64,000 nt of DNA, from assembly GCA_008632985.1 (NCBI GenBank), contig QPGO01000004.1, forward strand, positions 248,001 through 312,000, written 5' to 3'. The DNA comes from Psammoneis japonica. Lineage: Eukaryota. Both the position numbers and the translations under genes were made by a program. The stretch's first letter is position 1, and every line of letters starts with the position of its first letter. The notes under the pieces were generated by a model. That model worked only from the letters and a program-made list of their open reading frames with translations, was not told where the DNA came from and did no database searches. This document shows, piece after piece, positions 1 through 64,000 of this stretch.

Positions 1-3000
1 TCTCATGAATTTTTCATGAGAGTGCGGCACATTGAAAAGAGTGAAATTTTGAATGTGTTCTACAGAAATTGTGGTCAGCAAAGCAGTGCAACAACACAGA
101 ACACAGCAACACAGTTGTTGACTTCATGTGTTGGTTTTTAGGATTTGCTGAGGGCACTGAACAGCCCAAAAAGGACAAGAAGCAATGTTGAACAAAAACC
201 GCAGCTGCGCAGTTTGTGGGTAAGAGCATCTCGTGTTGTTGCCGCTTTGGTCAACAAATGGTGTGAATGATGACATTGTTCATGATGTGTGCTCTCCTCT
301 TGTCGAGTTGATTCCATTTGATGGAATGTTGTGGTGTGAAGACCTGTGGCACGTTGTTTGCGTGGATTTCTGCACTGCGTTCACTGAGGAAAAAGCGGAG
401 TGAAGCCAAAACAGCACATGAATGTGGGTTCACTGCTTGTGTTCACCAACGTCATCACAGAAAGCATGCATGCCAGCATGACATGGTGAACATGAAGGCG
501 GTTGTCTTCACTTGTGATCTGTCACTTTGCTGCAACTGCCTGCCTGCCAGCAACTGCCAACTGCAGTGCACTGAGATGAGAAACACCACCTCCATCGTCA
601 GTGCAAAGAGAGCAGATCCCAGCCCCTGCGATTTTTGTAACTCTCTCACACCGCTCCTCTGCCCCCCAATCCCAGGCCTCTCAAATCCTCAGTCAGTCTC
701 AAGAACTTTCTTGGCATCACCCTCTCCAACCACCACCTCTCTCTTCTTCTTCTTTTGCCAACCCTTCCCTTCCCAACTCTCTCTGCTCCCACTGCCCACC
801 TGTCTGTGCTGTCAGCCTCCCTTTCTCCCCTCACCCCCAGCCCCCTGCCCCTGCTGCTCTCTGTGCATTGTGTTGCCTGCCACCTGCACCAGCCACCCCC
901 ATTTCTTCCCCACCCCAGCTGCCATTGTTGTGTCTGCTTCTGAGTTTCAAAATGACTTGATTTCACACTCAATGCTTGTCAAACTTTCTTGACTCTGCTG
1001 TTTCAGTGCTGGCACACAATCAACTCAGAACTCCCCCTTGCACAGGTCAACAAAACAGCTGATCTTTGAGACAACTGATTGTGCACAAAGTGCACATGTG
1101 AAGTCAGCTGCTCCAATTTTTCTTGAAAAAAAAAGGAACTGGAGCACCCTGGTTTTTCTCTTTAAAAAAGGAGTTGGAGCACCCTGTTTTTTTGTGGCAG
1201 TGTGAACTCATCACGACAGTGTGAAGGACATGCGCAATTGTTGAAAACAGCCAAACAACTTGATGAAAGAAACAAAAAAAGCAGCTCAAAGGTGCATCTG
1301 AAAGGCTGTGTGCAGGTTTCCATTGTTTTCTCATTAAAAATAAGTGCTCCCCAAAATGTTTTGTGTTTGTTGGTTGCTTGTGCCACCCTCCAAGCAACAT
1401 GGAGACAACAGCCGGCACTGCAAAACAACCAGATCTGAGAAAAAATGCAACAGAAATTGGGGGGAAGTCCACAAAGATTCACTTGCACAAAACACACAGT
1501 GAGACAGAAGAAGAGCAGGCTCAGTGCAGTGCCCCAGCACCTCAGCAGCACACGTGTGTCTCAATGTTAGAAAGTTGGGGTTTGACACCGTTTTTGGAGC
1601 ACAGACAGACAATGTTCAAGTGAAAGCAACAACACTGACAATTGTTGGCAACATGGTGAGTTCAGACAACTCAAAATGAAGTTGGGTCTCTTGCTTGCTT
1701 TTTTAGCTTCTGCACTTGGGCAACACAGCAATCAGCACAGAGTGGTGTTTGCAATCCACAGGGTGAGTTTAGGGATCAGCAAAACCAGCACAGATTGGTT
1801 GGCAGTGAGCCATGAAATTCCAACACTCACCTTGGATGAAAACACATGCCCAGGACAACATCAGCAACAGCGCCTTCTCTTCTCATTCTGTGCTCACCCC
1901 CCCACCCCCCACCCCCTCTCCCAGCTGCACAGCCAAAGTTCCAGAAGCAAGCCTCTTGTTCTCAATGGGGATGAGGAGTGCTTTCAAAAAAAAAACACAA
2001 TGTGCTTCAAACCTGCATGTGCAGAAAGACACCATGAGTTGTGTGGGCACCACTGTGCATGTGTGGCCCAGTGCACTTGCCTGTGGCCACATCTGCTTCC
2101 ACATCATTCAAAGATGCAAACATTTTGTGGTGTTTCTTCCATTGCTTTGACAATGGGTTCTGAGCATAACTCGATTGCTCTTGGGGGGGGGGGGGGGTGA
2201 CATTGACATTTTCAGAGTTCTTTTGGGCCACATTGTCTGACAGGGCAACAAAAGCTGGGCAAAAGGGGCAACCAAAGGTTGCTGCTGATCTCTTGTGGAT
2301 GCTGTTTGCTCTCAAGGGTTCAAGGAGCATCATCAACACCAAAGCCCATGTCCTTGCTCACTTGGAAAAGCTGTGATTCAAAGAAAAACATGTGGCTGTA
2401 GTTTGTGATCCATCAGGCCAAAGCATCATTCAAAGAAGGCTGCCATCAGCCAAGAAGCTGAGCACAACAGAGGGGCAGCATGCTGGTCCAAGCCACTCAG
2501 CCTGCATTGGGCTGAGATCATGAAAATGTGGTGTGCAGTGCAAGTGGAAACATGTGCAACAATTGATCAGAAGGCAAAGGGCACACTGCAAGAAAAGGTC
2601 TGCAAGCAAGTTGCCATGGAACCACACAAAATGGAGCTTCCAGTTGCAAGTGGTCCACACACCAAGCAGACTGCAAGATTTTTCAACCAACAGCACAGCA
2701 GCTCTCTGTGGACACGCTGGTGCTTTTCATTGGGAATGAAACCAATTTTTCATTTGTGGCAGAAGAAGCCTGTCCCCAGCTGACAAAGTTCAGATTTGAC
2801 ATGGAGAAGATGCAAAAGAAGAAATGCAGGATTTGTGGTGGTGATGAGGTTGGGGATGTCACTGTTGTGAGTGGCTTTGCAAGCAGGTGTCCCATGTTGG
2901 GAACTGAAAACTTGGCACCCACAGCAGAAAACAGACAGCAGTGGTTTCACAAACAGCCAGTGTGCCCCTTGATTGGTGGTGTTTTGGATGTCTGCTCCTG

Positions 3001-3329
3001 TTGTTTGATTGGCGCGGGGTTCTTGGTGGCAAGTGGAAATGAATTCCCTGCAAATTTAAAGAAAACTGCTGCATTTTCAGGCATGTCTCACATGCCATGA
3101 TTTGAGATGCCTTGGCACATTTGTGGGAAAGCAATTTGTTGCTGCCAAACTGTGATGTCAAGTGCCACAACCTTGTTGATGTCCTTCTGAAGTCAGCTCC
3201 ACCAAAAAATGAGAAAAACAAACAAACCTGGTTTAAAGTGCTGTTGCACCTTTGCCCAGCAACACCAGCACCAGCTGACCCACATCTCCGGCACACCCTG
3301 CCAGGGGTGCGGCAGAAGAAGTCAATGCA

Positions 3330-6300
3330 GACAGTCTGAATCGGCATCTCTCAGTGGAGTCACCCAATGGAAGCAACTGGTGATGGTGCGTGTGCCGCAA
3401 AGCACCAACTTCTTGGCTTCTTTGAGACTTTCTTTGAGTCTGGGCTGGACCATTGAAATCCAATTTTGTGTGTGCATTGTTGAAAAGGCTTTGTGCTCTT
3501 CTGCTGAGCTGAGCAGCACCTCAGTCTTTGGCCAAACATTCCTGGTGCTTGTTGTGCACAGCTGTCAACTCGGCTTGGACTTTTCGTTGCTGAGATGACT
3601 GCCTGGTGTCTGCATCATGTCCGTGTGCATGCTGGTTGTGCTCTTAACACAGATTCCACCATTGTTTCACATGAACAGTCCCACCTGCACTGTCCAATTT
3701 GGTGGCTGTTTGTTCTCTTCTTGGCAATTATGAAGGATGCCTGAGTCATGCAAATGTCCAGACTGGACCACATTCCAAAGAGTGGAGCACCTTCTGCCAA
3801 ACACTTGTTGCCTTCCTGCATCTGATTGAGCTTGCCACAGGGCTCTGCAGCAGCAGTCCAAATCATTGGGATGCACCATCTCATGGTTGAACCATGCTTG
3901 AAGAGAATCCAACAAAAAGTCGCTGAGTGTGGGCATGACATCAACCTGGTCACAACAACAACACACAAGCCTTGCAGGAACTTTCTGCGCCAGGCTTCAT
4001 TGTGCAGACATCGCAGCACATGATCTCTGTCTTCCATTGGATGCTCACAGTGCAGACAATGATGTGGTTGGACAGAATTGTGTCTGTGGACTGTCTTGTT
4101 GGTGGGCAGGAGATCATGAACAAGCTCAAATGTTCCAACTTGTTGCTTGGAATGCCTTTTTATGAGGATGGCATGAGCGCCCCAATCTGTCAGATCAACC
4201 ACACATCCAGATGCCACTGATTGTGCTCAACAATGTGCTCCAGGAGTTGTGGGGCAGCAGCAGTGCACCTGATTTGCCATTTGAAGCTGGGTGTCAAAGT
4301 GCCATCTTGCAGGATCAAATGAGAGTGACAGTGAGGAAGGGGCAGGACCATTGAAGTGTCCAAGTGCAATGTGGCATTGAGTGGAAGTGTGTGGACAGGG
4401 GCATGTCTGTCTTGGTGTCCTTTTGCCCACTTGACTTGCAAAGGAGATGAGAATGTTCTGGATCTGTGGGATTCTTCCATTGCAATGCGAGTGTGCAACA
4501 TCTCATTGACAACATCCCAGTCAGAGGCGAGGGTGTTGGCTCCATGGTGTTGAATGTGAAAAGCTCTGATGTCATCAGATTGGTCCCCGGGAGACAGAGC
4601 AGGAAGGGCAAAAGACATCTGCTTCAGACAAGACACCAGGGCTTTGTCATCACAATGCACGTCCATCTCCTGAAATTCTTTTCTTCGGTGGCATTCCACA
4701 AATTGGCAGATGAAGTGGATGACAGAGAGAATCCCGCATGCTTCTGCACGGCATGACAATGGTTGTCTTCTGAAAACTGGTCCTGCACAAGAATCTGATG
4801 ATGGAGCTCCTGTGAGTGCAATTGTCCATTCAAAAGCAGCTCCTTCATTCATGGAACCATCGCTCCCTGTGGTCAATGTTGAGGAAGAAAAGTTTTGGAT
4901 CAAAGTGTCAGGGGACACGTGAAATTCAAGCTCTGTGAACAACATTGCCTCCCATTGAGGTGAAGATTGCAGCACATCATGGAATGTGTCCAGAAACTGG
5001 GGAGATGGTGAATCCAGCAAAGAAGTGCAAGGCAAGTTGAATGTTCATCTGCTGTCTTCTGTTGCAGAGAGCTCAGCTGGAAATGATTTGTTGGATGGGA
5101 CCGGTGCTGTTTCGAGTTCTGTGACAGAGTTTGTTCTGGTGCCAATCACTTGAAAAATGTTGCACCCTGAGGGAGACTGATGCACAAATGATCCTCTGAG
5201 GGGGGGAAACACGCGGATGCCTGCATGTGCATCTTGGAAGGAGGCACTGACCAGTTGCTGAGTGGTTCTTTCAGTGTCTGTGATGATGGATGGCACAGGG
5301 AAGCACAGAACTTCTTCCATGTGGTCCAAGCTCCAGTTCCTGGTTTGTGCTGCTTGACATTGTTCAGAGCACTTGAACTGCTCTGAAGCAATGGGTCTCC
5401 AGCAACTTTTGTAGCATCCAAGGTCAAGTTGTCAGACAAAGTAATGTCAGACACAGACAGCACCTGCAAGCACAGACAACAGCTGCCAATCCATCTGATT
5501 TTGTGGTGGGAAAAGAGTTGAGATTGAAGGGCAATGTCCACAATGCACACTGGTCATTGTCACGTTGAAGAGGGAGCATGCCGGAATGTGTCAAGCACAC
5601 TTTGCCGTGAATCCTGTGTGAGAATGAATGGACTGAAGTGAACCAGCAGGATTCCATGTGTGGGAGTGCGGTGTTGACATCCCACAAGAAACTCGCTCCT
5701 GTTCCCAAGATCAACTGGATCCAGAAAATTCCATGTGCAAGAGTTTGTGGGGTTGATCTTCTCCCATCTTGAGGTTTGTGATGCCTCTGGAATGTTTCAA
5801 CAACTGCTGCACTTGAGCCACACCTTGTTCCATGTCCAGCAATCAAAATCCTCCGCCACCAAGAGATTGATGTCCAAACAGGATGAGTTGTTTTGCATTT
5901 CTGTTGCACCCACATTTGGTGAATGCAATCTGCGTTGCTTTTTGTTGAACAGCCAACAACTCTTTTGGCAGAAAAGTCGAGTTTGGAAGTGCATGAGTCA
6001 TCAAAGACAGGCGGCATGCATGGCAGCAATGCCATGTTTCTGTCTGATTGATGGGACAGGATCGGAGGAAGAGAGCTGTGATGTCACTTTTGGTCAGGAG
6101 TTTCTTCAAATGGGTCTTCTGGGTGCCAATTGGAGCAACGTAGTGTCCAAGCATTTTATGTGGAACACATGCCAAAAGTTGTTTGCTGGATTGGGAAGTG
6201 GGCCTGTCTGCTGAGAAGATTTTGATGTCAAGGTCGTCATGGCATGGGTGGACACACAGTTTGCCATGCTCAGTGAAGTCCCATTCCACCATGTGGAATG

Positions 6301-6548
6301 AGCACTTCAGCAACTCGAGTTCGTGACCAGCAGCATCAAGCAAATCACACCAAAGTTGGTCATCCTGTTGGAGGGAAAAGGACAAATCAAACGCAGAAGG
6401 TTGGGGACTTGCGCGAAAGTCATTGACCTGTTTAGATGTGTCATTGATGCACCCTCAATTGCAAACTTGGATGAAGAACCTGCCATTGGGGTTTTTGAAG
6501 TGTGCTCCTGTGGCTCTTGCATCAAAGATGTCTCAAAAAGGTGGCTGC
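3330..6548 (-). mobile_element. Ambal-like non-LTR retrotransposon, 3' part (RT C-terminal half, RNase H, C-terminal Zn finger), decayed
   Basis: Minus-strand fragments: GCINDT (from GYVDDT, ~6430-6455), QLWCDLLDAAGHELELLKCSF, RNase H motifs SDGS...SCRAEACG...HCDDKAL...SDWDV...KWAKGHQD, CLHC...EDRDHVLRC, ending RTITSCF near 3365. Many frameshifts. Confidence 0.8.
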
Positions 6549-6735
6549 TGATACAATGCCGAAGGTCAATGATGACAGAGGCATGAAAGACTCCCCAAGC
6601 ACTGGGACTGTGATGACACAAGCACTGGCAGATGAGAAAGTGAGAGGCAGATCTCAGAGAGATCTGCTCGTCCATCTAAATGGTCCGGTCATCATCCGCA
6701 CACAGTCTGTCCATCATGTGACAGATGGGCTGACA
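6549..6735 (-). repeat. 3' LTR of Copia element
   Basis: Aligns without gaps to 12960-13146; preceded on the minus strand by the purine tract GGGGAGGG. Confidence 0.95.
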
Positions 6736-6743
6736 CCCTCCCC
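6736..6743 (-). other. Polypurine tract
   Basis: ccctcccc on plus = GGGGAGGG on minus, abutting the 3' LTR. Confidence 0.8.
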
Positions 6744-9700
6744 TGATCTGTGACATCCCGAAAATAGAAGACAGTGCAGATCAAAACAAAGAATGGGGAT
6801 GATGTAAACAGAGTGATGAGAAGAAGGACACCAAAGGTGTCCAAGCCCAATGCGCATCAAACAACGGGGCAATGTGCAGCAGGGGAGGCCACCGCGGAAA
6901 AAATGTCAACGTCAGTGTCCCATCATGCATCGAGCATGGTGAGCATGGAGCACCCACCCAAGAGCCTTGGCAAGGTCATTGCTGGGGTTGACAATGCCAG
7001 GGACATGTCTGGTGACAATCTTGCCTGCTTCCTTCCATTCTTGAATCGCGAAGAACTGAGTCTCAATGTGGCGCGAACACTCGGTCGGAATCGAGTGATT
7101 GACGATCTTGATGGCTGATTCGTTGTCAACACACAAAGGGGTCAGCTTCATTTGGGAACAACCAAGGTCATGCAGTGCATGGCAAAGGCAAAGAACATGC
7201 TTGGCGGTGGTGCCAGCAGCACAGAATTCTGCTTCTGTAGAACTTGCAGCAGTCACCAACTGTGTCTTGCAACAAAAAGAGATGGCAGTGCCAGCCAACA
7301 TGCAAGCACATCCCGTCATAGAATGTCGGTTACGAAGATCATTTCTGCACGCAGCATCAAGGAAGGCGACAAGTTGATGGTCACACTCGGGAGCAGGGAA
7401 TGATGGGAGGGATGGATCGGGACTCAAGCGTTCATGCGGATGGGCAGGGAGGCTCGGGTCGCGTTCAGATTTCTTGGAGTTCAATTCCCAATGCTTGGTG
7501 CATTGAAGACACTTGCGTGCACCTTTGAGTGCATCACAGTGTGCTGCCGCAGGGCAAGTGGAGAACTTGGACAGGGTGGTGATGGCACAGCCAATGTTGA
7601 GTCGACAGACAACATGTGTGCATGCAATGGCTCACCAAGTGGGGCACAGCATCCAAAACCAGCAGCTTGTTGCAGCTCCGCATGTTCCGGTGTACCTTCA
7701 GCAGGCCCAATGTCAGTGCAAAGGTCACGAATGGAATCCACCGGGATTGGAGTCGCCTTGAAGTCATCAAGCAGTTCCTCATCACTTGGTGCAGACCAAC
7801 CGTGTGAGAGGCAAACACGGTCAATGCAATTGTGGACAGCAGTGCCAATCGAGTCATCACACTGATGAACATCCACGCCATTGAATTCCTCCAGGAGGCC
7901 AAGATGCTTGAAAGGTGGGGCAGTTTCCGAGTCCAATTGAAGGGCTTTGCCAATCCTAGATCGTCTTGGCAATGGACTCCTTGGGGCAAGCAATGGCAAA
8001 GTCATCAACCTGTCGAAGGAGCAAAATTTTTTGTCCGTCAAATGCAGCAGAGTGGACACACTTGTCGTGAGCAGTGTTCCGAAATAAAAGATTCACATCA
8101 GACAAGATGCCATCAATGTGATTCTCCCAGAGCATGCCGGCTTCTGGGTGTCCTTGGAGAGCATGTTGCATGGGAAGCACCACACTCCTGTCCAGCTCCT
8201 TTCCAAAGCAAGACTTGCACCAAGCAGCATGTGCATCGTCAACAGCAACATAGACAGGATGTGACGGGCGGGGAGAATGGGCACAGGCATCGCGGGCATC
8301 ACTGCCATGTGCCGGACAACCCACTGTAGCTGCCAGGGCAAAGAACATCCGCTGGTGTAACTGCTGGAAATGCTTGACAGCATTGTCATGGGTGAAGACT
8401 GGTTGATGATCAATTGACACAACATGCGCGCCTTTGATCTTGTTGCATGTCGCCTTCAAGTTCAAGAAGAGACAAGCAGCAGGGGAACCACGTTTAATGT
8501 CTGAGACGAAAACACATTGGCACAGATCATCCACAGCCAAAGAGAAGCCACAAGTGGAATCCGTGAAAGGCCCTTTCATGGTGCGTGTGATGGTCTTGGC
8601 AAAAGGGTTACCATGAAAGTGAAATCTCATCCACAGCAGTCTCTTCAGTGTCAGCAGGGAGGGCAGCACCAGCCTGAGTGCATTGCAAATGAACAACATT
8701 TGGGGGGACAGAGTCATGGGATAAATCATTCATCCCCTCATCATGCCGGATGTGCTTGGCCAGCTTTGCACGTGATGTCTCGGTGTCGCACCACAAAATG
8801 TTCTTGGTGGCATCTGGAAGATGTCCCAAGAAAATTCCTTTGCGTGACATGGTCCGGAATTTTGCTGGACGGTGATTCGAAGCACGCACCCAAACGCGAC
8901 AACCAAACATGCGGAAGTTCCGAAAATCATCCTTCCAACAAGTGGCAAGTGCAATCGGAGCAGCAGTCTGCCCCCGGGATGGTGTGGCATTCTTGATCCG
9001 AATAAAATGATGAAAAGCACAGGGCCAAAACTTGATCCGCACTGACAAGCATTGCCCGAATGGCATTGGCAATGGTCAAATGACTCCGTTCAACTGGGCC
9101 ACTCTGATTTGAAGCGTCTTTCCCAGTGGGACGAGTTGCACAATGAAAGTCATCCTTGAAGAGTCGCCGAACCACCGGGTTGTTGTGCAACTCACCTCCT
9201 TGATCCAGAAAAACACATTTGTCAGGACATTTCGGCAAGTGATCCTCCAGAAAGTGGCAAATCCAATTCAAAGGGGTGGCCTTTGAGACACAAGTCGCAC
9301 CATGGAGGCGCTTTGTTGTGTGGTCATAAACAGTGATCCAACATGTCTCTCCACTCAACCCAACACAGTCCTTGGTGTGCTCGGTGTTCTTGGAGCAGAG
9401 GCCAGAGAAAGAAAAGTCTGCTGTGAGACCTTGGCAGGGTTGGGTGGCAGTCAAGGTGGCATCAGGTCCAGCGGGTTCCTTCTTCTGTTTAGCCCAGACA
9501 CAAGTGGGGCAAGTGTCAAGTCAAGGGAGGATGCACCATGTGCAAACTTTGGAATGCCATCAACATGTTTGTGAGCATGGCAAAGACAGTGATCACTGGG
9601 GTGCCCAAGACGTTGATGCCATAAAAGGCGTTCCATGTTGGCCTTGAGGGATTGGATGGGAGTGTTCTTCTCAGTGTGCTGCTCAAACGGAGTGTCTTGA

Positions 9701-12700
9701 CATGCTCAGGGGATTAACTTCCTTTGCATGCGGAGAGCATCATTTTGGCGTGCACGACATGTTTCAATCATGTGGGCCGAGACCGCTTCACATTCATCTG
9801 CAAAGGAGGGGTCGCTTGTCTTGAGGCGCTCGATTGATGCATCCAGCTCATCATGGGATTCTGGGAGGATGAGTGGGTGAGTGTGACACTTGCCATTGAT
9901 CAGTTTCCCATGAAAATGACATCCTGACTCTTGCACAAACAATGCCGTGCAACAAACTTGCAGGTGCCAAGATCATGGAACTTGAGCACACAATCAATGT
10001 TGCAATCCATGCAACAGGCGCCATTTTGGCAGAGCAGCAATCGCTCATCAACCAAGGTGGATTGGAACTGTGGGTGGTGACATGCACAAATCTCAACACA
10101 GCCACAGGAGTTCTCCGCAGGCATGCAAAGGCATCCAAAGCTGATTGGGACAGCTTCATGTCCAAGAGCTGGATTGACAGCAAGCGGGCACGGGGCGGAA
10201 GGAGCAAATGCCTGGTGTCGATGCAGGAGATCATGATCTCCAGTGCAGGCAATGTTGGCACCAGTGTCAAGTTGAGCACAGCGCTCATTTGGTGCAAACT
10301 TGACAGCATTGACAGCACAGGCAGTGCGGAGTGGATCTGGTGGATCCAACTCATCATCGTGAGGTGAGTCAATCAGGGCAATGCTTGCAGAATTCGCTGA
10401 GGTGAAACCATCCTCAACAGCAATGTCGTCACAGGTGAGATCAACAAACTCAGCAAAAAAATCATTTTCCTCTGAATCTTCCCTCCCCTGTTCCAAAGAG
10501 TCCGGAACAGGATCAACACCCAATGTGCCATCAGGGAGAATGGGATTGTCATCAGGCAACTTGGTGGTGTCAGGAGAGACCTTCGAGTCGGGGGCACAGT
10601 CTACATCAGTCGTCGAAGAAAGAGGCAGTGCAGCGGTAGATGATGAGACGGTCAGTCCCTCTTTCACAGTCATCCCGCTGACATTGGTCTTGTCTCGGTG
10701 GGCAGAAAATGGGCTGCGTCGGAGATCCGAAACTGGCTGCAATGGCCCGATTGAAAATCTGGAGACTGGACACCAGAACCAGATGGAGAATCAGATTGTC
10801 CTTGATGAGGCGGCAACAAACCTTGTGGTCCTTGAAATTCAGAGGCACGCATGGCCGCTTCTTGCTTCAAGAATTGACAAAAACGCATGTGGAAGCCCTT
10901 GATGTGTGGATTGTTGTTCAAGACAGGACACTCATGGAACAAGTGTTGTCAGAACAAACAAGGCATGGTTTCTTGGAGGCCTCTGTGGGAGTGACCTTGA
11001 GTTTGTGTGCCGAAGCCGAGTGGACATGATGGAGAAGACGGTCTTAATCTGCAGAAGGCACTTTAAGGTCATTCAATTCACCACAGAGGGAGTCAAAGGC
11101 ATCCTGGGGGAGTTGTTGGTGCTGGCAGCTTCAGGTGACTCGTCAGCATCCTCTGCAATGGGAGGGACATCCGGAACAGTCAAGGAATTGACATCGGCAG
11201 TTGTGCAATGCGCATCTACAGGGTTTCGATCCCATGTGCGGCATGGATTGCAAGGACTCGCATGAGTTGCAAGAGATGGACCATCCAACTGATGAAGGAA
11301 GTCAGACAGAGTCTCAACAATCTGTGCATCCGTGTGCTTCTTGAGCACAGCAGGAGACTTCTTTTCATCCCCAGCAGCACAGATGAGAACTTGGAGCACC
11401 CAGTGTTCTTGACAAAAATGGTCATCTCTCGTGAGTCATCCAACGTAGAGTCCGCATCAAAGACACAAGCATGCAGCTGTAGAAAATCCTTGAAACACAA
11501 GTGACAGTCCGTCAATGACAGATTTCCTTGAGTGGGGTGGGAATCTACCAATCCAGCAGCCTCGTGATCAAAAGCTGGATGGTTCTCGTAGACAATCTGT
11601 TTGAGAGCCTTGCAGCCATTGCCATGGCATGAGGCAACAATCCGATGACACTTGCTGTTCTTGGGGAACACATCAGACTTGGAAAGGATCTTGTGAAAGG
11701 AACTTTGAGCTTCTTTACAATGAACACACATTCGTTGGGGCAAGTCATTGTCTTTGCCGTCACCAATCTCAAAACCCTTCTCACCACCATGATCCTTGGT
11801 GAAGCACCACAAAGGATGCACGTAGCATCCCGAGTCGAATGAGTGACTTGGAAGTTTTGGTGCCATGCACACATCCCAGCGGGAGAGTCATCATGGCAGA
11901 TTGGAGGTTCCCTGAACAGCATCTTCTGGTCAGGGGTCAAGCTCATGACAAACAGGGCACCATCATTGAGAATGATGTGATCAGACCCATCAACACAGAG
12001 TGGCAGAATCCATGGTCACAATGGACAAGAGAGCTCTTCAGGGTGACGGCACCACATTCTTTGTGGTCGTAGCATGCACGAACATCGGGAGGCAGGGTGT
12101 TGGGATTGAAGAGACATTTGGATGCTGTGGAAGTTGCAGGAGTTCCAGAGGTCTTGCCAGAGGTGGCAGAAGGCAGAGCATTGCTCGACGCAAACTTGTC
12201 AAGGGCAGTGATTAAGTCATCCACACCAACAGTTGCAGGTCCTGAACTGGTCGTAGATGAGGGTGCAGGCTGTGGGTTCTGCGGGTGGGGCGTGAAAGAG
12301 AACTCCTTCCAATCCTGATAATTCCACATCATGTTGGGGCCAACACAAATGTTTTGTGTAGAGATGACAATGTGTGTGACTTGATCGTGGTTCCGGAGAT
12401 TGGTCTTGATGATCAATGAGAGAGCTGTGGGCATCATGCGGATCGCACAAGGCCTGGTGGAGTCTGTGGTGCAGGACGCAGCTTGATCCACAATCATCTT
12501 GACAGGCTGCATGTCCATGGGATGAACTGTGCAAGGTGGGAACGCCGTGTTGACGATGTGATCTTGAAATGGGTCAACAAAATCTTTCTTCGATTGAGCA
12601 TGTTCTGGATCATCAAAGAATGGGTCCAGATCAAATGTTGAATCCGCACACATCTTGTTCAAACATGTGTGGAGATGAGGTGTTGTTGTGTGTTCTTGAA

Positions 12701-12947
12701 ATTCACAATGGATCTCTGCAATGGATGTCGGAGCAGCCTTTGCAAGGTCGGGAGATGCCATGGTTGCACTTGGTGAGAGCATTTTTGGTCATGCACACGT
12801 GGAAATCTGGTGTGTTTCTATGATCATGAAAAATGCCGGGAAAGCGAGAAAAAAATTGTTGGAACAGACAACGAGGCTTGCTCGGTCGGCTCACAAAACA
12901 AATGAATTGAGACAGAAAGCTTGGCGCAGAGTTCTGTGGCACAGCAC

Positions 12948-12959
12948 AAGGCCACAACC
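12948..12959 (-). other. Primer binding site (initiator tRNA-Met fragment type), mutated
   Basis: Minus strand reads GGTTGTGGCC directly after the 5' LTR; resembles the Copia PBS GGTTATGGGCCC with TA->TG. Confidence 0.6.
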
Positions 12960-13146
12960 TGACAGAATGCCAAAGGTCAACAATGACAGAGGTGTGAAAG
13001 ACTCCCCAAGCACTGGGACTGTGACAACACGAGTGCCAACAGATGAGAAAGTGAGAGGCAGATCTCAGAGAGATCTGCTCGTCCATCTAAATGGTCCAGT
13101 CATCATCTGCACACAGTCTGTCCATCACACAATGGATGGGCTGACA
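12960..13146 (-). repeat. 5' LTR of Copia element
   Basis: 187-bp direct repeat of 6549-6735, followed by TSD GCTGC. Confidence 0.95.
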
Positions 13147-14265
13147 GCTGCGTGAAGTGCTCCAATGCCATGGGGAATTCCCACTTCCTTGACCGGTGCC
13201 ACAAAGGGGTTGTTCTTCTGAATGAGAGCAACTTCGCTGATCCAATCCCAACAAGGTCCAAAGCCAACACCAAGCATGGTGTGGGGCAGCCATGTCATTT
13301 AACTTCAACCACATGAGAGTCCATGCCATCACTTTGGGAACACAGTCCAACAATTGCAGGAATGTTTCTGTCAGCAACAGGAGGTGCGGTTGTCATTGCT
13401 CATTGGCAGCATCTTGCAAGAAGCTCTCAACATTTCTAACATCAAGTTCTCAAGAAACACTGGAGTCTGGGCTGACAAAAGGAGTGGCATCTGTAAATGC
13501 CAGGATTGTGCATGTGATGGTTCTCCATGTGCTGAGCCAATTCTTGCCATTTGACACTCGTGACGATTTGAAAATCTGCCTCGCAGATGTGTGTGACTCA
13601 CAGCCGGTGGATTTTGTTGTCACCTGGTTCTTTGAATGTCATCAAGTTGACAATGTCTTTCCAATGGTCATGTGAATGGCCCACTTCAAAGTGCAGCTAA
13701 TTAAGTTGAGGCAAATCGCAAACAAAGTTTGCTGAACTTGATCTGGGTGTGCCCTCTTTGAGGTCGGATTGGCTTGGGCATCTTGTTCTTTAGCATGAGA
13801 ATGAGGAGCATGCAATGCTTTCCAGCATCCAAGATGCAAACCCAATTTCAGTGAGGTGGAGGTGGATTTGACCACATCTTTAATTTGGAGAGAAAGGCAG
13901 TGGATGAAAGATGGCTCCGCACTGTGGGTGGTGCTTGTCTGCGAAGATGCTGCATGAGCAAAGAAGTTGCAAGATTCAACTGACCGGTCTCATGCTCCCC
14001 ATCTAGAATGAGCTCTGCAACAATGGCATTGCCTTTGCAACCCAGGTCAACTGACAAAGGAAGAGCTGTTGGTGGAGCACCTTTGGCTTGGCCAAAATGA
14101 TGTTGATTTGTTGCTTGCAGTGCTACAGCCACATCTTCTGGGGCATTGACTGTCATCCAATTTCACATGTCTTGGGATTCTCATTTGGGTTTGCAGGCAC
14201 TTGAATTGTCTTTACGCTAGAAGCAATCCCCTTTCATCTTGCAGGCATTGATCTTCCTGAAGACT
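13147..14265 (-). mobile_element. Ambal-like LINE, 5' part (RT N-terminal half), split from the 3' part by the Copia insertion
   Basis: QVPANPNENPKTCENWMTV, NQHHFGQAKGAP, and RT motif PLCGTGQGSGNSP next to the TSD; RT continues beyond the Copia at 6548. Confidence 0.8.
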
Positions 14266-14493
14266 CCACCAAAAAATGAGAGGAACAAGCAGCACTTGAG
14301 TGCCAACATGGCAAAGACAGCAGTTGAAGGAATTGCATTTGAGCCAGCAAAGACTCACCCAGGTGGAACAAATGAGAGCACCTTTCCAGTGCTCCTCCAG
14401 GTTTGCCTCTGACATGCTGCATCAAATGTGACAGGTGCTGCACTGCTTGTTTGGTTGACAGAGCCAGCACAATTCTTGCTGATGAGACTGCAC

Positions 14494-15786
14494 TTGGAGG
14501 GCAAGGCAGTCGGCGAACGGCTTAGCTATGTCATTGAAAATGGAAGAGACATCATTCGTAATCAGCGAAACTTGGAATTCTTCACCAATGGATGTCGATT
14601 CATGATTCAGCTCCTACCGGTGACCGTGGTGGCTCCTCGATATTTTGCTGGCGCCATTGAGCTTGGTGTGATTTCCCAAAGTGTGGGCGCCTTCAATCAC
14701 ATTCTGAACGACCTGAGTATCATTGTGAACCAATTCGAGCAATTGTATAGATTCTCGGCAGGAATTGATCGTCTGGCTATCTTTATGGAGGCGATGCAGG
14801 AAGTGGATCCCGTTCGAAGTGAAAATGTGACGACATTGATGAAATTGCCTTATGGAAATAGCTCCGATGCCAGTTGTAAGATTCATGCATTGGACTCGGG
14901 CATCACTTCAGAGTTTGGCAGAATCGAGTTGAAGCGCCTTCCTTCCACCAGTGTTGCAGACACAGCTCCCAAGAATGGTGACACAGCAAGTTTGCTCTCT
15001 ATGGACAATGTGGATCTGTGCACTCCCGATCGCAAACGATGCTTGATTCGTGACTTGTCCTTGCAGCTCAATGAAGGAGAGAATTTGTTGATTGTGGGCA
15101 ATAGTGGTGCTGGAAAGTCATCGCTCTTGCGTGCCATTGCTGGATTGTGGACTGCCGGAAATGGCAAAATTACACGACCTGGAGACGAAGACGTCTACTT
15201 TTTACCGCAGCGTCCATACTGCACCCTTGGATCCCTCAAAGATCAGTTACTGTATCCCAGTTTGGAAGAACTCAATGCAACAGATGCTTTTCCAGATGGA
15301 CATGTAATGAGCAAATCTCACTACCTGAAGAAATCTCTCAGCGATCAAGATCTACTAGACGTCCTGGAAAAGGTTGATCTAGGTGAGCTGGCAGCTCGAT
15401 CGGGCGATGGCGATCCCATAAAGGGTCTTGAAACAGTGTTGGACTGGAGCAACACTTTGTCGCTTGGAGAGCAACAGAGACTTGCATTTGGACGAGTCTT
15501 GGTCAATCAACGCAAGCTCGTGATATTGGACGAGGCTACAAGTGCACTGGACATGGTAGCAGAGTCGAGGATGTATACATTGTTAAGAGAAATGGGACAA
15601 AAGAATCTCTTGAAGAATGGAGAAATGACAGCTCCAGGATTGACTTTTGTTAGTGTCGGACACCGACCAAGTCTTCTTGCCTATCACGACAAACGACTTC
15701 GACTGAATGGAGAGGATCGACATAGCCTAGAGCCCATTGAGAAGACCGCAATGGATGCTGAAGCATTCAACATTACTAACTTGTAA
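14494..15786 (+). CDS. ABC transporter family D half-transporter, 3' part only (N-terminus absent from window)
   Basis: End of ABC_membrane_2 region (PRYFAGAIELG...QSVGAF), Walker A GNSGAGKS, FLPQRPY..LGSLKDQLLYP, signature LSLGEQQRLAF, Walker B ILDEATSALD, SVGHR. Homology begins abruptly at LEGKAV, at the island edge. Confidence 0.9.
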   Translation: MEGKAVGERLSYVIENGRDIIRNQRNLEFFTNGCRFMIQLLPVTVVAPRYFAGAIELGVISQSVGAFNHILNDLSIIVNQFEQLYRFSAGIDRLAIFMEAMQEVDPVRSENVTTLMKLPYGNSSDASCKIHALDSGITSEFGRIELKRLPSTSVADTAPKNGDTASLLSMDNVDLCTPDRKRCLIRDLSLQLNEGENLLIVGNSGAGKSSLLRAIAGLWTAGNGKITRPGDEDVYFLPQRPYCTLGSLKDQLLYPSLEELNATDAFPDGHVMSKSHYLKKSLSDQDLLDVLEKVDLGELAARSGDGDPIKGLETVLDWSNTLSLGEQQRLAFGRVLVNQRKLVILDEATSALDMVAESRMYTLLREMGQKNLLKNGEMTAPGLTFVSVGHRPSLLAYHDKRLRLNGEDRHSLEPIEKTAMDAEAFNITNL

Positions 15787-16160
15787 ACGCAGGGTGTTTC
15801 TAACCGCTGGGGGGGGGGGGGGGGTATTAGTTTTTGCAATGAGATTGCCGACACAAGGATCTCGCGCTCGAGTCCGAGTGATTGATGCGGCCCTAGAACA
15901 AGCCCTCACACATGACTCTTTGTCCCATGAAATCACTCTCACTGAACTTATATTTTTCTCTCGTCATTTCTTTCGACTCTGTCGAGGCTTCCCCCACTGG
16001 GTTTTTTATCGCCTTGGCAGCAAGCTGGTCGCAGCACCCAACTTCGGTTTTGGTGTCCAGAGCCTTTTGCCTCCTTGGAGGCCAGGCAGGTTGGCTGGGC
16101 GACTGAGTACTGAGTAAATCCAACCCATTCTCTACGCAGGCCTGCGCTGGCTCATGTTAT

Positions 16161-17487
16161 TCATTGCTCATGAGCCATCTGAATAATGTTGTGTAGGCGT
16201 GCTCTTGCATCATCCAGGATTGTTTTATGGACCTCGATGTTCTCAACAATTGGCGCGTGTGTGCTACCACTTACACTATCTGTGATGTCATAGCCGGTTG
16301 GGTATCGTTCCACAAAGCTCATTATCTCTCTCCCAATGTTCGTTGTTGAATAAACCACTTGTGGATCACGCCTGTCACTTAAATCACATACAAACTCGTC
16401 CGTTTCCACCAAGATCTTTGGCTCGGCTTGTTTTTGCGGAGAGGCAACTTTGATCTCGGGCCTTGCATGTTCGGCCCGAAGCATTAGCTCCAAGTGAAAG
16501 AGCTCTCCTAGATCGTTCATGAGTGCAACCTCCCGCGTCAACCCGAAACCAGGCGGGGCCGCATAGTCGGGCCATTCCCGGGATGCGAGATGCAGCAAAC
16601 TATTGTGAAATAAATTGAGGATCTTAGGCATGCCTTCGTCCCGGTGGTGGCTGGAACAGTTCCGAAAATGGAGCAACGCCAGTAGTGCGATGGATCAACT
16701 CAGTTTCTGCCCACTGCATACGACACGACTCAATTCCTCATCAGAGATATCCTGCGCTTCTCCCAAGCTGCATATGCGGGCGGTTTCCGAAGACAGGTTA
16801 CGCATATCTTGTACAATGTTGTGAAGTCCTGTTGCAAGCAGGACCAAGGAATCTTGAACATTGATCGGACAGATGAAACGGTTGGCAATTCATAGTGGCA
16901 CATCCGTATTCGTACAGACACCACGCTGATTGGTTGTACGGGATATTTTTCCCGGGCAGTACCACAACACAGTCTGATTGAGCGACATAGTCGTTCATCG
17001 ATTCAAGTCGCTTACGAAAGATTTTGGTCGCATCCACATCTCTGGGATGCTGCGGCAAACAGGAATAATCAAAGAAGCTACCAATGTGGTCTTCCTCCCC
17101 TATCCCCAAAGGTTCCGCGAGGTGGATACGGACGCTCCCAATGATTCTCATTTCTATGTTTTCCGTGCCTCCTGTGTCCAGCCATTGGTTGTCCATCATC
17201 GTATCCGTCTGCGTGATGTAATTTTCAAACCAATCCCCACGCAACCAGAACTCATGATTTGGGACTTTCACCAGCTTTCCGTGGCGATGCAAAATATCCC
17301 AAACTACCTTAGCGAACAGTTCGCCGCCATCGGGGTCGTCGCTGTTCCATCTGTGGGACACAAAGACAATATGGTCGCACTCGTCGGCACCCACAAGCTC
17401 CATCTCAATTTCCGACGACCACTTGGGAAAGGTACTCCTCCCGCGAATGGCAGTAAGCTTGAGGATGCGCAAGTTGGGGTTATTCAT
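16161..17487 (-). pseudogene. HET-domain (heterokaryon-incompatibility/TIR-like) protein, apparently disrupted
   Basis: FVSHRW...DPDG, FFDYSCLPQ..R...F...L.SM..Y, Y.QSAWCLYE motifs. Joining to ORF 16161-16676 needs a frameshift near 16830 and passes an in-frame TGA near 16695. Confidence 0.7.
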
Positions 17488-20379
17488 TCGTAGGGGAATA
17501 CGTCGCTGTTGCACCTTGTCAGACACATCCTGTTTCCTGTTTGTAAAAAGCAATGAAGTCTCTCTGAGGCGTTGAAGCTTGACGAGCGTTTTTTGCCGTC
17601 ATACCGGTACTCGTGATTAAAACATTTACCCTGGTATCGGGATTCAAACTTAGCGAATGTGGCAAACAGACAGACAGACGGCGTGACGTGGAAATCGAAT
17701 GTTCAAGCGAAGCTGAACGATCATCTCGAACAGTGGTGGCAGACAAGAGCACACAACAATTCTAAGTAGAACGACTTGTATGACCCGGAATGACAATTAT
17801 GACGTGCTCCGGTGTGGCAATGTGTAATAGATCAGTTTATCAGACCCAAGCTTTGCCTGCTGAGTGCCATGGCGGTTCCATGGGGGATGGCGGATGGCCG
17901 ATGGCGGCTGGGGTGGCCACTTGCAGCAGTCGATGGAGACAAAAGGGATGATCATTTGTGTTGATTTAATCACATGTTCAGCTGCAATTGCAGACATCAC
18001 CAAACCACAAGCAATCTTGCCTCAGAGGAGGGACAGATCCTTGGGAGCCCATGTTTTTCTGCCTGGGACAGCAACCAGAACAAATGCTCCAACTTTCGGA
18101 TTTCGAAGATTGCCCCGAGCCCAATGCACTGGAGTGCACCAATCCCTTTTGCAAAGTGATTGCTGCTGCCCAGAAATGCTGTGAGACAATGAGAGCTGCA
18201 AGTGTTCTGTTGAATGTGACAGAAGATGATGATTTGAGGATGGCCTTGCAGCGCAAGATTGAGGTGCCAGTGGACACAGCTTTGTCAGGCTTGCTGGAGC
18301 TGTGTGAGCCGCATTGCTTGGAGAATGTCATGCGGCCCACAGTTGCTTGAAAGATGTCTTGACTCAGCTCAATTTCCAGCACACTCTCCAAAATCACTTG
18401 AAGAGTTGCACCTGTGGCAGCAAAGTTTGATTTGGCAGAGGAGGCTGGCTGGCAATGACACTGCCACAGCACTTGTGACTTTTGGCAAAAATGGTGCAGC
18501 TTTTCTCCTGTCTGCTGCCAAAGTCCTTCCCCAAGCCACCAGCTGCTGTTAATTTTGCCAATTGCTCCAGGGCCAGTGGCAGTGAACAACTCATGAAGTG
18601 CTGGCGATGTGCCACTGAGTGTGCTGCCTTTTTAAATTTGCAAATGTCAGGGGCCCAAATCAATGAATCCTCATGTTCGCAGATGGCCAGACATTGGTCT
18701 GCCAAAACATGTGTGAGTGTGAGCATGTCAATTTGTTCATGACCAAACAAGTCAGATTTACAATGAATCACAGTCATTTGTGATGAATGAGTGTGATTTG
18801 GGAACAAATGAATGTCCAGCACCTCCAATGAATGTCTGTGGTTGTGGATCAAGGGTGTGCAAACCAACAAATTTGTTGCATTGCAACAAGTGGACTCCAG
18901 CATGACACTCCATTTGATGACTTTTGACAACTGACTGACAATGGATTGGGTGACTGGCATCCCAACTGGCCATTTTGCAGTGCACCCTTCCAATTCACTT
19001 GCCCCAATCAGCACCCTGGAATTCAGTTTTTCAATTTTGATTTACCACACAATGTCATTTGCAACAATGTGAGTGCTGCTTTTGTGTGTCACATGCTGGC
19101 CTGGCACCAACTCCCAGTTCAAATGTCTTGGTGCAGTTCACCATGTGTTCACCCTTGTCCCCCGACTCATCGTTGTCTTCCTCCACTTTTTCTCATTGTG
19201 CCCCACTGCAATCTTCCTGCACAAATCCTCCCATTGACCAAGTGATCCACTTGCAATGTCTTGCTTGTTTGATCTCCCTCTCCAGTTTCTCAAAGAATGT
19301 GTTTGCCCTCAGCAACCATCCTTTGCACTTCCTGGGCATCTTTCATCATGTCCTGGGTGCACCTTCTTCTGCTCCATTCCTGGAGTTCCCTGCCATGAAG
19401 TGCCAGGTGTCTCAAGCACTTTCTCTTCTTAGCACCACATTGCCTGTTGGGCAGGTTCTTGTCACTCTCTGGCTTGTTCATGACCTCCGTCAAAACGGAC
19501 AATTGCTCCTGTGTTGTTTGCTTTATTTTCACCTTCTTGATGCATTCATCACAGCTCTCCAGGGACTTCTTCTGCATGTCCTTGAACTCATTCACCATTT
19601 CCTTGGCCACACCTTGCTCTGTGGGCTCTTGAGGGTCTTTTTCCAAAATGGTGGATGAGCTTGATCCATTTTTATCCCCCAGTTTGGCAACAGTGATGTC
19701 TGGCATCATCGACTCACACAAGTCTCCCCTCCCCCCCGGTTGGCTTTCCTTCTTGGTCACTGAGCTCCACATTGCAGTCTGACATCAAATTGCTGTCCTT
19801 GTTGTTGCTCTTGTGCTCTGTGTGCCATGCAACAAAATTGTTCTTCAGGAGCATGTGGGCAAATGCCTGGGCACATGACATGCCCAACCTTGCCAGCCGG
19901 CCCCCTGATGATGTTGGCGGGGAACAGTTGTCTGTTCCACTTGGCTTGCAGCTTCACATTGGCTGAGGAAGCTTCTCTTGAGCTGATCACACTGTGTGAC
20001 AATTCTGGCGCAACTGGAGGATTTTACGATTTGCTGCTCACTCCACTCTGATTTCTCTGCAAGAAAAAGATGTTTGGTGCATCCAAGGCTCTCCAGCACA
20101 AACAGTTGCAAAAAGCCTCTGCAGTCTCTGAAAGAAAAAAGTTTGATGCAGCCAAGGCTCTGCAGCACAAACAGTTCCTAAAAAGCCTCCGCATGAAGGT
20201 TTGCATGCCGAAGCCAGACACACGCATGTCATTTGTGGGTGCCAAGTTACCTGTTTCTGAATGCAGGACATGCCAAGGGACTTGCTTGCCCACTCCCTTT
20301 TTGATGATCATCACAATCTCAATGTCAGCCAATCAATGCACGAACGGTGCCAAAAAATGTTCCTGCAGATGACTGTGAC

Positions 20380-22636
20380 CAGAGAAATGGTTTGCAACAA
20401 ATGATGCTCTGACATGTGCGATGATCTCCCCAAAGATTTTGATCCAGAGAAGAACCTCCTTCTTCCAATGGGCTTGCACCCAGACCAGACAGGAGCTGAT
20501 GTGTGCCAATGACATCCACTTGAACCCTGGTTGTTCTGCATCCTCATTGTGAAGAGGAGTGCTTGTGAACACTCTTGCTCCTGGCATCATTTGGGTTTCA
20601 TGCCAAGCACTGACAAAGGCAGTTCGTCCACTTGCACCAACAAAAACGGCAACTCCATTGATGATGACTCAGCACCATGTGATTCGTCCACCAACATGCA
20701 GGCATGCCATGACATGCTCTTGTTTTTGTTGGAGGACTTGAAGCATCTTCAGAAGCACCCACCCAAGATGATGGCAAGTTTGGGTGGTTGATGTTGGCTC
20801 ATGTGCCTTCTTCTTGTGCAAGGTCCAGCAATTTTTGGTGACCAGAAATCACAGGACTGCACATGTGGTCAGAAGGCAAACAATGGGGGTGGTGCCGGTT
20901 GGTTTCACTGACTGTGCATGTGTTCATTGACAAACACTTCCAACACATTCCTTCCCACAAAAAAAATGGACTGTCTTGCACTCCAATGAATGTGAAAACA
21001 TTGTCATGCTTCATCATGATGGCCCTTGGCTGTCATGGTGGTGCCTCCGCCAAGGAAAATGCCAGCAACAGACGTGAATGGAAGATTTCTTGAAATGCCA
21101 GCAGAAGCCAGCCACAGCCCTGCTGGCCAGACCGCACACAATGCACCCTTGAGAAATGCCTTTGATGGCATTGGTTTTGGGAGCAACCCATGGGTGTGTG
21201 CACTGCCACTGCTGACAAAATCACCTGCACTCTTGGGAGGCCAGAGGTGGGGAGAATGCAGCTGCCATTGCGCATCATGGTTTGACACCAAAGGAAAAAG
21301 AAAATTTCAAAAAAGAGTTTGTGGCAGCAGTGGGGTCCACTTGGTCAAGCACATTTGGGAACTGTCCAAAAGGCTGTTTGAGCTCTGGTTTCACCAGAAT
21401 GACCCTCATGACCCCCACGCAGAAAAGATGGGAACCTTGTTTTGCCCAACTGTGGCAGTGCAATTCAGAGGCACCCATGAGATTGTGGAAAATGCTTGCC
21501 AATGACAAGCAAAGAAATGCACCACCTTTCCATCAGCTTCTTAGATTGGGTTGTCACAAAAAAGGACAAACAGAGTGCTGCAACTGATGGCAGCCAATTG
21601 GAGAACACTGCCTCTGGGAAAAAGCAGTCCCATCAAACAGCATCCAATTGGCATGGAAAGAAAAGGAAAAGACTGTCTAACATGTTCGCTGCCAGCACTC
21701 CCAAGGAAGCTGTTCCAAAAAATGACCAAGCATTGCCACCAAGTGCCTTTCCTTTCAGGAAAGATTCATGTTGCACCGCAGACTACGACACCAATGGTGC
21801 ACTTGACCAAAAACCTTCTGTGATCCAATTTGTCATCAAGGACCTCAAGCTGCATGGATTTGGGTTCTTGTTGCAAGATGACTTTGATGACTTCCAGATG
21901 GACCAGCTGTTTGTTGAATCGTGGAAGATTTTGAAGGCCATCAATGGCAGGCAACAAGCCATCTCATGCCCCGCCCACAAATGCATTGTTGAATCCCTTG
22001 CATGCCCCATTCTGCAGGACAGGTGCCAAGGACTGCTGGACAAAGAGGTCAAGACCAACATTGAAAACTGTGTTGACAGCAGGTTGAGAAAGACCGTTGC
22101 AAGCAAGAAGGTTGATTGGCCCACATCCGAATCTCCCAACGTTGTGGAAGACCTCAACAATCCATGTCAGTTTTCACATTCAATGCAGAATTGTGTTGAG
22201 AAGCATTGTTGCAAGAAACCCATTGCAAAGGGCAGTGGGTGTGCTGGCTTGACACTGTCCAAAATGTCTGCCTTTTCTTTGTTCCTTGAGTGCATTCTTT
22301 GTCATCATGCACATTGTCACCATTCCCATCTGCTTCCCAAGGACATGCCAGCTTGACAACAAAGCCCCAGCTTTTGGAACAAAGAGAGTTGTGTCACACA
22401 TGGACACCACAATTTGTCATGGCAACTCTGCTGTTGACAATGACACTGGGAAAAATTGTGCACAGCTGCACACACTGTTCAACCGGATGTTCATGGGAGA
22501 GCCAATGCAAGTGCACACATCAACAGGTGAGAGACTTCTGAAAAGAAAAGCCAAAAAAAGTCAAAGACAGCCCAGAAGCATGGAGAGGAAACCTTCACAT
22601 GTCAAACTTGCAAAAGGGTGTGCGAGCCAACAATCC
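20380..22636 (+). mobile_element. Plavaka-type DNA transposon transposase, 5' part, decayed
   Basis: Frameshifted motifs LLLPMGLHPDQTG.D...PLEPWLF...WHHLGFMP, ACHDML..LLEDL, IFGDQKSQDCTCG, LRNAFDGIGFGSNP, TSTGERLLK..AKK match the Plavaka transposase pattern with Y->H/C and R->H/C. Confidence 0.7.
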
Positions 22637-22868
22637 TTTGTTGGTCCTCAGAGTCAGAGTGATGAGTGCATGTGGCATGCAAAATTTGAACAGAAGGACA
22701 ACCAGACGGATTGTCAATTCTTTTGGCTGCATGTGTGATGTTTGGCAAATTCAATTTCACATGCCAATGGTCAACAGTCATTTCCCAATGACTTTGGAAG
22801 TTGTTGATGACACTGTGATGATCATCATTGTGTCACAAGCTCTGTCAAGTTGTCTTAGTCTTTTAAAA
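22637..22868 (+). repeat. Split direct repeat A1
   Basis: Matches 28000-28208 (tttgttggtcctcagagtcagag...agtcttttaaaa) with one ~25-bp indel. Confidence 0.9.
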
Positions 22869-25800
22869 TGACAATTCATCTGCCATGTTGCTGGCAAACA
22901 GCTGGAAGAACTTCTTCACAAACCGACCGCCGGATGACAATGCAGATTGCATGTTGGGCTCTCTGCAAGAGATTCCACACAAAACTCCTGTGGAGTCAAG
23001 CCATTGAATGCATCTCAAAGGAGACACGGTTTTCCTTGGGCATGCCAAGCAACAGGGAACCCCATTTCACTCCTCCATGTCTATGCTGTCATTGGAGGTG
23101 CAAGACTCCAGCTGGAAACATTCCATGCAACATCAGTTGGAATGGGCTCACGTGCATGCCCAGCAAAAACAATGCACCCGGGCAACTTCTTCAAAACAAT
23201 GGAACTTGACAATGCCCCAACCTGGGACAATGTCAAGAACCTTGAATCAGCCAATGAAGCAGACAAGATCACCCTCTCTGACCTGATCCAAGTCAGCCAC
23301 CAAAGCCACACTTCATCTGATCACTCCTCCCCCTCCATTCACAGTGAGCCAATTCATGGACAAAGATGACTGGTCCACAACCAACCTGCCAATTGCCACC
23401 CTGTCAGCTGTCAACCTTTGTGATCAAGCTCACGAAAGTGACAAGAACTGTCCCAGCATGTCCAAGGACTTTTGCTGGCTTTCTGCATTCCTTTGGGCCA
23501 TTGCCCACAACAAGATTCCAGCCTTCACTCAAAGCACTGTCACCAATGTCACAGCTCTACAATGCTTTGAAGAACTTCACAAGTCCTCCATTGCATCAAG
23601 CAACACTGTGACAAACCCCCCAGGCATTGCCTCCAATGCAATGCTGCAAGGTGTCACCTCGAGTGTCGCCGAACTCACAACACACCTTCAATCTGAACAA
23701 TCAGATTGGAAAGAATGCCTGGAGAGCAAGACAAACAACTTCAAGAAGTCAGCAGACCACTCTCAACAAATGATTCTCTTCAGATTGTCTTTGGACAGTG
23801 ACACCGCACCTGCCGGTCTATCCAACCTTGCGTCCTCATTCTTCAAACAACCAACATCTGCCGCAGCCAGAAACTGGACACAACACACCCTCAGGAACAA
23901 TTTTGGTTGCCTCAAAGTCCTCAAGCAGGGAATCGCAGCAATGATGCTGGCTGGAGAATTCCTTTGGGACAGAGACAACCTCCCAAACAACTTCAGTGCC
24001 TTCTTTGCAGCACTCTCCCCAGGTGGCAACAACAACAAGACAACATCAGCCTCCGCAATGCACCTTCAGTTGCAAGGCAAGAAGGAAAAGGGTTGTCAGA
24101 CAAGGACATCAAGAAAAGATCATTGAGCAAAAGCTCGAGTTGCCCACCACAGCTGATGCTCTCTCCTTCCAAGTTCAAAACTTTGCAAGCCTGCTTGCCA
24201 TTGTCATGGGCAAAAACTCCCCAGCAGTCCAAAACCTCCTCACCTGGATCTGCCACTTCAAGAAACACCGCATCTTGCATGATGACCAACAGGCCAAAGA
24301 CTCGTCATTCCTGGCCAAGGTCCTCCTCGACATCAACCGATGCACTCAACTTTGGTTGCAAGACTGCACCAACACAACAGGCTGCAGCAATGTGGATGAC
24401 TTGCTCATCTCCCATGCTGACCTCCAGCAAGAGATGGTTCTCAAATGCTTCACCCGATCCACCCCGGCCTTCTTGGCCACAACATCTAACAATGACAAGC
24501 CAGGAACCAAGTGCAAAGGCAAAGAAAAGGCCAACCAAGGCAAACTTGTCTGCAGCGACAACTTGCTCCCTGTCTGGAAACTCAAACAAGGTGAAAACCA
24601 TAGAAAAGTCTTCCACCCGAACGTCAAGACCCTCCCTTTGTTCAAAGGTGTTCAACTCTGTGAGAGACACCATGCAAAAGGTCGCTGTGCCACCTCCTGC
24701 AAACACAACCACTTCAAACCCCATGGCAAAGCTGTTGAAGACATGACCAAGTGGGTTTCCTTGTGCTGTGAAGGCTCCCCCTCCAACAAGGAAGGCAACC
24801 AAGAATGGGATGCACGGTCTGTTGCTCAGTGGTGGTGACCCATCCAATGGTGGACGCTTTCACCCACCACCCAAACCTCCTCACAACACACCAACCCCAA
24901 GCAATGCACACATGCAAGCCAGACTGCCAAACAAGAAAATAAGAAATGCCTGGAAGAGTCAAAAGGATCAAGTTCCTTCCCACACTTCCCCACTTGTGCT
25001 GCTTCGAGAGGATCAAGTTCCTGCTCAACGAACAACTCGCTCCCACCCACTCACAACAGACAACATCCCCTTTGTCCCCAGACACAACACAATGAACCAC
25101 TCTACAAGAGAGACCAGACAGCACAGAGAAACGAGCCTTTGAGCAACAAAAGATGATCCATGATTTGCTTGGCAAGCACACTGACCCCGCCAATGGGAGC
25201 CAATGAGTGACAGGACCACGACTCTCAAGACCCAGCATCAGTGCCCCCAAGCACTCTGAGAGGTGGTCTTGTCCTCCACTGTGCCACAATGGACAAGCCC
25301 AAGGCACCTGAATCCAAACAGTCTCCCTCTTGGGATGACCCAGCAGAGCCTGCCAAAATGCCTTTGGATTTGGCAGATCCCAAGGTCCTTGAATCCAAAC
25401 TGTGCTCTCCTTGGAAGCACCTGGCAGAACCTGCCGAACAGTCACCTTCCCAGGCTGACCCAGCAGATCCCTCTCAGGCACCAAAATCCAAAAAGTCTTC
25501 CTCTGAGGTTGACCCAGCAGAGCCTCAAATGCAGTTGCATCTTGGCATTGACTCATGCTCCACTCTGACTGTTTTGGCTTCTCAGCCAAGTTGCCCAAAA
25601 CCTCCATCTGACAAGGCCCTGCTCCAGCTGATCAGTCATGTTGCTTCACAACCTCCTTGACTGCCATTGAAACCAATCTTCTCTTTCAAGCCTGCAAAAG
25701 AAGCAGCTGAACAAACTGGATGATCCTCTCTCAATGTTTCAACCTCAACCCAGATGGAGAGAGCACTTGAAGCACAACAGACATCCATCCCAGGCCATGG

Positions 25801-27915
25801 CTCAGAGCTCCAATCTGTCAACACGCTGCGTCTCACAGAGCCAAGCATGCTCTTGAACCAATTGAGGAGACAGTGTGCCAAGATGACCTGCAAGAAGTGA
25901 TCAATCAAGGAAACCACAAGTCAGCAGTGCAGCCCCGTCAATCCTGAGAGAGAAACTCCATGACGAGATCCACAAATCACCCAAGGACAAGATCCCCATC
26001 TCCCCAATGCCCCAGTGGCTCCACTGGGAGTTGCAGAACCACAAGACATGATCAATGAACAAGGGGAAGCAGCACCATCCAAATGCATCACCCATGTTCA
26101 ATCTTTCAAAATTCTGTTCAGGGACTTCAGTGAACTCCAGAGTCATCTCAGAAGAACTCACCCCCTGTGTGTGTGGAAACATGTTTCATCAACTGATCCA
26201 CCACATTGCATCAGCATGCCTGGTCACCCACAACCCAGTCCTGATCCAGAAGATTGATTGCAAGTCAGCCTGCCATTGTGGGGCCACCCAAACAGCAACT
26301 CTGCCATCCAGTCAATTGTCACTTTTTAGATGATCCACCTTTGGAGGCAAGCCAAACCCAAACTGGTGGGATGACATCTCCAAATCTGTTTGCAACCTGT
26401 TCAATGACATCCTCCAATGCAAGTCCTGGGATCCATTCACTTTGCAAAACCCAGCTCAAGACCACCTCCCTTCTCCTTTCTGTGAAAGCAATGATGCGCC
26501 ATTTGCTCCAGCTCTCAAACTTGCAGTCAAAATCCCACCCAACAACAATGGCATCATTGACGTCTGCACAGATGACACAGTCACACCTGACCCAAATGAC
26601 AACATCAAATGAGGAGAAGCCACAGCACTGTTGGGGATTCACACACCATCAGTCGACCAGCTCACCCCAAAGAATGCCCAACATGAGATGATCTCACCTG
26701 CCTGAAGAAACTCTGTGCCAAAGGACAACTTGAAGAACTCGAGACAGTGCTTGGCTGCTCACTGGACACCCGTTGCATGAGCATCTCTCTGCCAGAACAT
26801 AAATTCATTGTTTGGTCCAACCAACTCTGATCTCTCATTGAGAAAGGAGGGTGCTCTTTCAAAGAAATCGAGCAACTTGTCAGCAGGCTCAACCATCCAG
26901 GATGCATCATCCCACATGCTCACCATCATCCAAGCCAGCTCCATTGACTTGTGATGCACTCCAAGAACAGGAGATGGTGCAAGTTACAACCATTGGGATC
27001 AAAGATGTGAAGCTCTGGACAAGATTTCTCAAACAAGCTCAAAACAGCACCAGCACAATCCTCATCCCTTGCCGCAAGCCAACACATGTCTGTTGATCTG
27101 ATGCATCATTGGAACATGGCATTGGCGGCTGCACCATTGTGTCTGGGTGGGCTTTCCAATTTGAACTCCCACAACACCTGGTGCATGGCCTTGTGCCAAA
27201 CACCAAGGAATTCACATCCAGCATCGTGTGTCCATGGATCAACTCCTTTGAAGGCAATCTGTCACAACCACTTTCATGTGTCCTCTCCCAAGGTGACTGA
27301 CAGCACCACAGCCTCTGGCTGGCTGTGGAAATCCAACTTCTACAAAGATTCTGACCCAGAGCAAATTGAGATTGCCCATCAATTTGCATCTGTCATGCTT
27401 GATGCTGAAAGTCAATTCTTTTGCCAATGGTTCCCTGGAAAGAAGAACATCATTGGCAATTGTCTGTCCCGAGACAGAAACTTGTCAGATGTCACACTCA
27501 CCCATTTGCTTTGCCATGTCACACACAAGCAGGTTCCTCAAAGTTTTCACATCTCTTGCCCCTGCCCAACAAAATTGTTTCTTGGCTGACCTCCTTGATG
27601 CTGAAGATGCTCATCAACAAGCAAATGCGCCAAAGAAACCAACAAGAAGTGAGACACAGCTTTCACCCACTGGGAGAAGTTTCTTTGTGAGATTGGACTT
27701 AGGAGATGACCCATTCATGGACAAGCTCACTGTCACCCAATGACGCCGCACTCTTGGAGCCTTTGCAGCAGCCATGTGAGAGGGATGCTTCTCAGCAGAA
27801 CAATTTGACACACTGGTGACAGGGACCATTGGAGCTGCCATGGATGATGTGGCATCAACCTTCAGGTCTTACAACAGGAAGGACCCAAGGTTGGATGAGG
27901 ACGGATGAACCTCGC

Positions 27916-27997
27916 ACCATTGGGTTTTAATGTCAGACTGTTCACATTCAAGATTGGAACCTGTGACCTGTGGTGAAGACTTGGTTCAATGGGTCAT
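27916..27997 (+). repeat. Split direct repeat B1 (probably 5'-truncated)
   Basis: 82-bp ungapped match to 28300-28381. Confidence 0.9.
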
Positions 27998-27999
27998 TG

Positions 28000-28208
28000 T
28001 TTGTTGGTCCTCAGAGTCAGAGCGGTGAGTGCATGTGGTGCACAAATTTGGACGGAAGGACAACCAGATGGATTTGTCAATTCTTTCGGCTGTGCACATG
28101 ACATTTGGTGAATTCTCATTTCCCAATGACTTTGGAAGTTGTTGACGACACTGTGACAATCATTGTCATGCACCACAAGCTCTGTCGAGTTGTCCCAGTC
28201 TTTTAAAA
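28000..28208 (+). repeat. Split direct repeat A2
   Basis: Copy of 22637-22868. Confidence 0.9.
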
Positions 28209-28299
28209 AATTCCCCAAACCCACCTCACATCAACTGTGGCAACACTGTCAGGTCACTGGGGGATTGTTCATGTTGGGAATGAAAATTTCCCAGGCCAA

Positions 28300-28381
28300 A
28301 CCATTGGGTTTTAACATCAGACCACTTGCATTCAAGATTGGGGTCCATGACCTGTGGTGAAAACTTGGTTTGATGGGTCAT
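28300..28381 (+). repeat. Split direct repeat B2
   Basis: Copy of 27916-27997. Confidence 0.9.
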
Positions 28382-28900
28382 CAAAACAAAGCAAAACAGA
28401 TGATGACATGGATGACTCCATCAACACATCAACCACCACCATGTGAAAGTTGCTTCATTTTGCATTTGAATCTGATCAGTTTGACAACATCCTGTTGATG
28501 GATTGTTTTGGGAAGACCAAAAAAAGCAGACAAGGAATCAGGCAAACCATGCAAGGCTTTCCTAAAAGCAATCCAAGAATCAGAACTGAGCCAGCAAAAA
28601 TTCGAAATGTGGAACAAATTGAAGCTTTGCAACGGTGAGAATGCATGCATGCCTGTTTGCAACACCACTCCAAGGGAGGGAGCCTGGCATGATTGGGCTG
28701 CAGTCAACTTTGACATGGATGACAGCTCCAATGACACATGCCTTGCAAGAGTCATCGGCATTTGCCGGGATGCAACAGGCGCACTGCTGCAAAGGCCATT
28801 GTTCATTCTGTTGATTGCAATCTGGTGACCGCGTGCGAGTCAACCTGTGGAGATGCCAGGCTGTTCACATGTTGCTGACAACAATTTCAGAGCAACGGCC
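28382..28900 (+). mobile_element. Plavaka-type transposase C-terminal part, resuming after the nested retroelement
   Basis: EGAWHDWAAVNF...CLARVIG resembles the WYDW motif at the C-terminus of this family. Confidence 0.55.
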
Positions 28901-29079
28901 TGCTGAAGATGTGCCATGTTCCCACATCCTGCATCAAGAGGGGTCTCCTTGTTTTTCAAACAAAACATCATGCAGACCCAGAGCCCCCCGCTGGATTTTG
29001 TTGCCCAACCATCGGAAACAGCACACCATGCATCATGGCAGTGCAACCCAGAATTGAGCAGCAGAGATGTTCGTCAAGT

Positions 29080-30080
29080 GGACGCAAGACATGATGGCAC
29101 AGGAGGAAGCAGAGTCTGACCATGTGAACAAGTGCAGCTTTCAGGCAGGGACCAGGTTGCTCCTGCAGAACATGCAAAGAACTGCAGGTTGGACAAGCAG
29201 CTGTGCAATCTAACAGCATCAATCAGCAGAGGTGACATGTCTTTGCATCTTACATCTTTCTCTGATGAGCATGAACCGGGTGGCCTGAGTGCATTGTGTT
29301 TTCCTTGGATGACGATTGGCAACCAATTGCCAATGATTTCCATCCATCGGGATGGACATGGGGATGGCAACAACACTCCTTTCCAATGAAATTGTGGATT
29401 CCTTGGGCACAATTGGCAGCAAGTTGTCAATGACATCCAGCTGGTTGTGCATTTCCAGAAATGCCCAGGCCCCTCAAAAGTTGCCACACATCAACTGTTT
29501 TGCCAAAAAATGGGAGCCTTTGCAAGTCACGTGCAGATCACTTCTTGCACGCAGCAATCCATTCTTTTGCAGCAGCTTCCTGTCTGCCTTTGCAATGTCG
29601 ACAATGTTGAATGAGCCTCTGCTTTGAAAGCAAATGGATCTGTCCTCTCCTCCAACATCAATCATGTGTCTTTGACATCAAGCTCCATGTGCCATCCCTC
29701 CACTTTCTCAAACAAGTGGGAGTTGATGAAACAGACAACAAGTCATGATGGCTTGGTGTGCGTTGGGAAAATTGCCCCAAACATGGCTTCCCAGTTGGTC
29801 TGCGAGTCCAATGCAGTGACTGCACATTTGTCGGTGGTTCTGTCCAACACATTGACAATTGATGCAGTTTCCTCATGGGGCAAAGGAGCGTCAACTCCAT
29901 CTTCAGCAGTCCCAAAGATGCTGAGGTGTGACAAATGATGACGTTCTTTGCAGAAAAATGGCGGTGCCACTTGTCACTCTGCAGTTTTTGCCCCACCTCC
30001 ATCAGCTGGGCAAGAGTGCAATCCTCCTGCAAATCAGGAAACTGTGGAGGGAAATCCACGTCGTTTGACATGGAAGACCA
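29080..30080 (-). pseudogene. Possible decayed Ulp1-like (C48) peptidase passenger of a DNA transposon
   Basis: VVAIPMSIPMDGNHWQLVA resembles the C48 catalytic-His motif; SDSASSCAI is a possible Cys motif. Heavily frameshifted. Confidence 0.3.
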
Positions 30081-33000
30081 GAAGTTGCTTTGTTGTGGAG
30101 TGAGTTGAGCAAACAGCAAGTTGACAGAAAAACACTGATGCACAACAAAGGCCAACATCAATGCATGTCATTGCATGGAGAAGAATCAATGCCAATGCTG
30201 TCATCACAGTCTCTTTGGAACAATCATCAGTGGAGTTAACGGGCTCAACAGACTTGTCTTTAAGATGGGGCAGTGGAGGTGATGCAATTGGCCACACAGT
30301 TGCAAGGAAAAGGGGCCATGGAGGTTGTGCAAAGCTGTGCAACTTGCCCCCAGTCAACTCCAGAAAAATCAAAGTGAGCAAAAGTCACATGGCAAAATTG
30401 AAAGTGGAATGATTGCAAGAAATGCAAACTGTTTTTGACATGAGCAGATTCACTCAACGCACAACATGCATTCATGATTGCATTGCTGCTCTTGCTGCCA
30501 CTGCAGTGCATCATGCCAATGACCAACATGAACACATCGAATGCACGACTTGTGAACTGAGCATCAACAAAGAAAGAAAACATGCAATGCAGCAAGGGGA
30601 AATCCACAAACATGTGCTGGTCAGGTGCGTCAATTGTTGAACAAAAGTTGGAATGCTAAAAATTTCACTTTTGGGTCAGTGGGCAACAATCACATGAATG
30701 ACAAGCATCATGAACATGCACAAACAAACAAAAAAGGTGAGATTCCAACAAGTGGTCATGCAATTGAATCAGTGAGAGGTCCACTCAATGTGTTGAGCCG
30801 TGCAAACCAGTTCAGTGCAGGGGATGATGACCTGTGATTCATGCCACCTTTTTCACCTCTCTGATGAAGTGTCCTCCCCTGAAGCATCCTCACAGAGCAG
30901 AGTTTCAGATGGGGGACAGAGTTGGCATTCAGACAATGCAAGGATCTCTTTCTGTCCTTCAAAGAGGGTGTGCATGATGTGGTGTTGGTGCTCACTTGTG
31001 TTGGGATCACACCCAACTCAGGTTGACTTGGACCTTCTTCAGACTGTCTTTTTTTGTCCAAGGCTGCAGCTGGTTTGCAGCACATCACACCAGCAGCAAA
31101 CAACAACTGTTCAAAAATGATGGAGTTGGTTGCTTCCCTTCTCCTGCTGCCAAAGTGACTTCTTCTTCATTCATGGCTTCTTGACTTGACATGTGTTGAC
31201 AACAGCATGCATGACTGACATGGGCCAATTGAAACTTTCTGTCACCTTGCACCTCAACCTTCATGATGCTCCTGCTGCAACCCATTTCTTCTGGATGGCT
31301 TGTTGGAACCATTTGACCAAACAAGCTGTGCACAAGTTGATGACATGGAGCAACAACAAACTGAGCATGGAAAGATGAAGCAACAGATGGTGGAAAAGAC
31401 AGACAGACAGCAGAGATGGAGCACTCTCCACAATGGTTGTTGCGTGTTCCCTGTGTCATTTTAGCAGAAAATGAGTGGTGTGAGGTGCCTGAAGCAAATC
31501 TACACTGCACAGCGCTGATGCCTTGTGCAGCATGCATGCAGACAAAAGGTTGTTTTTGTCATGCCCTTTGTGACATTTAAAGGCTGTGACACGTCGCCGT
31601 GATGCATCAACTCTCATTGGCAGCTGTGTGTTGCACTTGGACCAACAAGAGTGTGAATTCTTCAATGATGCAGCTGGCTGGCTCTTTTGTGCTCCTCTCT
31701 GTGGTGCCACCTCATTGTCCAAAAAAACCATCACATCATCCACGGTTTTTTGCTTGTTGATTTTTGACACCTTTTGGTCAGAGAGTCTTTGCAACAACTG
31801 GGCCATCAGATGTGCTGCAAGAACAAGTGCAGCACATGTTGTTGTTCATGCAAAATGGTGAGTTGCTTTTGGACACCTTGCCGCTCATTTTTTTCATGGT
31901 CATCATGGTCACCCACATTTTTCATTTTTTCATCTACACACCACATGCTCTGCAGCACACTGTGGCAAGAAGTGGCAAAGATGCAAAAAATCTTTGTTGA
32001 CCACCACTTCTGGGCACATCTTGGCTGTTGCTTGGGCTTTGTCTTGGGTGGGTCATTTGCTTTGTCATGGATTCCACAAACTTGAGATGATCTGAATTGG
32101 GCAAGAATAAATCTGCCACCAGTGGCAGCCATGCTGGGTGTGAACCAGTGGCACACTCTGGCCAACGAAGGATCCAGTGTGCTTGATGTGCCACCAGTGG
32201 CAGCTGCATCACAAATGTGTGCCAGTGGTGCAACAGCTGAGGAGAAGGACAGAACCATTGCTGGAGTCAAAGCCCTGTTCTGGTTTTGGTGTGCACCCCA
32301 TTTCATGAACTGTGGGGAGTTTGAGAGGTTTGAAGACAAAGTCGTGCACTCCTCCAATGCTGCCAACCATCAACCAGAAATGCTGGAGAACACACCACAA
32401 AAAAGCAAAAAAAGCACTCAACGTGCACCTTGCTTCTTCAACAGACACCAGCTTGCCCAGTCTCAAAGCAACTCTCTCGCAACAAAACAGCAAGCCAAGC
32501 TTCACACAGAAACATCACATGCACCCAACAACAATGGTTTCAAAATGCAGCTGTGAGCACCAAATCTGCACATCATAAAAAAGTCAACTGAAAAACCGCA
32601 AACATGCTTGAAGAAACCAAAAGAAGCAAAGTGGCATTGCTGCTGTGGCTGAGACTCTTGCACGGCAGCAAAGCAGAGCAAAGGTTTTTGTTCTTGATGG
32701 CAGCCAAACAGCCACAAATGATTGAGCAAGTGCCTCTGCCTTTCTCAACATGCACATGATGCTCACAAACAGCCAAGACAGGAGGCAGAAGCAAAACCCA
32801 ACACCAGTGACAAACCCGCACTGTTCTCTGCCACAATCAACAAAAAATGCTGACACACAGAGGTGTGCTAGATTTGGAGCATTGTCACTCTTGTTTTGTT
32901 TTGTGTTGCAGTTGTGTTCAATGACAACATGGATGCCATGCTTCAAACACAGTTGTCATCAATGGCATGACTTGGTTGAAGAATGGCTCCTTTGCTTTGA

Positions 33001-34440
33001 GATGGCACAGGGATGATCATGTGAAAAGGTGGGCCAACATGCAAATGTGATGTGCTGGTTGAGTGAACAAGTGCTCTCTAAGATGACTTCCAAGCAAAGC
33101 TGCTGATTGTTGCCAGTGCCACAATTTCTTGGCCAAGACTTGTCACACAGGATGCTGGAGACATGTGGAGCTTTGTGCAAAAAAAAAACCAGCGTGAGAG
33201 GTGCAGAGACAAGAAATGAGGAGTCATGGGGGGCAACACACATCATGTGAGCCTTGTCAGAAAGCCCACCAACTCAGGTCCTCAGCAGCTGATGCACTTG
33301 TTGCATTGTGCAGGGAAAATGGCAAAGGGTGGGACACAACTTTGCAGCTGCGCAGCTGGCTGGGAGGCTGGTGCTGGGAGCTTTGGCTCAGAGGGGCATC
33401 AGATGCTGCTGGCTGTTTTGAGTGGAGCTGGCTGCTGCAAGAACAAGAAAGGTTTCAGGGGTGGGGTGCATCTTCAAAACTCGAACTCATCAAAAAGCAT
33501 TCTTGACAAAGGCTGCTTCACCGCCGCTTGGACAGCTTGGCAACATGGCCAGGTTCTGCTGTGCCATTTTTGCCAGCGGGAGTGGCCAGCAGAAGTTTGT
33601 GCACAAAGAAGCTCTTTTGTCATCATCATCATCAGCAGCAGCAGCCACTGGTGGCTGCTCTGCAAATGAGTGCGGCGCAAATCTGTTGAGAAAGAGTGGC
33701 ACGATTGCACAGGAAATCTGCCAAAGGCAAGACCTGGAGGTTCTTGGACCTGTGGATTGCCTGCCTCGGATTTTTGCAGTGCAGATTCAACATGTTTGAG
33801 CCTCCTGTGCTCCGGCAGAGATTTCACTCTTGCATGTTGCAACCCCGCTGCTCACTTCTGTGTGTTATGGAGACTTCAGAACAACTGCGTGTTTGAGCCT
33901 GCACTGCAGAGATTGCACTCTCGCCAGCTGCTCCTGCAAATGCCCATTCTGCGTTGTTGCCTGCGCGCCTCAGAATGAAGTACTGTACTGTAGCAATGCT
34001 GGTATCGTGTAATGTGACGATTATTTATGAATATGTATATTTTATGATGTGTTCAGAAATCCTTCTAAACGGCACTTAAGTGCAGAGCATGGTAATTAGT
34101 CTCAAGAGATTCCTTAGAGTTCTTATATCAGCATTGAGAGCTATTTGGTTTAACTGTTATTGAATACACTCAATTATGATTCCATATTCACCGTTGCGAT
34201 CGAAGAATTTAAAATAGGACCCTAAAATATGAATAACGGTGAATAAAAAGCTAACGTTGACCGGTATTTTGTATTTTACCATTCAAAACTGCGAAACAGA
34301 AACGACAGAGAAGTGTCACATTTTTTTTTTATGTATTGCGCCAGGAAAAGCGCCTTTTGTTCAGAAGTCGGTAGTCACAAGATTGAGAGCAAGGCTAAAG
34401 ATAAAGTACGCTATTGGTAAAGTAAAGGATCACTGTCATA

Positions 34441-37003
34441 ATGTTGCTGCATTTGCTATGCCTTGTTTCGGCGGTATCGGCGCTCTCCGACGAAACTTCG
34501 ACGAGGGAAGTTCCTTCCGAATTCGGAGGTCGTATCGAGAGGGTCATAGAGGTTACCGACTCAAATCTTGATAGTTCGATCTCTGTGCTTTCAAAGCGAT
34601 ACTTGAAACGGTGAGTCGAAGAAATGTGCTTGTTAGAGTTTTCGATTGAATGGTGATTCTCTCATAGTTTCTACCAATTCTGTTTATCTGCTTGAATACA
34701 ACAGACGAAGCAGGGCCTTTATTAGGTCGTCAAGTGATACGGACATAGAAGATAGTTCCGAACAGGACGTGCCCACACGATCTGAGCCAGAGCCGACTAC
34801 GCAATCGCCAACGCAGTTGAAGCCTAAAGCATCTGAAGCTTCGCCTTCACCGTCTCGCTCACCATCTCAAGCAACATCATTTCCTACGACACAGTCACCG
34901 TCTCGGTCGCCATCTCGGTCACCGCCTCTAGCAACATCATTTCCTACAACGCAGTCACCGACACAATTGACGTCTGAAACATCTGAACCTACACCTTCAC
35001 CTTCCACTTCTATTCCAGTAGCTTTTCCATCTTCGATTGGACAAGGGGACAATCCAAGCAGCAACGGAAGCGATACTTTTGAGTGCTTCGATGCTGCTGG
35101 AGTCGAAACTACACAGATACAGGTAGATTTTCGATACGCAGTTGCCATTGACTCGGAGGATAGAGATAATCTGCTATCTTTCATACAAGGTGTTGAAAGA
35201 GCTCTGCTCCAAACAATCGAATCAAATGGCATATGCTCGGGTCGGCGGATGACTGCAGAATTGCTTCATACTCGCCGTCTATTCGACCTGGTTGCTAGTG
35301 TTTCATCTCTTCCCAGGGATGAGCCAGTTGCAGGTGAGTAAAAATCTCCATTTTTTCTCATACAATTACTTCATTCTATTCCATTTGCTCATGTGCTTTC
35401 AACCTCGTACTAATTAGAATGTGGCAGCGGATGCACAGAGATTAGCGGACACATGACCATGCGTTCCTTAGGGGGTGGGAATGGGATCAATCTCCAATGC
35501 AACGTTGCCACTATGATCACAGATTATCTAGAAGGAATGGGGGGAGTTCAGTTTCTATCGTCAGATCCCCAATGCTCAAATATGGAGCCTACCCCGTCGC
35601 CCAAGTTGAACTCTACTCCATTTCCTACGACAAAGTTCACACCAAGCCCAACAGCTTCACCCACGACGATTGGTACATCCGTGCCCACGAGTCAAAGTTA
35701 CCCCGGAAGTAACACTGATGGAAGTCCATCATCCTCACCATCATTTTCTGATATTGCGGAGACCCTGGCTCCATCGAGCAAGGCAGACTTGTCCAAAACC
35801 ACGAGCACGGATTCTTTGGAGAAGGAATCCAAGTCCTTTCCCGTAGGAACTGCCACAGGAATTGCCATTGCCGGTGTACTTTTCATTCTGTTCGTCGCAA
35901 TCATGAGCTACAGGAGAAAATCGGGATCCGATAAATATTCTTCTTTTGATGGAAACAAGGTGGAAGACGAATCGCTGTCGATTCAAATCCAGCCGACAGA
36001 GACCTTACCGCCTGAGCGATGCGACCTTGACAGTCCACTACCTGAATTTTCGGACACTGATGAGTCAGAAGAGAATGGATTATCCAAAAGCACATGCGTA
36101 GAAGATGTGCCGTCAACTCCGGCAGTCGAAATCGCAAGAAATGTGTCTATCTCCGCCATGCATTCTCGCAGCTTCGAATCGACACCGTCTAAGTCACCCA
36201 TTGTTTTTGTACCGGTACCAAAAAAGATGAGTGATGACGAGCTGCTCGATACTTCAATCATAAGTTATGCATCTCGAAAGTCAGTATCTTTCTCCGAGAA
36301 GCTCAAGGAAACTCCAACTTCCAGAACTCCAAGTGGAAGCTACGCATCGCATCAGTCAGTATCTTCCTCCGAGAGGCTCAGGATAACTCCACCTTCTACC
36401 CAAAGTCCAACTGGAAGCTGCTATTCTCGTAAGTCTGTATCTTTCTCCGAGAGGCAGAAGGAGTCCCCTATTTCCTCAAGAAGTCCAAGTGTCAGTTACG
36501 CATCTCGTGAGCCAGTATCATCCTCCGAGAGGCTAAAGGAAACCCCTACTTCGAACGGAACTCCAGGTAGGACGGGACCCAGCCCAGCGAGCATTTTGAG
36601 AACATCGTCGTTTTCTCATTCACCTAGGTCACCTTGTGTTACTGAAGAAATCGTGTCTCCAAGTCCTTTGGCAAAAAGCATGGTGGAATACAGAGACCTT
36701 CCTTCAACAAAGCTTGTTACACCTTCAGCCAAGCTCAACAGGCCTTTAACGACTCCAAGAATGGATACAATTGAGGAGGACAAGTCGTTGTCTCGAGCAA
36801 AAAGCATGATCTCATCAGCGCACAAAGCATCAGCAAGTAAGGATACGATGCGTGGACGAAAAGATTACCAAAACGTCTACAGTCCATCCTTTCTACCAAC
36901 CACACCTGGCGCCTCACAAAAAAAATCGCCCCATCAGCCTTCGGACAAAGATGCCAAAGTTGACGTGACCTTTGCTGATATGTCTGTGAACTCATGCACT
37001 TGA
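34441..37003 (+). CDS. Single-pass membrane protein with signal peptide, S/T/P-rich stalks and long Ser-rich cytosolic tail; exons 34441-34610, 34705-35333, 35418-37003
   Basis: MLLHLLCLVSAVSA signal; two GT-AG introns (gtgagt donors) keep the frame; TM helix GIAIAGVLFILFVAIM followed by YRRK. Confidence 0.85.
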
Positions 37004-37405
37004 AGTGCAACGAGACGTACAGAAGCACAGAAGCGATAATAGAAAGTAACTAAGTCGAATCCTGAAGTGGAGTTGACGAAACTGGGTGGGAAGATATCAG
37101 ATAACTGGATACACAGAGGTTGCGGTACACTGAAAATGAATTCAGAGCAAAACTATATATATAAATTAGATTACACATAATAACAGCATACCCAGTAAAC
37201 ATTACTCCGGCCTTGCGGGGTTTTTCATTGAAGAGAAGTGATACACTAACGCTGCAACTACCACCACCTGCCTGAAGTCCAAATTGCGTTAGATCTCAAC
37301 TTGTAGCTTGTAGCCCCCCTCTAGAGCGAATAAGGAAGAGTCGTTCATACACGTAGAATGAACTCAGTTATGAATTTAACACGCAATCCCAAGCTGTTAG
37401 TGCAA

Positions 37406-37924
37406 TTACAAATACTTTCCAGCAACTGCCATAGTCACAAACTGGTAATAGAACGCTCTCCTTGTGTCTTCCTCCAACAGCGCTGGATCTTTCCTGTATT
37501 CGTTAAGTCGCCCTCTGTCGATCATCCCTTCCTCTTCCATTGACTTCAATGCTCGTTCAGGGCTTTCGAACAACTCATCCAACTGTTTTATTTCATGCAA
37601 TGTCTGTTTCAGCACTAACATTACTTCATCGCTATTCATTTCGTTGGACAACGTTGAAACTTCTTTTGCATTTTCCTTCTTCATTAACGCCACAAGCTTC
37701 AAAGTTTGTGGATCATTCTTCGCTTTGTTTAACAGCCCTGCAATATCTATTGCTTCCTGCTCAGACAAAAGGGACATCTCGTCTGATTCTCCAGAAGAAT
37801 GCGCCGCTACGAGGTCTTCGGGGCGAACATCGTTGTTACGTCGGAAGCCAAACTTGGCCTCTGACGGAAGTGCCGCCAACATTATGCTAAGAAAGCAAAT
37901 ATAGAGGGACGTACAGGAGACCAT
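37406..37924 (-). CDS. Unknown helical protein with N-terminal signal peptide (172 aa)
   Basis: ATG-initiated ORF with hydrophobic N-terminus and normal composition. Confidence 0.8.
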   Translation of the reverse strand: MVSCTSLYICFLSIMLAALPSEAKFGFRRNNDVRPEDLVAAHSSGESDEMSLLSEQEAIDIAGLLNKAKNDPQTLKLVALMKKENAKEVSTLSNEMNSDEVMLVLKQTLHEIKQLDELFESPERALKSMEEEGMIDRGRLNEYRKDPALLEEDTRRAFYYQFVTMAVAGKYL

Positions 37925-39069
37925 CTTCGCCGCTATATCTGTGAGGGCTAGGATTCACCGTCGGGTGTTTGTCTTTGTCTAATAGAATAGGTGCGGTCGC
38001 AACGTCACGACTGATGGCAAGCTTTGTGATTGAGGTTGTCGTCGAAGAGAATTGAAATTTTTGTGCGTTGTGAAAAAATGTGAAGACACGACGAAAAACG
38101 TGTCACACACGTTGAGAGAGTACCATCACAATAGTCGATACATACAATGTGGAATTTTTTAATTGACCATATCGATCTTAAGGTGGGAATAAACATAATA
38201 CGTAGTCCTAATAAACACATAATTGATAAAAATAAACTATGACCATAGTAAAATGCAGTGGGATGTCAAATCAAATTTTGAAAATTCAATTAACTTTAAA
38301 TAGTAATTAATACAATCATGAATGTTCCACGTCTGGCCCTTTCATAGTCCTTAATTTTAAAATATTCAGAGCTATTATTTTCATTAGACTCCGTCAAAGG
38401 CGGTCAGAAAACGACATTCACGATGATTCACGATATTTATACCGGTATATTCATAAAGTCGCAGTCCGATGGCCGATGGTCTCCAACATCCAAATCCAAA
38501 ACCACCAATACTGTAAACAGTTGCCTGCTGCCTGCTGCCTGCTGCCTGCTGTCTTCTGTCTTTTCCTTCCCATTTCTATGTTGTGGAAGCACGTTATTGT
38601 AACTATCCGCTTATTTGTCGTTTTAGCAAAATTTACTTGTTTTGTCGGGGGCCCCTCAATCGTACGGGTACCGTCGCGGCGATAGAAAATCTTTCATCCC
38701 GACACGACTGACATTGATGTTTGTGATTGAAGATATTTGTGAAACATGTCGTGCCTGACTGAGACACGTCTCAAAATTGCCAATACCCATCCAAGCTCAA
38801 CTATGAGATTTTTCTGCCCGGTCCCAGAACGATTGGCCATGTGTGTCGTTCTGCAACTCCTTACACGCCAACAGCGATTGTACGATACGAAAATCGACAA
38901 GGATTCACATGGGACTGAATTTGTATTTTCTTTGGTCAACGCTTCCATGAGTCATTCATCAAAAAATGAACTGTCAACAAAGCAGAGGGCGATCAACCAC
39001 CCTCACAAAAAGAGAAAAAAGAAAAAGCTTTGCCGACTCTTACCCTGCCCAAGATTACTTGAAAATTGA

Positions 39070-39816
39070 ATGATGAAACTCTTCACTCTATCTTCGTTCA
39101 CCATGACGGTTGCTGTCGCTACCGCAGCTTATTCCGGAAACGGTGGACAACGCTCCTTATTTCGCAAACGCTCTGGCTACTTCCAGGTGGATCAGCGCGA
39201 TATCAAGATGGACGAAACGCGAGGACTTGAAGGGTAGGTGTCTGCGTTAAATAGTGTGTGTCAAAATGTAAGAGTGTTGTCGAAGTTGACTCTAACTTGA
39301 TCAATCTTTGCTTTTTCATATAGTCTATTGTTTGACCTGGAGGGTGATATCCTGTCTACCATGTCCCTTTCGCTTTCTATGAGTATGTCCATGAGTTATG
39401 GACCCGTAGCAGTCACCATGGAACCTACATATTCAGCAACTCCGTCGTTGGCCCCGTCCCTCTCTCCTACTGCGATCAAGTCAGGCGTCACGTCTGCGCC
39501 TGTCACCTCGAATGCTCCCTCGTTGGCTCCTTCTGTTCCTGTCTCTGAAGCACCTTCATTCCCCCCTTCTCAGAACCCCGACGATGATTTGGTTCTGACG
39601 GCTACAAGGCCTGCCGATGGCACAAACAGAAATGTGAACCCATTGACAATTGGTGCTGTGGTTGCTGTCGGCGCAGCGGGTATTATGGGTGTCGGTGTTT
39701 GGTTAGTTGCTCGACGTTCTCGAGAGAAGAATGTCGCCGTTGTCGCCGATATGTCTCTTGCTCCAGTGTCAATTTTGTCGGACGACCAGTCGGTGATTGG
39801 TGGGGCCTCGGTTTAA
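39070..39816 (+). CDS. Small single-pass protein (signal, RGL, SMSMSMS, PS/PT-rich, TM); exons 39070-39233, 39324-39816
   Basis: gtaggt...tag intron joins MMKLFTL...TRGLEG to LLFDLEG in frame; TM TIGAVVAVGAAGIMGVGVWLVA followed by RRSR. Confidence 0.85.
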
Positions 39817-40602
39817 ACCAATTCCGGTCTATTGATATTCTTGTCGACTGTGATTCCTCAGCAGACATTGGCCAATTGGAGAGTGCTCCGCTCGCTTTTT
39901 GTTGAGGCTTTTTTTAAGTGATTATGTTGATCTCCTTAAAAAGAAAATAGAACTTTGTGTTTGTATCAAAACTGCTCGTTGACTGAATTTCATGGGATGG
40001 GATCACGTTATTTCAACTAAGCATTTGCTGCCAAGGGCACAACAGCGTGTGTACCGTAGGTTGTTTCGCTCTCTAGAGTCCATATCCGGTCTATCTACTG
40101 TGCTCTTTCTAAATTGAGCTTAGTACAGTCACGACTCTAGAGTAGTAGCGAGAGAGTACAGTACGGTTGAGCAGAGCAACTTGCAGACCTCCCGACTTGG
40201 GAGTGCGAGCAGAGCAACATTAGTAGTCATGGTTGTGTCGTGACAGGTAAGTGTCAGTTGAGATCGCGACCTACCATCATGAACGCTGAACGCGGATTCC
40301 GATGAATGCTCGTGACTGCTACAGTGTTGCTAAGAGGTACCGGTAGCCGCTACAGGCAGTGTTGATTGATTCGACTCTTGATCATTCTTGCTTGGGCCAC
40401 GACCGGACCTTCAATAAGTACGACTGTACAGTAGTACCGAAAGCTTACGTAGCACCTACGTAGTTTCCGCGGATCGAGTCTTGGGTTCGGAAACGGCAGT
40501 CCTGCTCACATTTCTGTCACCACGAGCCGAATCGCGTTTTCTGTGGCCTTGGCCACGAGCACGTTCATAAAACAAAAAACAAAACAAAGCGGACCAATCA
40601 AA

Positions 40603-41230
40603 ATGAAGTTATACCCAATCAGCATAGGAGGAAGCATCTGTTGCATGGCCATCCATTACGCCGTCGCAGATGATGTTGAATTCGGAAGAAAGGCACATCC
40701 TCCAGAGCTGACGCGTCGTCGAAACAGTCTTGTCAGAGTCGGAGATGCAAGCGAGAGAAGAATGCTCGACTTATTGAAGTGAGTGATAAAGCGCGGTGTG
40801 GTGTGATACGAGTTTTGCTGGTGTGGAAGCGATGATGAGAGCATACGACTCACCGGCCGCAATTTCTTTCTCTATGTACAGGTTGGAAGAGGAGCTAGAA
40901 GAAAACGAGAGAATCTTTGACGAGATCTTTGCGCAGTCTATGTCCATGAGTTTTGATTTCGAGCAACCCACTTCACCAGGACCACCATCCTTAGAAACCG
41001 AATCTCCAACGCAGTTGGCAGAAACACAACTTCCAACGATAGTAGACAAGGAAGGGGACTCTCTTGGATCACTGCCCCCGACAATACCTCCAACAAAAAT
41101 TACCACCACAGAGTTGGAAGAACAGAGCGGAAATAACAAAGCTTCATCCTCTAGCAATATAGCCGCAGGGTGCTTCTTTGGGGCTTTTATTGGGATAGTG
41201 GTATGTGTTGGTCTATTGGTGGGGGTATGA
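40603..41230 (+). CDS. Small membrane-anchored protein (signal, RRML, SMSMS, PT-rich, C-terminal hydrophobic helix); exons 40603-40778, 40882-41230
   Basis: gtgagt...cag intron joins RRMLDLLK to LEEELEE in frame; ends in a hydrophobic segment (TM or GPI signal). Confidence 0.8.
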
Positions 41231-41414
41231 GTGGCTGGTTTCATAAACTGTGCATTTTAGACATTCACGGGTGGCGGGCCAATCGTTTTTAGTTAGTAAC
41301 CCATCATAGAGACTTGATTCTGAGGTGGCGTAGATAAATCATAGAGATTAATTAGATGGACTCCATGAGTGCCGCACAGATTGCGCCTCGAATTCTTACA
41401 TTTGCTTTCTCTTC

Positions 41415-41670
41415 TCTAGAGCCAAGCTACCATCACGAGCAGAGAGGCAGAGAGGTGATCAAGCCTCTACTCTAGCTAGAGGTAGTAGAGAGTACTCTCT
41501 ACTCTTGTTACTAGTCTAGTAGTCTCTAGCAGAGAAAAGCTACTCTCACGACTAGAGAGTCTTAGAGGTGATCAAGCCTCTACTCTAGCTACTAGAGGTA
41601 GTAGAGAGTACTCTCTACTCTTGCTACTAGAGTCTCTAGCTAGAGTAGCTAGAGTAGAGAGAGAGCTACC
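41415..41670. repeat. CTAG/TAG-rich low-complexity spacer containing a ~70-bp duplication
   Basis: agaggtgatcaagcctctactctagcta...ggtagtagagagtactctctactcttg at ~41451 and ~41564. Confidence 0.85.
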
Positions 41671-41974
41671 CCAGTCGCAGTTAGTTCATAGTCCATAGTC
41701 CCCGTCAAAACGCAATCACGCACGGGATCGCCACGGCGGTCAGACGCGATGGACGGATAGATGCATAGCGAGCATGGCTGGATACAACGCCGCAGAAGAA
41801 TCATCGACTTGAAGCATCCATCAGTGGTAGCCATTTCCATTGTTTGACTAGTTGTTAGCACGAACCATCTGTCTGTCGAAATTTTTTTTTGTACGTGAAA
41901 GAGAAAGGAGCCCCATGTACTGAGTACGGTACGCTATACGACTGGTGATCTCTCGATTCGCAACTTTGTTGAAC

Positions 41975-44437
41975 ATGTCTTTGATTCGGGTAATACTCCT
42001 GGCATTCATAATTCTTCCATGCAACGGGTTTCAAAACGGCAATTTCAAGTCACGAGATTTTCCTGCAGCATATTCTTTATGCCAGAAACGAAGATCCTCG
42101 CTCGGAGTTGTTGCCGCAGAGCCATCTCGCAACCCCATACCTCCATCGGGCAGACAACAAAGTTCTCGACAACGTAGATCTTCCAAGAAACAAGGAAAAT
42201 TGAATAACTCGCGACGACGCCATTCTCGGGAAAGCTCTGATGATCGATGGAAACAAGCGAAACAGACTGAAAAACAGTTGATCTATTCCTTGGACCGAAT
42301 GCAGGATGTGGTAAAGAACAGCAAAGGCTTTTCTGTGGCTTTCCCGTCGGTTCGAGACTGTAATGCTGCGTTGGCAGCATTTGGAGATCGTGGAGAGCTG
42401 CTTAGGGCGCTGCGTCTCTTTGTTAAGATGCGAAAGGCTGTTTCATTGGCGCAGTATTCCCTGAAAAAGGATGACCAAAGTTTTGCGTGGCGTGTTCCTG
42501 CTCCAACCCTTGTCACGTACTCAACTCTAATGTCACGTGCCGTCCAGGCAAGAAAGCCGCAAGTGGCACTTCGACTGTGGCGACTGATGACCATGCAAAC
42601 CGAATTCTTCTCAAATTGGAAAAACAAAGAATCACTGGCTGTCTCGCATTCTGATTTTATTTCGGACCCAATTGTCCCAGATGTCAAGGCTGCAAACATT
42701 TTGATGAATGCTTACGCGAAACTTGCGGATGTTCACTCTTCGCAGAATTTGCTTAGTCAAATGTTGCATGGAAATGGAACCGATGTGCCGAAAATGCAAC
42801 CCAATCTAGTCACATACAATACATTGCTAGATGCCTGTCACAAAGCTGGCGAATTGGACCATGCGTTGGCTGTAAAGCAACAACTTGAGGGCTCGGGGTT
42901 GATTCCGGACGCCCGAACGTACACCAGCCTCATTGCTACTGTAGCCCGAAAACCTAGTGCAGTTAGTGGGGCTTACGATCCGACCATGGCATTTAGCTTT
43001 CTACAAGAAATGTTTGCCCGTGGTATCAGACCAAACGGAATGACGTATTGTGCTCTCATTGATGTTTGTGGTCGTTGTAGACGAAGCGACCTGGCGTTAA
43101 AGGGGCTTCGTATAATGCTCCGACAAAAGAATAAGGAACAGCGAAGGATAAGTCAACGTGCTAATGGTGATGCTTCTCCGAAGAACTACACTCTGGTAAA
43201 CGAAGTCGGCGCTTGGACAGCGGCCATTGATGCATGTGGGAAAGCTGCACGGTTGAAAACGGCTCTTCGTTTGTTTAATGCTATGCCAAATTTTGGCGTG
43301 AAACCGAACACTATCACTTGTGGATGCCTCACAGATTCCCTCCTACGTGGCGGGCGCACCGCTGAAACATTGGATGTGCTACGATACATGAAACGAGAGG
43401 GCATTGTACCCAGTGAAGTCATGTACACTTCTCTCATGGCAAGTGCCGGGAGGCTTGCACAGGCAGAAAACAAACTGCAGTGGCAGGATGAATTAAGGAA
43501 CAGACAGCAAAATCAACAAGTAAATGATGATGCCATACAAGATGAGCTCTCGGTCGACCCCGGTGGAACGAAAGCAATACAGGTGTACACGGAACTGATG
43601 ACTACGCTGATGCGCCAGACCAACAGTCAAGACTCGGCGCAACAGTACGGAAAATCTCGCGAATCACAGAGCCTCGCCAATTACAAGGGTCGGGCTGTAG
43701 AGGACGCAAACACTCTTCTGGTGAAGGTGTTTCTTGTGTTTCAGGAAATGAAAGCCGCAGACACGCAACCTGACCTGGCATGCTATAATACCCTAATGCG
43801 GGCTTGTGCCAGGGCTGGAGATGTGAAACGGGCAAAAGACGTGCTAACCTTAATTTGTGCCGATGGTCTAGATCCCAACGATGCCACTTGGAGGGAAAGG
43901 ATACGAGCGGCAGGCAAGATCAGACGTAGCGACCTTGCCACAGATATTTGGAAAGAAGGACTTCAGTACAGAGGCTCTGATGATTCTTCGTCCAAACAAT
44001 GGAAACCCAGTGCTGTGTCCTTTGGAGCATTGGTATCGGCATATTTGCGTCATGCGACCTCTCTTGATCCTAGAGTACATCTGAAGAGCAAGCAGAAGCT
44101 GTATGAAACAGTGATTTCCATGTATCAATCTACAGGTGACTGTGACCATCTAGTAGACGGTGCAGTCCCATGTCCTGTGGATAGGGAGCAGCTGCATCAA
44201 TGTCAGCGAACGATGCTTCTCATTCTTCGCGCCGTCGTTTCGTTGGAGCATCTATGCGCCAGAAACCAAGGCACAACAGGGACAGATCCTGAACAAATAC
44301 TACATCTCCAAGAGATCGGTCGATCAATTGTATCTCTACCTTGTTTCCAAGACGAAGGGCTTGCGCTACCTTTTCGTGACGGTGCCTCCTTGAACGCGCT
44401 ACATCGCGCCAGAACTTGGATGTCAGTGAATCGATGA
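41975..44437 (+). CDS. Pentatricopeptide repeat protein, probably plastid-targeted
   Basis: Repeated PPR motifs (PNLVTYNTLLDAC, PDARTYTSLI, PNGMTYCALIDVCGR, PDLACYNTLMRAC); signal peptide followed by F (CNG-FQN) and an R/S-rich transit region. Confidence 0.95.
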   Translation: MSLIRVILLAFIILPCNGFQNGNFKSRDFPAAYSLCQKRRSSLGVVAAEPSRNPIPPSGRQQSSRQRRSSKKQGKLNNSRRRHSRESSDDRWKQAKQTEKQLIYSLDRMQDVVKNSKGFSVAFPSVRDCNAALAAFGDRGELLRALRLFVKMRKAVSLAQYSLKKDDQSFAWRVPAPTLVTYSTLMSRAVQARKPQVALRLWRLMTMQTEFFSNWKNKESLAVSHSDFISDPIVPDVKAANILMNAYAKLADVHSSQNLLSQMLHGNGTDVPKMQPNLVTYNTLLDACHKAGELDHALAVKQQLEGSGLIPDARTYTSLIATVARKPSAVSGAYDPTMAFSFLQEMFARGIRPNGMTYCALIDVCGRCRRSDLALKGLRIMLRQKNKEQRRISQRANGDASPKNYTLVNEVGAWTAAIDACGKAARLKTALRLFNAMPNFGVKPNTITCGCLTDSLLRGGRTAETLDVLRYMKREGIVPSEVMYTSLMASAGRLAQAENKLQWQDELRNRQQNQQVNDDAIQDELSVDPGGTKAIQVYTELMTTLMRQTNSQDSAQQYGKSRESQSLANYKGRAVEDANTLLVKVFLVFQEMKAADTQPDLACYNTLMRACARAGDVKRAKDVLTLICADGLDPNDATWRERIRAAGKIRRSDLATDIWKEGLQYRGSDDSSSKQWKPSAVSFGALVSAYLRHATSLDPRVHLKSKQKLYETVISMYQSTGDCDHLVDGAVPCPVDREQLHQCQRTMLLILRAVVSLEHLCARNQGTTGTDPEQILHLQEIGRSIVSLPCFQDEGLALPFRDGASLNALHRARTWMSVNR

Positions 44438-44539
44438 TCTCTGGTCAGCTAGACTATAGCAGACACACACGCAGAACACAGATAAATCCAGAAAGCAGCC
44501 GTCCCTATTTCATTCACTCTCATCGCTCTATAGCATCTA

Positions 44540-45431
44540 TTATTTGTATAGAATGTCATAGTGCCCCGGTCGGTACAACAGCGTCACATGGGTTGGCTTT
44601 GCTGAACCCGCAGCACTGTCGCTCGTTGGTCCAAAGTCATGCTTCGACAATTGATCTTTGAAGTCGTGCCCATCCAAATATTCGATGGATACCGCAACAC
44701 CCATAGTTTCTGCAAGTGCAAGTACCTGGATCATCGTACATTCCTTTCCCATTGGTTCTACTTCGCGTGAGCAAAAGGTGGGAATGTCCAAGTGGCCATC
44801 CTCCATGAATCCCATGAACCGATCCGGATCTGCCTTCAAATGGCACGCCACCAAAACGCGCAAGTACCAAGTACAGTAGTCACTCGTAGCGTTCTCTTCA
44901 TTCAGTTTGGCATGAACTTCCTCTTGAGTTGTCGTTGATTTTTCCAGTGATTCGATCAATTCAACTAGTTCCTCGTGAAACATCTCAACGGCAAATCGAT
45001 CATACCCGTGTTTTGTTACCACATCCTCTATGGAATTCTTGACTATTGTGCCCGGAAAGAAGGTGGGAGAAACAAACTCAGCGATAGAGATTCGGCCATA
45101 TCAAAAAATCCACTTTTAAAGAGCCTTACCAAGCGTTTTGATTCGTTCCAACTCCTTTGTATGCTCCTGCTTCTGCAAGTGCTCACAGAGACTGTAGAGA
45201 AAGGCCCGATAATAGCAGTTTCCGTCACCTCGAACCGTCTCATTTGTTTGTATTTTCCGCAAAGATACACGACACCCCGATCAAAATTACTATCAACCTC
45301 GTAAGAAGAACGCAATGATGAAATCGAGACCAACTCGGAAGTAAAACCTGCGTGGTCTTGATATGGGTTTCAATCGCCTCCAGCGCGGCTTCTTGTTGAA
45401 GATGCTTTTCATACTCTTCATTTTTTGTCAT
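44540..45431 (-). CDS. Otubain-family deubiquitinase (peptidase C65); intron 45043-45129; two apparent 1-bp deletions in exon 1
   Basis: VRGDGNCYYRAFLY (catalytic Cys, in a shifted frame at ~45235), FCSREVEPMGKE, LLYRPGHYDILY (catalytic His). Frameshifts near 45340 and 45237. Confidence 0.9.
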
Positions 45432-45614
45432 TTTCGAAATATGCACACTTATCCGATGTCAGCCTTGGTTGTCCTCCGATACCTTTCGCGTGGCTCTATC
45501 GGCTTGTTGCATGCAGTGGGACCTTGTTTGTGGAGTGCGGCTGACAACGGAGAAAGGCGTCTTTGCGATGCGATTTGGCTTGTGGTTTTCTCGCGCAGCG
45601 TTCGCGAGAAACTC

Positions 45615-46741
45615 CTGGGCGATCCAGGAAACTTCGAAGTTTCGAAAAATATTTAAGAGATTCCTAATTCCTATCAATATATCTCTACGTGGACCTCGTG
45701 TAGGATGGACAAAAGCTTCGAACATTGTAAAATTTCTTTCTCTATTGCCCTTTATACTGCCCCAAAGAAAGTTCGAAGTGTTCGAAGTTGTTCGAAGTGT
45801 TCGAATACTTCGAACACTTCGAAGTACTTCGAACACTTTCGAAGTTTATAATTCATAAATAAAAGTAAGGCAGGGAGACGAATGATGATGTCACGATGAC
45901 ATCCGTAGCCGAATGATGTACGTAGGTATAGGTACTGCTGGTAGTACACGCGCGATGCGGTACCGGTAGGTATGATATCTCACGTTGTTGTTTTGTGCTC
46001 TCTTCTACTACTCGAGTCTCGAGCATCTACCGGCATCAATGAGATGATGAGATACGGTACGTACAATCGAAGCGACAAGTACAGGCAGCTACGAGATGTA
46101 CTACAAGCTTATTACGCGCGCTTGTGGCTCAGAGTAGGCCTACGTAGGTTTTCTACGCCAAAGCACGACAAAACAACACGTGAATCCTTTGCCGTCGTTC
46201 ATTTGTCAACCACGAAGAATTACCAATCCAATGAGACATATATGATCCGCAAGTACCTCATTGATATAGCTGTACCCAAATGGCTTGGTAACTATTCCGG
46301 GTGGGCCCGAACTCGTTCGACGGAACGTGTCATCGTGGTGGTGTCGCGTGCCAAAAATCGGTGGTCGTCAATTCGTAATGATATATAAATGACTAAATAA
46401 ATAATTAAAATTCAACTTGTTCGAACACTTCGAACTTGTTCGAATAAGTTCGAACTTTGTTCGAATAAGTTCGAAGTGACCAAAAGGGCAATATGAAAAG
46501 TTCGAACAATAAGTGACTCAAATCAAAATCTTTGGAGGGCAATATGTTTGCGACAAAAATTCGAACACTTCGAACAATATTCGAAAGCTTCGAACACACA
46601 ACATATTTGTTCGAACTTTTATCTATTGCCCCTTGTTTATAAAGTACCAACAACCTACGAGCTCTGCACGTAGAATAATTTGCAGAAATGTCATGGAATA
46701 TGGAATCTTTCGAAGTCTTCGAAGTTTCCTGGATCGCCCTG
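45615..46741. mobile_element. Non-autonomous TIR element (MITE-like) with subterminal TTCGAA arrays
   Basis: ~33-bp terminal inverted repeats c(t/a)gggcgatccaggaaacttcgaag(t/a)(t/c)ttcgaaa; many TTCGAA copies at 45715-45845 and 46420-46620; repeated TATTGCCC motif; no coding capacity; no TSD recognised. Confidence 0.75.
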
Positions 46742-47031
46742 GCGCGCAAAGTTCACTTTTTCTCATACTAACTGATTTCAAACATTCAATTCTGTATGCC
46801 TTATTTAGAATTTTTAGCAAAGTTTTCCGTTGAAATATTTGGAATACCCTAAATTTATGAAGAATAAACCCATGTTTAAAGTAACTTCTGCGTGACGCTG
46901 GCACCAACCAAAATTTCAAAATCGGAGGCGCCGCGTTTTCACGGCTTTGATGACCTCAACACACGCTTACGGATGGCATATGTAAGTTTCGTTCCATCAG
47001 CGTCTACAACAACATCCCAAGGCAGGTAAAC

Positions 47032-48474
47032 ATGCCATGTACAACCATGATTGCAAGAGGAAAGCCTCGCAGAGCTTGTGTCTTACTGATACTCTTCGGA
47101 GTCTTGTGCGACGGAGCTGAAGTCAACGTGGCAAAACGGGTTTCGTCACTGAACCTTCACGCAATTAACTCGAACGGCAGGTAGGTCTTATTCTAGTATC
47201 GTTCGCTGATCTATTCAGACAAGAGCGTCGTCTAGAGAGAACACTCTTTTCTTTCTCCCTCTTCTACAGTATTTGCTTGCGTTGTCGATTGTTCATTGTC
47301 GAACGGGTGGGCTTCGGGTCCAGACCGCGACTTGACCAATTTTTCGTTAATTATGTTTCTTAGCGTTGTATACAATCATCTTCTTTTTGCATTTTGAATT
47401 TGCTTTCATGCTCGGTTATGATCATTATCATGTATACTATTCATGTATTCATTAGAAAGAAGAATGAGATTTTTCTGCTCACATATTTTTTGGGCGGCGC
47501 GAAAGGACCTAACCTGGTGGTCCGTTTATCCTATTCCTTTCTGATACACCATTGGCCTGACGAGGCATTGTGCATACTTGACGTTTGGAACTGTCAATTT
47601 GAGTTTACGTCGGTAGAAACTGATCAAGTTTATCTCCAATGCTTTGTTTCTCTACTTTCACAGACGTTTGAATGATCTCTTCGCTCGTGGCCCCGGACCA
47701 CGCCCAGTGCCATCCTCGGTACAATCACCGGGACCTTCCCAAGAAGGATCAGGTCAGGAGATGCCGCTAGATAATGCCCCTTCCAGCAAGGAGAAAATAA
47801 CTGCGGGAGGCATCACTGCTATTACGTTGTTTGTCTTTTTCTTCCTCCTTTGCCTTTCTCTCCTTTTCTGCCATCGAAAGAAAAAGCAGCCAGAGGTGTA
47901 CTCAGACACCAAGTCGACTGGCTCTTCCACTCACGCCGACGAAAACAGTCACTACACGGCATGCGATATCAATGACTTGGGACGTACTCACAGTAAACTG
48001 GACGTTCACCAGTGTGCTAGTGCGACATGCCAAGCGTGCAATCATCGTCTTTTACTTTCAGAGATTGCAGCGTCCTCGCATCATCAAGAAGGTGATTCAG
48101 TTGTTTTCTTGAAAGCTGCTTCTAAACATGGAGCTGCACAGTGTCTGGCGAATTTGGATATGCCCGAATCTTCAGACTCGTTTATCGGCAGTCAGATAGT
48201 GAAAGAGGATGAAAGCGAATGTGCTGATTCCGCGGATGGTGGCGCTACTGCTGCGGTGGTAACAGAGAATAGTGGGGTGGAAGAAATTTCTCCCCAAGAG
48301 GTAGACGATGCTATAGACCTTGGCCTCTCAGAGAGCGACTTGAACGAAGCTGAATATGTTCAAGACGAAGTGGAGGAGGGCATGTTCGACAGCCAGGAAA
48401 TACCGCTTGGTGGGGAGTTAGATGTGAGCGAGAAACCAAAGTCCTCGCGATGGCGCCGCTTTCGACGGGGTTGA
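47032..48474 (+). CDS. Single-pass membrane protein with cytosolic DVHxCxSxxCxxC motif; exons 47032-47180, 47664-48474
   Basis: Hydrophobic leader ACVLLILFGVLCDG; gtaggt...cag intron yields GRRLNDLF; TM ITAITLFVFFFLLCLSLLFC followed by HRKKK; acidic tail. Exon 1 assignment is inferred. Confidence 0.75.
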
Positions 48475-49056
48475 ACTACACGACGCACGGCTGGATGAAC
48501 AGCATTCGGGAGGAAATGTGTTGCGGTACTTGCTTGGGAGTTAATGCGAGCATTAACTCCGATGGGTGGATAGCAAGGCACGATATACCATGGGGAATCG
48601 CTATGTACATAAGACGATGAGCAATCAGTCCGTGCGTCAAATCTAGTTAGCGACCACGATACGTCATTTCACGAAAGAACTTCACGCAGATTCTGATTAG
48701 TTATATAAATCCTTAAGTTTCATTCTACGCACTCTATCTACTCTACAGTAGCTAGCTACTAGCTAGCTAGAGTCGCTCTCAGGAGTAGCCCGAAGCGTGA
48801 TAGGGTTGACGTGGGAAAAGGAAAGCCGCTTTTCATCATCTTCTTAAGCTACCAGGACAGAGGAGCAGACTGTCGCGTGAGTTCTACTACTGCTGTGTAT
48901 TTTTTATTTACTTTCGTATTGATTGCTTGATTGATTAGACTATATATTATTTTGATTCTGACACCGTCACCACTCGCTTTGTCGACAACATCGACTTGCA
49001 CCCTCAACTTCCTTTGTACCGAGGAAGGGAAGAAAAGAGAACAGATCCTCATCAGT

Positions 49057-50110
49057 ATGTGGCGATGGAGCAGAACGACAAGAAGGGCGCTCTCGGCAAG
49101 GAGAAGCGGCTTCGGCCTGAGTTCCTTTGCTTCAAATAATCAACGCTGTTGTTTGTCGTCGTCACCCGCTTCAGGGAAAAAGCCTGTTGTTGTGTCTCGG
49201 CGCGCTTGGGAGGCACACAAAAAGAAACACGCTGCTCCTGTTTCAGCCGCTCCAAAGAAAGCAAAGGAAGAATCTAAGCCATGGCCTCGAAATTTCAGAT
49301 TGCGGGGTATGTTGCAGCACTGTTGGGAATCCCATATTCTGTGCTGTGGTTTGTATCATCCAATAAGGGCATTCGCGACAAACTTGCCGACCGTTTCCCG
49401 AGTCTAAATGATCGCTTGAGGAGCCACTTTGGTTCACCGGAATTCGACGAGTTTAGTTATGTCGATATCAAGGATGAGAAGATGACGCCCCATCAGGTTC
49501 TTGCCGATGAATGGCCGTACAAAGTACGACAACAGCAAGAAGAAACAGAAAGGTTAAACGAAGAATCTATTCCGGTACGATTATCTCTGCTTCAGAAAGA
49601 GGAAGGGTCTCAGCATCAACCTCTAGTTACGTTGCCCCCAAAGAATGTTTCTGGAAGCCTTCCTGCGACTCAGAATGCGTTGCTTGGGTTGGCGGAGGCA
49701 TCAAGAGACTACATGGTCGATTCAAGTAGCACCCAGGAAAACTTGCTGGTGGCTGTGGACTTTCAAGATGTTTCTTCTCCTGCAGAGGATGATACAAGAA
49801 ACGAGGCTGAACTCGCTTTCTCTGACAGTACCAGTACCCAAAATGAGTCACTTCAGCTGGTGCGAAGCCAACCTATCAACAGGAATTGTATTCGTCGTGG
49901 TTCTACCAACCAGATAAGCCGGCAGCCACAAACCAGAGGATGTCTGATCAAGACGTACAGATTTCTAGATTGGAATACGAGATCGAACGTCTTAAAGCTG
50001 ACCTAAAGGACGTCAATTGCACTCGAAATGTTGATGATATGCAACGGGAGTTGAAAGAGGCCAAAGCAGAGTTACGGAGTATTGTTTGGAAACGACGATT
50101 ACGCATGTGA
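49057..50110 (+). CDS. Unknown protein, probably mitochondrial (R/S-rich presequence, one TM, C-terminal coiled coil); two apparent frameshifts
   Basis: Three overlapping ORFs chain into one plausible protein with shifts near 49292 (aattt run) and ~49870. Confidence 0.7.
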
Positions 50111-50231
50111 CCGGAGGTCCGAGTAAAAAAATATGATAGTCCCAGGTGGATTGTATTTGCTAATGGTGAAATGTAAGAATGAGACTAGACCGTTTATAAG
50201 TACCGGTATAATTGTTCCCTAAACGACACCT

Positions 50232-52028
50232 TTAGCAGCCCCGCCGTACTCGTTTCGAACGTCGCCCACTGTCCAACGATTCGTCTGTGTGAACAACGAT
50301 TGCCAATTCCATGTCACCAATCGAAACCTTGGTTTTCATCAAAGCTTTCCAAAGCAAGCCGGTCTGCGCAAACCGTCTACTCATAGTTGGACTGGCGAAG
50401 TACTGCAAAGCTTGTGCCGACCGAATTGGAGTTGAGGCAGTCGCTGCTGCTTGTTTAGTTATCTTGCCAAGAGCATTGCTCCGAACATCATGTGGGATAT
50501 TTGAAAACATTTTGCCAATTCCATTCGTGTGATTGGTCTGAAGAATTGGTAGAAATGCAGTTCCGCCACTTTGTTCCTCCCAGCACAAGAGCGAGTCAAA
50601 AAATGCGACAAGCCATGAAACTGCAGCTTCATGGTTGTCTCTAGAAGTCCATGCTCTAGGCTGGTTCCCTTTCCGGATAATATCATTATGAATCACATCT
50701 GCCAGCTTCACCATGACTTTTGTGAGCTGCAATGAGTCACCCCATTCATACGTGTATTGGCTTGCTACTCTGCTGGCCTCGCTGTAACACCGGAGTGCTT
50801 CTACGAGACGGTACTCGTCCGCGGCTGGGCTGTTGCCCTTGTCCCCAGCATCCTTGTGATAATGTCCAATGTAACAGTAAGGATAAACTTGCCCATCTGC
50901 GTACTTTTTGCGGCATATCCTAATCGCCTCGTGATATAAACCTTCCACAGCCAAACAACTATCAGAGCCGATTTCCTCCATTCGAACCCATGATTCTCCT
51001 CTTGAAGACGTCAGATGTTCTTCGCAGTCACCTAATTCAATCAAGGCAAACGGAAACGTTTTCAAATGACCCCCATCTTTCAACATCCATAGCAACTCAC
51101 GCTTCATCTCTATTAAAGGTTTGCTCAACACTTGACTCGAGTTCTTGTCCTTGGCGCCGTCGACAGAACAATTGATGTTGGCCAGAGCTGCGGCCATGGT
51201 CATTGCCTTGTTTTTGCACAACACAGGATGTTTGGCCATATAAAGCCAACTCTTTCCGGGTGTCAGCTTACTAGTCTTGCCACTTCCTTCTTTGGCTCGA
51301 AAGGTATCGTCGATTGGTCGACCACGTTTCGCCTGCGACGCCTTGGTGCTGCCAGGTATTGCCACCTCGCATGTTTCCAGTTCTTGAATCGGCTTTTCAT
51401 CAGAGGCATTGTTGGAATTGTCGTCTTTTGGGTGGCTTTCATAAGCATGATCTTCGCTTAATGTCAACATGGACGTATGGTATCCTAAACATTGTAAGCC
51501 AATCACCGTGCACAAGGCGGCCCCAAAACAATCCAAACTCTTCCGGTCGACCGACTTTCCTCTGAGACACACGTAGAGCGAGTTAGCATGTTGCTCGTCC
51601 TTCACATTCGCTTTCGATACGACACGTGACCAGACAAAATTTGAAACGGCCTGTGCAGCTTCACGGTGGCTCGAAACGTTTGATTGATTCACATGTTTCA
51701 CCAGCAGACTCAAGAACTCCGTGTCAACAAGTCTTAAAAGAGCTCCAACCGGGATCGGGTACAATTGGAATCGACGTTGAGGATCTTTGTGAGTTGCAAG
51801 AGCTTCACAGTATCCAAAAATACAGCTCCACAAAGCAAGTGTTTTCCCTTCACTAGTCGAAGCGTCGCTGATAGCCTTTCCAAAGTCGGCCTTGAGTTCG
51901 TCTAAAGAGTGAATTACTCGATCACCGTCACTATCAGCCTGAGATTCACACTGATGATTCAATGACTTCCAATGCTCAGATTCCGATGGGGGCGTTCGTG
52001 GATCGTCGTAGACGTAGGTGATGCCCAT
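50232..52028 (-). CDS. MEN1: Menin homologue
   Basis: Colinear Menin motifs: LDCFGAA...LQCLG...LTLSEDHA, EV...G...RG, SWLYM, ANIN, LLWML.D.GHL..FPFAL.ELGD.EE, LYHEAI....Y...VYPYCY.G.YH, EAL....EAS.V...Y.Y, FFDSLLCWEE.S. Confidence 0.9.
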   Translation of the reverse strand: MGITYVYDDPRTPPSESEHWKSLNHQCESQADSDGDRVIHSLDELKADFGKAISDASTSEGKTLALWSCIFGYCEALATHKDPQRRFQLYPIPVGALLRLVDTEFLSLLVKHVNQSNVSSHREAAQAVSNFVWSRVVSKANVKDEQHANSLYVCLRGKSVDRKSLDCFGAALCTVIGLQCLGYHTSMLTLSEDHAYESHPKDDNSNNASDEKPIQELETCEVAIPGSTKASQAKRGRPIDDTFRAKEGSGKTSKLTPGKSWLYMAKHPVLCKNKAMTMAAALANINCSVDGAKDKNSSQVLSKPLIEMKRELLWMLKDGGHLKTFPFALIELGDCEEHLTSSRGESWVRMEEIGSDSCLAVEGLYHEAIRICRKKYADGQVYPYCYIGHYHKDAGDKGNSPAADEYRLVEALRCYSEASRVASQYTYEWGDSLQLTKVMVKLADVIHNDIIRKGNQPRAWTSRDNHEAAVSWLVAFFDSLLCWEEQSGGTAFLPILQTNHTNGIGKMFSNIPHDVRSNALGKITKQAAATASTPIRSAQALQYFASPTMSRRFAQTGLLWKALMKTKVSIGDMELAIVVHTDESLDSGRRSKRVRRGC

Positions 52029-52471
52029 GGTGGTGTTGATTGTGTCTTTGTTTAGCAAGTGCTTGTGTCGCATAACGCGCAACCAGCACTATGTACGGTA
52101 CGTCGGGGCGCTCTGCGCGGCAACACTCTAAACCCACCGCAATCGGGGATCGAATCAATCTCTTTTGTTCGTTCCAATGCCGCACCGTTTCCACATTGGC
52201 CTCGGCTATAAAATGCTGCTAAAGGCAAACTAGTGGTCAATTCAGAGGCAACATTGACTATGTCTGCGGATTAGGATTCTCAGTCAAGACTCCCTCCGGA
52301 TATATAGTTCCACAGGTCGACAGACGGCGTCACCAATGCGATGAGCACAACAAAGATCCAAACACATGGAGATGAATTTCATTCTTTGTCGTCCTTTAAA
52401 CGTGAAAATGAGTTACACCCAAGCTAGACGATTCCATGCAAGCAGCATGTCACGCACCTTCGTTATCTATA

Positions 52472-53472
52472 TTAGGAATTGAGTTTGGTAGAGACGCCAC
52501 CAATCCGTTCCATATGCTTTGCATACTCCTCGTTCGTTCTCCACCGCGGACCAAGAGTCCATTTCAACTTGGTAGATGTGATTTTTCGACTATCCGGAAG
52601 AACTTCGCTGTCGCTATTTGGAACAATGTTGGTTACGCGTTTCATTTGGTATGGAACACCTCGCTGATTTCCGTAGACAAAGTCGCCAGTGTCAGGATCA
52701 AAGCCACGATCGTGAATCCAGAATTCATTTTTCCATAGTGATAGCTGATCCATGACACGAATGTTTGAGCCTGGCATCATTTGAGATTCTACAAGAGCTT
52801 CACCATAAATCATTACAGCATGAACTGCGTCCTTGTCTTCTTGCTCTTCCATGTAAGTATGTTGATCGGGATCTACATTGAAGCTCCATTGGACGTCACA
52901 CTTTTTAAGTTCCTTGTTTGGCATTTCATTTGAAGACATCTCTAGAAATTCCTTGTAAACACGGGGCCATTCCAACGGAGTCTCGGTGTAAGACTGTCGT
53001 ATCTGCCCTTCCAATGTAGGATGAAGAGTAAAGAGCTTCATGTTGATTGTGTCATGATCATGTTGAAGCAACTCATATAATCGAAATCGAAATATTCTTT
53101 GCGGTATACCATCAAAGTAAAAGGCAGCCAGTATTCTTCGGGTTTTGGTTTTGTTCAGATCGTCATCGTCGTCGCCAATCAACGGCACTAACGAACAATG
53201 AATGTGCTCATGCCCCCTCCCTCACGAGGCTCCATACCCCGCTCGCGATCTTGCACAACTTGATCATAATTGTCAAAATCACCCTGAAATCTCTCGACAA
53301 ATGTCTCCCAAAGATCGTTGTTGTTTCCATTTTTAGCGTGCAATCCGTGTGCATTGCAACATTGGTAAAAGAGTCGTTGTGGTATTGGATGCGAAAAAGC
53401 AGAAACTCGGGATAAAGCTACTGCGCCAATGAGAATTCGGGCAGTCCACCAAGACATGATAGATCTTTGCAT
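52472..53472 (-). CDS. CpcT/CpeT (CRUMPLED LEAF)-like protein, probably plastid-targeted; one apparent 1-bp deletion in a G-run at ~53215
   Basis: VSA-F presequence, FQGDFDNYDQ, GGG-HEHIH after frame correction, WIHDRGFDPDTGDFVYG...PY. Confidence 0.75.
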
Positions 53473-53992
53473 TTGCAGCTTTCACTCGTCGTTTTAGAAT
53501 CAATGTGCGTGACTTTCTCTGCAGACAGGAGACTTGCTGACATGATATGCATTACATCTCGAACCAACTCGCCGACATGTTCAAGTTCAAGGTGCAAGGT
53601 GAGACTGCGCAACAAACGCGCACGAATTTCTTGCCATTCTCGGTTCTTGTGCATCGATAGATCCAAGATGTCATTCAGTCTCTCACGGCACACACTAAAC
53701 CGCCCTGGTCACAAAATAACTGGCATGCACTCTAGAGAGTACCGTATTGGGATACCATCATGGATTTGGTATCTGGGGCTCCACAGTTCGTCGAAAGTAG
53801 GTGTTGGGCTCTTTGCTGTGAAGTTTATTTACTAGACTACCCAAAACCCACACTCACAAGATGACTCCGTGACATTGTTCAAGTTTCATAAAGTAAGGGT
53901 TTGATGCACACAACGAACCTGCTTAGATGTTCACACTACTCAATTGTATACGGTTGGACAAACGGCGAAGTCAGAGGGAAGGAAAGTAGGGT

Positions 53993-54775
53993 TCAGAACA
54001 GCGCCTGCAACATTCTTGCAGAAGAAGACAGAAGGAGGGCCATCCGTGAAGTTGTTGCCGTTATGTAGATGGGAACCGATGAGATTGGTATTGAAATAGT
54101 CTTGTTGTCAAAGATGTCGTCGCATCCGAGACCCTTCCCGCTTGTGTTTAAACAAAACTTGCATCGAATGTCTTTTGTCTTGATGTCCTTGAGGATGATG
54201 GTAGATTCCTCCAAAAAGATTTCGTCATCTGTAGTAACATCCGGATCTCCTGCGTACCAAACGACTACGGTTCCTTCAGCTCTAGCTACGCCAGGGCCGA
54301 GAGGGTTGTGTTTCGCCCCAATGCAATCGACTGGGGCACCCCCACTTTGCTGTAGGCCTGTTTCTTCCATGACATTGTCAATGTTCTCGCCTGTGGCATC
54401 TCTGGTTGAAAACGTGAAGATCTTGCCTAATTCGCCATCAGACTCATCTCCAGAATAGTAGAGTTGACCACGAAGTACTCCAACCGCTGAAGGATTGCGG
54501 TAAAAGCTGTAATCGGTGTGCGGGTTGAAATACACGTCGCACTCACAGTCGGTGTCGGTGCATTGTCCAGCGTCATATGCATCGACACAATTTCTCAAGC
54601 TGCTGAGTAGCGCATCCTTCACGGCGCCATCCAAGCCGACGTTAAACTCACCTTTCAAGGGAGAAGTAATCGTGTACGTCACTTCGTTTTGAAGGCCTCT
54701 CGTCCCTTTGGCAACGGCACAAGGGACCGTGAGGCTGGCCGCAAGTCCAAAGATGACACTTACGAAGAGATGCAT
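53993..54775 (-). CDS. Secreted Cys-containing protein with RGL motif after the signal peptide
   Basis: ATG ORF of 260 aa: MHLFVSVIFGLAASLTVPCAVA-KGTRGL. 3' end uncertain. Confidence 0.75.
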   Translation of the reverse strand: MHLFVSVIFGLAASLTVPCAVAKGTRGLQNEVTYTITSPLKGEFNVGLDGAVKDALLSSLRNCVDAYDAGQCTDTDCECDVYFNPHTDYSFYRNPSAVGVLRGQLYYSGDESDGELGKIFTFSTRDATGENIDNVMEETGLQQSGGAPVDCIGAKHNPLGPGVARAEGTVVVWYAGDPDVTTDDEIFLEESTIILKDIKTKDIRCKFCLNTSGKGLGCDDIFDNKTISIPISSVPIYITATTSRMALLLSSSARMLQALF

Positions 54776-56261
54776 GCTACTTTACAGAAATATCAAGTTA
54801 TCTGGACGGCTAGGGCAGAAAAGTGAATTCTTCCTTTTGCCATTGACAATCGCCGCGGCATGAAAAATGTGATTGAAGGATCTTCGGACAGAGATCGAAG
54901 ATCGGCGGAAAGCAAGGTGACGCATGCCACTGCATAAATACTGCATGCCGCCACCGAAGTTTTTGTGCGACGTCAGAATTTTTATCAATAAGGTCATCAG
55001 ACAGTCATCGGTCATCGTGTTATCTTTTCTGCGCGACCGTGGACACCCTGCGAACAAGCCCATTTACAGCATTTGTTGGTGGCCGGTTGACGATGCTGTA
55101 GACCCCATGACCCCTCTGTGTTTTCACTTCAAAGTAAAGACAGCTAAATGGGTGGCAACAACCCCCAAGTTGTGTCTTTACTCCAGTGCAAAACAAGCTC
55201 TAAATGGGTGGCGATGAAGCATTTGGGCACAAGCACTGTCAAACAGGCAAAACGGGGTGCCCAAGCCGAAACTGCCTTCAAACTTCTGCACCAGTCAACT
55301 GCAACATTTTGATGTTCATCTCAAAACATCTGTTGATTTTCTCTCTGTTCATTGCCATGTTGGTTTTCCATGTCTCTTCATTGGCATCCCATCAAAAACA
55401 GACAAAGATGAGTCAACCCAACACAAGAAGTGTGCGCAGCCTCATTTCAGCCAGCACTCAAAATGGAATGAAAGATTCAGCCATGCACAGGAAGAGCTCA
55501 GTGCAGGTGCAACAAGCAAAGAGGGAGCAGCAACAAGAGCAGACAACAAGAAAAAAGCAAAAAGCCAGTGGTCAAACAGCGGCAATCCAGACAATGATGA
55601 GGTTGAGAAAGAGGGCCAGCAACGGGCTCATTCACGAAGCACAAGCTGCAGGCATGCAACAAACTGTTCAACTGACTCAAGACATGTGCATTGGATTTCA
55701 GCCCAACAGGAAACATGAGCCATTTTGAAAATGGCCACTGCTCTTTGGTTCTCCTCTGTGTGGATCTTTGTCAGACCCCGCGCTGAAAACTTCTCCTGGT
55801 TTTCAGAGTCATCAAGCAAGACATCTGAGGAGGATGGCTCAGATGGTGAAGCAGGGCATGCACTGAGTTGGGAAGACTTTTCCAACCCACCAATCTTTTT
55901 TTTTTTACTTCAAAGGACAGGTGGTGACATCTTCATTGGCTGAAGCACAAAGCGTGCTGTGCGCTCCATCCTGGAAATGCTGATTCCATCCGGCACCTTG
56001 GATTCTCAAAACTGAGTTTGTCATGCATGTGGGGAGACAGGAGAAATGAAGCATCAGCAAGCCATTGGCACTGCTGCACCATCATGAAAAAAGATGCAGA
56101 CAATGAGAATGATGACATCACTTGCACTTTTTGTGACTCTGCTGTGGTGAGCCAAGTGCCAGAACATGTCGAAGGTTGGTGATGGCTGCAGGCTGACGTC
56201 AGGAGGTGCCACAAAATGGAGCCTCAACAAGCAGTGATCACCTCCATTTTGTGGGGAAAAA

Positions 56262-56564
56262 NNNNNNNNNNNNNNNNNNNNNNNNNNNNNNNNNNNNNNN
56301 NNNNNNNNNNNNNNNNNNNNNNNNNNNNNNNNNNNNNNNNNNNNNNNNNNNNNNNNNNNNNNNNNNNNNNNNNNNNNNNNNNNNNNNNNNNNNNNNNNNN
56401 NNNNNNNNNNNNNNNNNNNNNNNNNNNNNNNNNNNNNNNNNNNNNNNNNNNNNNNNNNNNNNNNNNNNNNNNNNNNNNNNNNNNNNNNNNNNNNNNNNNN
56501 NNNNNNNNNNNNNNNNNNNNNNNNNNNNNNNNNNNNNNNNNNNNNNNNNNNNNNNNNNNNNNNN
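56262..56564. other. Assembly gap (303 N) flanked by 28-bp perfect inverted repeats
   Basis: caagcagtgatcacctccattttgtggg (56228-56255) is the reverse complement of 56565-56592. Confidence 0.95.
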
Positions 56565-56599
56565 CCCACAAAATGGAGGTGATCACTGCTTGTGACCAA

Positions 56600-58050
56600 A
56601 TGAGATCATCACCTGCTTGCAGCATGAGTGCCCTTGGCTTTTTGAAGTCCTTGACAGAGCAACACAAGCCAAGTGTCATGTGACGAAAGCTGCCACGTGG
56701 TGCAATTGCACGGATTGTCGGTGCAAATGTCCAGACAAGCAGAGTCAGATTGAAAAGCAGACTTTGCACTTTGACATTGACAACAACAGGGCCAAAACAC
56801 AAGTGCCATCTCTCAATCACCTGTTGGAAGCAACCACACAAGAAATTGAGTCAGAAACTCTGCATTGTGGACACAAAACAACAATGAATGGAGGTCCACT
56901 CCTGTCGGGTGATCATTTCATGACAACTGGAAAGGTGGTTCTCACCAACAATCAAAGAGGATTTGCAAGCATGCATTCAGTTGTGAATGAATTTGGCAAG
57001 ATGCCACTCTTCCACCATGCAGCTGGCACAACATCATTGGAGGTTGAAGACAGCCTCCAAGGTTTGAACAGGAGGCACCAACTCCATGGCTTCAAGGGTC
57101 CCATTGCATTTGCAACAGATCAGTGCTGCAACAAGAGGGCATTTTATGAAGGAGCCAGGAACAACAGGGAAAAGCTGATCTTTCATTCTTTAATTCCCAA
57201 GACAAGAAAAAATGGATGTCACTGTGAAGAGTGATGCCACAAGCAATGATGGTGCACTCTGATTTTGATCAAGTTCTGGCAGGGTTGGAAGTCATGGAAC
57301 ACTTGGATGTGCCCAAGCCATCTGTTGCATTTTCTGCAAAGGCAGTGGTGGGTGCAGCTGTTGACAACATCATGTCAAAGTGCATTGCCAATGGTTGGGA
57401 GGACACAACATTGATTGATTTGGAATGGGCTGTCAAGAGCAAAAAAGGCCCTGACATTGTTCAAGCAACTGCCATGGATTCAGAGACCTGTGTGTTCAAC
57501 AAGCCTTTCCCAACTGGCTTGGTCACTCTCCTTGAGAGTCATCTGCATTGAAGAAACTGCCCTTGAAGATTTCCGCTGACCCAAACAAGTCATCTCAGAG
57601 GATTGGTGCCAAGTCAATGAATTGTGCAAATCTTCAAGACACGCTAAAGGAAGAACACAGTGTTGTGCAAATGGCAACTGTGGGTCTCTCCAACACATGC
57701 AAAGAACTGTCAGGAGATGTGGTGTCAACAAAGACAACCATCTTCACTTGTTTGATTGGAGAAGTTCCAAGAATTGGTGACAAGTGACAAGCACCACCAA
57801 CACGCCACTTTGGATGACTCATGCATCCGAATGATGGCACATTTTAAAATGCTGTTAGAAATGCCACACACAGATCCAAAAGCCAATCTTGCCCCTTCTT
57901 TGGAAGAACAAAAGGAAAATCAGAAACTCCTTCTGTGTGCAAGTGACAAGTCTGCAGTTGCTGCAAAACCAACCCTCCTGCATGCAGGGCAACTGACAAC
58001 ACCCTGCAGAGATTGGGAAATTTGATTGGCTTCTCAACAGACAGGTTTTG
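56600..58050 (+). mobile_element. Decayed transposase-like ORF followed by a DEDDy 3'-5' exonuclease domain
   Basis: LSGDH...SVVNEFG...LQGLNRRH..HGF.GP..FATDQCC resembles DUF6729-associated transposon proteins; then IDLEW...DIVQ...FPTGLVTLLES and QHATLDD (from YAALD). Confidence 0.55.
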
Positions 58051-60199
58051 TTTCTCCCTCTTTGGTGAAGAGCTGGAGTCTTGCAATGTCATTTTGCCAA
58101 CAACTTCTGACTTGTCATGAAGTGACTGAATGGTGTCCTCATCCAATTTCTCCAGTTGACTCTCATCCAGATGGGCACAGAGGAATGGGCACCACCCAGA
58201 TGACTCAATGCAGCCAAGTGCACAGTGCAAGTGCAAAGGCTCTCCACAGGAGTGAGAAAGTCCTGAGTGTCACATCAAGGCACAAACTGCAATGCAAGCA
58301 TTTTTTTGGGGGGGGGAGGGGGGGGCTTGTTGTCCTCTGATGACAAGACAAAGATGAAGCTGTTTTCTCTACATCAGTGACAATGTCTTTGGGGACTTGT
58401 TTGAGCTTGTCATCTTCCAAGTTGATGACCACCCCACAAACTTTAGAGCAGAAATGCAAGTTGGCCTCCTTGAATGGTTTTTTTTAGCAAACTGCAAAAG
58501 TTCACAACAACAGCAATTTTCTGGAGAAATGAGCTGAAGTGGCACGGGCATGCTTGTCAGCAAAAGGAAACTTCACATCTCAAAACAAAAGCTCAAGGCC
58601 CACAACTGCAGCTGTCTAGCTGAGGACCAAGGGCACCTCCCCTTGTGACTTTCCAACTTTGGAAGGATCCACTGCAACAGCAATTTTTGGCTGCAGGAGG
58701 CATCCTGCTTTCCTTGTGTTCTAAAACACGCCTTGCTTGAGCATCTGGGTCAACCAAGCCACACCATTTTAGGACAAACATGACTTCATCATTCCAAGTG
58801 TTGAGCTTCAAGTCAAGACCATCAAAGACTTTTTGACAGTTTTTTGAGAGAGCAAAACTTCAGCACAGTGCAATGTGTTTGCAATGGAGACAAGCATTTT
58901 GACCAACTCTGGCAGATCTGCTGGCTTTGTCATCAACTGTCCCTTTGATCAAAAAGTGATGCAGTCCCAAAATGAGCAGAAACCAGTCTCACATGATGGT
59001 TTAAATGAAGCTCATTGGCAACCAACTGGCAGAAAGAGGATGAAAATTTTGTGTCAAACCAGTGGTTGGTGGTTTTGTTGTGAGTCTGATGCAGTCATCT
59101 CATTGCAGCAGCTGATCTCATTTGGCTTGCCATTCATGATGCACCTGCTGCATTGAAGCACAGGACTTGCACTCTTTGGCATGGTCTTGTCATCCAGGGA
59201 CTCATGGTGAGTTGTTTTGGACAGGTCAATGCTGCACTGCAGTGGAAACCTTGACCAGAACTTTTGTCTGACACTTGCAGCTTCTTCAACTCTGGAAGCT
59301 TGGGTGTGCACTCTGGATCCTGCTTTGTCAGCTGCTGCTCTGTCTTTTTCTGTGGCTCAGTTGGCTTGGGTTTCATGGGCTCTGACTTCAGCTGTGGCCC
59401 TGGCTTGTTGTTCATTTGGCATTGGCTCTGGCTGGGGCACTGGCTTGCTTGGCTTTGTCTGCTTTGACTCTGGCTTGAGTTTCAGACCTGGCTCCATTGA
59501 CTTTGGCTGTGGCTCCTGCTTTTTTGCTTTGCCATCAGCTCTTGACTTGATGGATTGGGCTCCTGCTCATGCTTTGACTTGGTTGGTTTCACCAGAACAT
59601 CTTCTTTGGGGGAATCATCCATTGTGAGAGAGATCCTGCTTCATCCCCTTGGACACACAGGCCTCCATTTGTGGCACCACTGCACCACAGCTTGTGTTGG
59701 AACATCCAGAAAAAACAGGAAATCTGAGGAACCTGGATGTGTTGAAGAGAAGACATTGTTGCTCCTGACATGGAAGACTTGGTGACTCTTTGCCATTGGA
59801 ATTTCATCATCACCAATCTCTCTTGCCTTTCTGTTTGTTGCACTCTTTAGAGCAAATTATTTGGTTTCTTTGGATTGTGCAATTCTGTTGCATTGGTGCC
59901 ACCAGGTGTCTGTTGCATTGCAGGTTTGAAGTTTGTGTTGACAACTTCCAGCCAAACCACAGCCACTGCAGCCAAGTGGCTGAGGCAAGACAACGAGTGG
60001 CACAGGAAGCCTTGTGGGACTCCCTTTTGGTGACATTAACTTGCTGGTTCAACATTCACTCCAAAGAGCCTCTGGCACTGCATTTGGTGCTGAACAACAC
60101 TGTTCCATCTGATTTGACTGACTGTCATTGAGTGCCTGCACAATGAGCAGAAGAGGAAGCAGCAGATCTGGCAACTGAGGCTGAGGATGCAGCTGGTCA

Positions 60200-63100
60200 T
60201 GGAACAGGTGACAAGAGCCACAGGTCTTCTGGCTCAAAGAAAAAAACAATCATCAAGAACCACTTTCAGCCTGAGATTGAGCTCTGTCATCCTTCATCAC
60301 CAAACAGCAACTCATGCAATGCAACACATGAAGACATCAAGGAGAAGATTGCATGACACATGTGCAGAAGGAGTGCACTCAAGGCATGCATTTGGCAAGA
60401 AGACATGAAGTGCAAGGACTTTGGTTCTGAGAAACCAAGTCAAGTGCAGCCATGACAGTGTGCCAAGAGAGGGAGACACAAACAGTTGGTCAGAGCTGGA
60501 AAAAAATGCAACCAGAGGAAAAAGAGCTGGGGTGCCCACATGAGGTGGACCTCCATGAATGCAATGACAAGATGAGGCAGTTCAAAGAGAACAAAACTGC
60601 CACACTTGCCATGATTGCAGATGATTGTTGTGCCAAATGCCAAACAGACAAAGCAGGGAGTGCAAGGCAATCCCAGTTCAACAAAAATTGGGGACAATCT
60701 GGTCAAACCACTGAAGCTCATTCAATCACTTGCACTCAACTCCATGAGATGTTGACACCCATTTCACACACTGGCAACCAAATCCCTGTGGAACATGCTG
60801 GATGTGAAATGACAAGATAACAAGTTGCTGAATGACAACCTCTCAACAGCACATTCAACAATCAATGAGATGACACAAATGAAAGTCTCAGGAACAAGAT
60901 GCCAGATGGATTCATTTCCAATGCCAAGGAGTGCAAGGACAGAGCATTGCAGTGAAAAGCAAGTGCTGAAAGATGCAGCACTTGCGACATGGACAACATT
61001 TCTGTTTGTGGAAAATGGCAACAATTGCCCCCCACCCAAGAGCTTGAAGAAAAGCCATGTTAGAGACTGCAGCCTGGGCAAGGGCACACATCCTGAGACC
61101 CTTGACAAGCAACAGATGCACTGCTGAGTCATCCAAAGACAATGGCCCTTGCAAGAGACACAACAAGAAGAACAATGAGTGCACAAACAACAAGAACAGC
61201 AACAATGAGAGCAAGAGCAAGAGGTCTGACCATGCAAAAAACCAGAGTCATGCCCAGAAAGGCAATCAGAGTGACACTTCAGTGTGCCACTGTTGCAATG
61301 AACTAAATCACAAGTCTCCAGACTGCAAGCATTTGAACAATGTTGCACTCAACAGCTGATTCAAGAATGCTGGCATTGAGCTGGACACCAGGGAACAGAG
61401 TCACACACAAAAATGAGATGAAGATGCCTTGTTGGTGGACAGCAACAACGCCAGTGTTGACACCACCAGATCCAATTGATCAACATGTTCCAGCCAAAGC
61501 AGGTGTGCTGCATTGCATGGATTGCAGCTGGCAAACAAGTGACTGGAGACAAGCATGAGCCAGGCCAATGAAGACATTGGCATGGATGAGACAATCCTTG
61601 ACAATGGCTCCACCCTCAGCATGGCAGCAAGCCAGAGACCACTGCACAATGTGTGGTGGGTGAAGATCAAGATTGATCTGTCCACAAGTGCAGGTGGCAA
61701 AGATCAAGATTGATGGGTGGGGGGGCAGCATGAAGCTCAGATCACAGAGTGCAGCAGCGAACATCCTCAGTTTAAAGGACGTGAAGAGCAAGCACTGTGT
61801 CACACGTGACTGGACAAGAAGACTGGCAAGCAAGTTCCAGAAGTTCTTTGACCATGCAAAAGATCTTCAAGAGGGCAAGTTGTGCATTGGCATGCTGTCA
61901 AGGAAGAAGAAGTGGAGCAAGAAGAATGACAAGAAGCACAGGAGTGCATCTAGAGCTGCTTTTCTGACAGCAGAGCAGAGCTCTACTGGCTGCTCCAAGA
62001 GGGAGGTTGCAAATGCTGAGCAAGTGCTCAGACTTTGTTGCAAAGCTGAAATTCCCAGTGTGAGAGATTGCAAGCCTTTTTTGCAATCAAACCAGGTGAA
62101 GAGCTTGTCCATGACTGTGCAACATTGTGCCTGAAAATGTGGACAGGATGGTGGCCATTTGGGTCATTAAAAAAGGAAAGACCAAACACGCACATCAGCC
62201 CCACAAGAAGAACAACATGATGGCAATTCTGCCTGAGACATCATGCAAGAAGTAGAGGAGAGAAGGCATGATCCTCTGCATTGACATTGTGGAAGTGTGC
62301 AGAGCCAAGTTGCTGTGCGCAATTGACAAGACAATCAAGTGTCAATCAAGTGTGAGATTGCACTCAAAGAAGCACGTTGATGTGTGCAGCATGCTGGACA
62401 TGATGGTGTGCCAGCACACCACAGCTTTGTTCAAGATTGACTTTGTTGAGTGTGATTCTGAGTTCAAGAACATGCCGGCAAAAGCCACAGATGGCATGAA
62501 TCTAGAACTGATGTTTGCAAACACACCAGCGACCATGTTCCCAAAGTTGAGCAAAGCATTGAGATCATCAAGGAGCAAACTTGAGCCACAGCACACCACC
62601 TGCCACACAAGATGATGCCCAAGAAGTTTGTGTGAGCATGCCATGATCAAGAGCACTGTGATGGCAAACATGCACCCATGGAAGGAAAGAATCTCTGACA
62701 CGTGCAGTCCACACACTGTCATGCAACAAAGAAACCTTGACCATGACAAGCACTTCAAGTTTGCCTTCAGCTCATTTGTCTTGTCTTGCATTGAAAACAA
62801 CCCAACAAACACCATGGCTGCACACGGCATTAACAGCATGCACTTGCAACCACATTTTGACATTCCTGGGGGTGGTCACTGCTCTGTGAATTCACACATT
62901 ATGGGGAAGCTGCTAAACCCATGCAAGTGCACTGCTGCACCCTTGACTGACAAATGCACACAAGCAGTTGACAAGATAACCTCAGCACAAGGCATCAAAG
63001 ACTTCAAATTTGTGGGCAAATGTGGGGACAATCTGCCCAATGCGGATTGGACTGCAGGAGCAGACAATGACAACAGCAAAGACAAAAGTGACAGCAAAGA

Positions 63101-64000
63101 CAAGAATGAGCACAAAAGCACCAGCTGTGTGACAGAATCTGAAGACAAAGATTGTGAAAACACCCCTGATTCAGATGGTGAACATGAAGAAGCAAATGAG
63201 ATGCCAGCAGGTGAAAAATCCAGTCCCAGTCAACAGCAGGAGAAGCAAGAAGACTGAAAGAGACAAAGCACCCACAGAGGAGACAAGAGGAGAAGAGAAG
63301 CTGGAGAAAGAGGCAACCAAGATGCCAGCCAGAGTGACAAGGAGTGGCACAAGATTTGGGGCATCCCACAACATGAAGTCACATGAACACAGAGAAAAGA
63401 CAGTTCAATTGCAGGAGTGGCAGATGCAGAAGCAGAGCAAGAAGAGCAGAACAAATGTGAGCCCCAATCCAGGGGACAACAACATTGAGTGTGATGCAGA
63501 AAGAGGAATGGTTTCAGCACAATTTGTGTGCAACAAGATCAATGACCAGGTCCAATCAGGAAAGAGCATTTCCTTTGCCCAACAGCATTTGCCACATGAA
63601 AGCCTCAAAGTGTTTGGCCAGAAGGAGCCCAGGCACAATGCCTCAGAGAAGGAGATGAAACAACTTTGTGACAGGGTGTGCTTTGCACCAACATCAGTCA
63701 AAGATGACATGACTTGAGCTGAGAGGACCAGTGCTGTGATTGCCTCAATGTTCCTGATGGAGAACCAAGATGGTTGCATGAAATGGCAAATGGTCTGCAA
63801 AGGAAAACTGACCAAAGAATGGATGAACAAGGATGAGTCAGCAAGTCCAACAGTGTTGCTGGAAGGAACACTGATGACAGCAGTCATTGATGCCATGTGG
63901 AAGAGTGCAATGCAATGAGCATTGATGCACTGAGCATGTTTGTGCAGACACAGATTCCAGAGCCCAAAGAAGTCAAAAACCAGATTGTGATGACTGCAGG
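60200..64000 (+). mobile_element. Second Ty1/Copia (CoDi-type) element, decayed, running off the window
   Basis: Zn knuckle CHCCNELNHKSPDC, protease ILDNGSTLS, ANILSL.DV, integrase HVPKVEQSI and NLDHDKH, RT start KEMKQLCDRVCFAP...MFLMENQDG...SASPTV...MTAVIDA. No LTR identified. Confidence 0.85.

Follow-up and report, generated by a model that had tools for sequence, protein, structure and literature searches.

Repeat islands of the diatom Psammoneis japonica lose TpA to TpG and CpA: a candidate A:T-to-G:C process acting on repeat DNA

Introduction

Fungal repeat-induced point mutation (RIP) changes C:G to T:A, chiefly at CpA, making TpA and lowering G+C; it is homology-triggered and premeiotic, and needs RID/DIM-2-type enzymes. 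To our knowledge, the known context-specific mutation of repeats, whether by RIP, 5mC decay or APOBEC, always runs from C:G to T:A. TadA/ADAT-type adenosine deaminases target an A that follows U; in bacteria the TadA motif is UAC, where Tyr is recoded to Cys. Hypoxanthine, which pairs with C, gives clean A-to-G transitions. No adenine deaminase that naturally uses genomic double-stranded DNA as its substrate is known to us. The substrates of TadA/ADAT, ADAR and APOBEC enzymes are RNA or single-stranded cDNA, and the trace of these enzymes is strand-asymmetric; APOBEC hypermutation of LTR elements is described as a known host defence (PMC4866542). Very-short-patch (VSP) repair is a bacterial, genome-wide system bound to one pentanucleotide, in which, as outlined in PMC5337935, a TA-containing word is turned into CA/TG words via T:G-to-C:G correction. 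A kinship of diatom DNMT4 enzymes with the RIP factor RID is considered possible in a passage of PMC9998398.

We analysed a stretch of 64,000 nucleotides of Psammoneis japonica (GCA_008632985.1, QPGO01000004.1:248001-312000), hereafter the window, for which an original prediction had proposed that TpA is mutated to TpG/CpA in transposon islands only.

Results

The window consists of three repeat islands poor in both TA and CG, alternating with two gene blocks of ordinary TA and CG content. Island A (1-14510) has a TA O/E of 0.08 and a CG O/E of 0.31, island B (17968-33980) of 0.05 and 0.18, and island C (55202-64000), where depletion is strongest, of 0.05 and 0.08, compared to 0.50 and 0.83 for gene block 1 (14511-17967), which carries an ABC-type ATPase ORF, and 0.64 and 0.98 for gene block 2 (33981-55201), which codes for a PPR protein, a Menin homologue and a CpeT/CpcT-like protein. 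An assembly gap (N) lies inside island C at 56262-56564. The predicted confinement of TA loss to the three islands was borne out, with O/E values of 0.05-0.10 in islands against 0.50-0.64 in gene blocks: the 39.3 kb of islands contain 151 TA and 478 CG, the 24.7 kb of gene blocks 1108 TA and 1273 CG. The O/E of TG and that of CA were 1.7-1.9 in the islands and 1.1-1.3 in the gene blocks, and G+C stayed at about 0.47-0.50 throughout the window, in islands and genes alike. From genes to islands the TA share of dinucleotides fell from 4.49 % to 0.39 %, TA and CG together went down by 8.02 points (% of dinucleotides) and TG and CA together went up by 7.81. Since the deficit nearly equals the excess, the losses are nearly all transitions, and TA supplies roughly one half of the excess of TG/CA (4.1 of 8.0 points). 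At the trinucleotide level, the islands hold only 12 TAT and 29 TAC, compared to 960 TGT, 1153 TGC, 1011 CAT and 927 CAC. Stop-type trinucleotides number 66 for TAA, 45 for TAG and 1067 for TGA; with TGA as the sole stop left, the process would account for the abundance of spurious long ORFs.

The depletions of TA and CG have common sharp borders and switch within tens of bases. Beyond island A both dinucleotides return at 14511-14527; gene block 1 then has its final TA at 17967, and gene block 2 has its first at 33981 and its final one at 55201. Residual TAs within the islands showed a Poisson-like spacing, with no unmutated patches. The non-ORF DNA of the gene blocks (7.6 kb) exhibited a TA O/E of 0.77 and a CG O/E of 1.06, so the bias is not genome-wide. 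Depth followed the same division: gene block 1 is at single-copy depth (55-66), the summed contig depth of island A is 3x to 60x the single-copy value, and island B reaches 145-800 across 18-25 kb.

Two described processes were compared with this composition, and neither explains all of it. The RIP indices of the islands are 0.066 for TpA/ApT and 1.95 for (CpA+TpG)/(ApC+GpT), whereas the thresholds quoted in PMC7884421 are >=0.89 and <=1.03; the indices are thus inverted and, once polarised, the changes read A>G after T and Tyr to Cys/His, so the direction of fungal RIP is ruled out, as the original prediction had held. Decay of CpG is present, with a CG O/E of 0.08-0.31 in islands against 0.83-0.98 in genes and an excess of TpG/CpA, methylation being presumed, but it does not explain the whole signature, in view of the fall of TA to 0.39 % and the loss of conserved Tyr codons.

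The bases flanking the surviving TAs are strongly skewed. Residual RTAY, mixed and YTAR sites number 4, 76 and 71 in the islands and 326, 577 and 205 in the genes (chi-square p = 2e-19), and the preference for losing RTAY far more than YTAR held in the same order in island A (2/43/27), island B (2/24/24) and island C (0/9/20). It goes beyond a resupply of TA from TG/CA (p = 2e-13). The mass balance at the level of single tetranucleotides gave no correlation (r = 0.03), but the split by class does fit, with 253 RCAR+YTGY against 131 RTGR+YCAY. Read per strand, RTAY means T-A-Y for a target A or, equivalently, R-T-A for a target T; as TpA is self-complementary, the sequence is compatible with either base as the primary target.

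Few of the island elements could be identified by their proteins. Among 206 island ORFs (150 + 29 + 27), Pfam gave one significant match, SH3_retrovirus; no ORF of island B matched at E<=1e-4 and none of the 27 ORFs of island C at E<=0.01, a homologue search with 23287-24123 of island B gave no result, and a comparison of three island ORFs with PDB sequences returned nothing useful. A possible non-LTR (LINE-like) remnant on the minus strand (3618-5044) had weak leads, namely a zf-RVT match (E 0.0036, under the Pfam cutoff) and an RNase H lead from Atlas (0.92) at 4193-5044, and no match in a PDB sequence search. The LINE, Ngaro and DNA-transposon labels of the original prediction received leads from Atlas and no confirmation from Pfam, homologue or PDB searches. 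The altered motifs that it had listed, GCIND, CGTGQG, GELH, DCKSAC, LDHDKH and WHDW, are all present, and the Tyr-to-Cys/His origin ascribed to them was established by alignment for Copia only.

This Copia-type LTR retroelement (6340-13664, minus strand; TA O/E 0.10, CG O/E 0.44) was delimited by depth and contig joints (6370 to 13157 and 6532 to 13205), and its depth of 1200-3900, where single-copy DNA has about 60, corresponds to some 20-60 genome copies. Its pol region (6915-10277, minus strand) codes for integrase, an SH3-like domain, RT and RNase H and was recognised by the SH3_retrovirus match (E 1.7e-8) and by tblastn with 25 full-length Copia polyproteins (30-57 % identity), which aligned collinearly in the Copia domain order (e.g. 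residues 91-1277 of polyprotein P0001); RVT_2 by itself was under the Pfam cutoff (E 0.029). The closest match found with 6915-7631 in a homologue search had 54 % identity. Frameshifts are carried by the pol sequence, and the islands appear old and degraded.

The direction of change, which rests on this one aligned transposon, was read from conserved columns. None of the 17 conserved Tyr was kept, being replaced by 8 Cys, 6 His, 2 Trp and 1 Ser, while 201 of 247 other conserved columns were retained; in the alignment with P0001, 35 Tyr face 16 Cys, 13 His and no Tyr. A Tyr codon needs TA, and with 0 of 17 left the Copia copies are, to judge from their coding sequence, dead rather than adapted to a TA-poor composition. 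Tyr turned into Cys at 10 and into His at 7 sites of the one pol, and so both strands were affected and TA went to both TG and CA, in agreement with what had been predicted. Outside Tyr, T precedes 6 of the 7 conserved A-initial codons with A>G at position 1, compared to 2 of the 43 retained ones, 24 of which follow a C (Fisher p = 1.2e-5). Cases of T>C at the second codon position were few, and the dependence of the Cys/His outcome on the preceding base had the predicted direction and was not significant (n = 17).

Within the element, a 188-bp direct repeat on the plus strand, probably an LTR remnant, has its left copy at 6548-6735 and its right copy at 12959-13146. The two copies differ at 23 places, 21 of which are TG/CA/CG/TA exchanges, 8 of these being double swaps between TG and CA. 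As the copies differ in outcome at these 8 dinucleotides, the change dates from after duplication or integration. The 8 double swaps, set against 4 single-hit CG sites, would exceed what a pure CpG origin gives.

Relatives of the element were collected from metagenomes. All 30 related Copia DNA loci have ordinary TA (O/E 0.45-0.83), so none of the 30 bears the island signature, and a scan of viral contigs for Copia relatives gave zero loci. Tyr loss, the exchanges within the repeat pair and the TA-normal relatives agree with the claim that TA was lost by mutation after insertion. Among 182 Copia relatives from metagenome and Logan run assemblies, 10 are nearly Tyr-free and rich in Cys and His, and their choice of Cys or His varies at identical Tyr columns.

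Contigs of a sequencing run (X1; k-mer depth about 57-65) match the window across the island borders at 13529-15759 with 3 differences and at 15825-18734 with 7, an agreement that is not independent, since all runs derive from a single sample and study and may have served for the assembly itself. The X1 contigs are up to 315 kb long, which is typical of accurate reads; two further runs, X2 and X3, match almost none of the stretch. Among the best 36 of more than 3400 differing places, TA-to-CA in the window accounts for 1 of 18 transitions within the Copia element, and these places give no sign that the process is still running.

Discussion

We consider that an A:T-to-G:C mutation of TpA to TpG/CpA in the three repeat islands, with the genes spared, is real as described, with a probability of about 0.85. 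It runs alongside the decay of CpG to TpG/CpA within common borders. Strand symmetry, the coverage of whole islands and the independent outcomes in the repeat pair together show, as far as the sequence record goes, that the process works on genomic DNA, affects both strands and follows insertion. The original prediction had reached the genomic level also from an effect on DNA transposons; that argument depends on the labels, which the Pfam, homologue and PDB searches left without confirmation, and the conclusion stands instead on the other three observations. The target would be silenced, presumably CpG-methylated, repeat chromatin, in which TpA would mutate at a rate at least ~30 times that of background transitions, and in the younger Copia element TA loss seems further advanced than CpG loss.

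The islands resemble RIP products in their saturating transitions on both strands, the restriction to repeats with little spill into neighbours (islands at multi-copy depth, genes at single-copy depth, borders within tens of bases, Cys 10 vs His 7) and the killing of transposon ORFs. Unlike RIP products, they go from A:T to G:C, lose TpA and gain CpA/TpG at unchanged G+C. The CpG-to-TpG/CpA half of the signature is like 5mC deamination and occupies a territory identical to that of TA loss, whereas removal of TpA and loss of Tyr codons are beyond what 5mC deamination can do. As with VSP repair, a TA-containing word is turned into CA/TG words, but the islands lose TpA of all kinds (~95 %), RTAY most and CTAG not specially, and only in repeats. 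The reading of A as G, the 5' U/T preference and the Tyr-to-Cys change are shared with TadA/ADAT and ADAR; unlike the products of such editing or of APOBEC, the islands are altered on both strands and over whole genomic domains. The strand-asymmetric, retroelement-limited trace of these enzymes is at odds with the uniform islands and with the unlike outcomes of the repeat pair.

One way to account for the pattern is that adenine at TpA of repeat DNA would be deaminated enzymatically to hypoxanthine, which would be read as G on copying, so that deamination on one or the other strand would turn TA into TG or CA; the elements would be inactivated as Tyr codons become Cys or His, and TAA and TAG would vanish. 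This is the mechanism that we favour. The UAC motif of TadA fits T-A-Y, and the whole explanation, with adenine deamination included, is possible though doubtful. Leaving the chemistry wider, we tentatively suggest, at somewhat short of even odds, a RIP-like defence with reversed chemistry in this diatom lineage, in which a repeat-directed enzyme would turn A:T into G:C at TpA of double-stranded genomic DNA, most readily at RTAY, via adenine deamination or a miscoding thymine modification, and transposons would lose all Tyr codons and all TAA/TAG at constant G+C. The label of a genome-defence system is likewise an interpretation of the pattern.

Thymine modification has its own appeal, although we hold it unlikely. 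A TET/JBP-type dioxygenase would oxidise thymine at TpA of silenced repeats to 5-hydroxymethyl- or 5-formyl-uracil, which would mispair with G and yield T-to-C; TpA and methylated CpG would both be symmetric 5-methylpyrimidine pairs that one reader or enzyme could serve, and the identical borders of TA and CG depletion, together with R-T-A as the equivalent of T-A-Y, speak for it. However, 5hmU opposite A is commonly regarded as a weak mutagen, and dinoflagellates tolerate very high 5hmU. There, 5hmU is described as enriched over repeats and, in older work, as found in TA and TC contexts (passages of PMC11071213), and a 5hmU-producing enzyme is described as silencing transposons (in part of PNAS 2024, PMC11572971); against this, the passages of PMC11071213 on Breviolum give 5hmU with no TA preference, and the literature searched showed no diatom instance of the modification or the enzyme. 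Misdirected mismatch repair of the VSP kind, in which a glycosylase or endonuclease restoring C after 5mC deamination would also fix replicative T:G at TpA of methylated repeat DNA as C:G, appears improbable, even though it has a precedent in the scarcity of CTAG in E. coli and Salmonella, blamed on VSP repair (PMC5337935, in a passage citing Bhagwat and McClelland 1992). It would yield clean transitions, in keeping with the balance of 8.02 points lost and 7.81 gained, it would place TA loss and CpG decay in the same territory, and it suits a younger Copia element with weaker CpG than TA depletion. But a T:G-to-C:G drive should remake CpG from TpG, and the strong CpG depletion of the older islands (CG O/E 0.08-0.18) argues against such a general drive, while its TpA-specific form implies CpA methylation and diatom methylation is reported, in the relevant part of PMC2806351, in CpG context.

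An ADAR-like or APOBEC-like editing of the RNA or cDNA of retroelements in the course of retrotransposition, passed on by reinsertion, would suit the facts that the only element of proven polarity is a retroelement and that T stands before the changed A in 6 of the 7 codons with A>G at position 1, and A-to-G with a 5' U/T preference resembles ADAR/TadA editing. It is nevertheless very improbable, as the strands were hit about equally (Cys 10 vs His 7), the Poisson-like coverage of whole islands includes non-coding DNA and further repeats, and the probable LTR pair differs at 8 dinucleotides, which places the change after integration. We give equally little credence to an origin with no special process, be it a neutral bias that disfavours TA and CG throughout the genome and is masked by selection in genes or an ancestral or adaptive poverty of the elements in TA and CpG; many RNA viruses suppress UpA and CpG jointly, and the islands are old and degraded by frameshifts, but the non-ORF DNA between genes keeps TA and CG (O/E 0.77 and 1.06), the conserved Copia Tyr are gone (0/17) from copies that are apparently dead, 30 of 30 related loci have ordinary TA, and composition changes over tens of bases. 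A sequencing or assembly artefact, such as systematic long-read miscalls at modified bases, could be suspected with runs from one sample and study, possibly the assembly source, and a library type not on record; it is hardly credible, as the X1 contigs (k-mer depth ~60) carry the same TA-poor sequence and borders and unrelated metagenome assemblies hold nearly Tyr-free Copia fragments. These environmental fragments further suggest that the process may operate in wild populations.

A search of open-access papers and bioRxiv found no description of a TpA-to-TpG/CpA mutation of repeats. A domain-restricted A:T-to-G:C process at TpA would join the list of mechanisms of genome defence and epigenetic decay and could lead to an enzyme that naturally converts adenine or thymine in DNA. 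The RIP-like defence suggested above, if true, would be the first case of a natural DNA mutator working from A:T to G:C against mobile elements, and new base-editing enzymes might be obtained from it. The elements so altered are nearly invisible to profile searches, with one significant Pfam match in 206 island ORFs, and the process would bear on the dating and classification of transposons in diatom genomes.

TpA loss in the islands

Dinucleotide composition was determined from 1-kb profiles along the window and as totals per region. The TA observed/expected ratio (O/E) was 0.05-0.10 in islands A, B and C (1-14.5, 18-34 and 55.2-64 kb) versus 0.50-0.64 in the two gene blocks, with 151 TA in 39.3 kb of islands and 1108 in 24.7 kb of gene blocks. 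The original prediction, that three transposon islands are almost free of TA while the adjacent genes are ordinary, was thus confirmed, and the sliding O/E profile within the 64-kb window was low for TA in the islands only. The CG O/E was 0.08-0.44 in the islands and 0.83-0.98 in the gene blocks, the TG and CA O/E 1.6-1.9 and 1.1-1.3, respectively, and G+C showed no difference between islands and gene blocks. An apparent G+C dip at 56-57 kb is due to an assembly gap of 303 N inside island C (56262-56564).

Expressed as share of all dinucleotides, the islands relative to the genes showed a deficit of 4.10 points for TA and 3.93 points for CG, and an excess of 3.49 points for TG and 4.32 points for CA, so that 8.02 points of TA+CG were lost and 7.81 points of TG+CA gained. 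Among island trinucleotides, TAA (66) and TAG (45) compared with 1067 TGA, and TAT (12) and TAC (29) with about 1000 each of TGT, TGC, CAT and CAC. TA and CG shared sharp borders: both resume at 14511-14527 on the right of island A, the final TA before island B lies at 17967 and TA is back at 33981, and the final TA before island C lies at 55201. The surviving island TAs were scattered in a Poisson-like manner with no spared patches. The TA-loss process occupies the same territory as CpG decay.

Polarity of change in the Copia element

Polarity was anchored to relatives in one element, a minus-strand Copia-type retroelement of island A (6340-13664; pol 6915-10277), identified by SH3_retrovirus (E 1.7e-8) and by tblastn matches collinear with full-length Copia polyproteins. 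At the conserved Tyr columns, defined by at least 5 of 25 reference proteins aligned and at least 70 % Tyr, none of the 17 residues was Tyr in the window (8 Cys, 6 His, 2 Trp and 1 Ser), as anticipated for Tyr codons reading Cys or His. The other conserved columns were kept at 201 of 247 positions, including 7/7 Trp, 15/16 His, 9/9 Gln and 22/24 Pro. Against the closest reference, the 35 aligned Tyr gave 16 Cys, 13 His and no Tyr. Arg, too, was often replaced by Cys or His, as CpG decay would produce. Cys outcomes, which reflect A>G on the coding strand, and His outcomes, which reflect T>C, were interleaved along this single pol; therefore both strands were hit, in agreement with the original prediction.

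We then considered codon position 1 of the conserved Ile, Met, Thr, Asn and Lys codons. The changed codons (A>G) were preceded by T in 6 of 7 cases, versus 2 of 43 for unchanged A-initial codons, 24 of which were preceded by C (Fisher p = 1.2e-5). This result is polarised, context-specific and independent of Tyr, and the predicted elevation of A>G at TpA was accordingly recovered in Copia pol.

Changes after duplication

The element contains a 188-bp direct repeat (6548-6735 and 12959-13146) with agreeing contig joints, probably an LTR remnant. Sixteen of the 23 positions differing between the copies formed 8 TG<->CA double swaps; the remainder were 3 CA/CG, 1 CG/TG, 1 CA/TA and 2 other differences. 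Each double swap needs one hit per copy, starting from ancestral CG or TA, so the changes postdate the duplication and occurred at a rate far above background. CG was still half-converted at four sites and intact in both copies at one; on a simple binomial reading about 2 swaps are expected from CG ancestors, which points to TA as the ancestor of most of the 8, although the numbers are small.

Flank preference and rate

The surviving TAs differed strongly by flank. ATAT and GTAT were absent from the islands (88 and 73 in the gene blocks), ATAC occurred once (80) and GTAC three times (85), as against 30 TTAA (47), 19 TTAG (52), 15 CTAA (46) and 7 CTAG (60). The RTAY/mixed/YTAR counts were 4/76/71 in islands versus 326/577/205 in genes (chi-square p = 2e-19), and 2/43/27, 2/24/24 and 0/9/20 in islands A, B and C, respectively. 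New TA supply from TG and CA did not account for this preference (p = 2e-13). On a single strand, the preferred context is T-A-Y if A is taken as the target and, equivalently, R-T-A if T is. The products fit, RCAR+YTGY having gained 253 per 10 kb versus 131 for RTGR+YCAY.

TG+CA made up 22 % of island dinucleotides and TA 0.39 %, which at equilibrium implies that TpA is lost, per base, at least about 28-fold faster than ordinary transitions occur. The Copia element had already fallen to a TA O/E of 0.10 with the CG O/E still at 0.44; TA is therefore lost no more slowly than CpG decays. Surviving island CpG favoured G/C flanks (CCGC, CCGG and GCGG at 0.40-0.51 of gene level) and was scarcest with A/T flanks (TCGA, ACGA and GCGA at about 0.15), so CpG decay has a flank preference of its own, unlike the RTAY of TA loss.

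Copy number, alternatives and mechanism

The sequencing runs containing the stretch came from one sample and one study, and may be the assembly source. Assembled contigs of one of them, X1, had a k-mer depth of 55-66 over a gene block (longest, 315 kb), matched the TA-poor sequence and spanned island borders (13529-15759, 15825-18734 and 5224-6352, with 3, 7 and 5 differences). The summed depth of 145-3900 over the islands indicates that they are repeated, 6.3-13.7 kb being present about 20-60 times at an identity of at least 80 %. Transitions made up most of the differences between copies, the four kinds being equally common (A>G 672, G>A 694, C>T 650, T>C 622), against 84-117 for each type of transversion. 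Miscalling during sequencing or assembly is thus very improbable, since the X1 contigs, which are not independent of the assembly, and the transition-dominated copy differences speak against it. Among the 36 best-supported rows of the difference table, 18 were transitions lying in 6340-13664, and only one of these was TA-to-CA. A genome-wide bias against TA is as remote, and is not the cause of the loss: gene-block DNA outside ORFs of at least 120 codons (7.6 kb) keeps a TA O/E of 0.77 and a CG O/E of 1.06. We give no more credit to an ancestral or adaptive TA-poor composition of the elements; all 30 related Copia loci from metagenome contigs had ordinary TA (O/E 0.45-0.83) and ordinary CG, none of them showed the signature, and the relatives are hence not equally TpA-free. 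Editing of retroelement RNA has a similarly negligible chance. The process has worked on DNA, on either strand and over whole islands; it is restricted to the islands and converts A:T to G:C at TpA with a preference for RTAY. This partly bears out the original prediction.

As mechanism we tentatively favour, at a probability of about 0.3, adenine deamination, in which the adenine at TpA would be converted to hypoxanthine, yielding clean transitions. TadA/ADAT-type adenosine deaminases target A after U, and bacterial UAC sites recode Tyr to Cys; however, we know of no adenine deaminase that naturally acts on duplex DNA of a genome, which counts against deamination. A mutagenic thymine modification is somewhat less probable. 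It has precedents in dinoflagellates, where 5hmU is enriched over repeats, older reports giving TA and TC contexts (PMC11071213), and where a 5hmU-producing enzyme is reported to silence transposons (PMC11572971), but PMC11071213 itself did not recover the TA/TC preference. Misdirected T:G repair appears more doubtful still: VSP repair and the CTAG scarcity of enterobacteria offer a precedent (PMC5337935), whereas the strong CpG depletion of the older islands speaks against any general T:G-to-C:G drive.

Fungal RIP resembles the process in its targeting and its effect on transposons, but differs in its defining direction and indices, with TpA/ApT at 0.066 and (CpA+TpG)/(ApC+GpT) at 1.95 here (thresholds as quoted in PMC7884421). 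Diatom DNMT4, reported in some diatoms only and possibly related to the RIP factor RID (PMC9998398), could be relevant to the C-to-T half of the signal, not to TpA. A full-text literature search of open-access papers and bioRxiv turned up no account of repeats mutated from TpA to TpG/CpA, in diatoms or in any other organism; the passages on methylation in the classic diatom retrotransposon paper mention CpG methylation only (PMC2806351).

Gene blocks and annotation

Four proteins were recognisable in the gene blocks (14511-17967 and 33981-55201): an ABC-type ATPase, a PPR protein, a Menin homologue and a CpeT/CpcT-like protein. The Menin homologue (50232-52082, minus strand; Pfam E 9e-40) is conserved across diatoms; its named relatives are all diatoms (Seminavis, Skeletonema, Stephanodiscus, Thalassiosira, Nitzschia and others; 35-47 % identity), and the top unnamed matches reach 55 %. 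The adjoining CpeT/CpcT-like protein (52472-53188, minus strand; E 7.6e-13) belongs to a family known for phycobiliprotein lyases; the host organism is without phycobilisomes. The listed ORF of the ATPase (14428-15786) starts in a TA- and CG-free stretch (14428-14510), and the gene itself probably begins beyond the change in composition near 14511. The second gene block, in which TA is ordinary overall, also holds short tandem or near-tandem repeats of 72-83 % identity at 36262-36565, within ORF 35453-37003, and at 41418-41645.

With TGA as nearly the sole remaining stop codon, the islands abound in long spurious ORFs on either strand, and 184 stop-to-stop frames of at least 90 codons were counted. 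Pfam gave one significant match for 206 island ORFs. Gene finders and profile-based transposon annotation would both be misled in the islands.

Tyr-poor relatives

Among Copia reverse transcriptase relatives, 8 of 150 had less than 1.2 % Tyr (five had none) and were rich in Cys and His, as were 2 of 32 RNase H-region relatives. These fragments (homologue-search handles P0028, P0035, P0036, P0096, P0112, P0113, P0146, P0148, P0287 and P0292) stem from metagenome or run assemblies of ENA, JGI and Logan. Where normal relatives have conserved Tyr columns, they show Cys or His, each in a pattern unlike that of the window or of the other fragments, which suggests, at the level of protein sequence, that the same process may be active in wild populations or further species.

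Follow-up and report, generated by a model that had tools for sequence, protein, structure and literature searches.

YpR-restricted divergence between the LTRs of a degenerate copia element suggests post-integration hypermutation at TpA and CpG in diatom repeats

The window, meaning the whole stretch of 64,000 nucleotides of Psammoneis japonica DNA that was analysed, contains a copia-like element bounded by two direct LTRs and lying in the first of three blocks depleted in CpG and TpA. The features on which the analysis rests are as follows.

1..14400, no strand: CpG- and TpA-depleted block holding the element (from composition; right border between about 14,220 and 14,510)
6544..6548, no strand: target-site duplication GCTGC, left copy (direct reading; identical to 13147-13151)
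6549..6735, minus strand: left LTR, the 3' LTR in element orientation (187 bp, TG...CA ends; from alignment)
6736..6744, minus strand: putative polypurine tract AGGGGAGGG (minus strand), abutting the 3' LTR (from position and purine run)
6915..10355, minus strand: degenerate copia pol with gag-pre-integrase, integrase with SH3-like domain, RVT_2 reverse transcriptase and C-terminal part (from tblastn and homologue domain order)
8608..9075, minus strand: stop-to-stop ORF with SH3_retrovirus (PF25597; Pfam E = 1.7e-8, 34.7 bits, cut-off 27)
12960..13146, minus strand: right LTR, the 5' LTR in element orientation (187 bp, TG...CA ends; from alignment)
13147..13151, no strand: target-site duplication GCTGC, right copy (direct reading)
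17950..33980, no strand: second depleted block, with sharp borders (from composition and repeat alignments)
55210..64000, no strand: third depleted block, with the strongest depletion (CG o/e 0.02-0.19, TA o/e 0-0.10; from composition)

The limits of the LTRs, 187 bp each and gap-free, were set by MAFFT and global alignment, and a repeat search of the element region returned one direct pair (6548-6735 / 12959-13146, 88% identical). Since the polypurine tract at 6736-6744 abuts the 3' LTR, the element is oriented on the minus strand. Pfam matched none of the 11 plus-strand ORFs of the element, and the coding strand is therefore also minus; among all 26 element ORFs the only match was SH3_retrovirus. 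Matches in tblastn searches with all retrieved copia proteins were confined to 6915-10355, a region 35-60% identical to database copia polyproteins. Two homologues, P0005 and P0016, are colinear with the minus strand from 10355 down to 6915, and both carry gag_pre-integrs, then SH3_retrovirus, then RVT_2. The hallmarks of copia are present, namely paired direct LTRs with TG...CA ends, a flanking short duplication and, as seen from the homologue alignment, an integrase upstream of the RVT_2 reverse transcriptase. The reading frame is broken: at least five frame changes separate the seven HSPs of P0005 across 6915-10355, an unmatched gap lies near 8391-8408, homologue residues 593-777 find no match, and Tyr is missing at conserved columns (the ORF at 8608-9075 on the minus strand has no Tyr in 155 residues). 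Judged by these features, the element is a dead, degenerate Ty1/copia LTR retrotransposon on the minus strand of the diatom nuclear genome.

Global alignment of the two LTRs revealed 23 differences over 187 bp, of which 22 are transitions and one is a transversion. The alignment holds 46 YpR columns: 14 TG/TG, 17 CA/CA, one CG/CG and one TA/TA are unchanged between the copies, while eight CA/TG (16 nt), three CA/CG, one CG/TG and one CA/TA differ. The eight CA/TG swaps lie at LTR positions 22-23, 34-35, 66-67, 75-76, 78-79, 169-170, 171-172 and 174-175. The original prediction, made by hand alignment, had placed 21 of the 23 differences in YpR dinucleotides and had divided them into eight TG/CA double swaps, four CG against CA/TG, one TA against CA and two others; our alignment returned exactly this tally, class by class. 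The YpR columns make up 92 of the 187 LTR positions but hold 21 of the 23 differences (binomial p = 2.4e-5), and the ten adjacent pairs of differences are a number reached in only 3 of 100,000 random placements. Both differences outside YpR (LTR position 6, C/G, and position 80, G/A) touch a changed YpR site. Recoded as purines and pyrimidines, the two LTRs reach 99.5% identity over 188 bases, as against 87.8% in plain letters. The left LTR (6549-6735) retains three CG and one TA that are gone from the right LTR, and at 13039 in the right LTR the A is derived, with G in 34 contigs of run X1. The 5-bp duplication is intact, all but one of the 23 differences are transitions and all but two fall in YpR columns; the changes therefore arose after insertion and were targeted to YpR, as had been proposed.

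The same dinucleotides are depleted well beyond the element. In the depleted blocks the CG o/e is 0.02-0.54 and the TA o/e 0-0.14, with TG and CA at 1.5-2.2, while the gene-bearing blocks show CG o/e values of about 0.7-1.5 and TA values of 0.4-1.0. Between normal and depleted DNA the CG frequency falls from 0.052 to 0.009 and that of TA from 0.045 to 0.003, and TG+CA rises from 0.144 to 0.225. All YpR dinucleotides taken together stay unchanged in frequency (normal DNA 0.240, depleted DNA 0.237, element 0.243). Block borders are sharp to within 100-300 bp, and the adjoining blocks, which carry ABC transporter, PPR, otubain, menin and CpeT genes, are normal in both TA and CG. The depletion is limited to repeat blocks and leaves the neighbouring genes unaffected, as in the process known from Bigelowiella natans, to which we return below. 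The named relatives of the menin ORF are all diatoms, at 39-43% identity (ncbi rows) and up to 50% (eukprot rows), which rules against B. natans as the source of the DNA; its best matches overall reach 55%. Two further transition-only repeat pairs lie in the second depleted block (22637-22868 / 28000-28208 and 27916-27999 / 28300-28383); in one repeat pair of the window, pair C, 5 of 17 transitions fall outside YpR. The third block contains an assembly gap at 56262-56564. In the remaining depleted blocks none of 81 ORFs scored above the Pfam cut-off, the two sub-threshold scores being zf-RVT (E = 0.0036) and ZSWIM4-8_C (E = 0.002). Within block 1..14400 depletion is stronger in the flanks than in the element itself, which suggests that the element inserted later, into repeats that are older and already decayed; a paralogous run X1 contig joins 6532 to 13145, with the element absent.

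The ancestral state of the changed sites was read from 506 consensus columns of copia homologues that are only 35-60% identical. None of the 25 Tyr (TAY) columns is kept: 11 now encode Cys (TGY), ten His (CAY), one Trp, one Phe and two Ser. Of 33 Arg columns 16 are kept, all of them CGN, and 12 have changed to TGY, CAY or CAA (eight Cys, three His, one Gln). Control columns are largely kept (His 20/21, Gln 12/12, Lys 14/15, Phe 25/28, Asp 23/26). In all, 134 columns have changed; 58 need transversions and are taken to reflect ordinary family divergence, and 76 are explicable by transitions alone, with 21 TA>TG (plus one compound), 13 TA>CA, 14 CG>CA, 11 CG>TG and 16 other. TA>TG or TA>CA thus accounts for 34 (plus one compound) of these 76 residue changes. 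Cycling of TG/CA through CG as a source of swaps in the element is out, since no transition swap was seen in 55 His, Gln, Cys and Trp codons, which contain CA or TG. Processive single-strand bursts likewise find no support in the element (runs test, 16 runs against 17.1 expected).

Further family copies agree. Contigs of run X1 read TA where the element has TG (8394, 13 contigs) and where it has CA (11761, 16 contigs), and they read CG at seven sites where the element has TG or CA. These sites are among 40 listed of 2083 variant places, with only one (13039) in an LTR; the sample is biased against hypermutable sites, and run X1 is possibly the same data as the window assembly, in which case the agreement is not independent. 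The spectrum is not purely one of CG and TA loss, because this sample also holds 13 well-supported private transitions outside YpR and three that create CpG (TG>CG at 9233 and 12872, CA>CG at 7517). A metagenome scan with a YR-degenerate 57-base pattern of the LTR core gave no matches. Taken at the level of protein homologues and related copies, the comparison shows that the element ancestrally held both TA and CG, and that TA loss is complete in the element and faster than CG loss.

The same signature was then sought among copia elements elsewhere. Among the 150 copia homologues listed, 12 have no Tyr, and His or Cys now occupies 25 of 33 consensus-Tyr columns in 18 homologues that are low in Tyr. 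At 13 Tyr positions of an intact relative (P0274, 91% identical), homologue P0018 has eight Cys, one His, one Phe and three Tyr kept. The metagenome element L073 provides a second LTR pair, with 12 transitions and one transversion; 12 of the 13 differences lie at YpR, including five TA/CA, two TA/TG, one CG/TG and two swaps. Its Tyr columns are kept at 7 of 26, with 13 now Cys and two His, while the undepleted loci L025 and L010 have Tyr at 21 of 26. The Tyr>Cys/His signature was found in separate ENA, JGI and Logan assemblies, and these comparisons show it in unrelated copia elements. Because L073 and P0018 lose TA with little CG loss, the TA and CG arms may be separate processes.

The original prediction had explained the double swaps as an ancestral TA or CG resolved on opposite strands in the two copies. 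Both ancestral states stand for the coding part, while the state of the LTR swap sites is reached indirectly. Since TA decays faster than CG, most of the eight probably began as TA. Three observations lead to this origin: the site count fits CG plus TA (a maximum-likelihood estimate of 21 decaying sites with p = 0.79 per copy, where normal window DNA predicts 9.6 CG and 8.4 TA per 186 dinucleotides), CG-only decay mismatches the CG decay of the element (Fisher p = 4.7e-4), and the LTR pair of L073 keeps TA in one copy at seven sites. The competing account is methyl-CpG decay alone, with every swap site ancestrally CG and the lack of TA inherited by the family. CG>TG/CA change is clearly ongoing (four half-decayed LTR CG sites, 12 Arg CGN codons and seven polarised CG losses), and a model with CG as the sole ancestral state accounts for the LTR data on their own, at about 20 sites and p about 0.89. 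That model requires about 20 CpG in 187 bp, against 9.6 in normal window DNA, and an 85% loss of LTR CG, yet 16 of 28 CGN-type Arg codons survive in the element, the mismatch given by the Fisher test. Furthermore, other family copies retain TA at 8394 and 11761, L073 differs at seven TA-containing sites against one CG site, and a functional copia element cannot lack Tyr, which makes up 2.4-4.5% of the homologues. The proposal that all swap sites were CG, which the original prediction had set against itself, fails on the codons: of 25 Tyr columns none is kept and 21 now read TGY or CAY, and of 33 Arg columns 16 are kept while 12 have turned into Cys, His or Gln. For the coding part the CG-only account is, on these homologue alignments, already contradicted, and we consider it highly improbable overall.

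A sequencing or assembly artefact would leave the DNA itself with CG and TA, modified bases of heterochromatic repeats (5mC at CpG, modified T or A at TpA) having been systematically miscalled. Both depleted dinucleotides are palindromic and could bear symmetric modifications, and the sequencing platform of the window and of run X1 is not on record. Against this, run X1 contigs with a word depth of about 60-77 reproduce the depleted flanks, with two other letters in 353 bases and one other letter plus one gap in 439 bases. The choice between TG and CA varies among family copies and between the LTRs, which miscalling of a single modification would not produce; nor would an artefact sit easily with at least five frame changes in the coding region, or with a Tyr>Cys/His signature that recurs in separate ENA, JGI and Logan assemblies. 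We regard miscalling as scarcely credible, and take the changes to be real.

Editing before integration is a further candidate, in which RNA or cDNA would be hyper-edited by an ADAR- or APOBEC-like enzyme and the LTR differences would stem from recombination or gene conversion. The two LTRs of a new insertion derive from a single template. Editing cannot, therefore, make them differ, and the matching 5-bp target duplication speaks against inter-element recombination. A strand bias of the kind expected from editing is seen in P0018 (eight Tyr>Cys against one Tyr>His) and in L073 (13 Cys against two His), but in the element Cys and His are balanced at 11 to 10, and the runs test gave no strand clustering. 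Moreover, the depletion extends into non-copia flanks and stops sharply at gene borders. ADARs do favour U before the edited A, according to the B. natans preprint (bioRxiv 10.64898/2026.01.13.699255). On balance such editing is very unlikely here, and a process acting on integrated DNA is preferred.

Outside YpR the LTRs differ at 2 of 187 positions (1.1%), or at 2 of 95 non-YpR positions (2.1%). The K2P distance is 0.140 over all sites and 0.021 over non-YpR sites, and all-site LTR dating is inflated about 6.7-fold, in line with the suspicion that dates from such LTRs would be too old. Methyl-CpG decay is the familiar reason for excluding CpG sites in LTR dating. Relative to background, TA loss would be faster by at least tens to hundreds of times, a ratio resting on two background events in 95 positions, and CG loss is estimated at roughly 50 times the non-YpR rate. 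The element had been called young and the process fast. The speed is upheld in relative terms, with complete TA loss set against 1.1-2.1% non-YpR divergence, but the copy is not brand new, because its coding region has at least five frame changes.

We consider it likely that these patterns record a post-integration, transition-only hypermutation of diatom repeat blocks at the self-complementary dinucleotides TpA and CpG. The LTRs were identical at integration. Each copy would then lose TpA, to TpG or CpA depending on the strand hit, and CpG would be lost likewise but more slowly, while original TG and CA would be stable. Hits on opposite strands in the two LTRs would leave a TG/CA double difference, and a hit in one LTR only would leave CG or TA facing TG or CA. 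By analogy, the CpG arm would be deamination of 5-methylcytosine in methylated transposons, and the TpA arm a process of the same kind as the TpA-specific hypermutation of integrated foreign DNA in B. natans. The TpA arm would prefer RTAY over YTAR contexts, and the contexts of surviving TA are symmetric, RTAY being lost and TTAA surviving. The most likely chemistry would be deamination, by a putative enzyme, of adenine preceded by T in DNA. The same process could run on a different TpA chemistry, in which a modified thymine (5-hydroxymethyluracil or base-J-like) pairs with G and yields T>C. As TpA is palindromic, T>C and A>G on the opposite strand look alike in sequence, and the symmetric survival contexts suit this version too. 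In dinoflagellates, hydroxymethyluracil is concentrated at TpA and TpC. The sole published proposal for a TpA process is a putative ADAT2-like adenine deaminase (bioRxiv 10.64898/2026.01.13.699255); we hold the thymine version to be unlikely, though a serious possibility. More speculatively, and in our view rather doubtful, silenced repeats in diatoms may be recognised by an editor dedicated to genome defence, which would hypermutate TpA (preferring RTAY) and CpG to TG/CA with one machinery, for instance a dual A/C DNA deaminase recruited to heterochromatin. Such an editor would be shared with chlorarachniophytes and old within SAR, would do its work while an insertion is still young, and would be widespread enough to show up in environmental assemblies.

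To date there is a single description of TpA-directed hypermutation in invading DNA, a 2026 preprint that concerns one chlorarachniophyte (bioRxiv 10.64898/2026.01.13.699255); in the open-access and bioRxiv literature we found no diatom report of TpA loss in transposons. A signature at saturation in diatom retrotransposons and in unrelated environmental copia elements suggests a widespread eukaryotic genome defence, one that would oppose the usual GC-to-AT bias. The LTR pair serves as a clean natural experiment: it places the changes on both strands of DNA already integrated in the chromosome, at a rate probably far above background. Diatoms, some of which can be manipulated genetically, therefore allow a direct search for the enzyme and a direct test of the link with methylation. 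For annotation, LTR dating in such genomes will be inflated several-fold unless CpG- and TpA-derived sites are masked, and homology-based transposon annotation fails in such DNA (Pfam matched 1 of 26 element ORFs and 0 of 81 elsewhere above cut-off), although repeats are recoverable by purine/pyrimidine recoding.

Known systems share some of these features. Methyl-CpG decay in vertebrates and plants also turns CG into TG or CA on either strand, faster than other changes, and the rate of the CG arm is estimated to lie within its range; unlike that decay, the process seen here removes TpA and turns Tyr codons into Cys or His. APOBEC3 and ADAR hyper-editing resembles it in its clustered transitions, its dinucleotide preference and the inactivation of retroelement copies. 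Such editing hits RNA or cDNA, is strand-specific and leaves both LTRs identical, whereas here the LTRs differ, the strands are equally hit (11 Cys, 10 His) and the changes extend to flanks that are not retroelement sequence.

Fungal RIP (repeat-induced point mutation), a genome defence, similarly riddles repeats with transitions, breaks reading frames, ends near repeat borders and inflates repeat age. As described in the RIPCAL paper (PMC2621366), RIP makes C>T changes alone, chiefly at CpA, and hence enriches TpA; here TpA is erased (o/e 0-0.14), half of the changes are A:T>G:C, and none of the 55 CA/TG codons changed by transition, contrary to the C>T change at CpN and the TpA enrichment expected of RIP. 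Diatoms do have DNMT4 enzymes related to fungal RID, and their transposons are CG-methylated, according to PMC9998398.

The closest parallel is B. natans, where Mettrop et al. describe TpA-only A:T>G:C hypermutation of integrated viral DNA at about 1000-fold above background, and report that reverse transcriptase and DDE domains are enriched among the coding sequences low in TpA (bioRxiv 10.64898/2026.01.13.699255). The host there is a chlorarachniophyte, a rhizarian, while ours is a diatom, of the Stramenopiles, and the targets there are giant-virus and virophage inserts instead of LTR retrotransposons and unidentifiable repeats. The reported TA o/e of the B. natans NCLDV insert is 0.45, against a near-saturated 0-0.14 here; CpG is lost in the same blocks here, while no raised GC>AT rate is reported there; and rates there come from mutation-accumulation lines, not from an LTR pair. 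The two systems share A:T>G:C transitions at TpA to TpG or CpA according to strand, their localisation to foreign or mobile DNA in an otherwise normal genome, and a lasting depletion of TpA with a gain of CpA and TpG.

The only strong direct repeat pair found in the window lies at 6548-6735 and 12959-13146, and corresponds to the two long terminal repeats (LTRs) of a single element, which is bordered by the following features:

6549-6735 and 12960-13146: LTRs, 187 bp each, starting with TG and ending with CA (gap-free alignment)
6544-6548 and 13147-13151: flanking duplication GCTGC, 5 bases (read from the sequence)
6736-6744, minus strand: purine run AGGGGAGGG, abutting the LTR at 6549-6735 in the position expected of a polypurine tract

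The original prediction counted 23 differences between the LTRs, 21 of them in YpR dinucleotides (pyrimidine then purine: TG, CA, CG or TA) and including eight double swaps (TG in one LTR, CA in the other), and the alignment reproduces this tally exactly, with 22 transitions and one transversion. Of the 46 columns that are YpR in both LTRs, 14 TG/TG, 17 CA/CA, one CG/CG and one TA/TA are unchanged, while the changed columns comprise eight of TG versus CA, three of CA versus CG, one of CG versus TG and one of CA versus TA. The two non-YpR differences, at LTR positions 6 and 80, both adjoin changed YpR sites. YpR columns make up 92 of the 187 LTR positions, yet hold 21 of the 23 differences (binomial p = 2.4e-5), and the differences form ten adjacent pairs, a count met in 3 of 100,000 random placements; this concentration is not due to chance. 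Indeed, the LTRs are 99.5% identical when coded as purines and pyrimidines (188 bases), versus 87.8% in plain letters.

None of the 11 plus-strand ORFs of the element has a Pfam match, and only one of the 15 on the minus strand does (8608-9075; SH3_retrovirus, E = 1.7e-8), this being the C-terminal domain of copia-type integrases; with one match among 26 ORFs, Pfam under-detects here. A HMMER search with this ORF returned 541 proteins with E no higher than 1e-3; the top 150 include polyproteins of 800-2457 residues that match the minus strand colinearly between 10355 and 6915 (35-60% identity), and two homologues display the copia domain order (gag_pre-integrs, SH3_retrovirus, RVT_2). Aligned to the minus strand, the copia homologue P0005 yields seven HSPs with at least five frame changes between them, its residues 593-777 having no counterpart in the element. 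Because of the domain match, the colinear homologues, the frame changes and the purine run, the element is identified as a dead Ty1/copia retrotransposon on the minus strand, and its frame changes show that this copy is not brand new.

The ancestral state of the changed sites was assessed in the coding part, using 506 columns with at least five homologues aligned and 60% agreeing; these homologues have a normal Tyr content (2.4-4.5%). Not one of the 25 consensus Tyr columns (TAY; two of them overlap at an HSP junction) is kept: 11 are now Cys (TGY), 10 His (CAY), one Trp, one Phe and two Ser. Consensus Arg is kept in 16 of 33 columns, all CGN, the others having become Cys (8), His (3), Gln (1) or other residues (5). 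Retention of other residues is high: His 20/21, Gln 12/12, Lys 14/15, Phe 25/28 and Asp 23/26. Among 134 changed columns, 58 require a transversion and reflect ordinary family divergence, while the 76 explicable by transitions alone divide into 21 TA>TG (plus one compound), 13 TA>CA, 14 CG>CA, 11 CG>TG and 16 others. The 55 conserved codons for His, Gln, Cys and Trp, all containing CA or TG, show no swap and no change to CG; original TG and CA are therefore stable, and the swaps have to derive from CG or TA.

Further copies of the family are carried by contigs of sequencing run X1, which is possibly the source of the window and hence no independent proof of its sequence. At the best-supported 40 of 2083 variant places, one of them in an LTR, these copies read TA at 8394 (TG here; 13 contigs) and at 11761 (CA here; 16 contigs), and CG at seven places where the element has TG or CA. 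The same 40 places, which favor sites of agreement among the other copies and so under-sample hypermutable sites, include 13 private transitions of this copy outside YpR and three private transitions that create CpG (7517, 9233 and 12872). Scanning metagenomes for the LTR core pattern gave no matches. The predicted ancestral presence of TA as well as CG is borne out for the coding part of the element; for the eight LTR swap sites we infer it.

The LTR counts (two intact sites, five half-decayed, eight swaps, plus unseen same-way double hits) are best fitted, under a single-rate model, by 21 decaying sites with p = 0.79 per copy, and the normal DNA of the window leads one to expect 9.6 CG and 8.4 TA per 186 dinucleotides. 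Had all LTR swap sites begun as CG, some 20 CpG per 187 bp would be needed, against the 9.6 predicted, and 85% of CG would have been lost, against the 16 of 28 CGN-type Arg codons that survive inside the element (CG retention of 6/40 versus 16/28; Fisher p = 4.7e-4). As TA is lost almost completely and CG to about 43%, former TA should account for most of the double-hit LTR sites. The one TA intact in both LTRs stands in CTAA, a resistant context.

The composition of the window as a whole is bimodal, with gene blocks separated by sharp borders (resolved to 100-300 bp) from blocks depleted in CG and TA:

1 to ~14.4 kb: depleted block (dinucleotide composition)
~17.95-33.98 kb: depleted block (dinucleotide composition)
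~55.2-64 kb: depleted block (dinucleotide composition)

Observed/expected ratios in the depleted blocks are 0.02-0.54 for CG, 0-0.14 for TA and 1.5-2.2 for TG and CA, versus ~0.7-1.5 for CG and 0.4-1.0 for TA in the gene blocks. The summed YpR frequency is constant (normal DNA 0.240, depleted 0.237, element 0.243), while from normal to depleted DNA CG drops from 0.052 to 0.009 and TA from 0.045 to 0.003, with TG+CA increasing from 0.144 to 0.225. These frequencies are those predicted for conversion of CG and TA to TG and CA by transitions, both contributing about equally. Repeat chromosomal DNA gains TpA and CpG transitions after integration, on both strands; in the element, the Cys and His replacements of Tyr are balanced and do not cluster by strand. 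As TAA and TAG are nearly absent, each of the six frames of the depleted blocks is rich in long spurious ORFs (outside the element, 81 reach 110 residues or more), and here gene callers would over-predict and homology searches under-detect.

Within the first block, the element retains more CG (0.030) than its flanks, and TA is nearly gone (0.006). Contigs of run X1 match the flanks at 6339-6532 and 13145-13362 with ~83% identity, and a paralogous contig links 6532 to 13145, the element being absent. Since both flanks are bridged in this way, the insertion site lies in an older repeat with paralogous empty copies, and this, together with the CG retention, gives the element the look of a more recent insertion within older repeats that are fully decayed. 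The flanking repeat is possibly a non-LTR retroelement, a sub-threshold zf-RVT match at 3618-4226 (minus strand; E = 0.0036, 18.4 bits versus a cut-off of 27.5) being the only hint.

The second block holds two more repeat pairs, whose differences are nearly all transitions and which are 98-100% identical when purine/pyrimidine-coded. The 84-bp pair 27916-27999/28300-28383 (82% identity in plain letters) differs by 17 transitions and no transversions, with six swaps; five of the 17 lie outside YpR and, like the non-YpR transitions and CpG gains of the element, cut against pure CG/TA loss. The pair 22637-22868/28000-28208 shows 76% identity in plain letters and ~98% when coded, and 28000-28208 keeps CG at five sites where its partner reads TG or CA, the reverse occurring once. 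The 84-bp pair brackets the copy at 28000-28208, an arrangement that may represent a tandem or nested LTR structure. In the third block, a perfect 29-base inverted repeat (56227-56255/56565-56593) surrounds a 303-N assembly gap (56262-56564), probably a scaffolding or assembly effect.

In the gene blocks, long and largely unbroken ORFs code for an ABC transporter ATPase, a PPR protein, an otubain, a menin and a CpeT-family protein. Top relatives of the menin reach 55% identity, and the named ones are all diatoms (NCBI, 39-43%, including Skeletonema, Stephanodiscus, Thalassiosira, Discostella, Nitzschia, Cylindrotheca and Epithemia; EukProt, 35-50%, among them Amphora, Cyclotella and Pseudo-nitzschia), so the organism is a diatom without a close relative among named proteins, and Bigelowiella is rejected as the source. 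The ABC transporter ATPase-domain ORF (14413-15786, plus strand) begins within a depleted block, the depletion border (~14,220-14,510) falling in its first ~100 bases, and no membrane domain was found upstream; the repeat block may have cut the gene short, or decay may have affected its 5' part.

Changes at TpA and CpG occur at rates far above those at other sites: TA is completely lost and CG to ~43%, against a non-YpR LTR divergence of 2/95. The claim of a young element and a fast process accordingly holds in its second half, and only in part in its first, given the frame changes. LTR dating is inflated, as anticipated: the K2P distance is 0.140 over all sites versus 0.021 over non-YpR sites, overstating the age ~6.7-fold, and LTR clocks here need masking of both CpG- and TpA-derived sites. 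Relative to gene DNA, which stands in for the repeats' starting composition and makes the values indicative only, TA survival is 0.39 in TTAA, 0.21-0.23 in TTAG/CTAA and 0-0.008 in ATAT, GTAT, ATAC and GTAC, which suggests RTAY as the favored target and partial protection of YTAR. CG survives at 0.35-0.52 when flanked by G/C (SCGS) and at ~0.15 when flanked by A/T (WCGW).

Similar traces occur outside the window. Tyr is absent from 12 of the best 150 copia homologues (130-251 residues), with Cys and His raised, and those looked up come from ENA assemblies. In 18 low-Tyr homologues, His or Cys occupies 25 of 33 consensus-Tyr columns, and consensus Arg is kept in 72 of 119, with 35 now Cys, Trp, Gln or His. 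The homologue P0018 shares 91% identity with the intact P0274 (same 90% cluster); of the latter's 13 Tyr, eight became Cys, one His and one Phe, three are kept, and Arg is essentially unchanged. Across 80 metagenome loci with P0274 relatives, found with Tyr-containing peptides and hence biased against decayed copies, TA observed/expected ranges from 0.24 to 0.91. Low-TA loci keep few Tyr (L073 7/26, L058 2/21, L057 5/20), showing Cys and His instead, versus 21/26 in each of the normal-TA loci L025 and L010. The 14 loci that reach 5000 bases yielded one LTR pair (L073, 352-552/8461-8661; L072, 99.97% identical, represents the same element), with 12 transitions and one transversion: five TA/CA, two TA/TG, one CG/TG and two swaps. 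This pair represents an earlier stage than that of the window, at which TA sites change after insertion and the majority of CG sites have yet to decay; the TA arm is thus independent of the CG arm. Former Tyr columns of L073 (4001-8128) now read 13 Cys versus 2 His, a bias shared by P0018 (8 versus 1) and differing from the window copy (11 versus 10); one strand, or an RNA/cDNA stage, could have been struck first in some copies.

The CG arm, with an excess of roughly 50-fold, would be 5-methylcytosine deamination, which could reach that value; CG methylation is established in diatom transposons (PMC9998398). The TA arm would be a process of the kind seen in the TpA hypermutation of Bigelowiella natans. 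There, a preprint describes A:T>G:C changes at TpA only, ~1000-fold over background, in integrated giant-virus and virophage DNA, with low-TpA genes enriched in reverse-transcriptase and DDE domains, and its authors suggest that an ADAT2-like adenine deaminase is responsible (bioRxiv 10.64898/2026.01.13.699255). Adenine deamination is taken as the most likely chemistry at TpA, with about even odds; a modified thymine mispairing with G, which would leave the same sequence pattern, is less likely. RIP was considered and rejected as the mutation process: it enriches TpA, unlike the pattern in the window, where TpA is lost. Searches of an open-access and bioRxiv collection turned up no account of diatom transposons losing TpA, and among these papers only the B. 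natans preprint describes a TpA process. The pattern reported here resembles that process joined with methyl-CpG decay, and goes beyond it in its saturation, its retrotransposon targets, the concurrent CpG loss, the flanking-base preference and the traces in environmental assemblies.

Follow-up and report, generated by a model that had tools for sequence, protein, structure and literature searches.

Sharply bounded TpA depletion in non-genic DNA of the diatom Psammoneis japonica

Composition and features of the window

The window, i.e., the whole 64-kb stretch of Psammoneis japonica DNA analyzed here, was partitioned with a two-state HMM contrasting TA with TG/CA. Three hypermutated and two normal blocks were called, and are given below with the features they contain (TpA and CpG values are observed/expected ratios, o/e).

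4..14507: hypermutated block 1, older host sequence carrying a nested Copia element; TpA 0.08, CpG 0.31 (HMM)
3618..4226, minus strand: possible non-LTR retrotransposon remnant in the older host sequence (zf-RVT, E = 0.0036, below the curated cutoff)
14523..17838: normal gene island; TpA 0.51, CpG 0.85 (HMM); ABC-ATPase ORF at 14413..15786, plus strand
17841..33976: hypermutated block 2; TpA 0.04, CpG 0.19 (HMM)
22637..22868: left copy of a second LTR-like direct repeat, 76% identical to 28000..28208 (self-BLAST)
28000..28208: right copy of the second LTR-like direct repeat (self-BLAST)
33981..55201: normal gene block; TpA 0.64, CpG 0.98 (HMM)
41924..44437, plus strand: PPR ORF of the normal gene block
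44543..45100, minus strand: Otubain ORF of the normal gene block
50232..52088, minus strand: Menin ORF of the normal gene block
52472..53221, minus strand: CpeT ORF of the normal gene block
55205..63997: hypermutated block 3, the most decayed; TpA 0.05, CpG 0.09; includes 59101..59400 (HMM)

Overall, the hypermutated blocks (39,130 nt in all) hold 148 TA (o/e 0.06) and 483 CG (o/e 0.21), with TG at 1.83 and CA at 1.73, against a TA o/e of 0.63, a CG o/e of 0.96, and a TG/CA o/e of 1.15 across the 24,537 nt of normal blocks. Within the hypermutated blocks, a deficit of 1494 TA and 1698 CG (3192 together) compares with a TG plus CA surplus of 3051. The longest TA-free run reaches 1294 nt overall vs a maximum of 153 nt in normal blocks. 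Hypermutation is limited to non-genic blocks whose borders can be placed to within a few bases, with TA present at positions −2 and +3 relative to them.

A first-pass annotation of this DNA had drawn attention to one 300-nt stretch (8761–9060) with 17 CG and a single TA, and to a supposedly older one (59101–59400) with neither dinucleotide, and a recount returned identical values. The former has CG close to expectation (19.0 expected, o/e 0.90) and TA far below it (18.1 expected, o/e 0.055), along with 28 TG and 28 CA; the latter lacks CG (19.2 expected) and TA (16.2 expected) and holds 43 TG and 28 CA. Even at the already TA-poor level of the gene islands, the Poisson probability of ≤1 TA in 300 nt is 1.4e-4. 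The depletion at 8761–9060 is therefore real, but it is not local, as the HMM places ~60% of the window in hypermutated blocks. Similarly, the near-random CpG content described for the Copia interior holds for these 300 nt alone and not for the element as a whole (CpG o/e 0.46).

Protein-level evidence for mobile DNA is concentrated in block 1. Pfam searches on the 148 ORFs of blocks 1 and 2 gave one firm match (SH3_retrovirus) and two weak ones; the sole match in block 2, ZSWIM4-8_C, was weak and below the curated cutoff, and none of the 34 ORFs of block 3 matched Pfam. The minus-strand ORF at 3618–4226 was linked to an Atlas zf-RVT cluster lead (score 0.92), while the protein search (“longer” class) found no homologue of 4193–5044 (minus strand) among 2321 candidates, and nothing was found in Atlas for 23802–24743 (plus strand). 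Block 3 also contains a run of N at 56262–56564. Self-comparison of the window yielded 7 repeat pairs in all, and the domain search of the window ORFs detected no encoded deaminase domain. Hence a proven transposon accounts for only one unit in the 39 hypermutated kb, with blocks 2 and 3 devoid of a credible protein-family match, and the description of the two stretches as “nested elements” applies to the Copia only: for 59101–59400, transposable-element status is an assumption. Gene islands are normal, borders are sharp, and one hypermutated block holds a proven Copia; a confinement of hypermutation to foreign or selfish DNA may apply.

A dead Copia element and the direction of change

The one proven transposon is a dead Ty1/Copia element inserted on the minus strand of block 1, delimited as follows.

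6544..6548: left target-site duplication GCTGC, identical to the 5 bases beyond the right LTR
6549..13146, minus strand: dead full-length Ty1/Copia LTR retrotransposon, 6598 bp (tblastn with P0121, LTRs, target-site duplication)
6549..6735, minus strand: 3′ LTR of the Copia with TG...CA ends (self-BLAST pair, 87.8% identical)
8761..9060, minus strand: first of the two 300-nt stretches above, integrase C-terminal (SH3-like) part of the degenerate Copia (Pfam and P0121 alignment)
12960..13146, minus strand: 5′ LTR of the Copia with TG...CA ends (self-BLAST pair, alignment, junction reading)
13147..13151: right target-site duplication GCTGC, read directly; the 5-bp duplication is perfect

All class features are present, i.e., direct LTRs, TG..CA ends, a 5-bp target-site duplication, and an integrase before the reverse transcriptase. 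We used as reference an intact Copia polyprotein of 1414 aa with 53 Tyr (P0121), whose residues 88–1412 matched the window in 8 tblastn segments (36–63% identity) and which aligns colinearly over 10277..6915 (minus strand). The SH3_retrovirus match spans 8611–9075 (minus strand, E = 1.7e-8) and residues 499–643 of P0121 correspond to 9036–8602, which bears out the earlier assignment of 8761–9060 to a Copia interior. Relaxing the Pfam threshold for 16 minus-strand ORFs of the Copia yielded a single further match, a weak RVT_2 at 7959–8729 (minus strand), and on this strand the integrase SH3 domain lies upstream of RVT_2. Reverse-transcriptase relatives of the element number 811 at E ≤ 1e-3. Taken as a whole, the element displays a TpA o/e of 0.10 (39 TA) and a CpG o/e of 0.46 (190 CG), and is the youngest hypermutated unit of the window.

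Its two LTRs differ at 24 of 189 aligned positions, and 16 of these 24 make up 8 TG<->CA swaps, followed by 4 CG<->TG/CA differences, 1 TA<->TG/CA difference, and 3 others. Since the LTRs differ chiefly by TG<->CA swaps, the change is mutational, occurred on DNA, and is strand-symmetric. These differences prove mutation after both LTRs had been made, without proving post-integration timing. Raw LTR divergence is 12.7% vs only 1.6% outside YpR sites (3/189), so that dating by LTR divergence is wrong unless YpR sites are masked, and TA is saturated in the element although so few non-YpR differences have accumulated. The two copies of the second LTR-like repeat show a comparable set of differences over 209 aligned nt, with 10 TG<->CA swaps, 6 CG<->TG/CA differences, 1 TA<->TG/CA difference, a further 5 other transitions, and 1 transversion.

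The ancestral state of the lost dinucleotides can be read from Tyr codons. Across the 47 Tyr positions of P0121 aligned to the window's Copia, Tyr is never kept: 21 positions read Cys (TGY), 18 read His (CAY), and none reads Arg. In run X1, 2593 contigs fall on the Copia element and 1072 of the 1327 variable places are transitions. Runs X2 and X3 contributed no contigs, and the runs listed as containing the element include no RNA run. Among the 40 of these places that were listed, at least 90% of other genomic copies read TA at 8394 and 11761, while three places have CG in the window where most copies have TG or CA, which could reflect subfamily structure or a rare gain of CG. A family consensus already free of TpA, which the first-pass annotation had named as a possible objection, is excluded by the 53 Tyr of P0121, the 8 TG<->CA swaps between the LTRs, and the TA majority at these two listed places.

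The mutation spectrum was obtained from five partly mutated relatives found in a metagenome scan (6-sequence alignment), with the majority of 5–6 relatives taken as the ancestral state, without a tree. As these five were chosen for low TA, their level of TA loss is circular, while spectrum, motif, fates, and the comparison with CpG are independent of that choice. From 284 ancestral TA, 92 remained TA, 108 became TG, 68 CA, 1 CG, and 15 other dinucleotides. The T-to-C rate per site was 0.315 before A, and only 0.030, 0.041, and 0.035 before C, G, and T, respectively, demonstrating a specificity for the TpA dinucleotide. With T-to-C change at TpC, TpG, and TpT at background level, biased gene conversion and a general AT-to-GC bias are rejected. 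Nor does the process regenerate CG, an alternative raised in the earlier annotation: no Tyr became Arg in the window's Copia (0/47), 1 of 284 TA became CG in the relatives, and the suggested check for a TG-to-CG excess found TpG-to-CpG change no higher than at TpC/TpT (OR 1.31, p = 0.19).

Flanking bases further define the motif. In the same five relatives, mutated T was preceded by R in 136/324 cases vs Y in 43/244 (p = 4e-10), and TA was lost from 83% of RTAY but 37% of YTAR contexts. The TA that survive in the window follow the same order, with 2 in RTAY, 74 in mixed, and 71 in YTAR contexts (halved both-strand counts). The base preceding the window's Tyr codons deviates in the predicted direction (11 His and 8 Cys after R; 6 His and 13 Cys after Y), but not significantly (p = 0.19). 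Both strands are hit alike: in RTAY contexts on the element's sense strand, the relatives show 44 TG vs 32 CA, i.e., no significant strand bias (p = 0.21). Metagenomic relatives are graded and patchy, with 19% to 81% of TA lost per locus and 0.06 to 0.55 in 500-nt bins within one locus; since these loci were picked via conserved peptides, the sample is biased toward intact copies.

TpA loss, CpG loss, and age

The first-pass annotation had read the two 300-nt stretches as an age gradient, in which TpA is lost faster than, and separably from, CpG. In the window, TpA loss is indeed separable from CpG loss and further advanced. All 39 informative TAY codons of the Copia were converted, vs 21 of 50 informative CGN codons (Fisher p = 3e-10); the remaining 29 Arg CGN codons were kept, and the changes comprise 15 CGY to TGY, 4 CGY to CAY, and 2 CGA to CAA. 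Likewise, the five low-TA relatives lost 176/284 TA vs 64/237 CG (p = 1e-15). Across hypermutated units, TpA o/e sits at a floor of 0.04–0.12 while CpG o/e declines 8-fold, from 0.46 in the young Copia through 0.18 in each of its two flanks to 0.06 in 56565–63997.

Among 58 analyzable metagenomic relatives, TA loss and CG loss were nearly uncorrelated (rho 0.24, p = 0.07), and TpA loss is independent of CpG loss. As a simple age clock, however, TpA loss fails, as it exceeds CG loss in only 13 of these 58 copies, with CG loss the larger in the other 45. The 10 copies with TA loss of at least 0.3 display ordinary background divergence and a CG loss (0.16–0.42) like that of the remaining copies. 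High TA loss at ordinary divergence and with ordinary CpG loss argues for episodic, copy-targeted hypermutation rather than a faster steady decay.

Interpretation and comparison with known systems

Taken together, these data make it very likely that transposon-derived DNA was hit by a targeted, DNA-level hypermutation of TpA, alongside slower, ordinary CpG decay. TpA would be converted to TpG or CpA through an A:T-to-G:C change at either base of the dinucleotide, with both strands targeted and a per-strand preference for 5′-R-T-A-3′, equivalent to 5′-T-A-Y-3′ on the other strand. Editing would end at TG/CA without going on to CG, and a second, slower process would superimpose CpG-to-TpG/CpA change, as expected from cytosine methylation of transposons. 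That the two share their products would explain why TG/CA rises to ~1.8× expectation and TGA is the only stop codon left.

Explanations without any mutation process are scarcely credible, whether they invoke a family that is TA-poor by nature or under selection against TA, or modified bases misread during base-calling or assembly. TpA is mildly scarce everywhere, 0.63 even in gene islands, and some base-callers can be misled where silenced DNA is heavily modified. However, compared with the intact 1414-aa relative, no Tyr codon was kept, with Cys and His taking their place in roughly equal shares; such changes destroy the protein, which rules out codon choice. An artefact should miscall a given context in the same way each time and would not put TG in one LTR and CA in the other. 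Of the element's sampled words, 61% occur in short-k-mer contigs of a public run, although this run may be the assembly's own data and is then no independent proof of the sequence. Moreover, independent metagenome assemblies of other projects hold Tyr-free relatives (7/154) as well as partly TA-depleted loci. RNA-level hyperediting, by which ADAR-like A-to-I changes in double-stranded transposon RNA would be reverse-transcribed into new insertions, is very improbable too. Retroelements do have an RNA stage, and the 5′ U favored by ADAR-type enzymes according to a preprint on Bigelowiella natans (Mettrop et al., bioRxiv 10.64898/2026.01.13.699255) fits TpA; yet editing of genomic RNA alone would leave only A-to-G on the sense strand, where the outcomes are in fact symmetric (21 TGY vs 18 CAY, and the RTAY counts above). 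LTRs copied from one template nonetheless differ at 8 TG<->CA sites, and older flanking sequence is likewise affected.

Two further alternatives keep the mutation on DNA. A single process could remove both TpA and CpG, at a higher rate on TpA, e.g., an ADAT2-like enzyme deaminating A and C in DNA, an activity for which the B. natans preprint cites ADAT2 enzymes. TA and CG are depleted in the same blocks with the same borders, and in the youngest element 42% of the informative CGN Arg codons are already gone at a non-YpR LTR divergence of only 1.6%. We consider this quite unlikely given the 8-fold range of CpG at floor-level TpA, the near absence of correlation and the 45 CG-led copies among the 58 relatives, and the unremarkable CG loss of the 10 copies with the highest TA loss; in addition, 230 of 231 changes reported in B. 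natans hypermutable regions are A:T to G:C and not C to T, and diatom Copia elements are reported to be CpG-methylated (PMC2806351). Unlikely as well, if slightly less so, is an editing before integration, in which linear double-stranded cDNA or excised DNA is hypermutated at TpA, so that insertions would be dead on arrival and no editing would touch the chromosome. Borders sharp to a few bases fit whole molecules inserted as a unit, the two LTRs of one cDNA could be hit independently to give TG<->CA swaps, and TG..CA LTR ends and a TA-free target duplication would survive cDNA editing. Conversely, the signature is reported to arise de novo in integrated single-copy DNA in the B. natans mutation-accumulation experiment, the graded and patchy relatives are easier to reconcile with repeated hits than with a single all-or-none event, and unrelated blocks, one after another, would each need to have arrived saturated.

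By analogy with that B. natans experiment, the targeted TpA hypermutation proposed here probably edits, in situ, DNA that is already integrated, and serves as a genome defense. Its chemistry could well be an enzymatic deamination of adenine on DNA; a thymine modification with mispairing appears rather unlikely, and some other chemistry may be involved. More tentatively, diatoms, and perhaps SAR lineages generally, may own a dedicated genome-defense editor, shared by stramenopiles and rhizarians, that would recognize silenced mobile DNA and deaminate double-stranded-DNA adenine at 5′-T-A-Y-3′ on either strand to the point where TpA is exhausted, killing elements via erasure of Tyr codons and not via stops. 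It would form a mirror image of RIP and a naturally occurring editor of adenine in double-stranded DNA whose motif is defined. The SAR-wide scope is suggested by the only other case being rhizarian.

If confirmed, TpA-erasing hypermutation would not be peculiar to one chlorarachniophyte and would shape the repeat fraction of this diatom genome, here run to completion; it would represent a second, chemically opposite counterpart to RIP and a major, unmodelled source of A:T-to-G:C mutation in phytoplankton genomes, and would point to a natural enzyme that recognizes a short motif and edits A:T pairs in DNA. For annotation, TA-free relics evade protein-domain searches (1 firm Pfam match in 148 ORFs) and, as TGA is their only stop, give rise to spurious long ORFs (the window has 73 ORFs of ≥150 aa). 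The signature, i.e., TpA o/e against TG/CA o/e with residual TA in YTAR context, offers a genome-wide screen.

In fungal RIP (Neurospora and others), CpA is changed to TpA, so that TpA increases, GC falls, and new TAA/TAG stops appear; a variant has reportedly been described in basidiomycetes. Like RIP, the process seen here is a transition-only, dinucleotide-context hypermutation that riddles transposons while sparing neighboring genes, leaving distinct compositional blocks. Unlike in RIP, TpA is destroyed, GC is raised at those sites, TAA/TAG are removed, and inactivation proceeds by missense (Tyr to Cys/His); with TpA depleted 10-fold and CpA/TpG enriched in the hypermutated blocks, RIP itself is rejected. 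Animal ADAR/APOBEC editing of retroelements acts on RNA or single-stranded cDNA and leaves strand-asymmetric G-to-A or A-to-G tracts. It resembles the present case as a deaminase-type hypermutation restraining retroelements, but here both strands are equally hit and the two LTRs diverged independently. APOBEC-type editing is rejected, and the near-equal TGY and CAY counts with the LTR swaps differ from an ADAR-like signature.

The CG-to-TG/CA component (21/50 CGN codons, and CpG o/e falling from unit to unit) resembles methylation-driven CpG decay. CpG methylation is reported for the diatom Copia element Blackbeard (PMC2806351) and a survey of diatom DNMTs exists (PMC9998398). Methylation would be the expected cause of the CpG decay here. 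This decay cannot explain the loss of TpA, which in the young element is both larger and faster.

In the literature searched (mostly outside subscription journals), TpA-specific hypermutation was not found to be reported for diatoms or any other stramenopile. The closest known case is the chlorarachniophyte B. natans, for which a 2026 preprint reports TpA-to-TpG/CpA hypermutation of integrated NCLDV and virophage DNA, at a de novo rate of ~6e-7 per site per generation, ~1000× background, and proposes an ADAT2-like adenine deaminase as the agent (Mettrop et al., bioRxiv 10.64898/2026.01.13.699255). The dinucleotide and its products are the same in both cases (A to G after T, T to C before A), as is the clustering of TpA-depleted, CpA- and TpG-enriched sequence. 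In B. natans the clusters are confined to foreign or selfish DNA beside normally mutating host DNA, a confinement that may hold here as well, and reverse-transcriptase and DDE domains are enriched among TpA-poor CDS. Here too, changes fall on TpA (0.315 vs 0.030–0.041 for T to C), with 39 of 47 Tyr turned into TGY or CAY, and the blocks (TpA 0.06, TG/CA 1.73–1.83) lie well beyond the preprint's cluster cutoffs of 0.43 and 1.52. Both cases are sporadic, affecting a subset of lines in B. natans and a subset of copies here. They differ in host, a rhizarian there and a stramenopile here, in the proven target, here an LTR retrotransposon, and in extent, the preprint giving a Rho of 0.45 for the NCLDV region against saturation here (o/e 0.06 over 39 kb). 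Strong CpG decay coexists in the diatom, and the R-T-A/T-A-Y motif resolved here is absent from the preprint's abstract, Results, and Discussion. Finally, the B. natans mutations were seen arising de novo, whereas ours are deduced from sequence comparison.

A partition of the window by TpA

The first-pass annotation had counted 17 CG and 1 TA in 8761-9060 and neither dinucleotide in 59101-59400, and a direct recount returned exactly these numbers, i.e., observed/expected ratios (o/e) of 0.90 for CG and 0.055 for TA in the former, and 0 CG and 0 TA against 19 and 16 expected in the latter. Even at the TA level of the window's own genes, ≤1 TA per 300 nt has a probability of 1.4e-4. The flagged stretch (8761-9060) is one sample of a partition running through the whole window: TpA o/e over 1-kb bins is bimodal (0.0-0.14 or 0.4-1.0), and a two-state HMM scoring TA versus TG/CA placed the following blocks.

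4-14507, hypermutated block 1
14523-17838, normal block
17841-33976, hypermutated block 2
33981-55201, normal block
55205-63997, hypermutated block 3

Pooled, the hypermutated blocks (39,130 nt) hold 148 TA (o/e 0.06) and 483 CG (0.21), with TG and CA at 1.83 and 1.73, and the normal blocks (24,537 nt) hold 1110 TA (0.63) and 1265 CG (0.96), with TG and CA both at 1.15. Relative to the normal level, the hypermutated blocks lack 1494 TA and 1698 CG, and their TG+CA surplus of 3051 balances these 3192 losses. Borders 33978 and 55203 are sharp, the switch coming within 2-3 bases of the nearest TA and beside stretches of 787 and 705 nt that lack TA; TA-free runs reach 1294 nt overall and no more than 153 nt within normal blocks. 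The sharpest contrast of the window is at 33981-34200, right at the block 2 border, which is TA-rich (21 TA per 200 nt; GC 0.42 in that kilobase) and may represent promoter or intergenic sequence belonging to the first gene.

The TpA change is limited to non-genic blocks. Genes in the normal blocks encode Menin, Otubain, CpeT, an ABC ATPase, and a PPR protein. At E ≤ 1e-3, 159 relatives of the Menin ORF were retrieved (best 55% identity), and all matches with an organism name are diatom, on which grounds we take the source to be either a diatom or a closely related ochrophyte. Read from stop to stop, the ABC-ATPase ORF starts ~95 nt within block 1 (14413-14507), its real start codon probably lying beyond the border. 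Short tandem direct repeats (36262-36565 and 41418-41645; units ~75-150 nt, 72-83% alike) occur in a normal block, the first inside a 529-aa ORF (35414-37003, plus strand) without Pfam match. In the hypermutated blocks, since TA is missing, TAA and TAG stops are absent and TGA is the sole frame end. Overlapping long ORFs occupy both strands there (73 ORFs of ≥150 aa in the window in total), nearly all without any family match in a Pfam search, which gave none for block 3; gene callers would over-predict in such TA-free blocks. Block 3, the most decayed, also includes an assembly gap (303 N, 56262-56564). The features recognized in hypermutated DNA were:

3618-4226, minus strand, weak zf-RVT signal (Pfam)
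6549-6735 and 12960-13146, minus strand, Copia LTRs, each with TG...CA ends (self-BLAST and direct reading)
7959-8729, minus strand, weak RVT_2 (Pfam)
8611-9075, minus strand, SH3_retrovirus (Pfam, E = 1.7e-8)
22637-22868 / 28000-28208, second LTR-like pair (self-BLAST)

Direction and timing of the change in the Copia element

The flagged stretch belongs to a minus-strand Ty1/Copia element, whose RT has 811 relatives at E ≤ 1e-3 and which is colinear over 10277..6915 (minus strand) with residues 88-1412 of P0121, a Copia polyprotein of 1414 aa that is intact in its ENA assembly. A perfect 5-bp target duplication, GCTGC, lies on both sides. Because CpG o/e is equal in the two flanks (0.18 each) vs 0.46 inside, the element fits a younger insertion nested in older, more decayed DNA. 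In public sequencing run X1, one contig (depth 71.7) links 6532 to 13145 with 7 other letters between, omitting 6612 nt, about the length of the element plus duplication (6603 nt). Such a contig could derive from an allele with an empty site, or the join could be accidental at 80% likeness.

Across 1120 positions aligned to P0121, the 47 reference Tyr positions read Cys (TGT/TGC) at 21 and His (CAT/CAC) at 18, with Tyr and Arg both at 0. Given these fates, the ancestral codons were TAY, which changed to TGY and to CAY at roughly equal frequency and in no case further to CGY. The 78 reference Arg positions kept CGN at 29 and read TGY at 15, CAY at 4, and CAA at 2, so that loss at informative codons was 39/39 for TA vs 21/50 for CG (Fisher p = 3e-10). 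The TGY excess over CAY (6915-10277, minus strand) amounts to more C-to-T change on the sense strand, and this strand-biased look of CpG decay could be a genuine asymmetry, a bias of the alignment, or chance.

The two LTRs of one element are identical when made. Here they differ at 24 of 189 positions, 16 of which form eight TG<->CA double swaps, the expected trace of one ancestral YpR step (TA, TG, CA, or CG) settled independently in two copies; the others are CG<->TG/CA (4), TA<->TG/CA (1), another transition (1), and transversions (2), and non-YpR divergence is only 1.6%. The TpA change took place once both LTRs existed. By a hand estimate on small numbers (one shared CG and four CG/TG-CA sites of the pair), CpG decay would yield ~2 of the 8 swaps and TpA ~6. 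The older LTR-like pair has the same pattern, with 10 TG<->CA swaps and 6/209 non-YpR differences.

Run X1 contains 61% of the element's sampled words and 2593 contigs matching it at ≥80% likeness, with transitions, in all four directions, at 1072 of 1327 variable places. Among the 40 variable places listed, the window has TG/CA at eight where most copies have CG, CG at three where most have TG/CA, and TG/CA at two (8394 and 11761) where at least 90% have TA. Since the copies differ at these places, the family as a whole retains TA and the changes are specific to individual copies.

Specificity, motif, and relation to CpG loss

In a protein search, 7 of 154 Copia relatives carried 0-1 Tyr, where the median Tyr content is 3.7%; all seven were on metagenome contigs (ENA 6, JGI 1). 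Their 57 reference Tyr positions read His 17, Cys 13, Arg 4, and Tyr 1, while seven control relatives kept Tyr at 41/67 positions and had Arg at 1/67. A metagenome scan then yielded 80 loci with TpA o/e of 0.18 to 0.81. From these, five partly TA-depleted loci with relatives at 82-89% DNA identity were polarized by the majority of six relatives; they were picked for low TA, a choice that leaves only their spectrum, motif, fates, and CpG comparison unaffected. Of 284 ancestral TA, 92 remained TA, 108 became TG, 68 CA, 1 CG, and 15 other. T-to-C change per site was 0.315 before A vs 0.030, 0.041, and 0.035 before C, G, and T. The change is A:T to G:C at the DNA level, strand-symmetric, confined to TpA, and halts at TG/CA. 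At symmetric RTAY sites (R, A/G; Y, C/T), TG and CA outcomes (44:32, p = 0.21) gave no sense-strand bias of the element.

The per-strand motif is R-T-A, equivalently T-A-Y. T-to-C change at TpA was 0.38 and 0.46 after A and G vs 0.18 after both C and T (R vs Y, p = 4e-10), TA loss fell from 83% at RTAY through 67% (RTAR) and 57% (YTAY) to 37% (YTAR), and at YTAY sites the favoured strand was ahead 51:20. The window's 147 surviving TA agree with this motif (RTAY 2, mixed 74, YTAR 71; both-strand counts halved), while in gene blocks RTAY is commoner than YTAR (326 vs 204). TpA o/e in 500-nt bins is patchy, running from 0.45 to 0.07 in locus L065 and from 0.06 to 0.55 in L071, which suggests tract-wise action or recombinant copies.

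TpA loss is independent of CpG loss: the five loci lost 64/237 CG vs 176/284 TA (p = 1e-15), and TpA is at floor in every non-genic block of the window, across CpG o/e from 0.46 to 0.06. We polarized all 80 loci likewise, of which 58 were analyzable (19 had <4 relatives, 3 had <25 TA or CG sites). TA loss exceeded CG loss in only 13 of these and reached ≥0.3 in 10 (L071 and L072 being one contig), with background divergence of 0.034-0.057 in nine and 0.173 in one, and CG loss (0.16-0.42) similar to the remaining loci; overall, the two losses correlated weakly (rho 0.24, p = 0.07). From these results, TpA loss is episodic and severe in some copies rather than a faster steady decay. The proposal that TpA is lost faster than, and separably from, CpG is thus partly supported: in the window the loss is separable and further advanced, but it is not an age clock.

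The suggestion that the same process regenerates CG found no support, with Tyr to Arg at 0/47, TA to CG at 1/284, and TpG-to-CpG change not above TpC/TpT (OR 1.31, p = 0.19). A second step to CG nevertheless appears to happen now and then, given CG in 3 of the 40 listed places and Arg at a motif Tyr in three Tyr-free proteins. In these (P0152, P0237, P0272), Arg replaces one conserved Tyr of the RT motif DDAY(A)xWY in A3, a 21-sequence alignment of Copia relatives, and would reflect two-step TAY-to-CGY change or shared descent.

Candidate mechanisms and known systems

We consider it likely that mobile DNA in the window underwent TpA-directed hypermutation at the DNA level, with CpG decay as a separate process. 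The closest case is Bigelowiella natans, for which a 2026 preprint (10.64898/2026.01.13.699255) reports A-to-G or T-to-C change in 230/231 mutations of two integrated viral regions, every such change on TpA; only some of the lines were affected, at a rate of ~6e-7 per site per generation. It also describes genome-wide TpA-poor, CpA+TpG-rich clusters and TpA-poor CDS enriched in TE domains, and puts forward an ADAT2-like deaminase as agent. By analogy, the process would work on DNA that is already integrated and would defend against mobile DNA, through adenine deamination and hypoxanthine read as G, as proposed there. Thymine modification with mispairing would leave the same footprint, its difference from adenine deamination being masked by strand symmetry. 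Editing of unintegrated cDNA is compatible with the LTR argument and would also account for the sharp borders; we consider it less likely, given that mutations in B. natans arose in resident DNA and that the metagenomic relatives are in graded, patchy states.

As a rough consistency check with rates borrowed from that other organism, ~6e-7 per site per generation would erase TpA in a few million generations, over which a background of ~3.5e-10 would add ~0.1% divergence; such rates would fit TpA saturation at 1.6% non-YpR LTR divergence. CpG loss would most simply be methylation-driven, CpG methylation of a diatom Copia being on record (PMC2806351).

Strand symmetry and the independent divergence of the two LTRs are inconsistent with editing of the ADAR or APOBEC type. 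Fungal RIP, of which the process resembles a mirror image, fails on the defining direction of change. In a literature search covering few subscription journals, we found no diatom or stramenopile report of TpA-specific hypermutation. The window has the very recently described TpA signature in common with B. natans and presents it in another lineage, with a retrotransposon target, saturation, a flanking motif, and adjoining CpG decay.

Follow-up and report, generated by a model that had tools for sequence, protein, structure and literature searches.

Why are the few TA dinucleotides that remain in TA-depleted DNA of Psammoneis japonica flanked by such a skewed set of bases? The window, meaning the whole 64,000-nt stretch analysed (GCA_008632985.1, contig QPGO01000004.1, positions 248,001–312,000, forward strand), contains three TA-poor tracts set among gene regions (Table 1). 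Tracts were called at no more than 6 TA per 500 bases, which places the start of tract 3 near 55,251. TA observed/expected is 0.00–0.14 across the tracts (0.00–0.12 per kb in tract 3) with TG/CA at 1.5–2.2, and stays at 0.41–1.04 in the gene regions. Tract edges are sharp, with mutated DNA lying against spared host genes, the confinement that characterizes TpA hypermutation in the alga Bigelowiella.

Table 1. Tracts, gene regions and recognizable elements of the window (positions within the 64,000-nt stretch).
Feature	Position	Strand	Details
TA-poor tract 1	1–14250		72 TA: YTAR 27, YTAY 13, RTAR 30, RTAY 2
Copia-type LTR retrotransposon, tract 1	6548–13146	-	LTRs 6548–6735 and 12959–13146
Unmutated gene region, baseline	14251–18000		ABC-type ATPase ORF 14428–15786 (+)
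TA-poor tract 2	18001–33750		45 TA: YTAR 23, YTAY 17, RTAR 5, RTAY 0
Repeat pair, tract 2	22637–22868 and 28000–28208		7 TG-versus-CA discordant dinucleotides
Unmutated gene region, baseline	33751–55250		PPR, Menin-like and CpeT-like genes
PPR protein	41945–44437	+	In gene region 33751–55250
Menin-like	50232–52082	-	In gene region 33751–55250
CpeT-like	52472–53188	-	In gene region 33751–55250
TA-poor, CG-poor tract 3	55251–64000		29 TA (30 if counted from 55200); sharp left edge against gene region
Gag-type zinc knuckle, C-x2-C-x4-H-x4-C	61285–61326	+	By-eye reading of decayed retroelement translation
Decayed copia-type polyprotein, tract 3	61745–63992	+	Integrase region, then start of RT; continues past window end

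Surviving TA follows a steep hierarchy of flanking bases. A by-eye reading of 55,200–64,000 in the first-pass annotation had put the total at roughly 30 TA, about two-thirds of them YTAR and none RTAY, and exact counting bears it out: 30 TA, comprising 21 YTAR (70%; TTAA 7, TTAG 6, CTAA 5, CTAG 3), 6 YTAY (TTAT 3, CTAC 2, TTAC 1), 3 RTAR (ATAA 2, GTAG 1) and no RTAY. The three tracts pooled hold 146 TA (YTAR 70, YTAY 36, RTAR 38, RTAY 2), the two RTAY survivors being ATAC at 6552 and GTAC at 7693. Survivors are spread evenly over the tracts and do not cluster into unmutated patches. Set against the 1114 TA of the neighbouring genes (YTAR 207, YTAY 298, RTAR 281, RTAY 328), the tracts differ at p=2.5e-19. 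Relative to gene regions, TA density in the tracts falls to 0.22 for YTAR, 0.084 for half-sites (YTAY plus RTAR) and 0.004 for RTAY; this is the comparison of NTAN contexts between islands and genes that had been proposed as a check.

The hierarchy is independent of ancestral composition. We used four baselines: gene regions, unmutated copia loci, a first-order expectation within the tracts and, as potential sources of new TA, the TG/CA contexts present there. Ordered as YTAR, half-sites and RTAY, the 55,200–64,000 counts of 21, 9 and 0 depart both from the gene-region expectation of 5.6, 15.6 and 8.8 (chi2 54.3, p=1.6e-12; P(no RTAY)=2.9e-5) and from that of 36 unmutated copia loci, 4.7, 16.0 and 9.3 (chi2 68.0, p=1.7e-15). 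The pooled counts of 70, 74 and 2 do so at p=6e-24 and 2e-30, respectively. First-order expectation from the tracts themselves calls for 29.4 RTAY (p=6.6e-9). That survivors merely mirror ancestral composition, the outcome named at first pass as fatal to its reading, is therefore exceedingly improbable: every baseline rejects it (p between 1.6e-12 and 2e-30), and RTAY is the most frequent class in genes (328/1114) and the second most frequent, at 31%, in unmutated copia relatives. The effect is also specific to TA. The 469 CG dinucleotides of the same tracts show no context hierarchy (chi2 1.5, p=0.68), and CpG decay there is a separate, context-free process.

The DNA carrying these mutations is decayed copia-type retrotransposon DNA in tracts 1 and 3. 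A polyprotein remnant at 6915–10277 in tract 1, interrupted by frame changes, is collinear in tblastn with the 1414-aa protein P0001 at 36–63% identity; P0001 carries PF13976, PF07727 and PF25597, and the element retains an SH3_retrovirus domain match (1.7e-8). The tract 3 polyprotein is collinear with relatives bearing Pfam RVT_2, and the zinc knuckle in this tract has the spacing that defines the motif. Judged by LTR pair, gag-PR-IN-RT order and RVT_2-type RT, the elements of tracts 1 and 3 belong with Ty1/copia; the tract 3 element extends beyond the window end and so shows no LTR. Among 74 ORF pieces from tract 2, no Pfam family was found.

Within the window, TA was converted to TG or CA, the change at TpA described for Bigelowiella. 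All 46 aligned tyrosine codons of the tract 1 element have been lost relative to P0001, 21 to cysteine (TGY), 17 to histidine (CAY) and 8 to other codons; at 10 tract 3 codons that are mostly tyrosine in relatives, none is tyrosine, 4 are histidine and 2 cysteine. Mutation took place after integration: 8 dinucleotides reading TG in one LTR of the tract 1 element versus CA in the other account for 16 of the 23 transitions between them. Direction also depends on the flank. Tetranucleotides produced when a half-site changes on its TAY strand (YTGY/RCAR) are in excess by 533–850, those of the opposite change (YCAY/RTGR) by 58–126, after half of the CpG loss was removed, which puts an estimated 0.81–0.94 of half-site changes on the TAY-carrying strand. 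For most of tracts 2 and 3, this estimate and the window-level rates given below take ancestral composition from borrowed baselines. Tyrosine codons show a trend in the predicted direction, with cysteine to histidine at 13:7 after a pyrimidine and 10:14 after a purine (Fisher p=0.14).

The pattern recurred in a related family of copia elements on metagenome contigs, for which ancestral states could be inferred. We aligned 80 loci on one member (L040), took the majority of 25 unmutated members as ancestral, and scored 782 consensus-TA sites in 9 independent partly mutated elements, which also supplied the per-context direction check against a TE consensus suggested at first pass. TA survived at 27% of RTAY sites, 65% of YTAR sites and, between them, 45% of YTAY and 43% of RTAR sites (44% for half-sites together), the same order of loss as in the window. 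Among changed sites, the fraction that became TG was 0.68 for YTAY, 0.29 for RTAR, 0.52 for RTAY and 0.54 for YTAR, and 132 of 197 half-site changes ran in the predicted direction (p=2e-6). Both strands were about equally mutated (strand factor 1.05), so the surplus of TG over CA on coding strands arises because these strands are TAY-rich, not from strand preference. The advantage of a following pyrimidine over a purine appears in 7 of the 9 elements (p<0.05 in 4) and is absent in L050 and L016. Across 79 of the 80 loci, those with at least 10 TA each, the RTAY share is smaller the lower the ratio of observed to expected TA (Spearman 0.62, p=8e-10). A preceding T is obligatory: in element L058, for example, A-to-G changes hit 49/95 adenines after T, 1/177 after A, 8/206 after C and 1/174 after G.

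Rates assigned to each strand by the base 3' of the adenine, and added over the two strands, capture most of this behaviour. In the window the relative rates are T 1, C 0.80–0.85, G 0.45 and A 0.12–0.18, improving on equal rates under either baseline (likelihood-ratio chi2 133–164, p 1e-28 to 2e-35). Maximum likelihood in the metagenome family gives C 1.08, T 1, A 0.46 and G 0.38 (LRT 83.5, p=5e-18), so a following A is slower in the window than in the family. The additive model misses in the window at RTAY (2 survivors versus 9.6 expected) and at CTAC/GTAG (27 versus about 15); an extra RTAY effect or unmodelled heterogeneity may therefore be present.

We consider it probable that a strand-wise TpA mutator whose rate depends on the 3' base explains the survivor hierarchy. 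A repeat-directed activity would convert TpA to TpG or CpA in DNA after integration, at a rate set by the base after the A on the struck strand, approximately T = C > G > A. Viewed from the opposite strand, the same rule would concern the base before the T, purine before pyrimidine, with TAY becoming RTA if T were the target. RTAY would be fast on both strands and the first to vanish, YTAY and RTAR fast on one strand only, and YTAR slow on both, hence surviving, with TTAA the extreme. We infer that the neighbour effect is the substrate preference of an enzyme. The first-pass annotation had taken a tetranucleotide preference as a sign of enzyme specificity; the skew does behave like substrate preference and is not inherited composition, but a per-strand TAY rule fits better than a four-base site.

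Several other accounts bear on these data. If the target were a palindromic RTAY duplex site, struck for instance by a dimeric enzyme with half-sites weakly tolerated and no choice of strand, the RTAY shortfall against the additive prediction would follow, all the more so because mixed exposure among tracts should, by the Cauchy-Schwarz inequality, act in the opposite direction; element L032, which keeps 2/19 RTAY yet 27/41 YTAY, also looks like such a case. Half-sites nevertheless favour the TAY strand in both family and window, and survival in the family nearly matches additivity (0.27 x 0.65 = 0.18 versus 0.44 squared = 0.19), so we regard a duplex site as improbable. Less probable still is that most survivors are new TA, made by C-to-T change in TG/CA-rich DNA with a context bias of its own, such as TCA to TTA. 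Each mutated family element does carry 1 to 26 TA at non-TA consensus positions, mostly at consensus CA or TG, and A is enriched two bases downstream among window survivors (151 versus 88 expected, counted strand-wise), which could be a signature of creation; the metagenome copia family does not show this enrichment. Against it, differential loss is directly visible at consensus-TA sites, context-neutral creation from the tracts' TG/CA contexts predicts about 24% RTAY where 1.4% is seen, and the family's new TA include RTAY (6/20 in L016, 5/19 in L035).

The chemistry could instead lie on the thymine. Modification of the T in R-T-A, for example to 5-hydroxymethyluracil by a TET/JBP-type enzyme, would let it mispair with G and yield T-to-C change. 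Because T-A-Y reads as R-T-A on the complementary strand, all the counts fit equally well, and adenine-directed and thymine-directed chemistry are indistinguishable in sequence data. In dinoflagellate DNA, 5-hydroxymethyluracil occurs preferentially at TpA. Nothing in the sequence weighs against this chemistry; Mettrop et al., as far as their text goes, favour adenine deamination by analogy and not by experiment (bioRxiv 10.64898/2026.01.13.699255). We give thymine modification a modest chance, the best among these alternatives. Editing of retrotransposon transcripts by an ADAR- or ADAT-like enzyme before reverse transcription, with the DNA copies fixed later, is by comparison very unlikely. 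It shares a U before the edited A with ADARs and fungal mRNA editing (PMC4817773), but the strands are about equally mutated, the LTR pair diverged after integration, and the 3' preference is opposite, G for ADARs and A and G in fungi according to the same source.

Comparison with known deaminases sharpens the distinction. ADARs act on double-stranded RNA, with U before the target A and a 3' G preferred in 5'-UAG-3' (PMC4817773, PMC11334849). The A-to-G change and the favoured T before the target are alike, whereas here following G and A are slow and the substrate is DNA of both strands. The earlier argument that retained TAG speaks against an ADAR-like origin holds up, as a following G reduces the rate to 0.38–0.45 of that for T and both DNA strands were hit after integration; on these grounds we rejected ADAR-type editing. 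In Fusarium and Neurospora, A-to-I editing of mRNA linked to ADAT likewise has a strong preceding U (86%), but its 3' base is A or G, with UAG and UAA the best triplets and C rarest (PMC4817773), an order reversed here, and its substrate is RNA. TadA acts naturally on a UACG anticodon loop. The link drawn at first pass from that UAC substrate to loss of TAY is an analogy: T precedes the target and a following C is favoured, but a following T is favoured equally. In DNA, TadA-8e A48E edits adenines preferentially in YAC (PMC13109818), and amphioxus ADAT2, which can deaminate DNA, is described as favouring adenine in GAA and cytosine in TCG (PMC10354150), not TA.

Two systems that mutate repeat or foreign DNA also invite comparison. 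Repeat-induced point mutation (RIP) converts C:G to T:A, mostly at CpA, and thereby generates TpA. RIP resembles the present process in its repeat-directed, dinucleotide-specific transitions on both DNA strands, skewed dinucleotides and graded neighbour preference. It is known from Neurospora and other ascomycetes (PMC2621366). Its outcome differs: here TpA is destroyed and TG/CA created, and G+C content is therefore not lowered. TA observed/expected of about 0.05 with CA/TG of about 1.8–2.0 is the reverse of RIP, and we rejected membership. In Bigelowiella natans, Mettrop et al. report hypermutation restricted to TpA in the integrated DNA of giant viruses and virophages, limited to foreign or repeat DNA, with reverse transcriptase and DDE domains enriched among TpA-depleted, CpA+TpG-enriched CDS; they propose an adenine deaminase and list the mutations in their Table S2 (bioRxiv 10.64898/2026.01.13.699255). 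De novo rates were measured in that chlorarachniophyte, whereas our data are fixed differences from another lineage. TpA hypermutation is thus already known from that preprint; the neighbour-base rule, which a term search did not find in its main text, is new relative to that text.

The order of neighbours bears on what the mutator may be. Until now a repeat-directed TpA mutator had been described for a single alga, in a single preprint that named neither an enzyme nor a sequence rule wider than the dinucleotide. An order that is reproducible (T and C fastest, G intermediate, A slowest), read per strand and present in both the P. japonica window and independent environmental retrotransposons, argues for a defined binding pocket and against diffuse DNA damage. 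Preferences of the ADAR type and of the fungal ADAT type are thereby excluded, leaving a narrower field of candidates; among the window's 10 large gene ORFs, none matched a deaminase family. Our tentative candidate, somewhat short of an even bet, is a deaminase that acts on adenine in DNA and yields inosine (read as G); it would be TadA/ADAT2-like or come from a different deaminase clade, and would be recruited to repeats that are silenced. The order also supplies a quantitative test for oligonucleotide assays, published mutation-accumulation data and genome scans. More speculatively, diatom-like algae and their environmental relatives, perhaps with chlorarachniophytes, might possess a genome-defence mutator in the form of a dedicated 5'-T-A-Y-3' DNA adenine deaminase, which would be directed to silenced repeats and remove TA from them. 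If so, this enzyme would functionally mirror fungal RIP, and the neighbour-base rule would be an enzymatic fingerprint for picking out its gene and recognizing the process in genomes and metagenomes.

Dinucleotide statistics per kb divide the 64 kb into three tracts that are nearly without TA and poor in CG, separated by ordinary regions. TA observed/expected was 0.00–0.14 within the tracts, reaching 0.25 in the kb that contains the right edge of tract 1, while CG stood at 0.02–0.54 and TG and CA at 1.5–2.2. Long ORFs in the ordinary regions match an ABC ATPase, a PPR protein, Menin and CpeT in Pfam. Tract 3 has several local features. Two copies of a 13-base direct repeat, CTAAATGGGTGGC, lie at its left edge (55144–55156 and 55200–55212), and at 58300–58325 a T run is followed by about 17 G interrupted by one A (tttttttgggggggggaggggggggc). 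A run of 303 N at 56263–56565 marks the centre of an inverted repeat, its flanks (56216–56262 and 56566–56600) being mutually reverse complementary; this assembly gap probably marks a palindrome or a hairpin-forming inverted duplication.

Coordinates of tracts, intervening regions and element features in the window
Feature	Position	Strand	Basis or remark
TA-poor tract 1	1–14250		per-kb dinucleotide statistics
TA-poor tract 2	18001–33750		per-kb dinucleotide statistics
TA-poor tract 3	55251–64000		per-kb dinucleotide statistics
Ordinary regions between tracts	14251–18000, 33751–55250		TA observed/expected 0.41–1.04
Copia-type LTR retrotransposon, tract 1	LTRs 6548–6735 and 12959–13146	minus	LTRs, domain, tblastn
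gag zinc knuckle, tract 3	61285–61326	plus	seen by eye in the tract 3 translation

Surviving TA is sorted by its flanking bases. With Y for pyrimidine and R for purine, we distinguished a slow context (YTAR), two half-sites (YTAY and RTAR) and a fast context (RTAY). The first-pass annotation had counted by eye roughly 30 TA at 55200–64000, about two-thirds YTAR and none RTAY, and the full count agrees: exactly 30 TA, with 21 YTAR (TTAA 7, TTAG 6, CTAA 5, CTAG 3), 6 YTAY, 3 RTAR and 0 RTAY. Tracts 1 and 2 behave in the same way. Pooled, the three tracts retain 146 TA (70 YTAR, 36 YTAY, 38 RTAR, 2 RTAY), as against 207, 298, 281 and 328 in the same order among the 1114 TA of the ordinary regions (chi2 89.7, p=2.5e-19). 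The survivors are scattered evenly across the tracts, with no clustering into unmutated patches.

This mix does not match the ancestral composition under any of four stand-ins for the ancestor. These were the gene regions of the window (YTAR 0.186, half-sites 0.520, RTAY 0.294), 36 unmutated copia loci on metagenome contigs (0.158, 0.533 and 0.309), the first-order composition of the tracts, which predicts 29.4 RTAY, and the tracts' own NTGN/NCAN contexts, the source of regenerated TA (RTAY about 24%, calculated). All four are rejected. The 55200–64000 region alone gives p=1.6e-12 against the gene regions and 1.7e-15 against the unmutated copia loci; all tracts together give p=6e-24 and 2e-30, respectively, with p=6.6e-9 for the first-order comparison. 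Measured against their density in the gene regions, YTAR is depleted 4.5-fold, the half-sites 12-fold and RTAY about 250-fold. TTAA is the most resistant context in the window, at 0.40–0.54 of baseline density, while ATAT is absent from the tracts and a single survivor remains for GTAC and another for ATAC/GTAT. The 469 CG remaining in the tracts show no context hierarchy (p=0.68), so the neighbour effect is tied to TA loss and is not a general feature of tract DNA.

The tract 1 element provides direct evidence that TA became TG or CA. Its tblastn matches to P0001, an intact 1414-aa relative, are collinear over residues 88–1412; Pfam on 42 stop-free ORF pieces of the tract found only SH3_retrovirus and a sub-threshold zf-RVT. 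At 46 aligned Tyr positions of P0001 the element has 0 Tyr, 21 Cys (TGY), 17 His (CAY) and 8 other residues. Over the window's Tyr codons, the direction of change trends as predicted with the preceding base, non-significantly (Cys to His 13:7 behind a pyrimidine, 10:14 behind a purine; p=0.14). The two LTRs of one element are identical when inserted; here they differ by 23 transitions and 6 transversions over 199 columns, and 16 of the 23 transitions make up 8 dinucleotides where one copy has TG and the other CA. Each copy therefore acquired its changes on its own after integration, and the changes fell on either strand. Seven such TG-versus-CA dinucleotides also separate another repeat pair, in tract 2. 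These are the only two usable repeat pairs within the window, at about 200 columns each, with too few sites for context statistics. Across the tract 1 element (7–13 kb), CG is retained at 0.4–0.54 and TA at 0.03–0.14.

The end of tract 3 is a decayed copia-type element, as indicated by its zinc knuckle, its RVT_2-bearing relatives and its Tyr and Arg changes. Other searches returned little: among 106 ORF pieces from tracts 2 and 3, Pfam recognised no family beyond a sub-threshold ZSWIM match, tblastn of P0001 against tract 3 gave no match even at E=50, and a word-indexed protein search with the ORF at 63133–63714 gave none. An exhaustive HMMER search with the read-through translation of 63403–63999 (stops as X) recovered 502 relatives at E <=0.001. 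RVT_2 was matched by all eight longer relatives scanned, four of them at Pfam's cut-off, and several longer relatives are collinear with window 61745–63992. At 10 codons that are mostly Tyr in the relatives, tract 3 has 0 Tyr, 4 His and 2 Cys, and conserved Arg is frequently replaced by Gln, His or Cys. The element has therefore undergone TA conversion and CG conversion alike. Contigs from one DNA run, the only one found to contain the stretch and a possible source of the assembly, differ from window 56566–64000 at 26 unpolarised positions: 9 are CG versus TG/CA, 8 fall within 7 TA-versus-TG/CA dinucleotides (in one of these the contig reads TG and the window CA), and 9 are of other kinds. These are allelic or close-paralogue variants produced by the same two processes, TA and CG loss, at too few sites for a context test.

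Copia loci in metagenome data allowed an independent test of the context rule. Scanning metagenome contigs with an alignment of P0001–P0004 yielded 181 relative-encoding stretches, of which the best 80 were taken as loci; these span TA observed/expected from 0.81 down to 0.01. RTAY share falls with TA observed/expected (Spearman 0.62, computed on the 79 loci that have 10 TA or more); it is 0.31 in 43 loci above 0.6 and 0.10 in 8 loci below 0.35. Many loci belong to one family at 80–95% DNA identity. We projected 72 loci onto locus L040 and assigned ancestral bases by majority among 25 unmutated members, which defined 5032 of 6652 columns and 178 TA. Scoring covered 10 independent mutated elements from 14 loci, after four duplicates had been merged or dropped, and outcomes other than TA, TG or CA, at most 6 sites per class and locus, were removed before later counts.

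The family elements reproduce the hierarchy and assign it to strands. Over 782 sites in nine partly mutated elements, TA was retained at 27% of RTAY, 45% of YTAY, 43% of RTAR and 65% of YTAR sites, and TG made up 68% of changed YTAY, 29% of RTAR, 52% of RTAY and 54% of YTAR. We fitted a competing-risk model that lets the 3' neighbour of the A on either strand set the rate at which that A is struck. The rates were 1.08 before C, 1 before T, 0.46 before A and 0.38 before G (likelihood ratio 83.5, 3 df, p=5e-18), and at a strand factor of 1.05 no residual bias was left. The first-pass annotation had proposed comparing per-context direction with an element consensus; of 197 half-site changes, 132 fall on the strand that the rule predicts (p=2e-6). 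When unchanged flanks were required, change was commoner before a pyrimidine in seven of nine elements, at p<0.05 in four; the effect is missing in two, both small and more divergent. The coding strand carries more TG than CA in several elements (42 to 15 in L058, for example), an excess that the strand factor of 1.05 under the neighbour rule attributes largely to the abundance of TAY on that strand.

The process in the family elements is TA-specific. A>G change in L058 affected 49 of 95 A after T, 1 of 177 after A, 8 of 206 after C and 1 of 174 after G, and A>G in unmutated members ranges over 1–8%. TA-specific erosion can be seen in stages from TA observed/expected 0.48 to 0.01 (L073, L070, L058/L059, L039/L041, L056/L057 and L032), L073 keeping 4 TA over 5.5 kb. 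CpG loss and TA loss are uncoupled: CG observed/expected in the family is independent of TA observed/expected, and L073 has TA 0.01 and CG 0.69. Family CG observed/expected is 0.6–0.8 whatever the TA loss; the window tracts lost both.

The window follows the same strand-additive rule, with some misfits. Fitted to four sub-tracts with either baseline (exposures 1.7–2.6), the model gave rates by 3' base of 1 for T, 0.80–0.85 for C, 0.45 for G and 0.12–0.18 for A (likelihood ratio 133–164). From the excess of product tetranucleotides, with baseline and half of CpG loss subtracted, the gain was 533–850 for YTGY/RCAR and 58–126 for YCAY/RTGR, a share of 0.81–0.94 on the TAY-carrying strand if the tracts once resembled baseline. 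The additive model predicts 9.6 RTAY where 2 are observed and about 15 CTAC/GTAG where 27 are, and a 3' A protects more strongly here than it does in the metagenome family. Survivors in the window also have excess A at +2 and +3 (+2: 151 versus 88 expected, strand-wise), which was not reproduced in the metagenome copia family; on the opposite strand it amounts to T before the T. The top survivor hexamers in the three tracts are TCTACA/TGTAGA (12) and TTTAAA (10). A two-factor model, multiplying an effect of the base before T by one of the base after A, yields no real-valued solution when applied to the three class densities of the window. The misfits may reflect an extra effect where the whole RTAY palindrome is present, regenerated TA among the survivors, or differences between organisms.

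The process is TA-specific, post-integration, two-stranded and limited to repeat DNA, and the rate of TA conversion is set by the neighbour on the struck strand, a dependence that we infer to be a substrate preference. The motif would be 5'-T-A-Y-3' if the activity is directed at A and 5'-R-T-A-3' if directed at T, and both fit the sequence equally. The natural substrate of TadA is UACG. We tentatively favour DNA adenine deamination, because the Bigelowiella preprint, in the text cited here, proposes this route and no other for the signature it shares with the window (Mettrop et al., bioRxiv 10.64898/2026.01.13.699255), and because TadA-derived enzymes can prefer 'YAC' on DNA, according to the cited passages of PMC13109818. 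The TadA link drawn in the first-pass annotation stands as a resemblance and goes no further. Its argument against an ADAR-like origin holds up, since other known A-to-I systems have preferences that run opposite to the window's: in the cited passages, human ADARs favour G 3' of A and fungal ADAT-linked mRNA editing favours A or G after A, with C rarest (PMC4817773; PMC11334849), and amphioxus ADAT2 on DNA favours GAA, with TCG for cytosine (PMC10354150).

The TA dinucleotide signature itself is already known from the 2026 Bigelowiella preprint, as its main text describes it, and a literature search found no description beyond that one. The neighbour-base rule is absent from that main text, where the words context, flanking, trinucleotide and tetranucleotide are never used. 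As far as we have seen, the rule is new, as are its reading strand by strand and its reappearance in copia elements from the environment. The erosion of metagenome copia elements indicates that the process is shared by environmental relatives and is not a peculiarity of one assembly.
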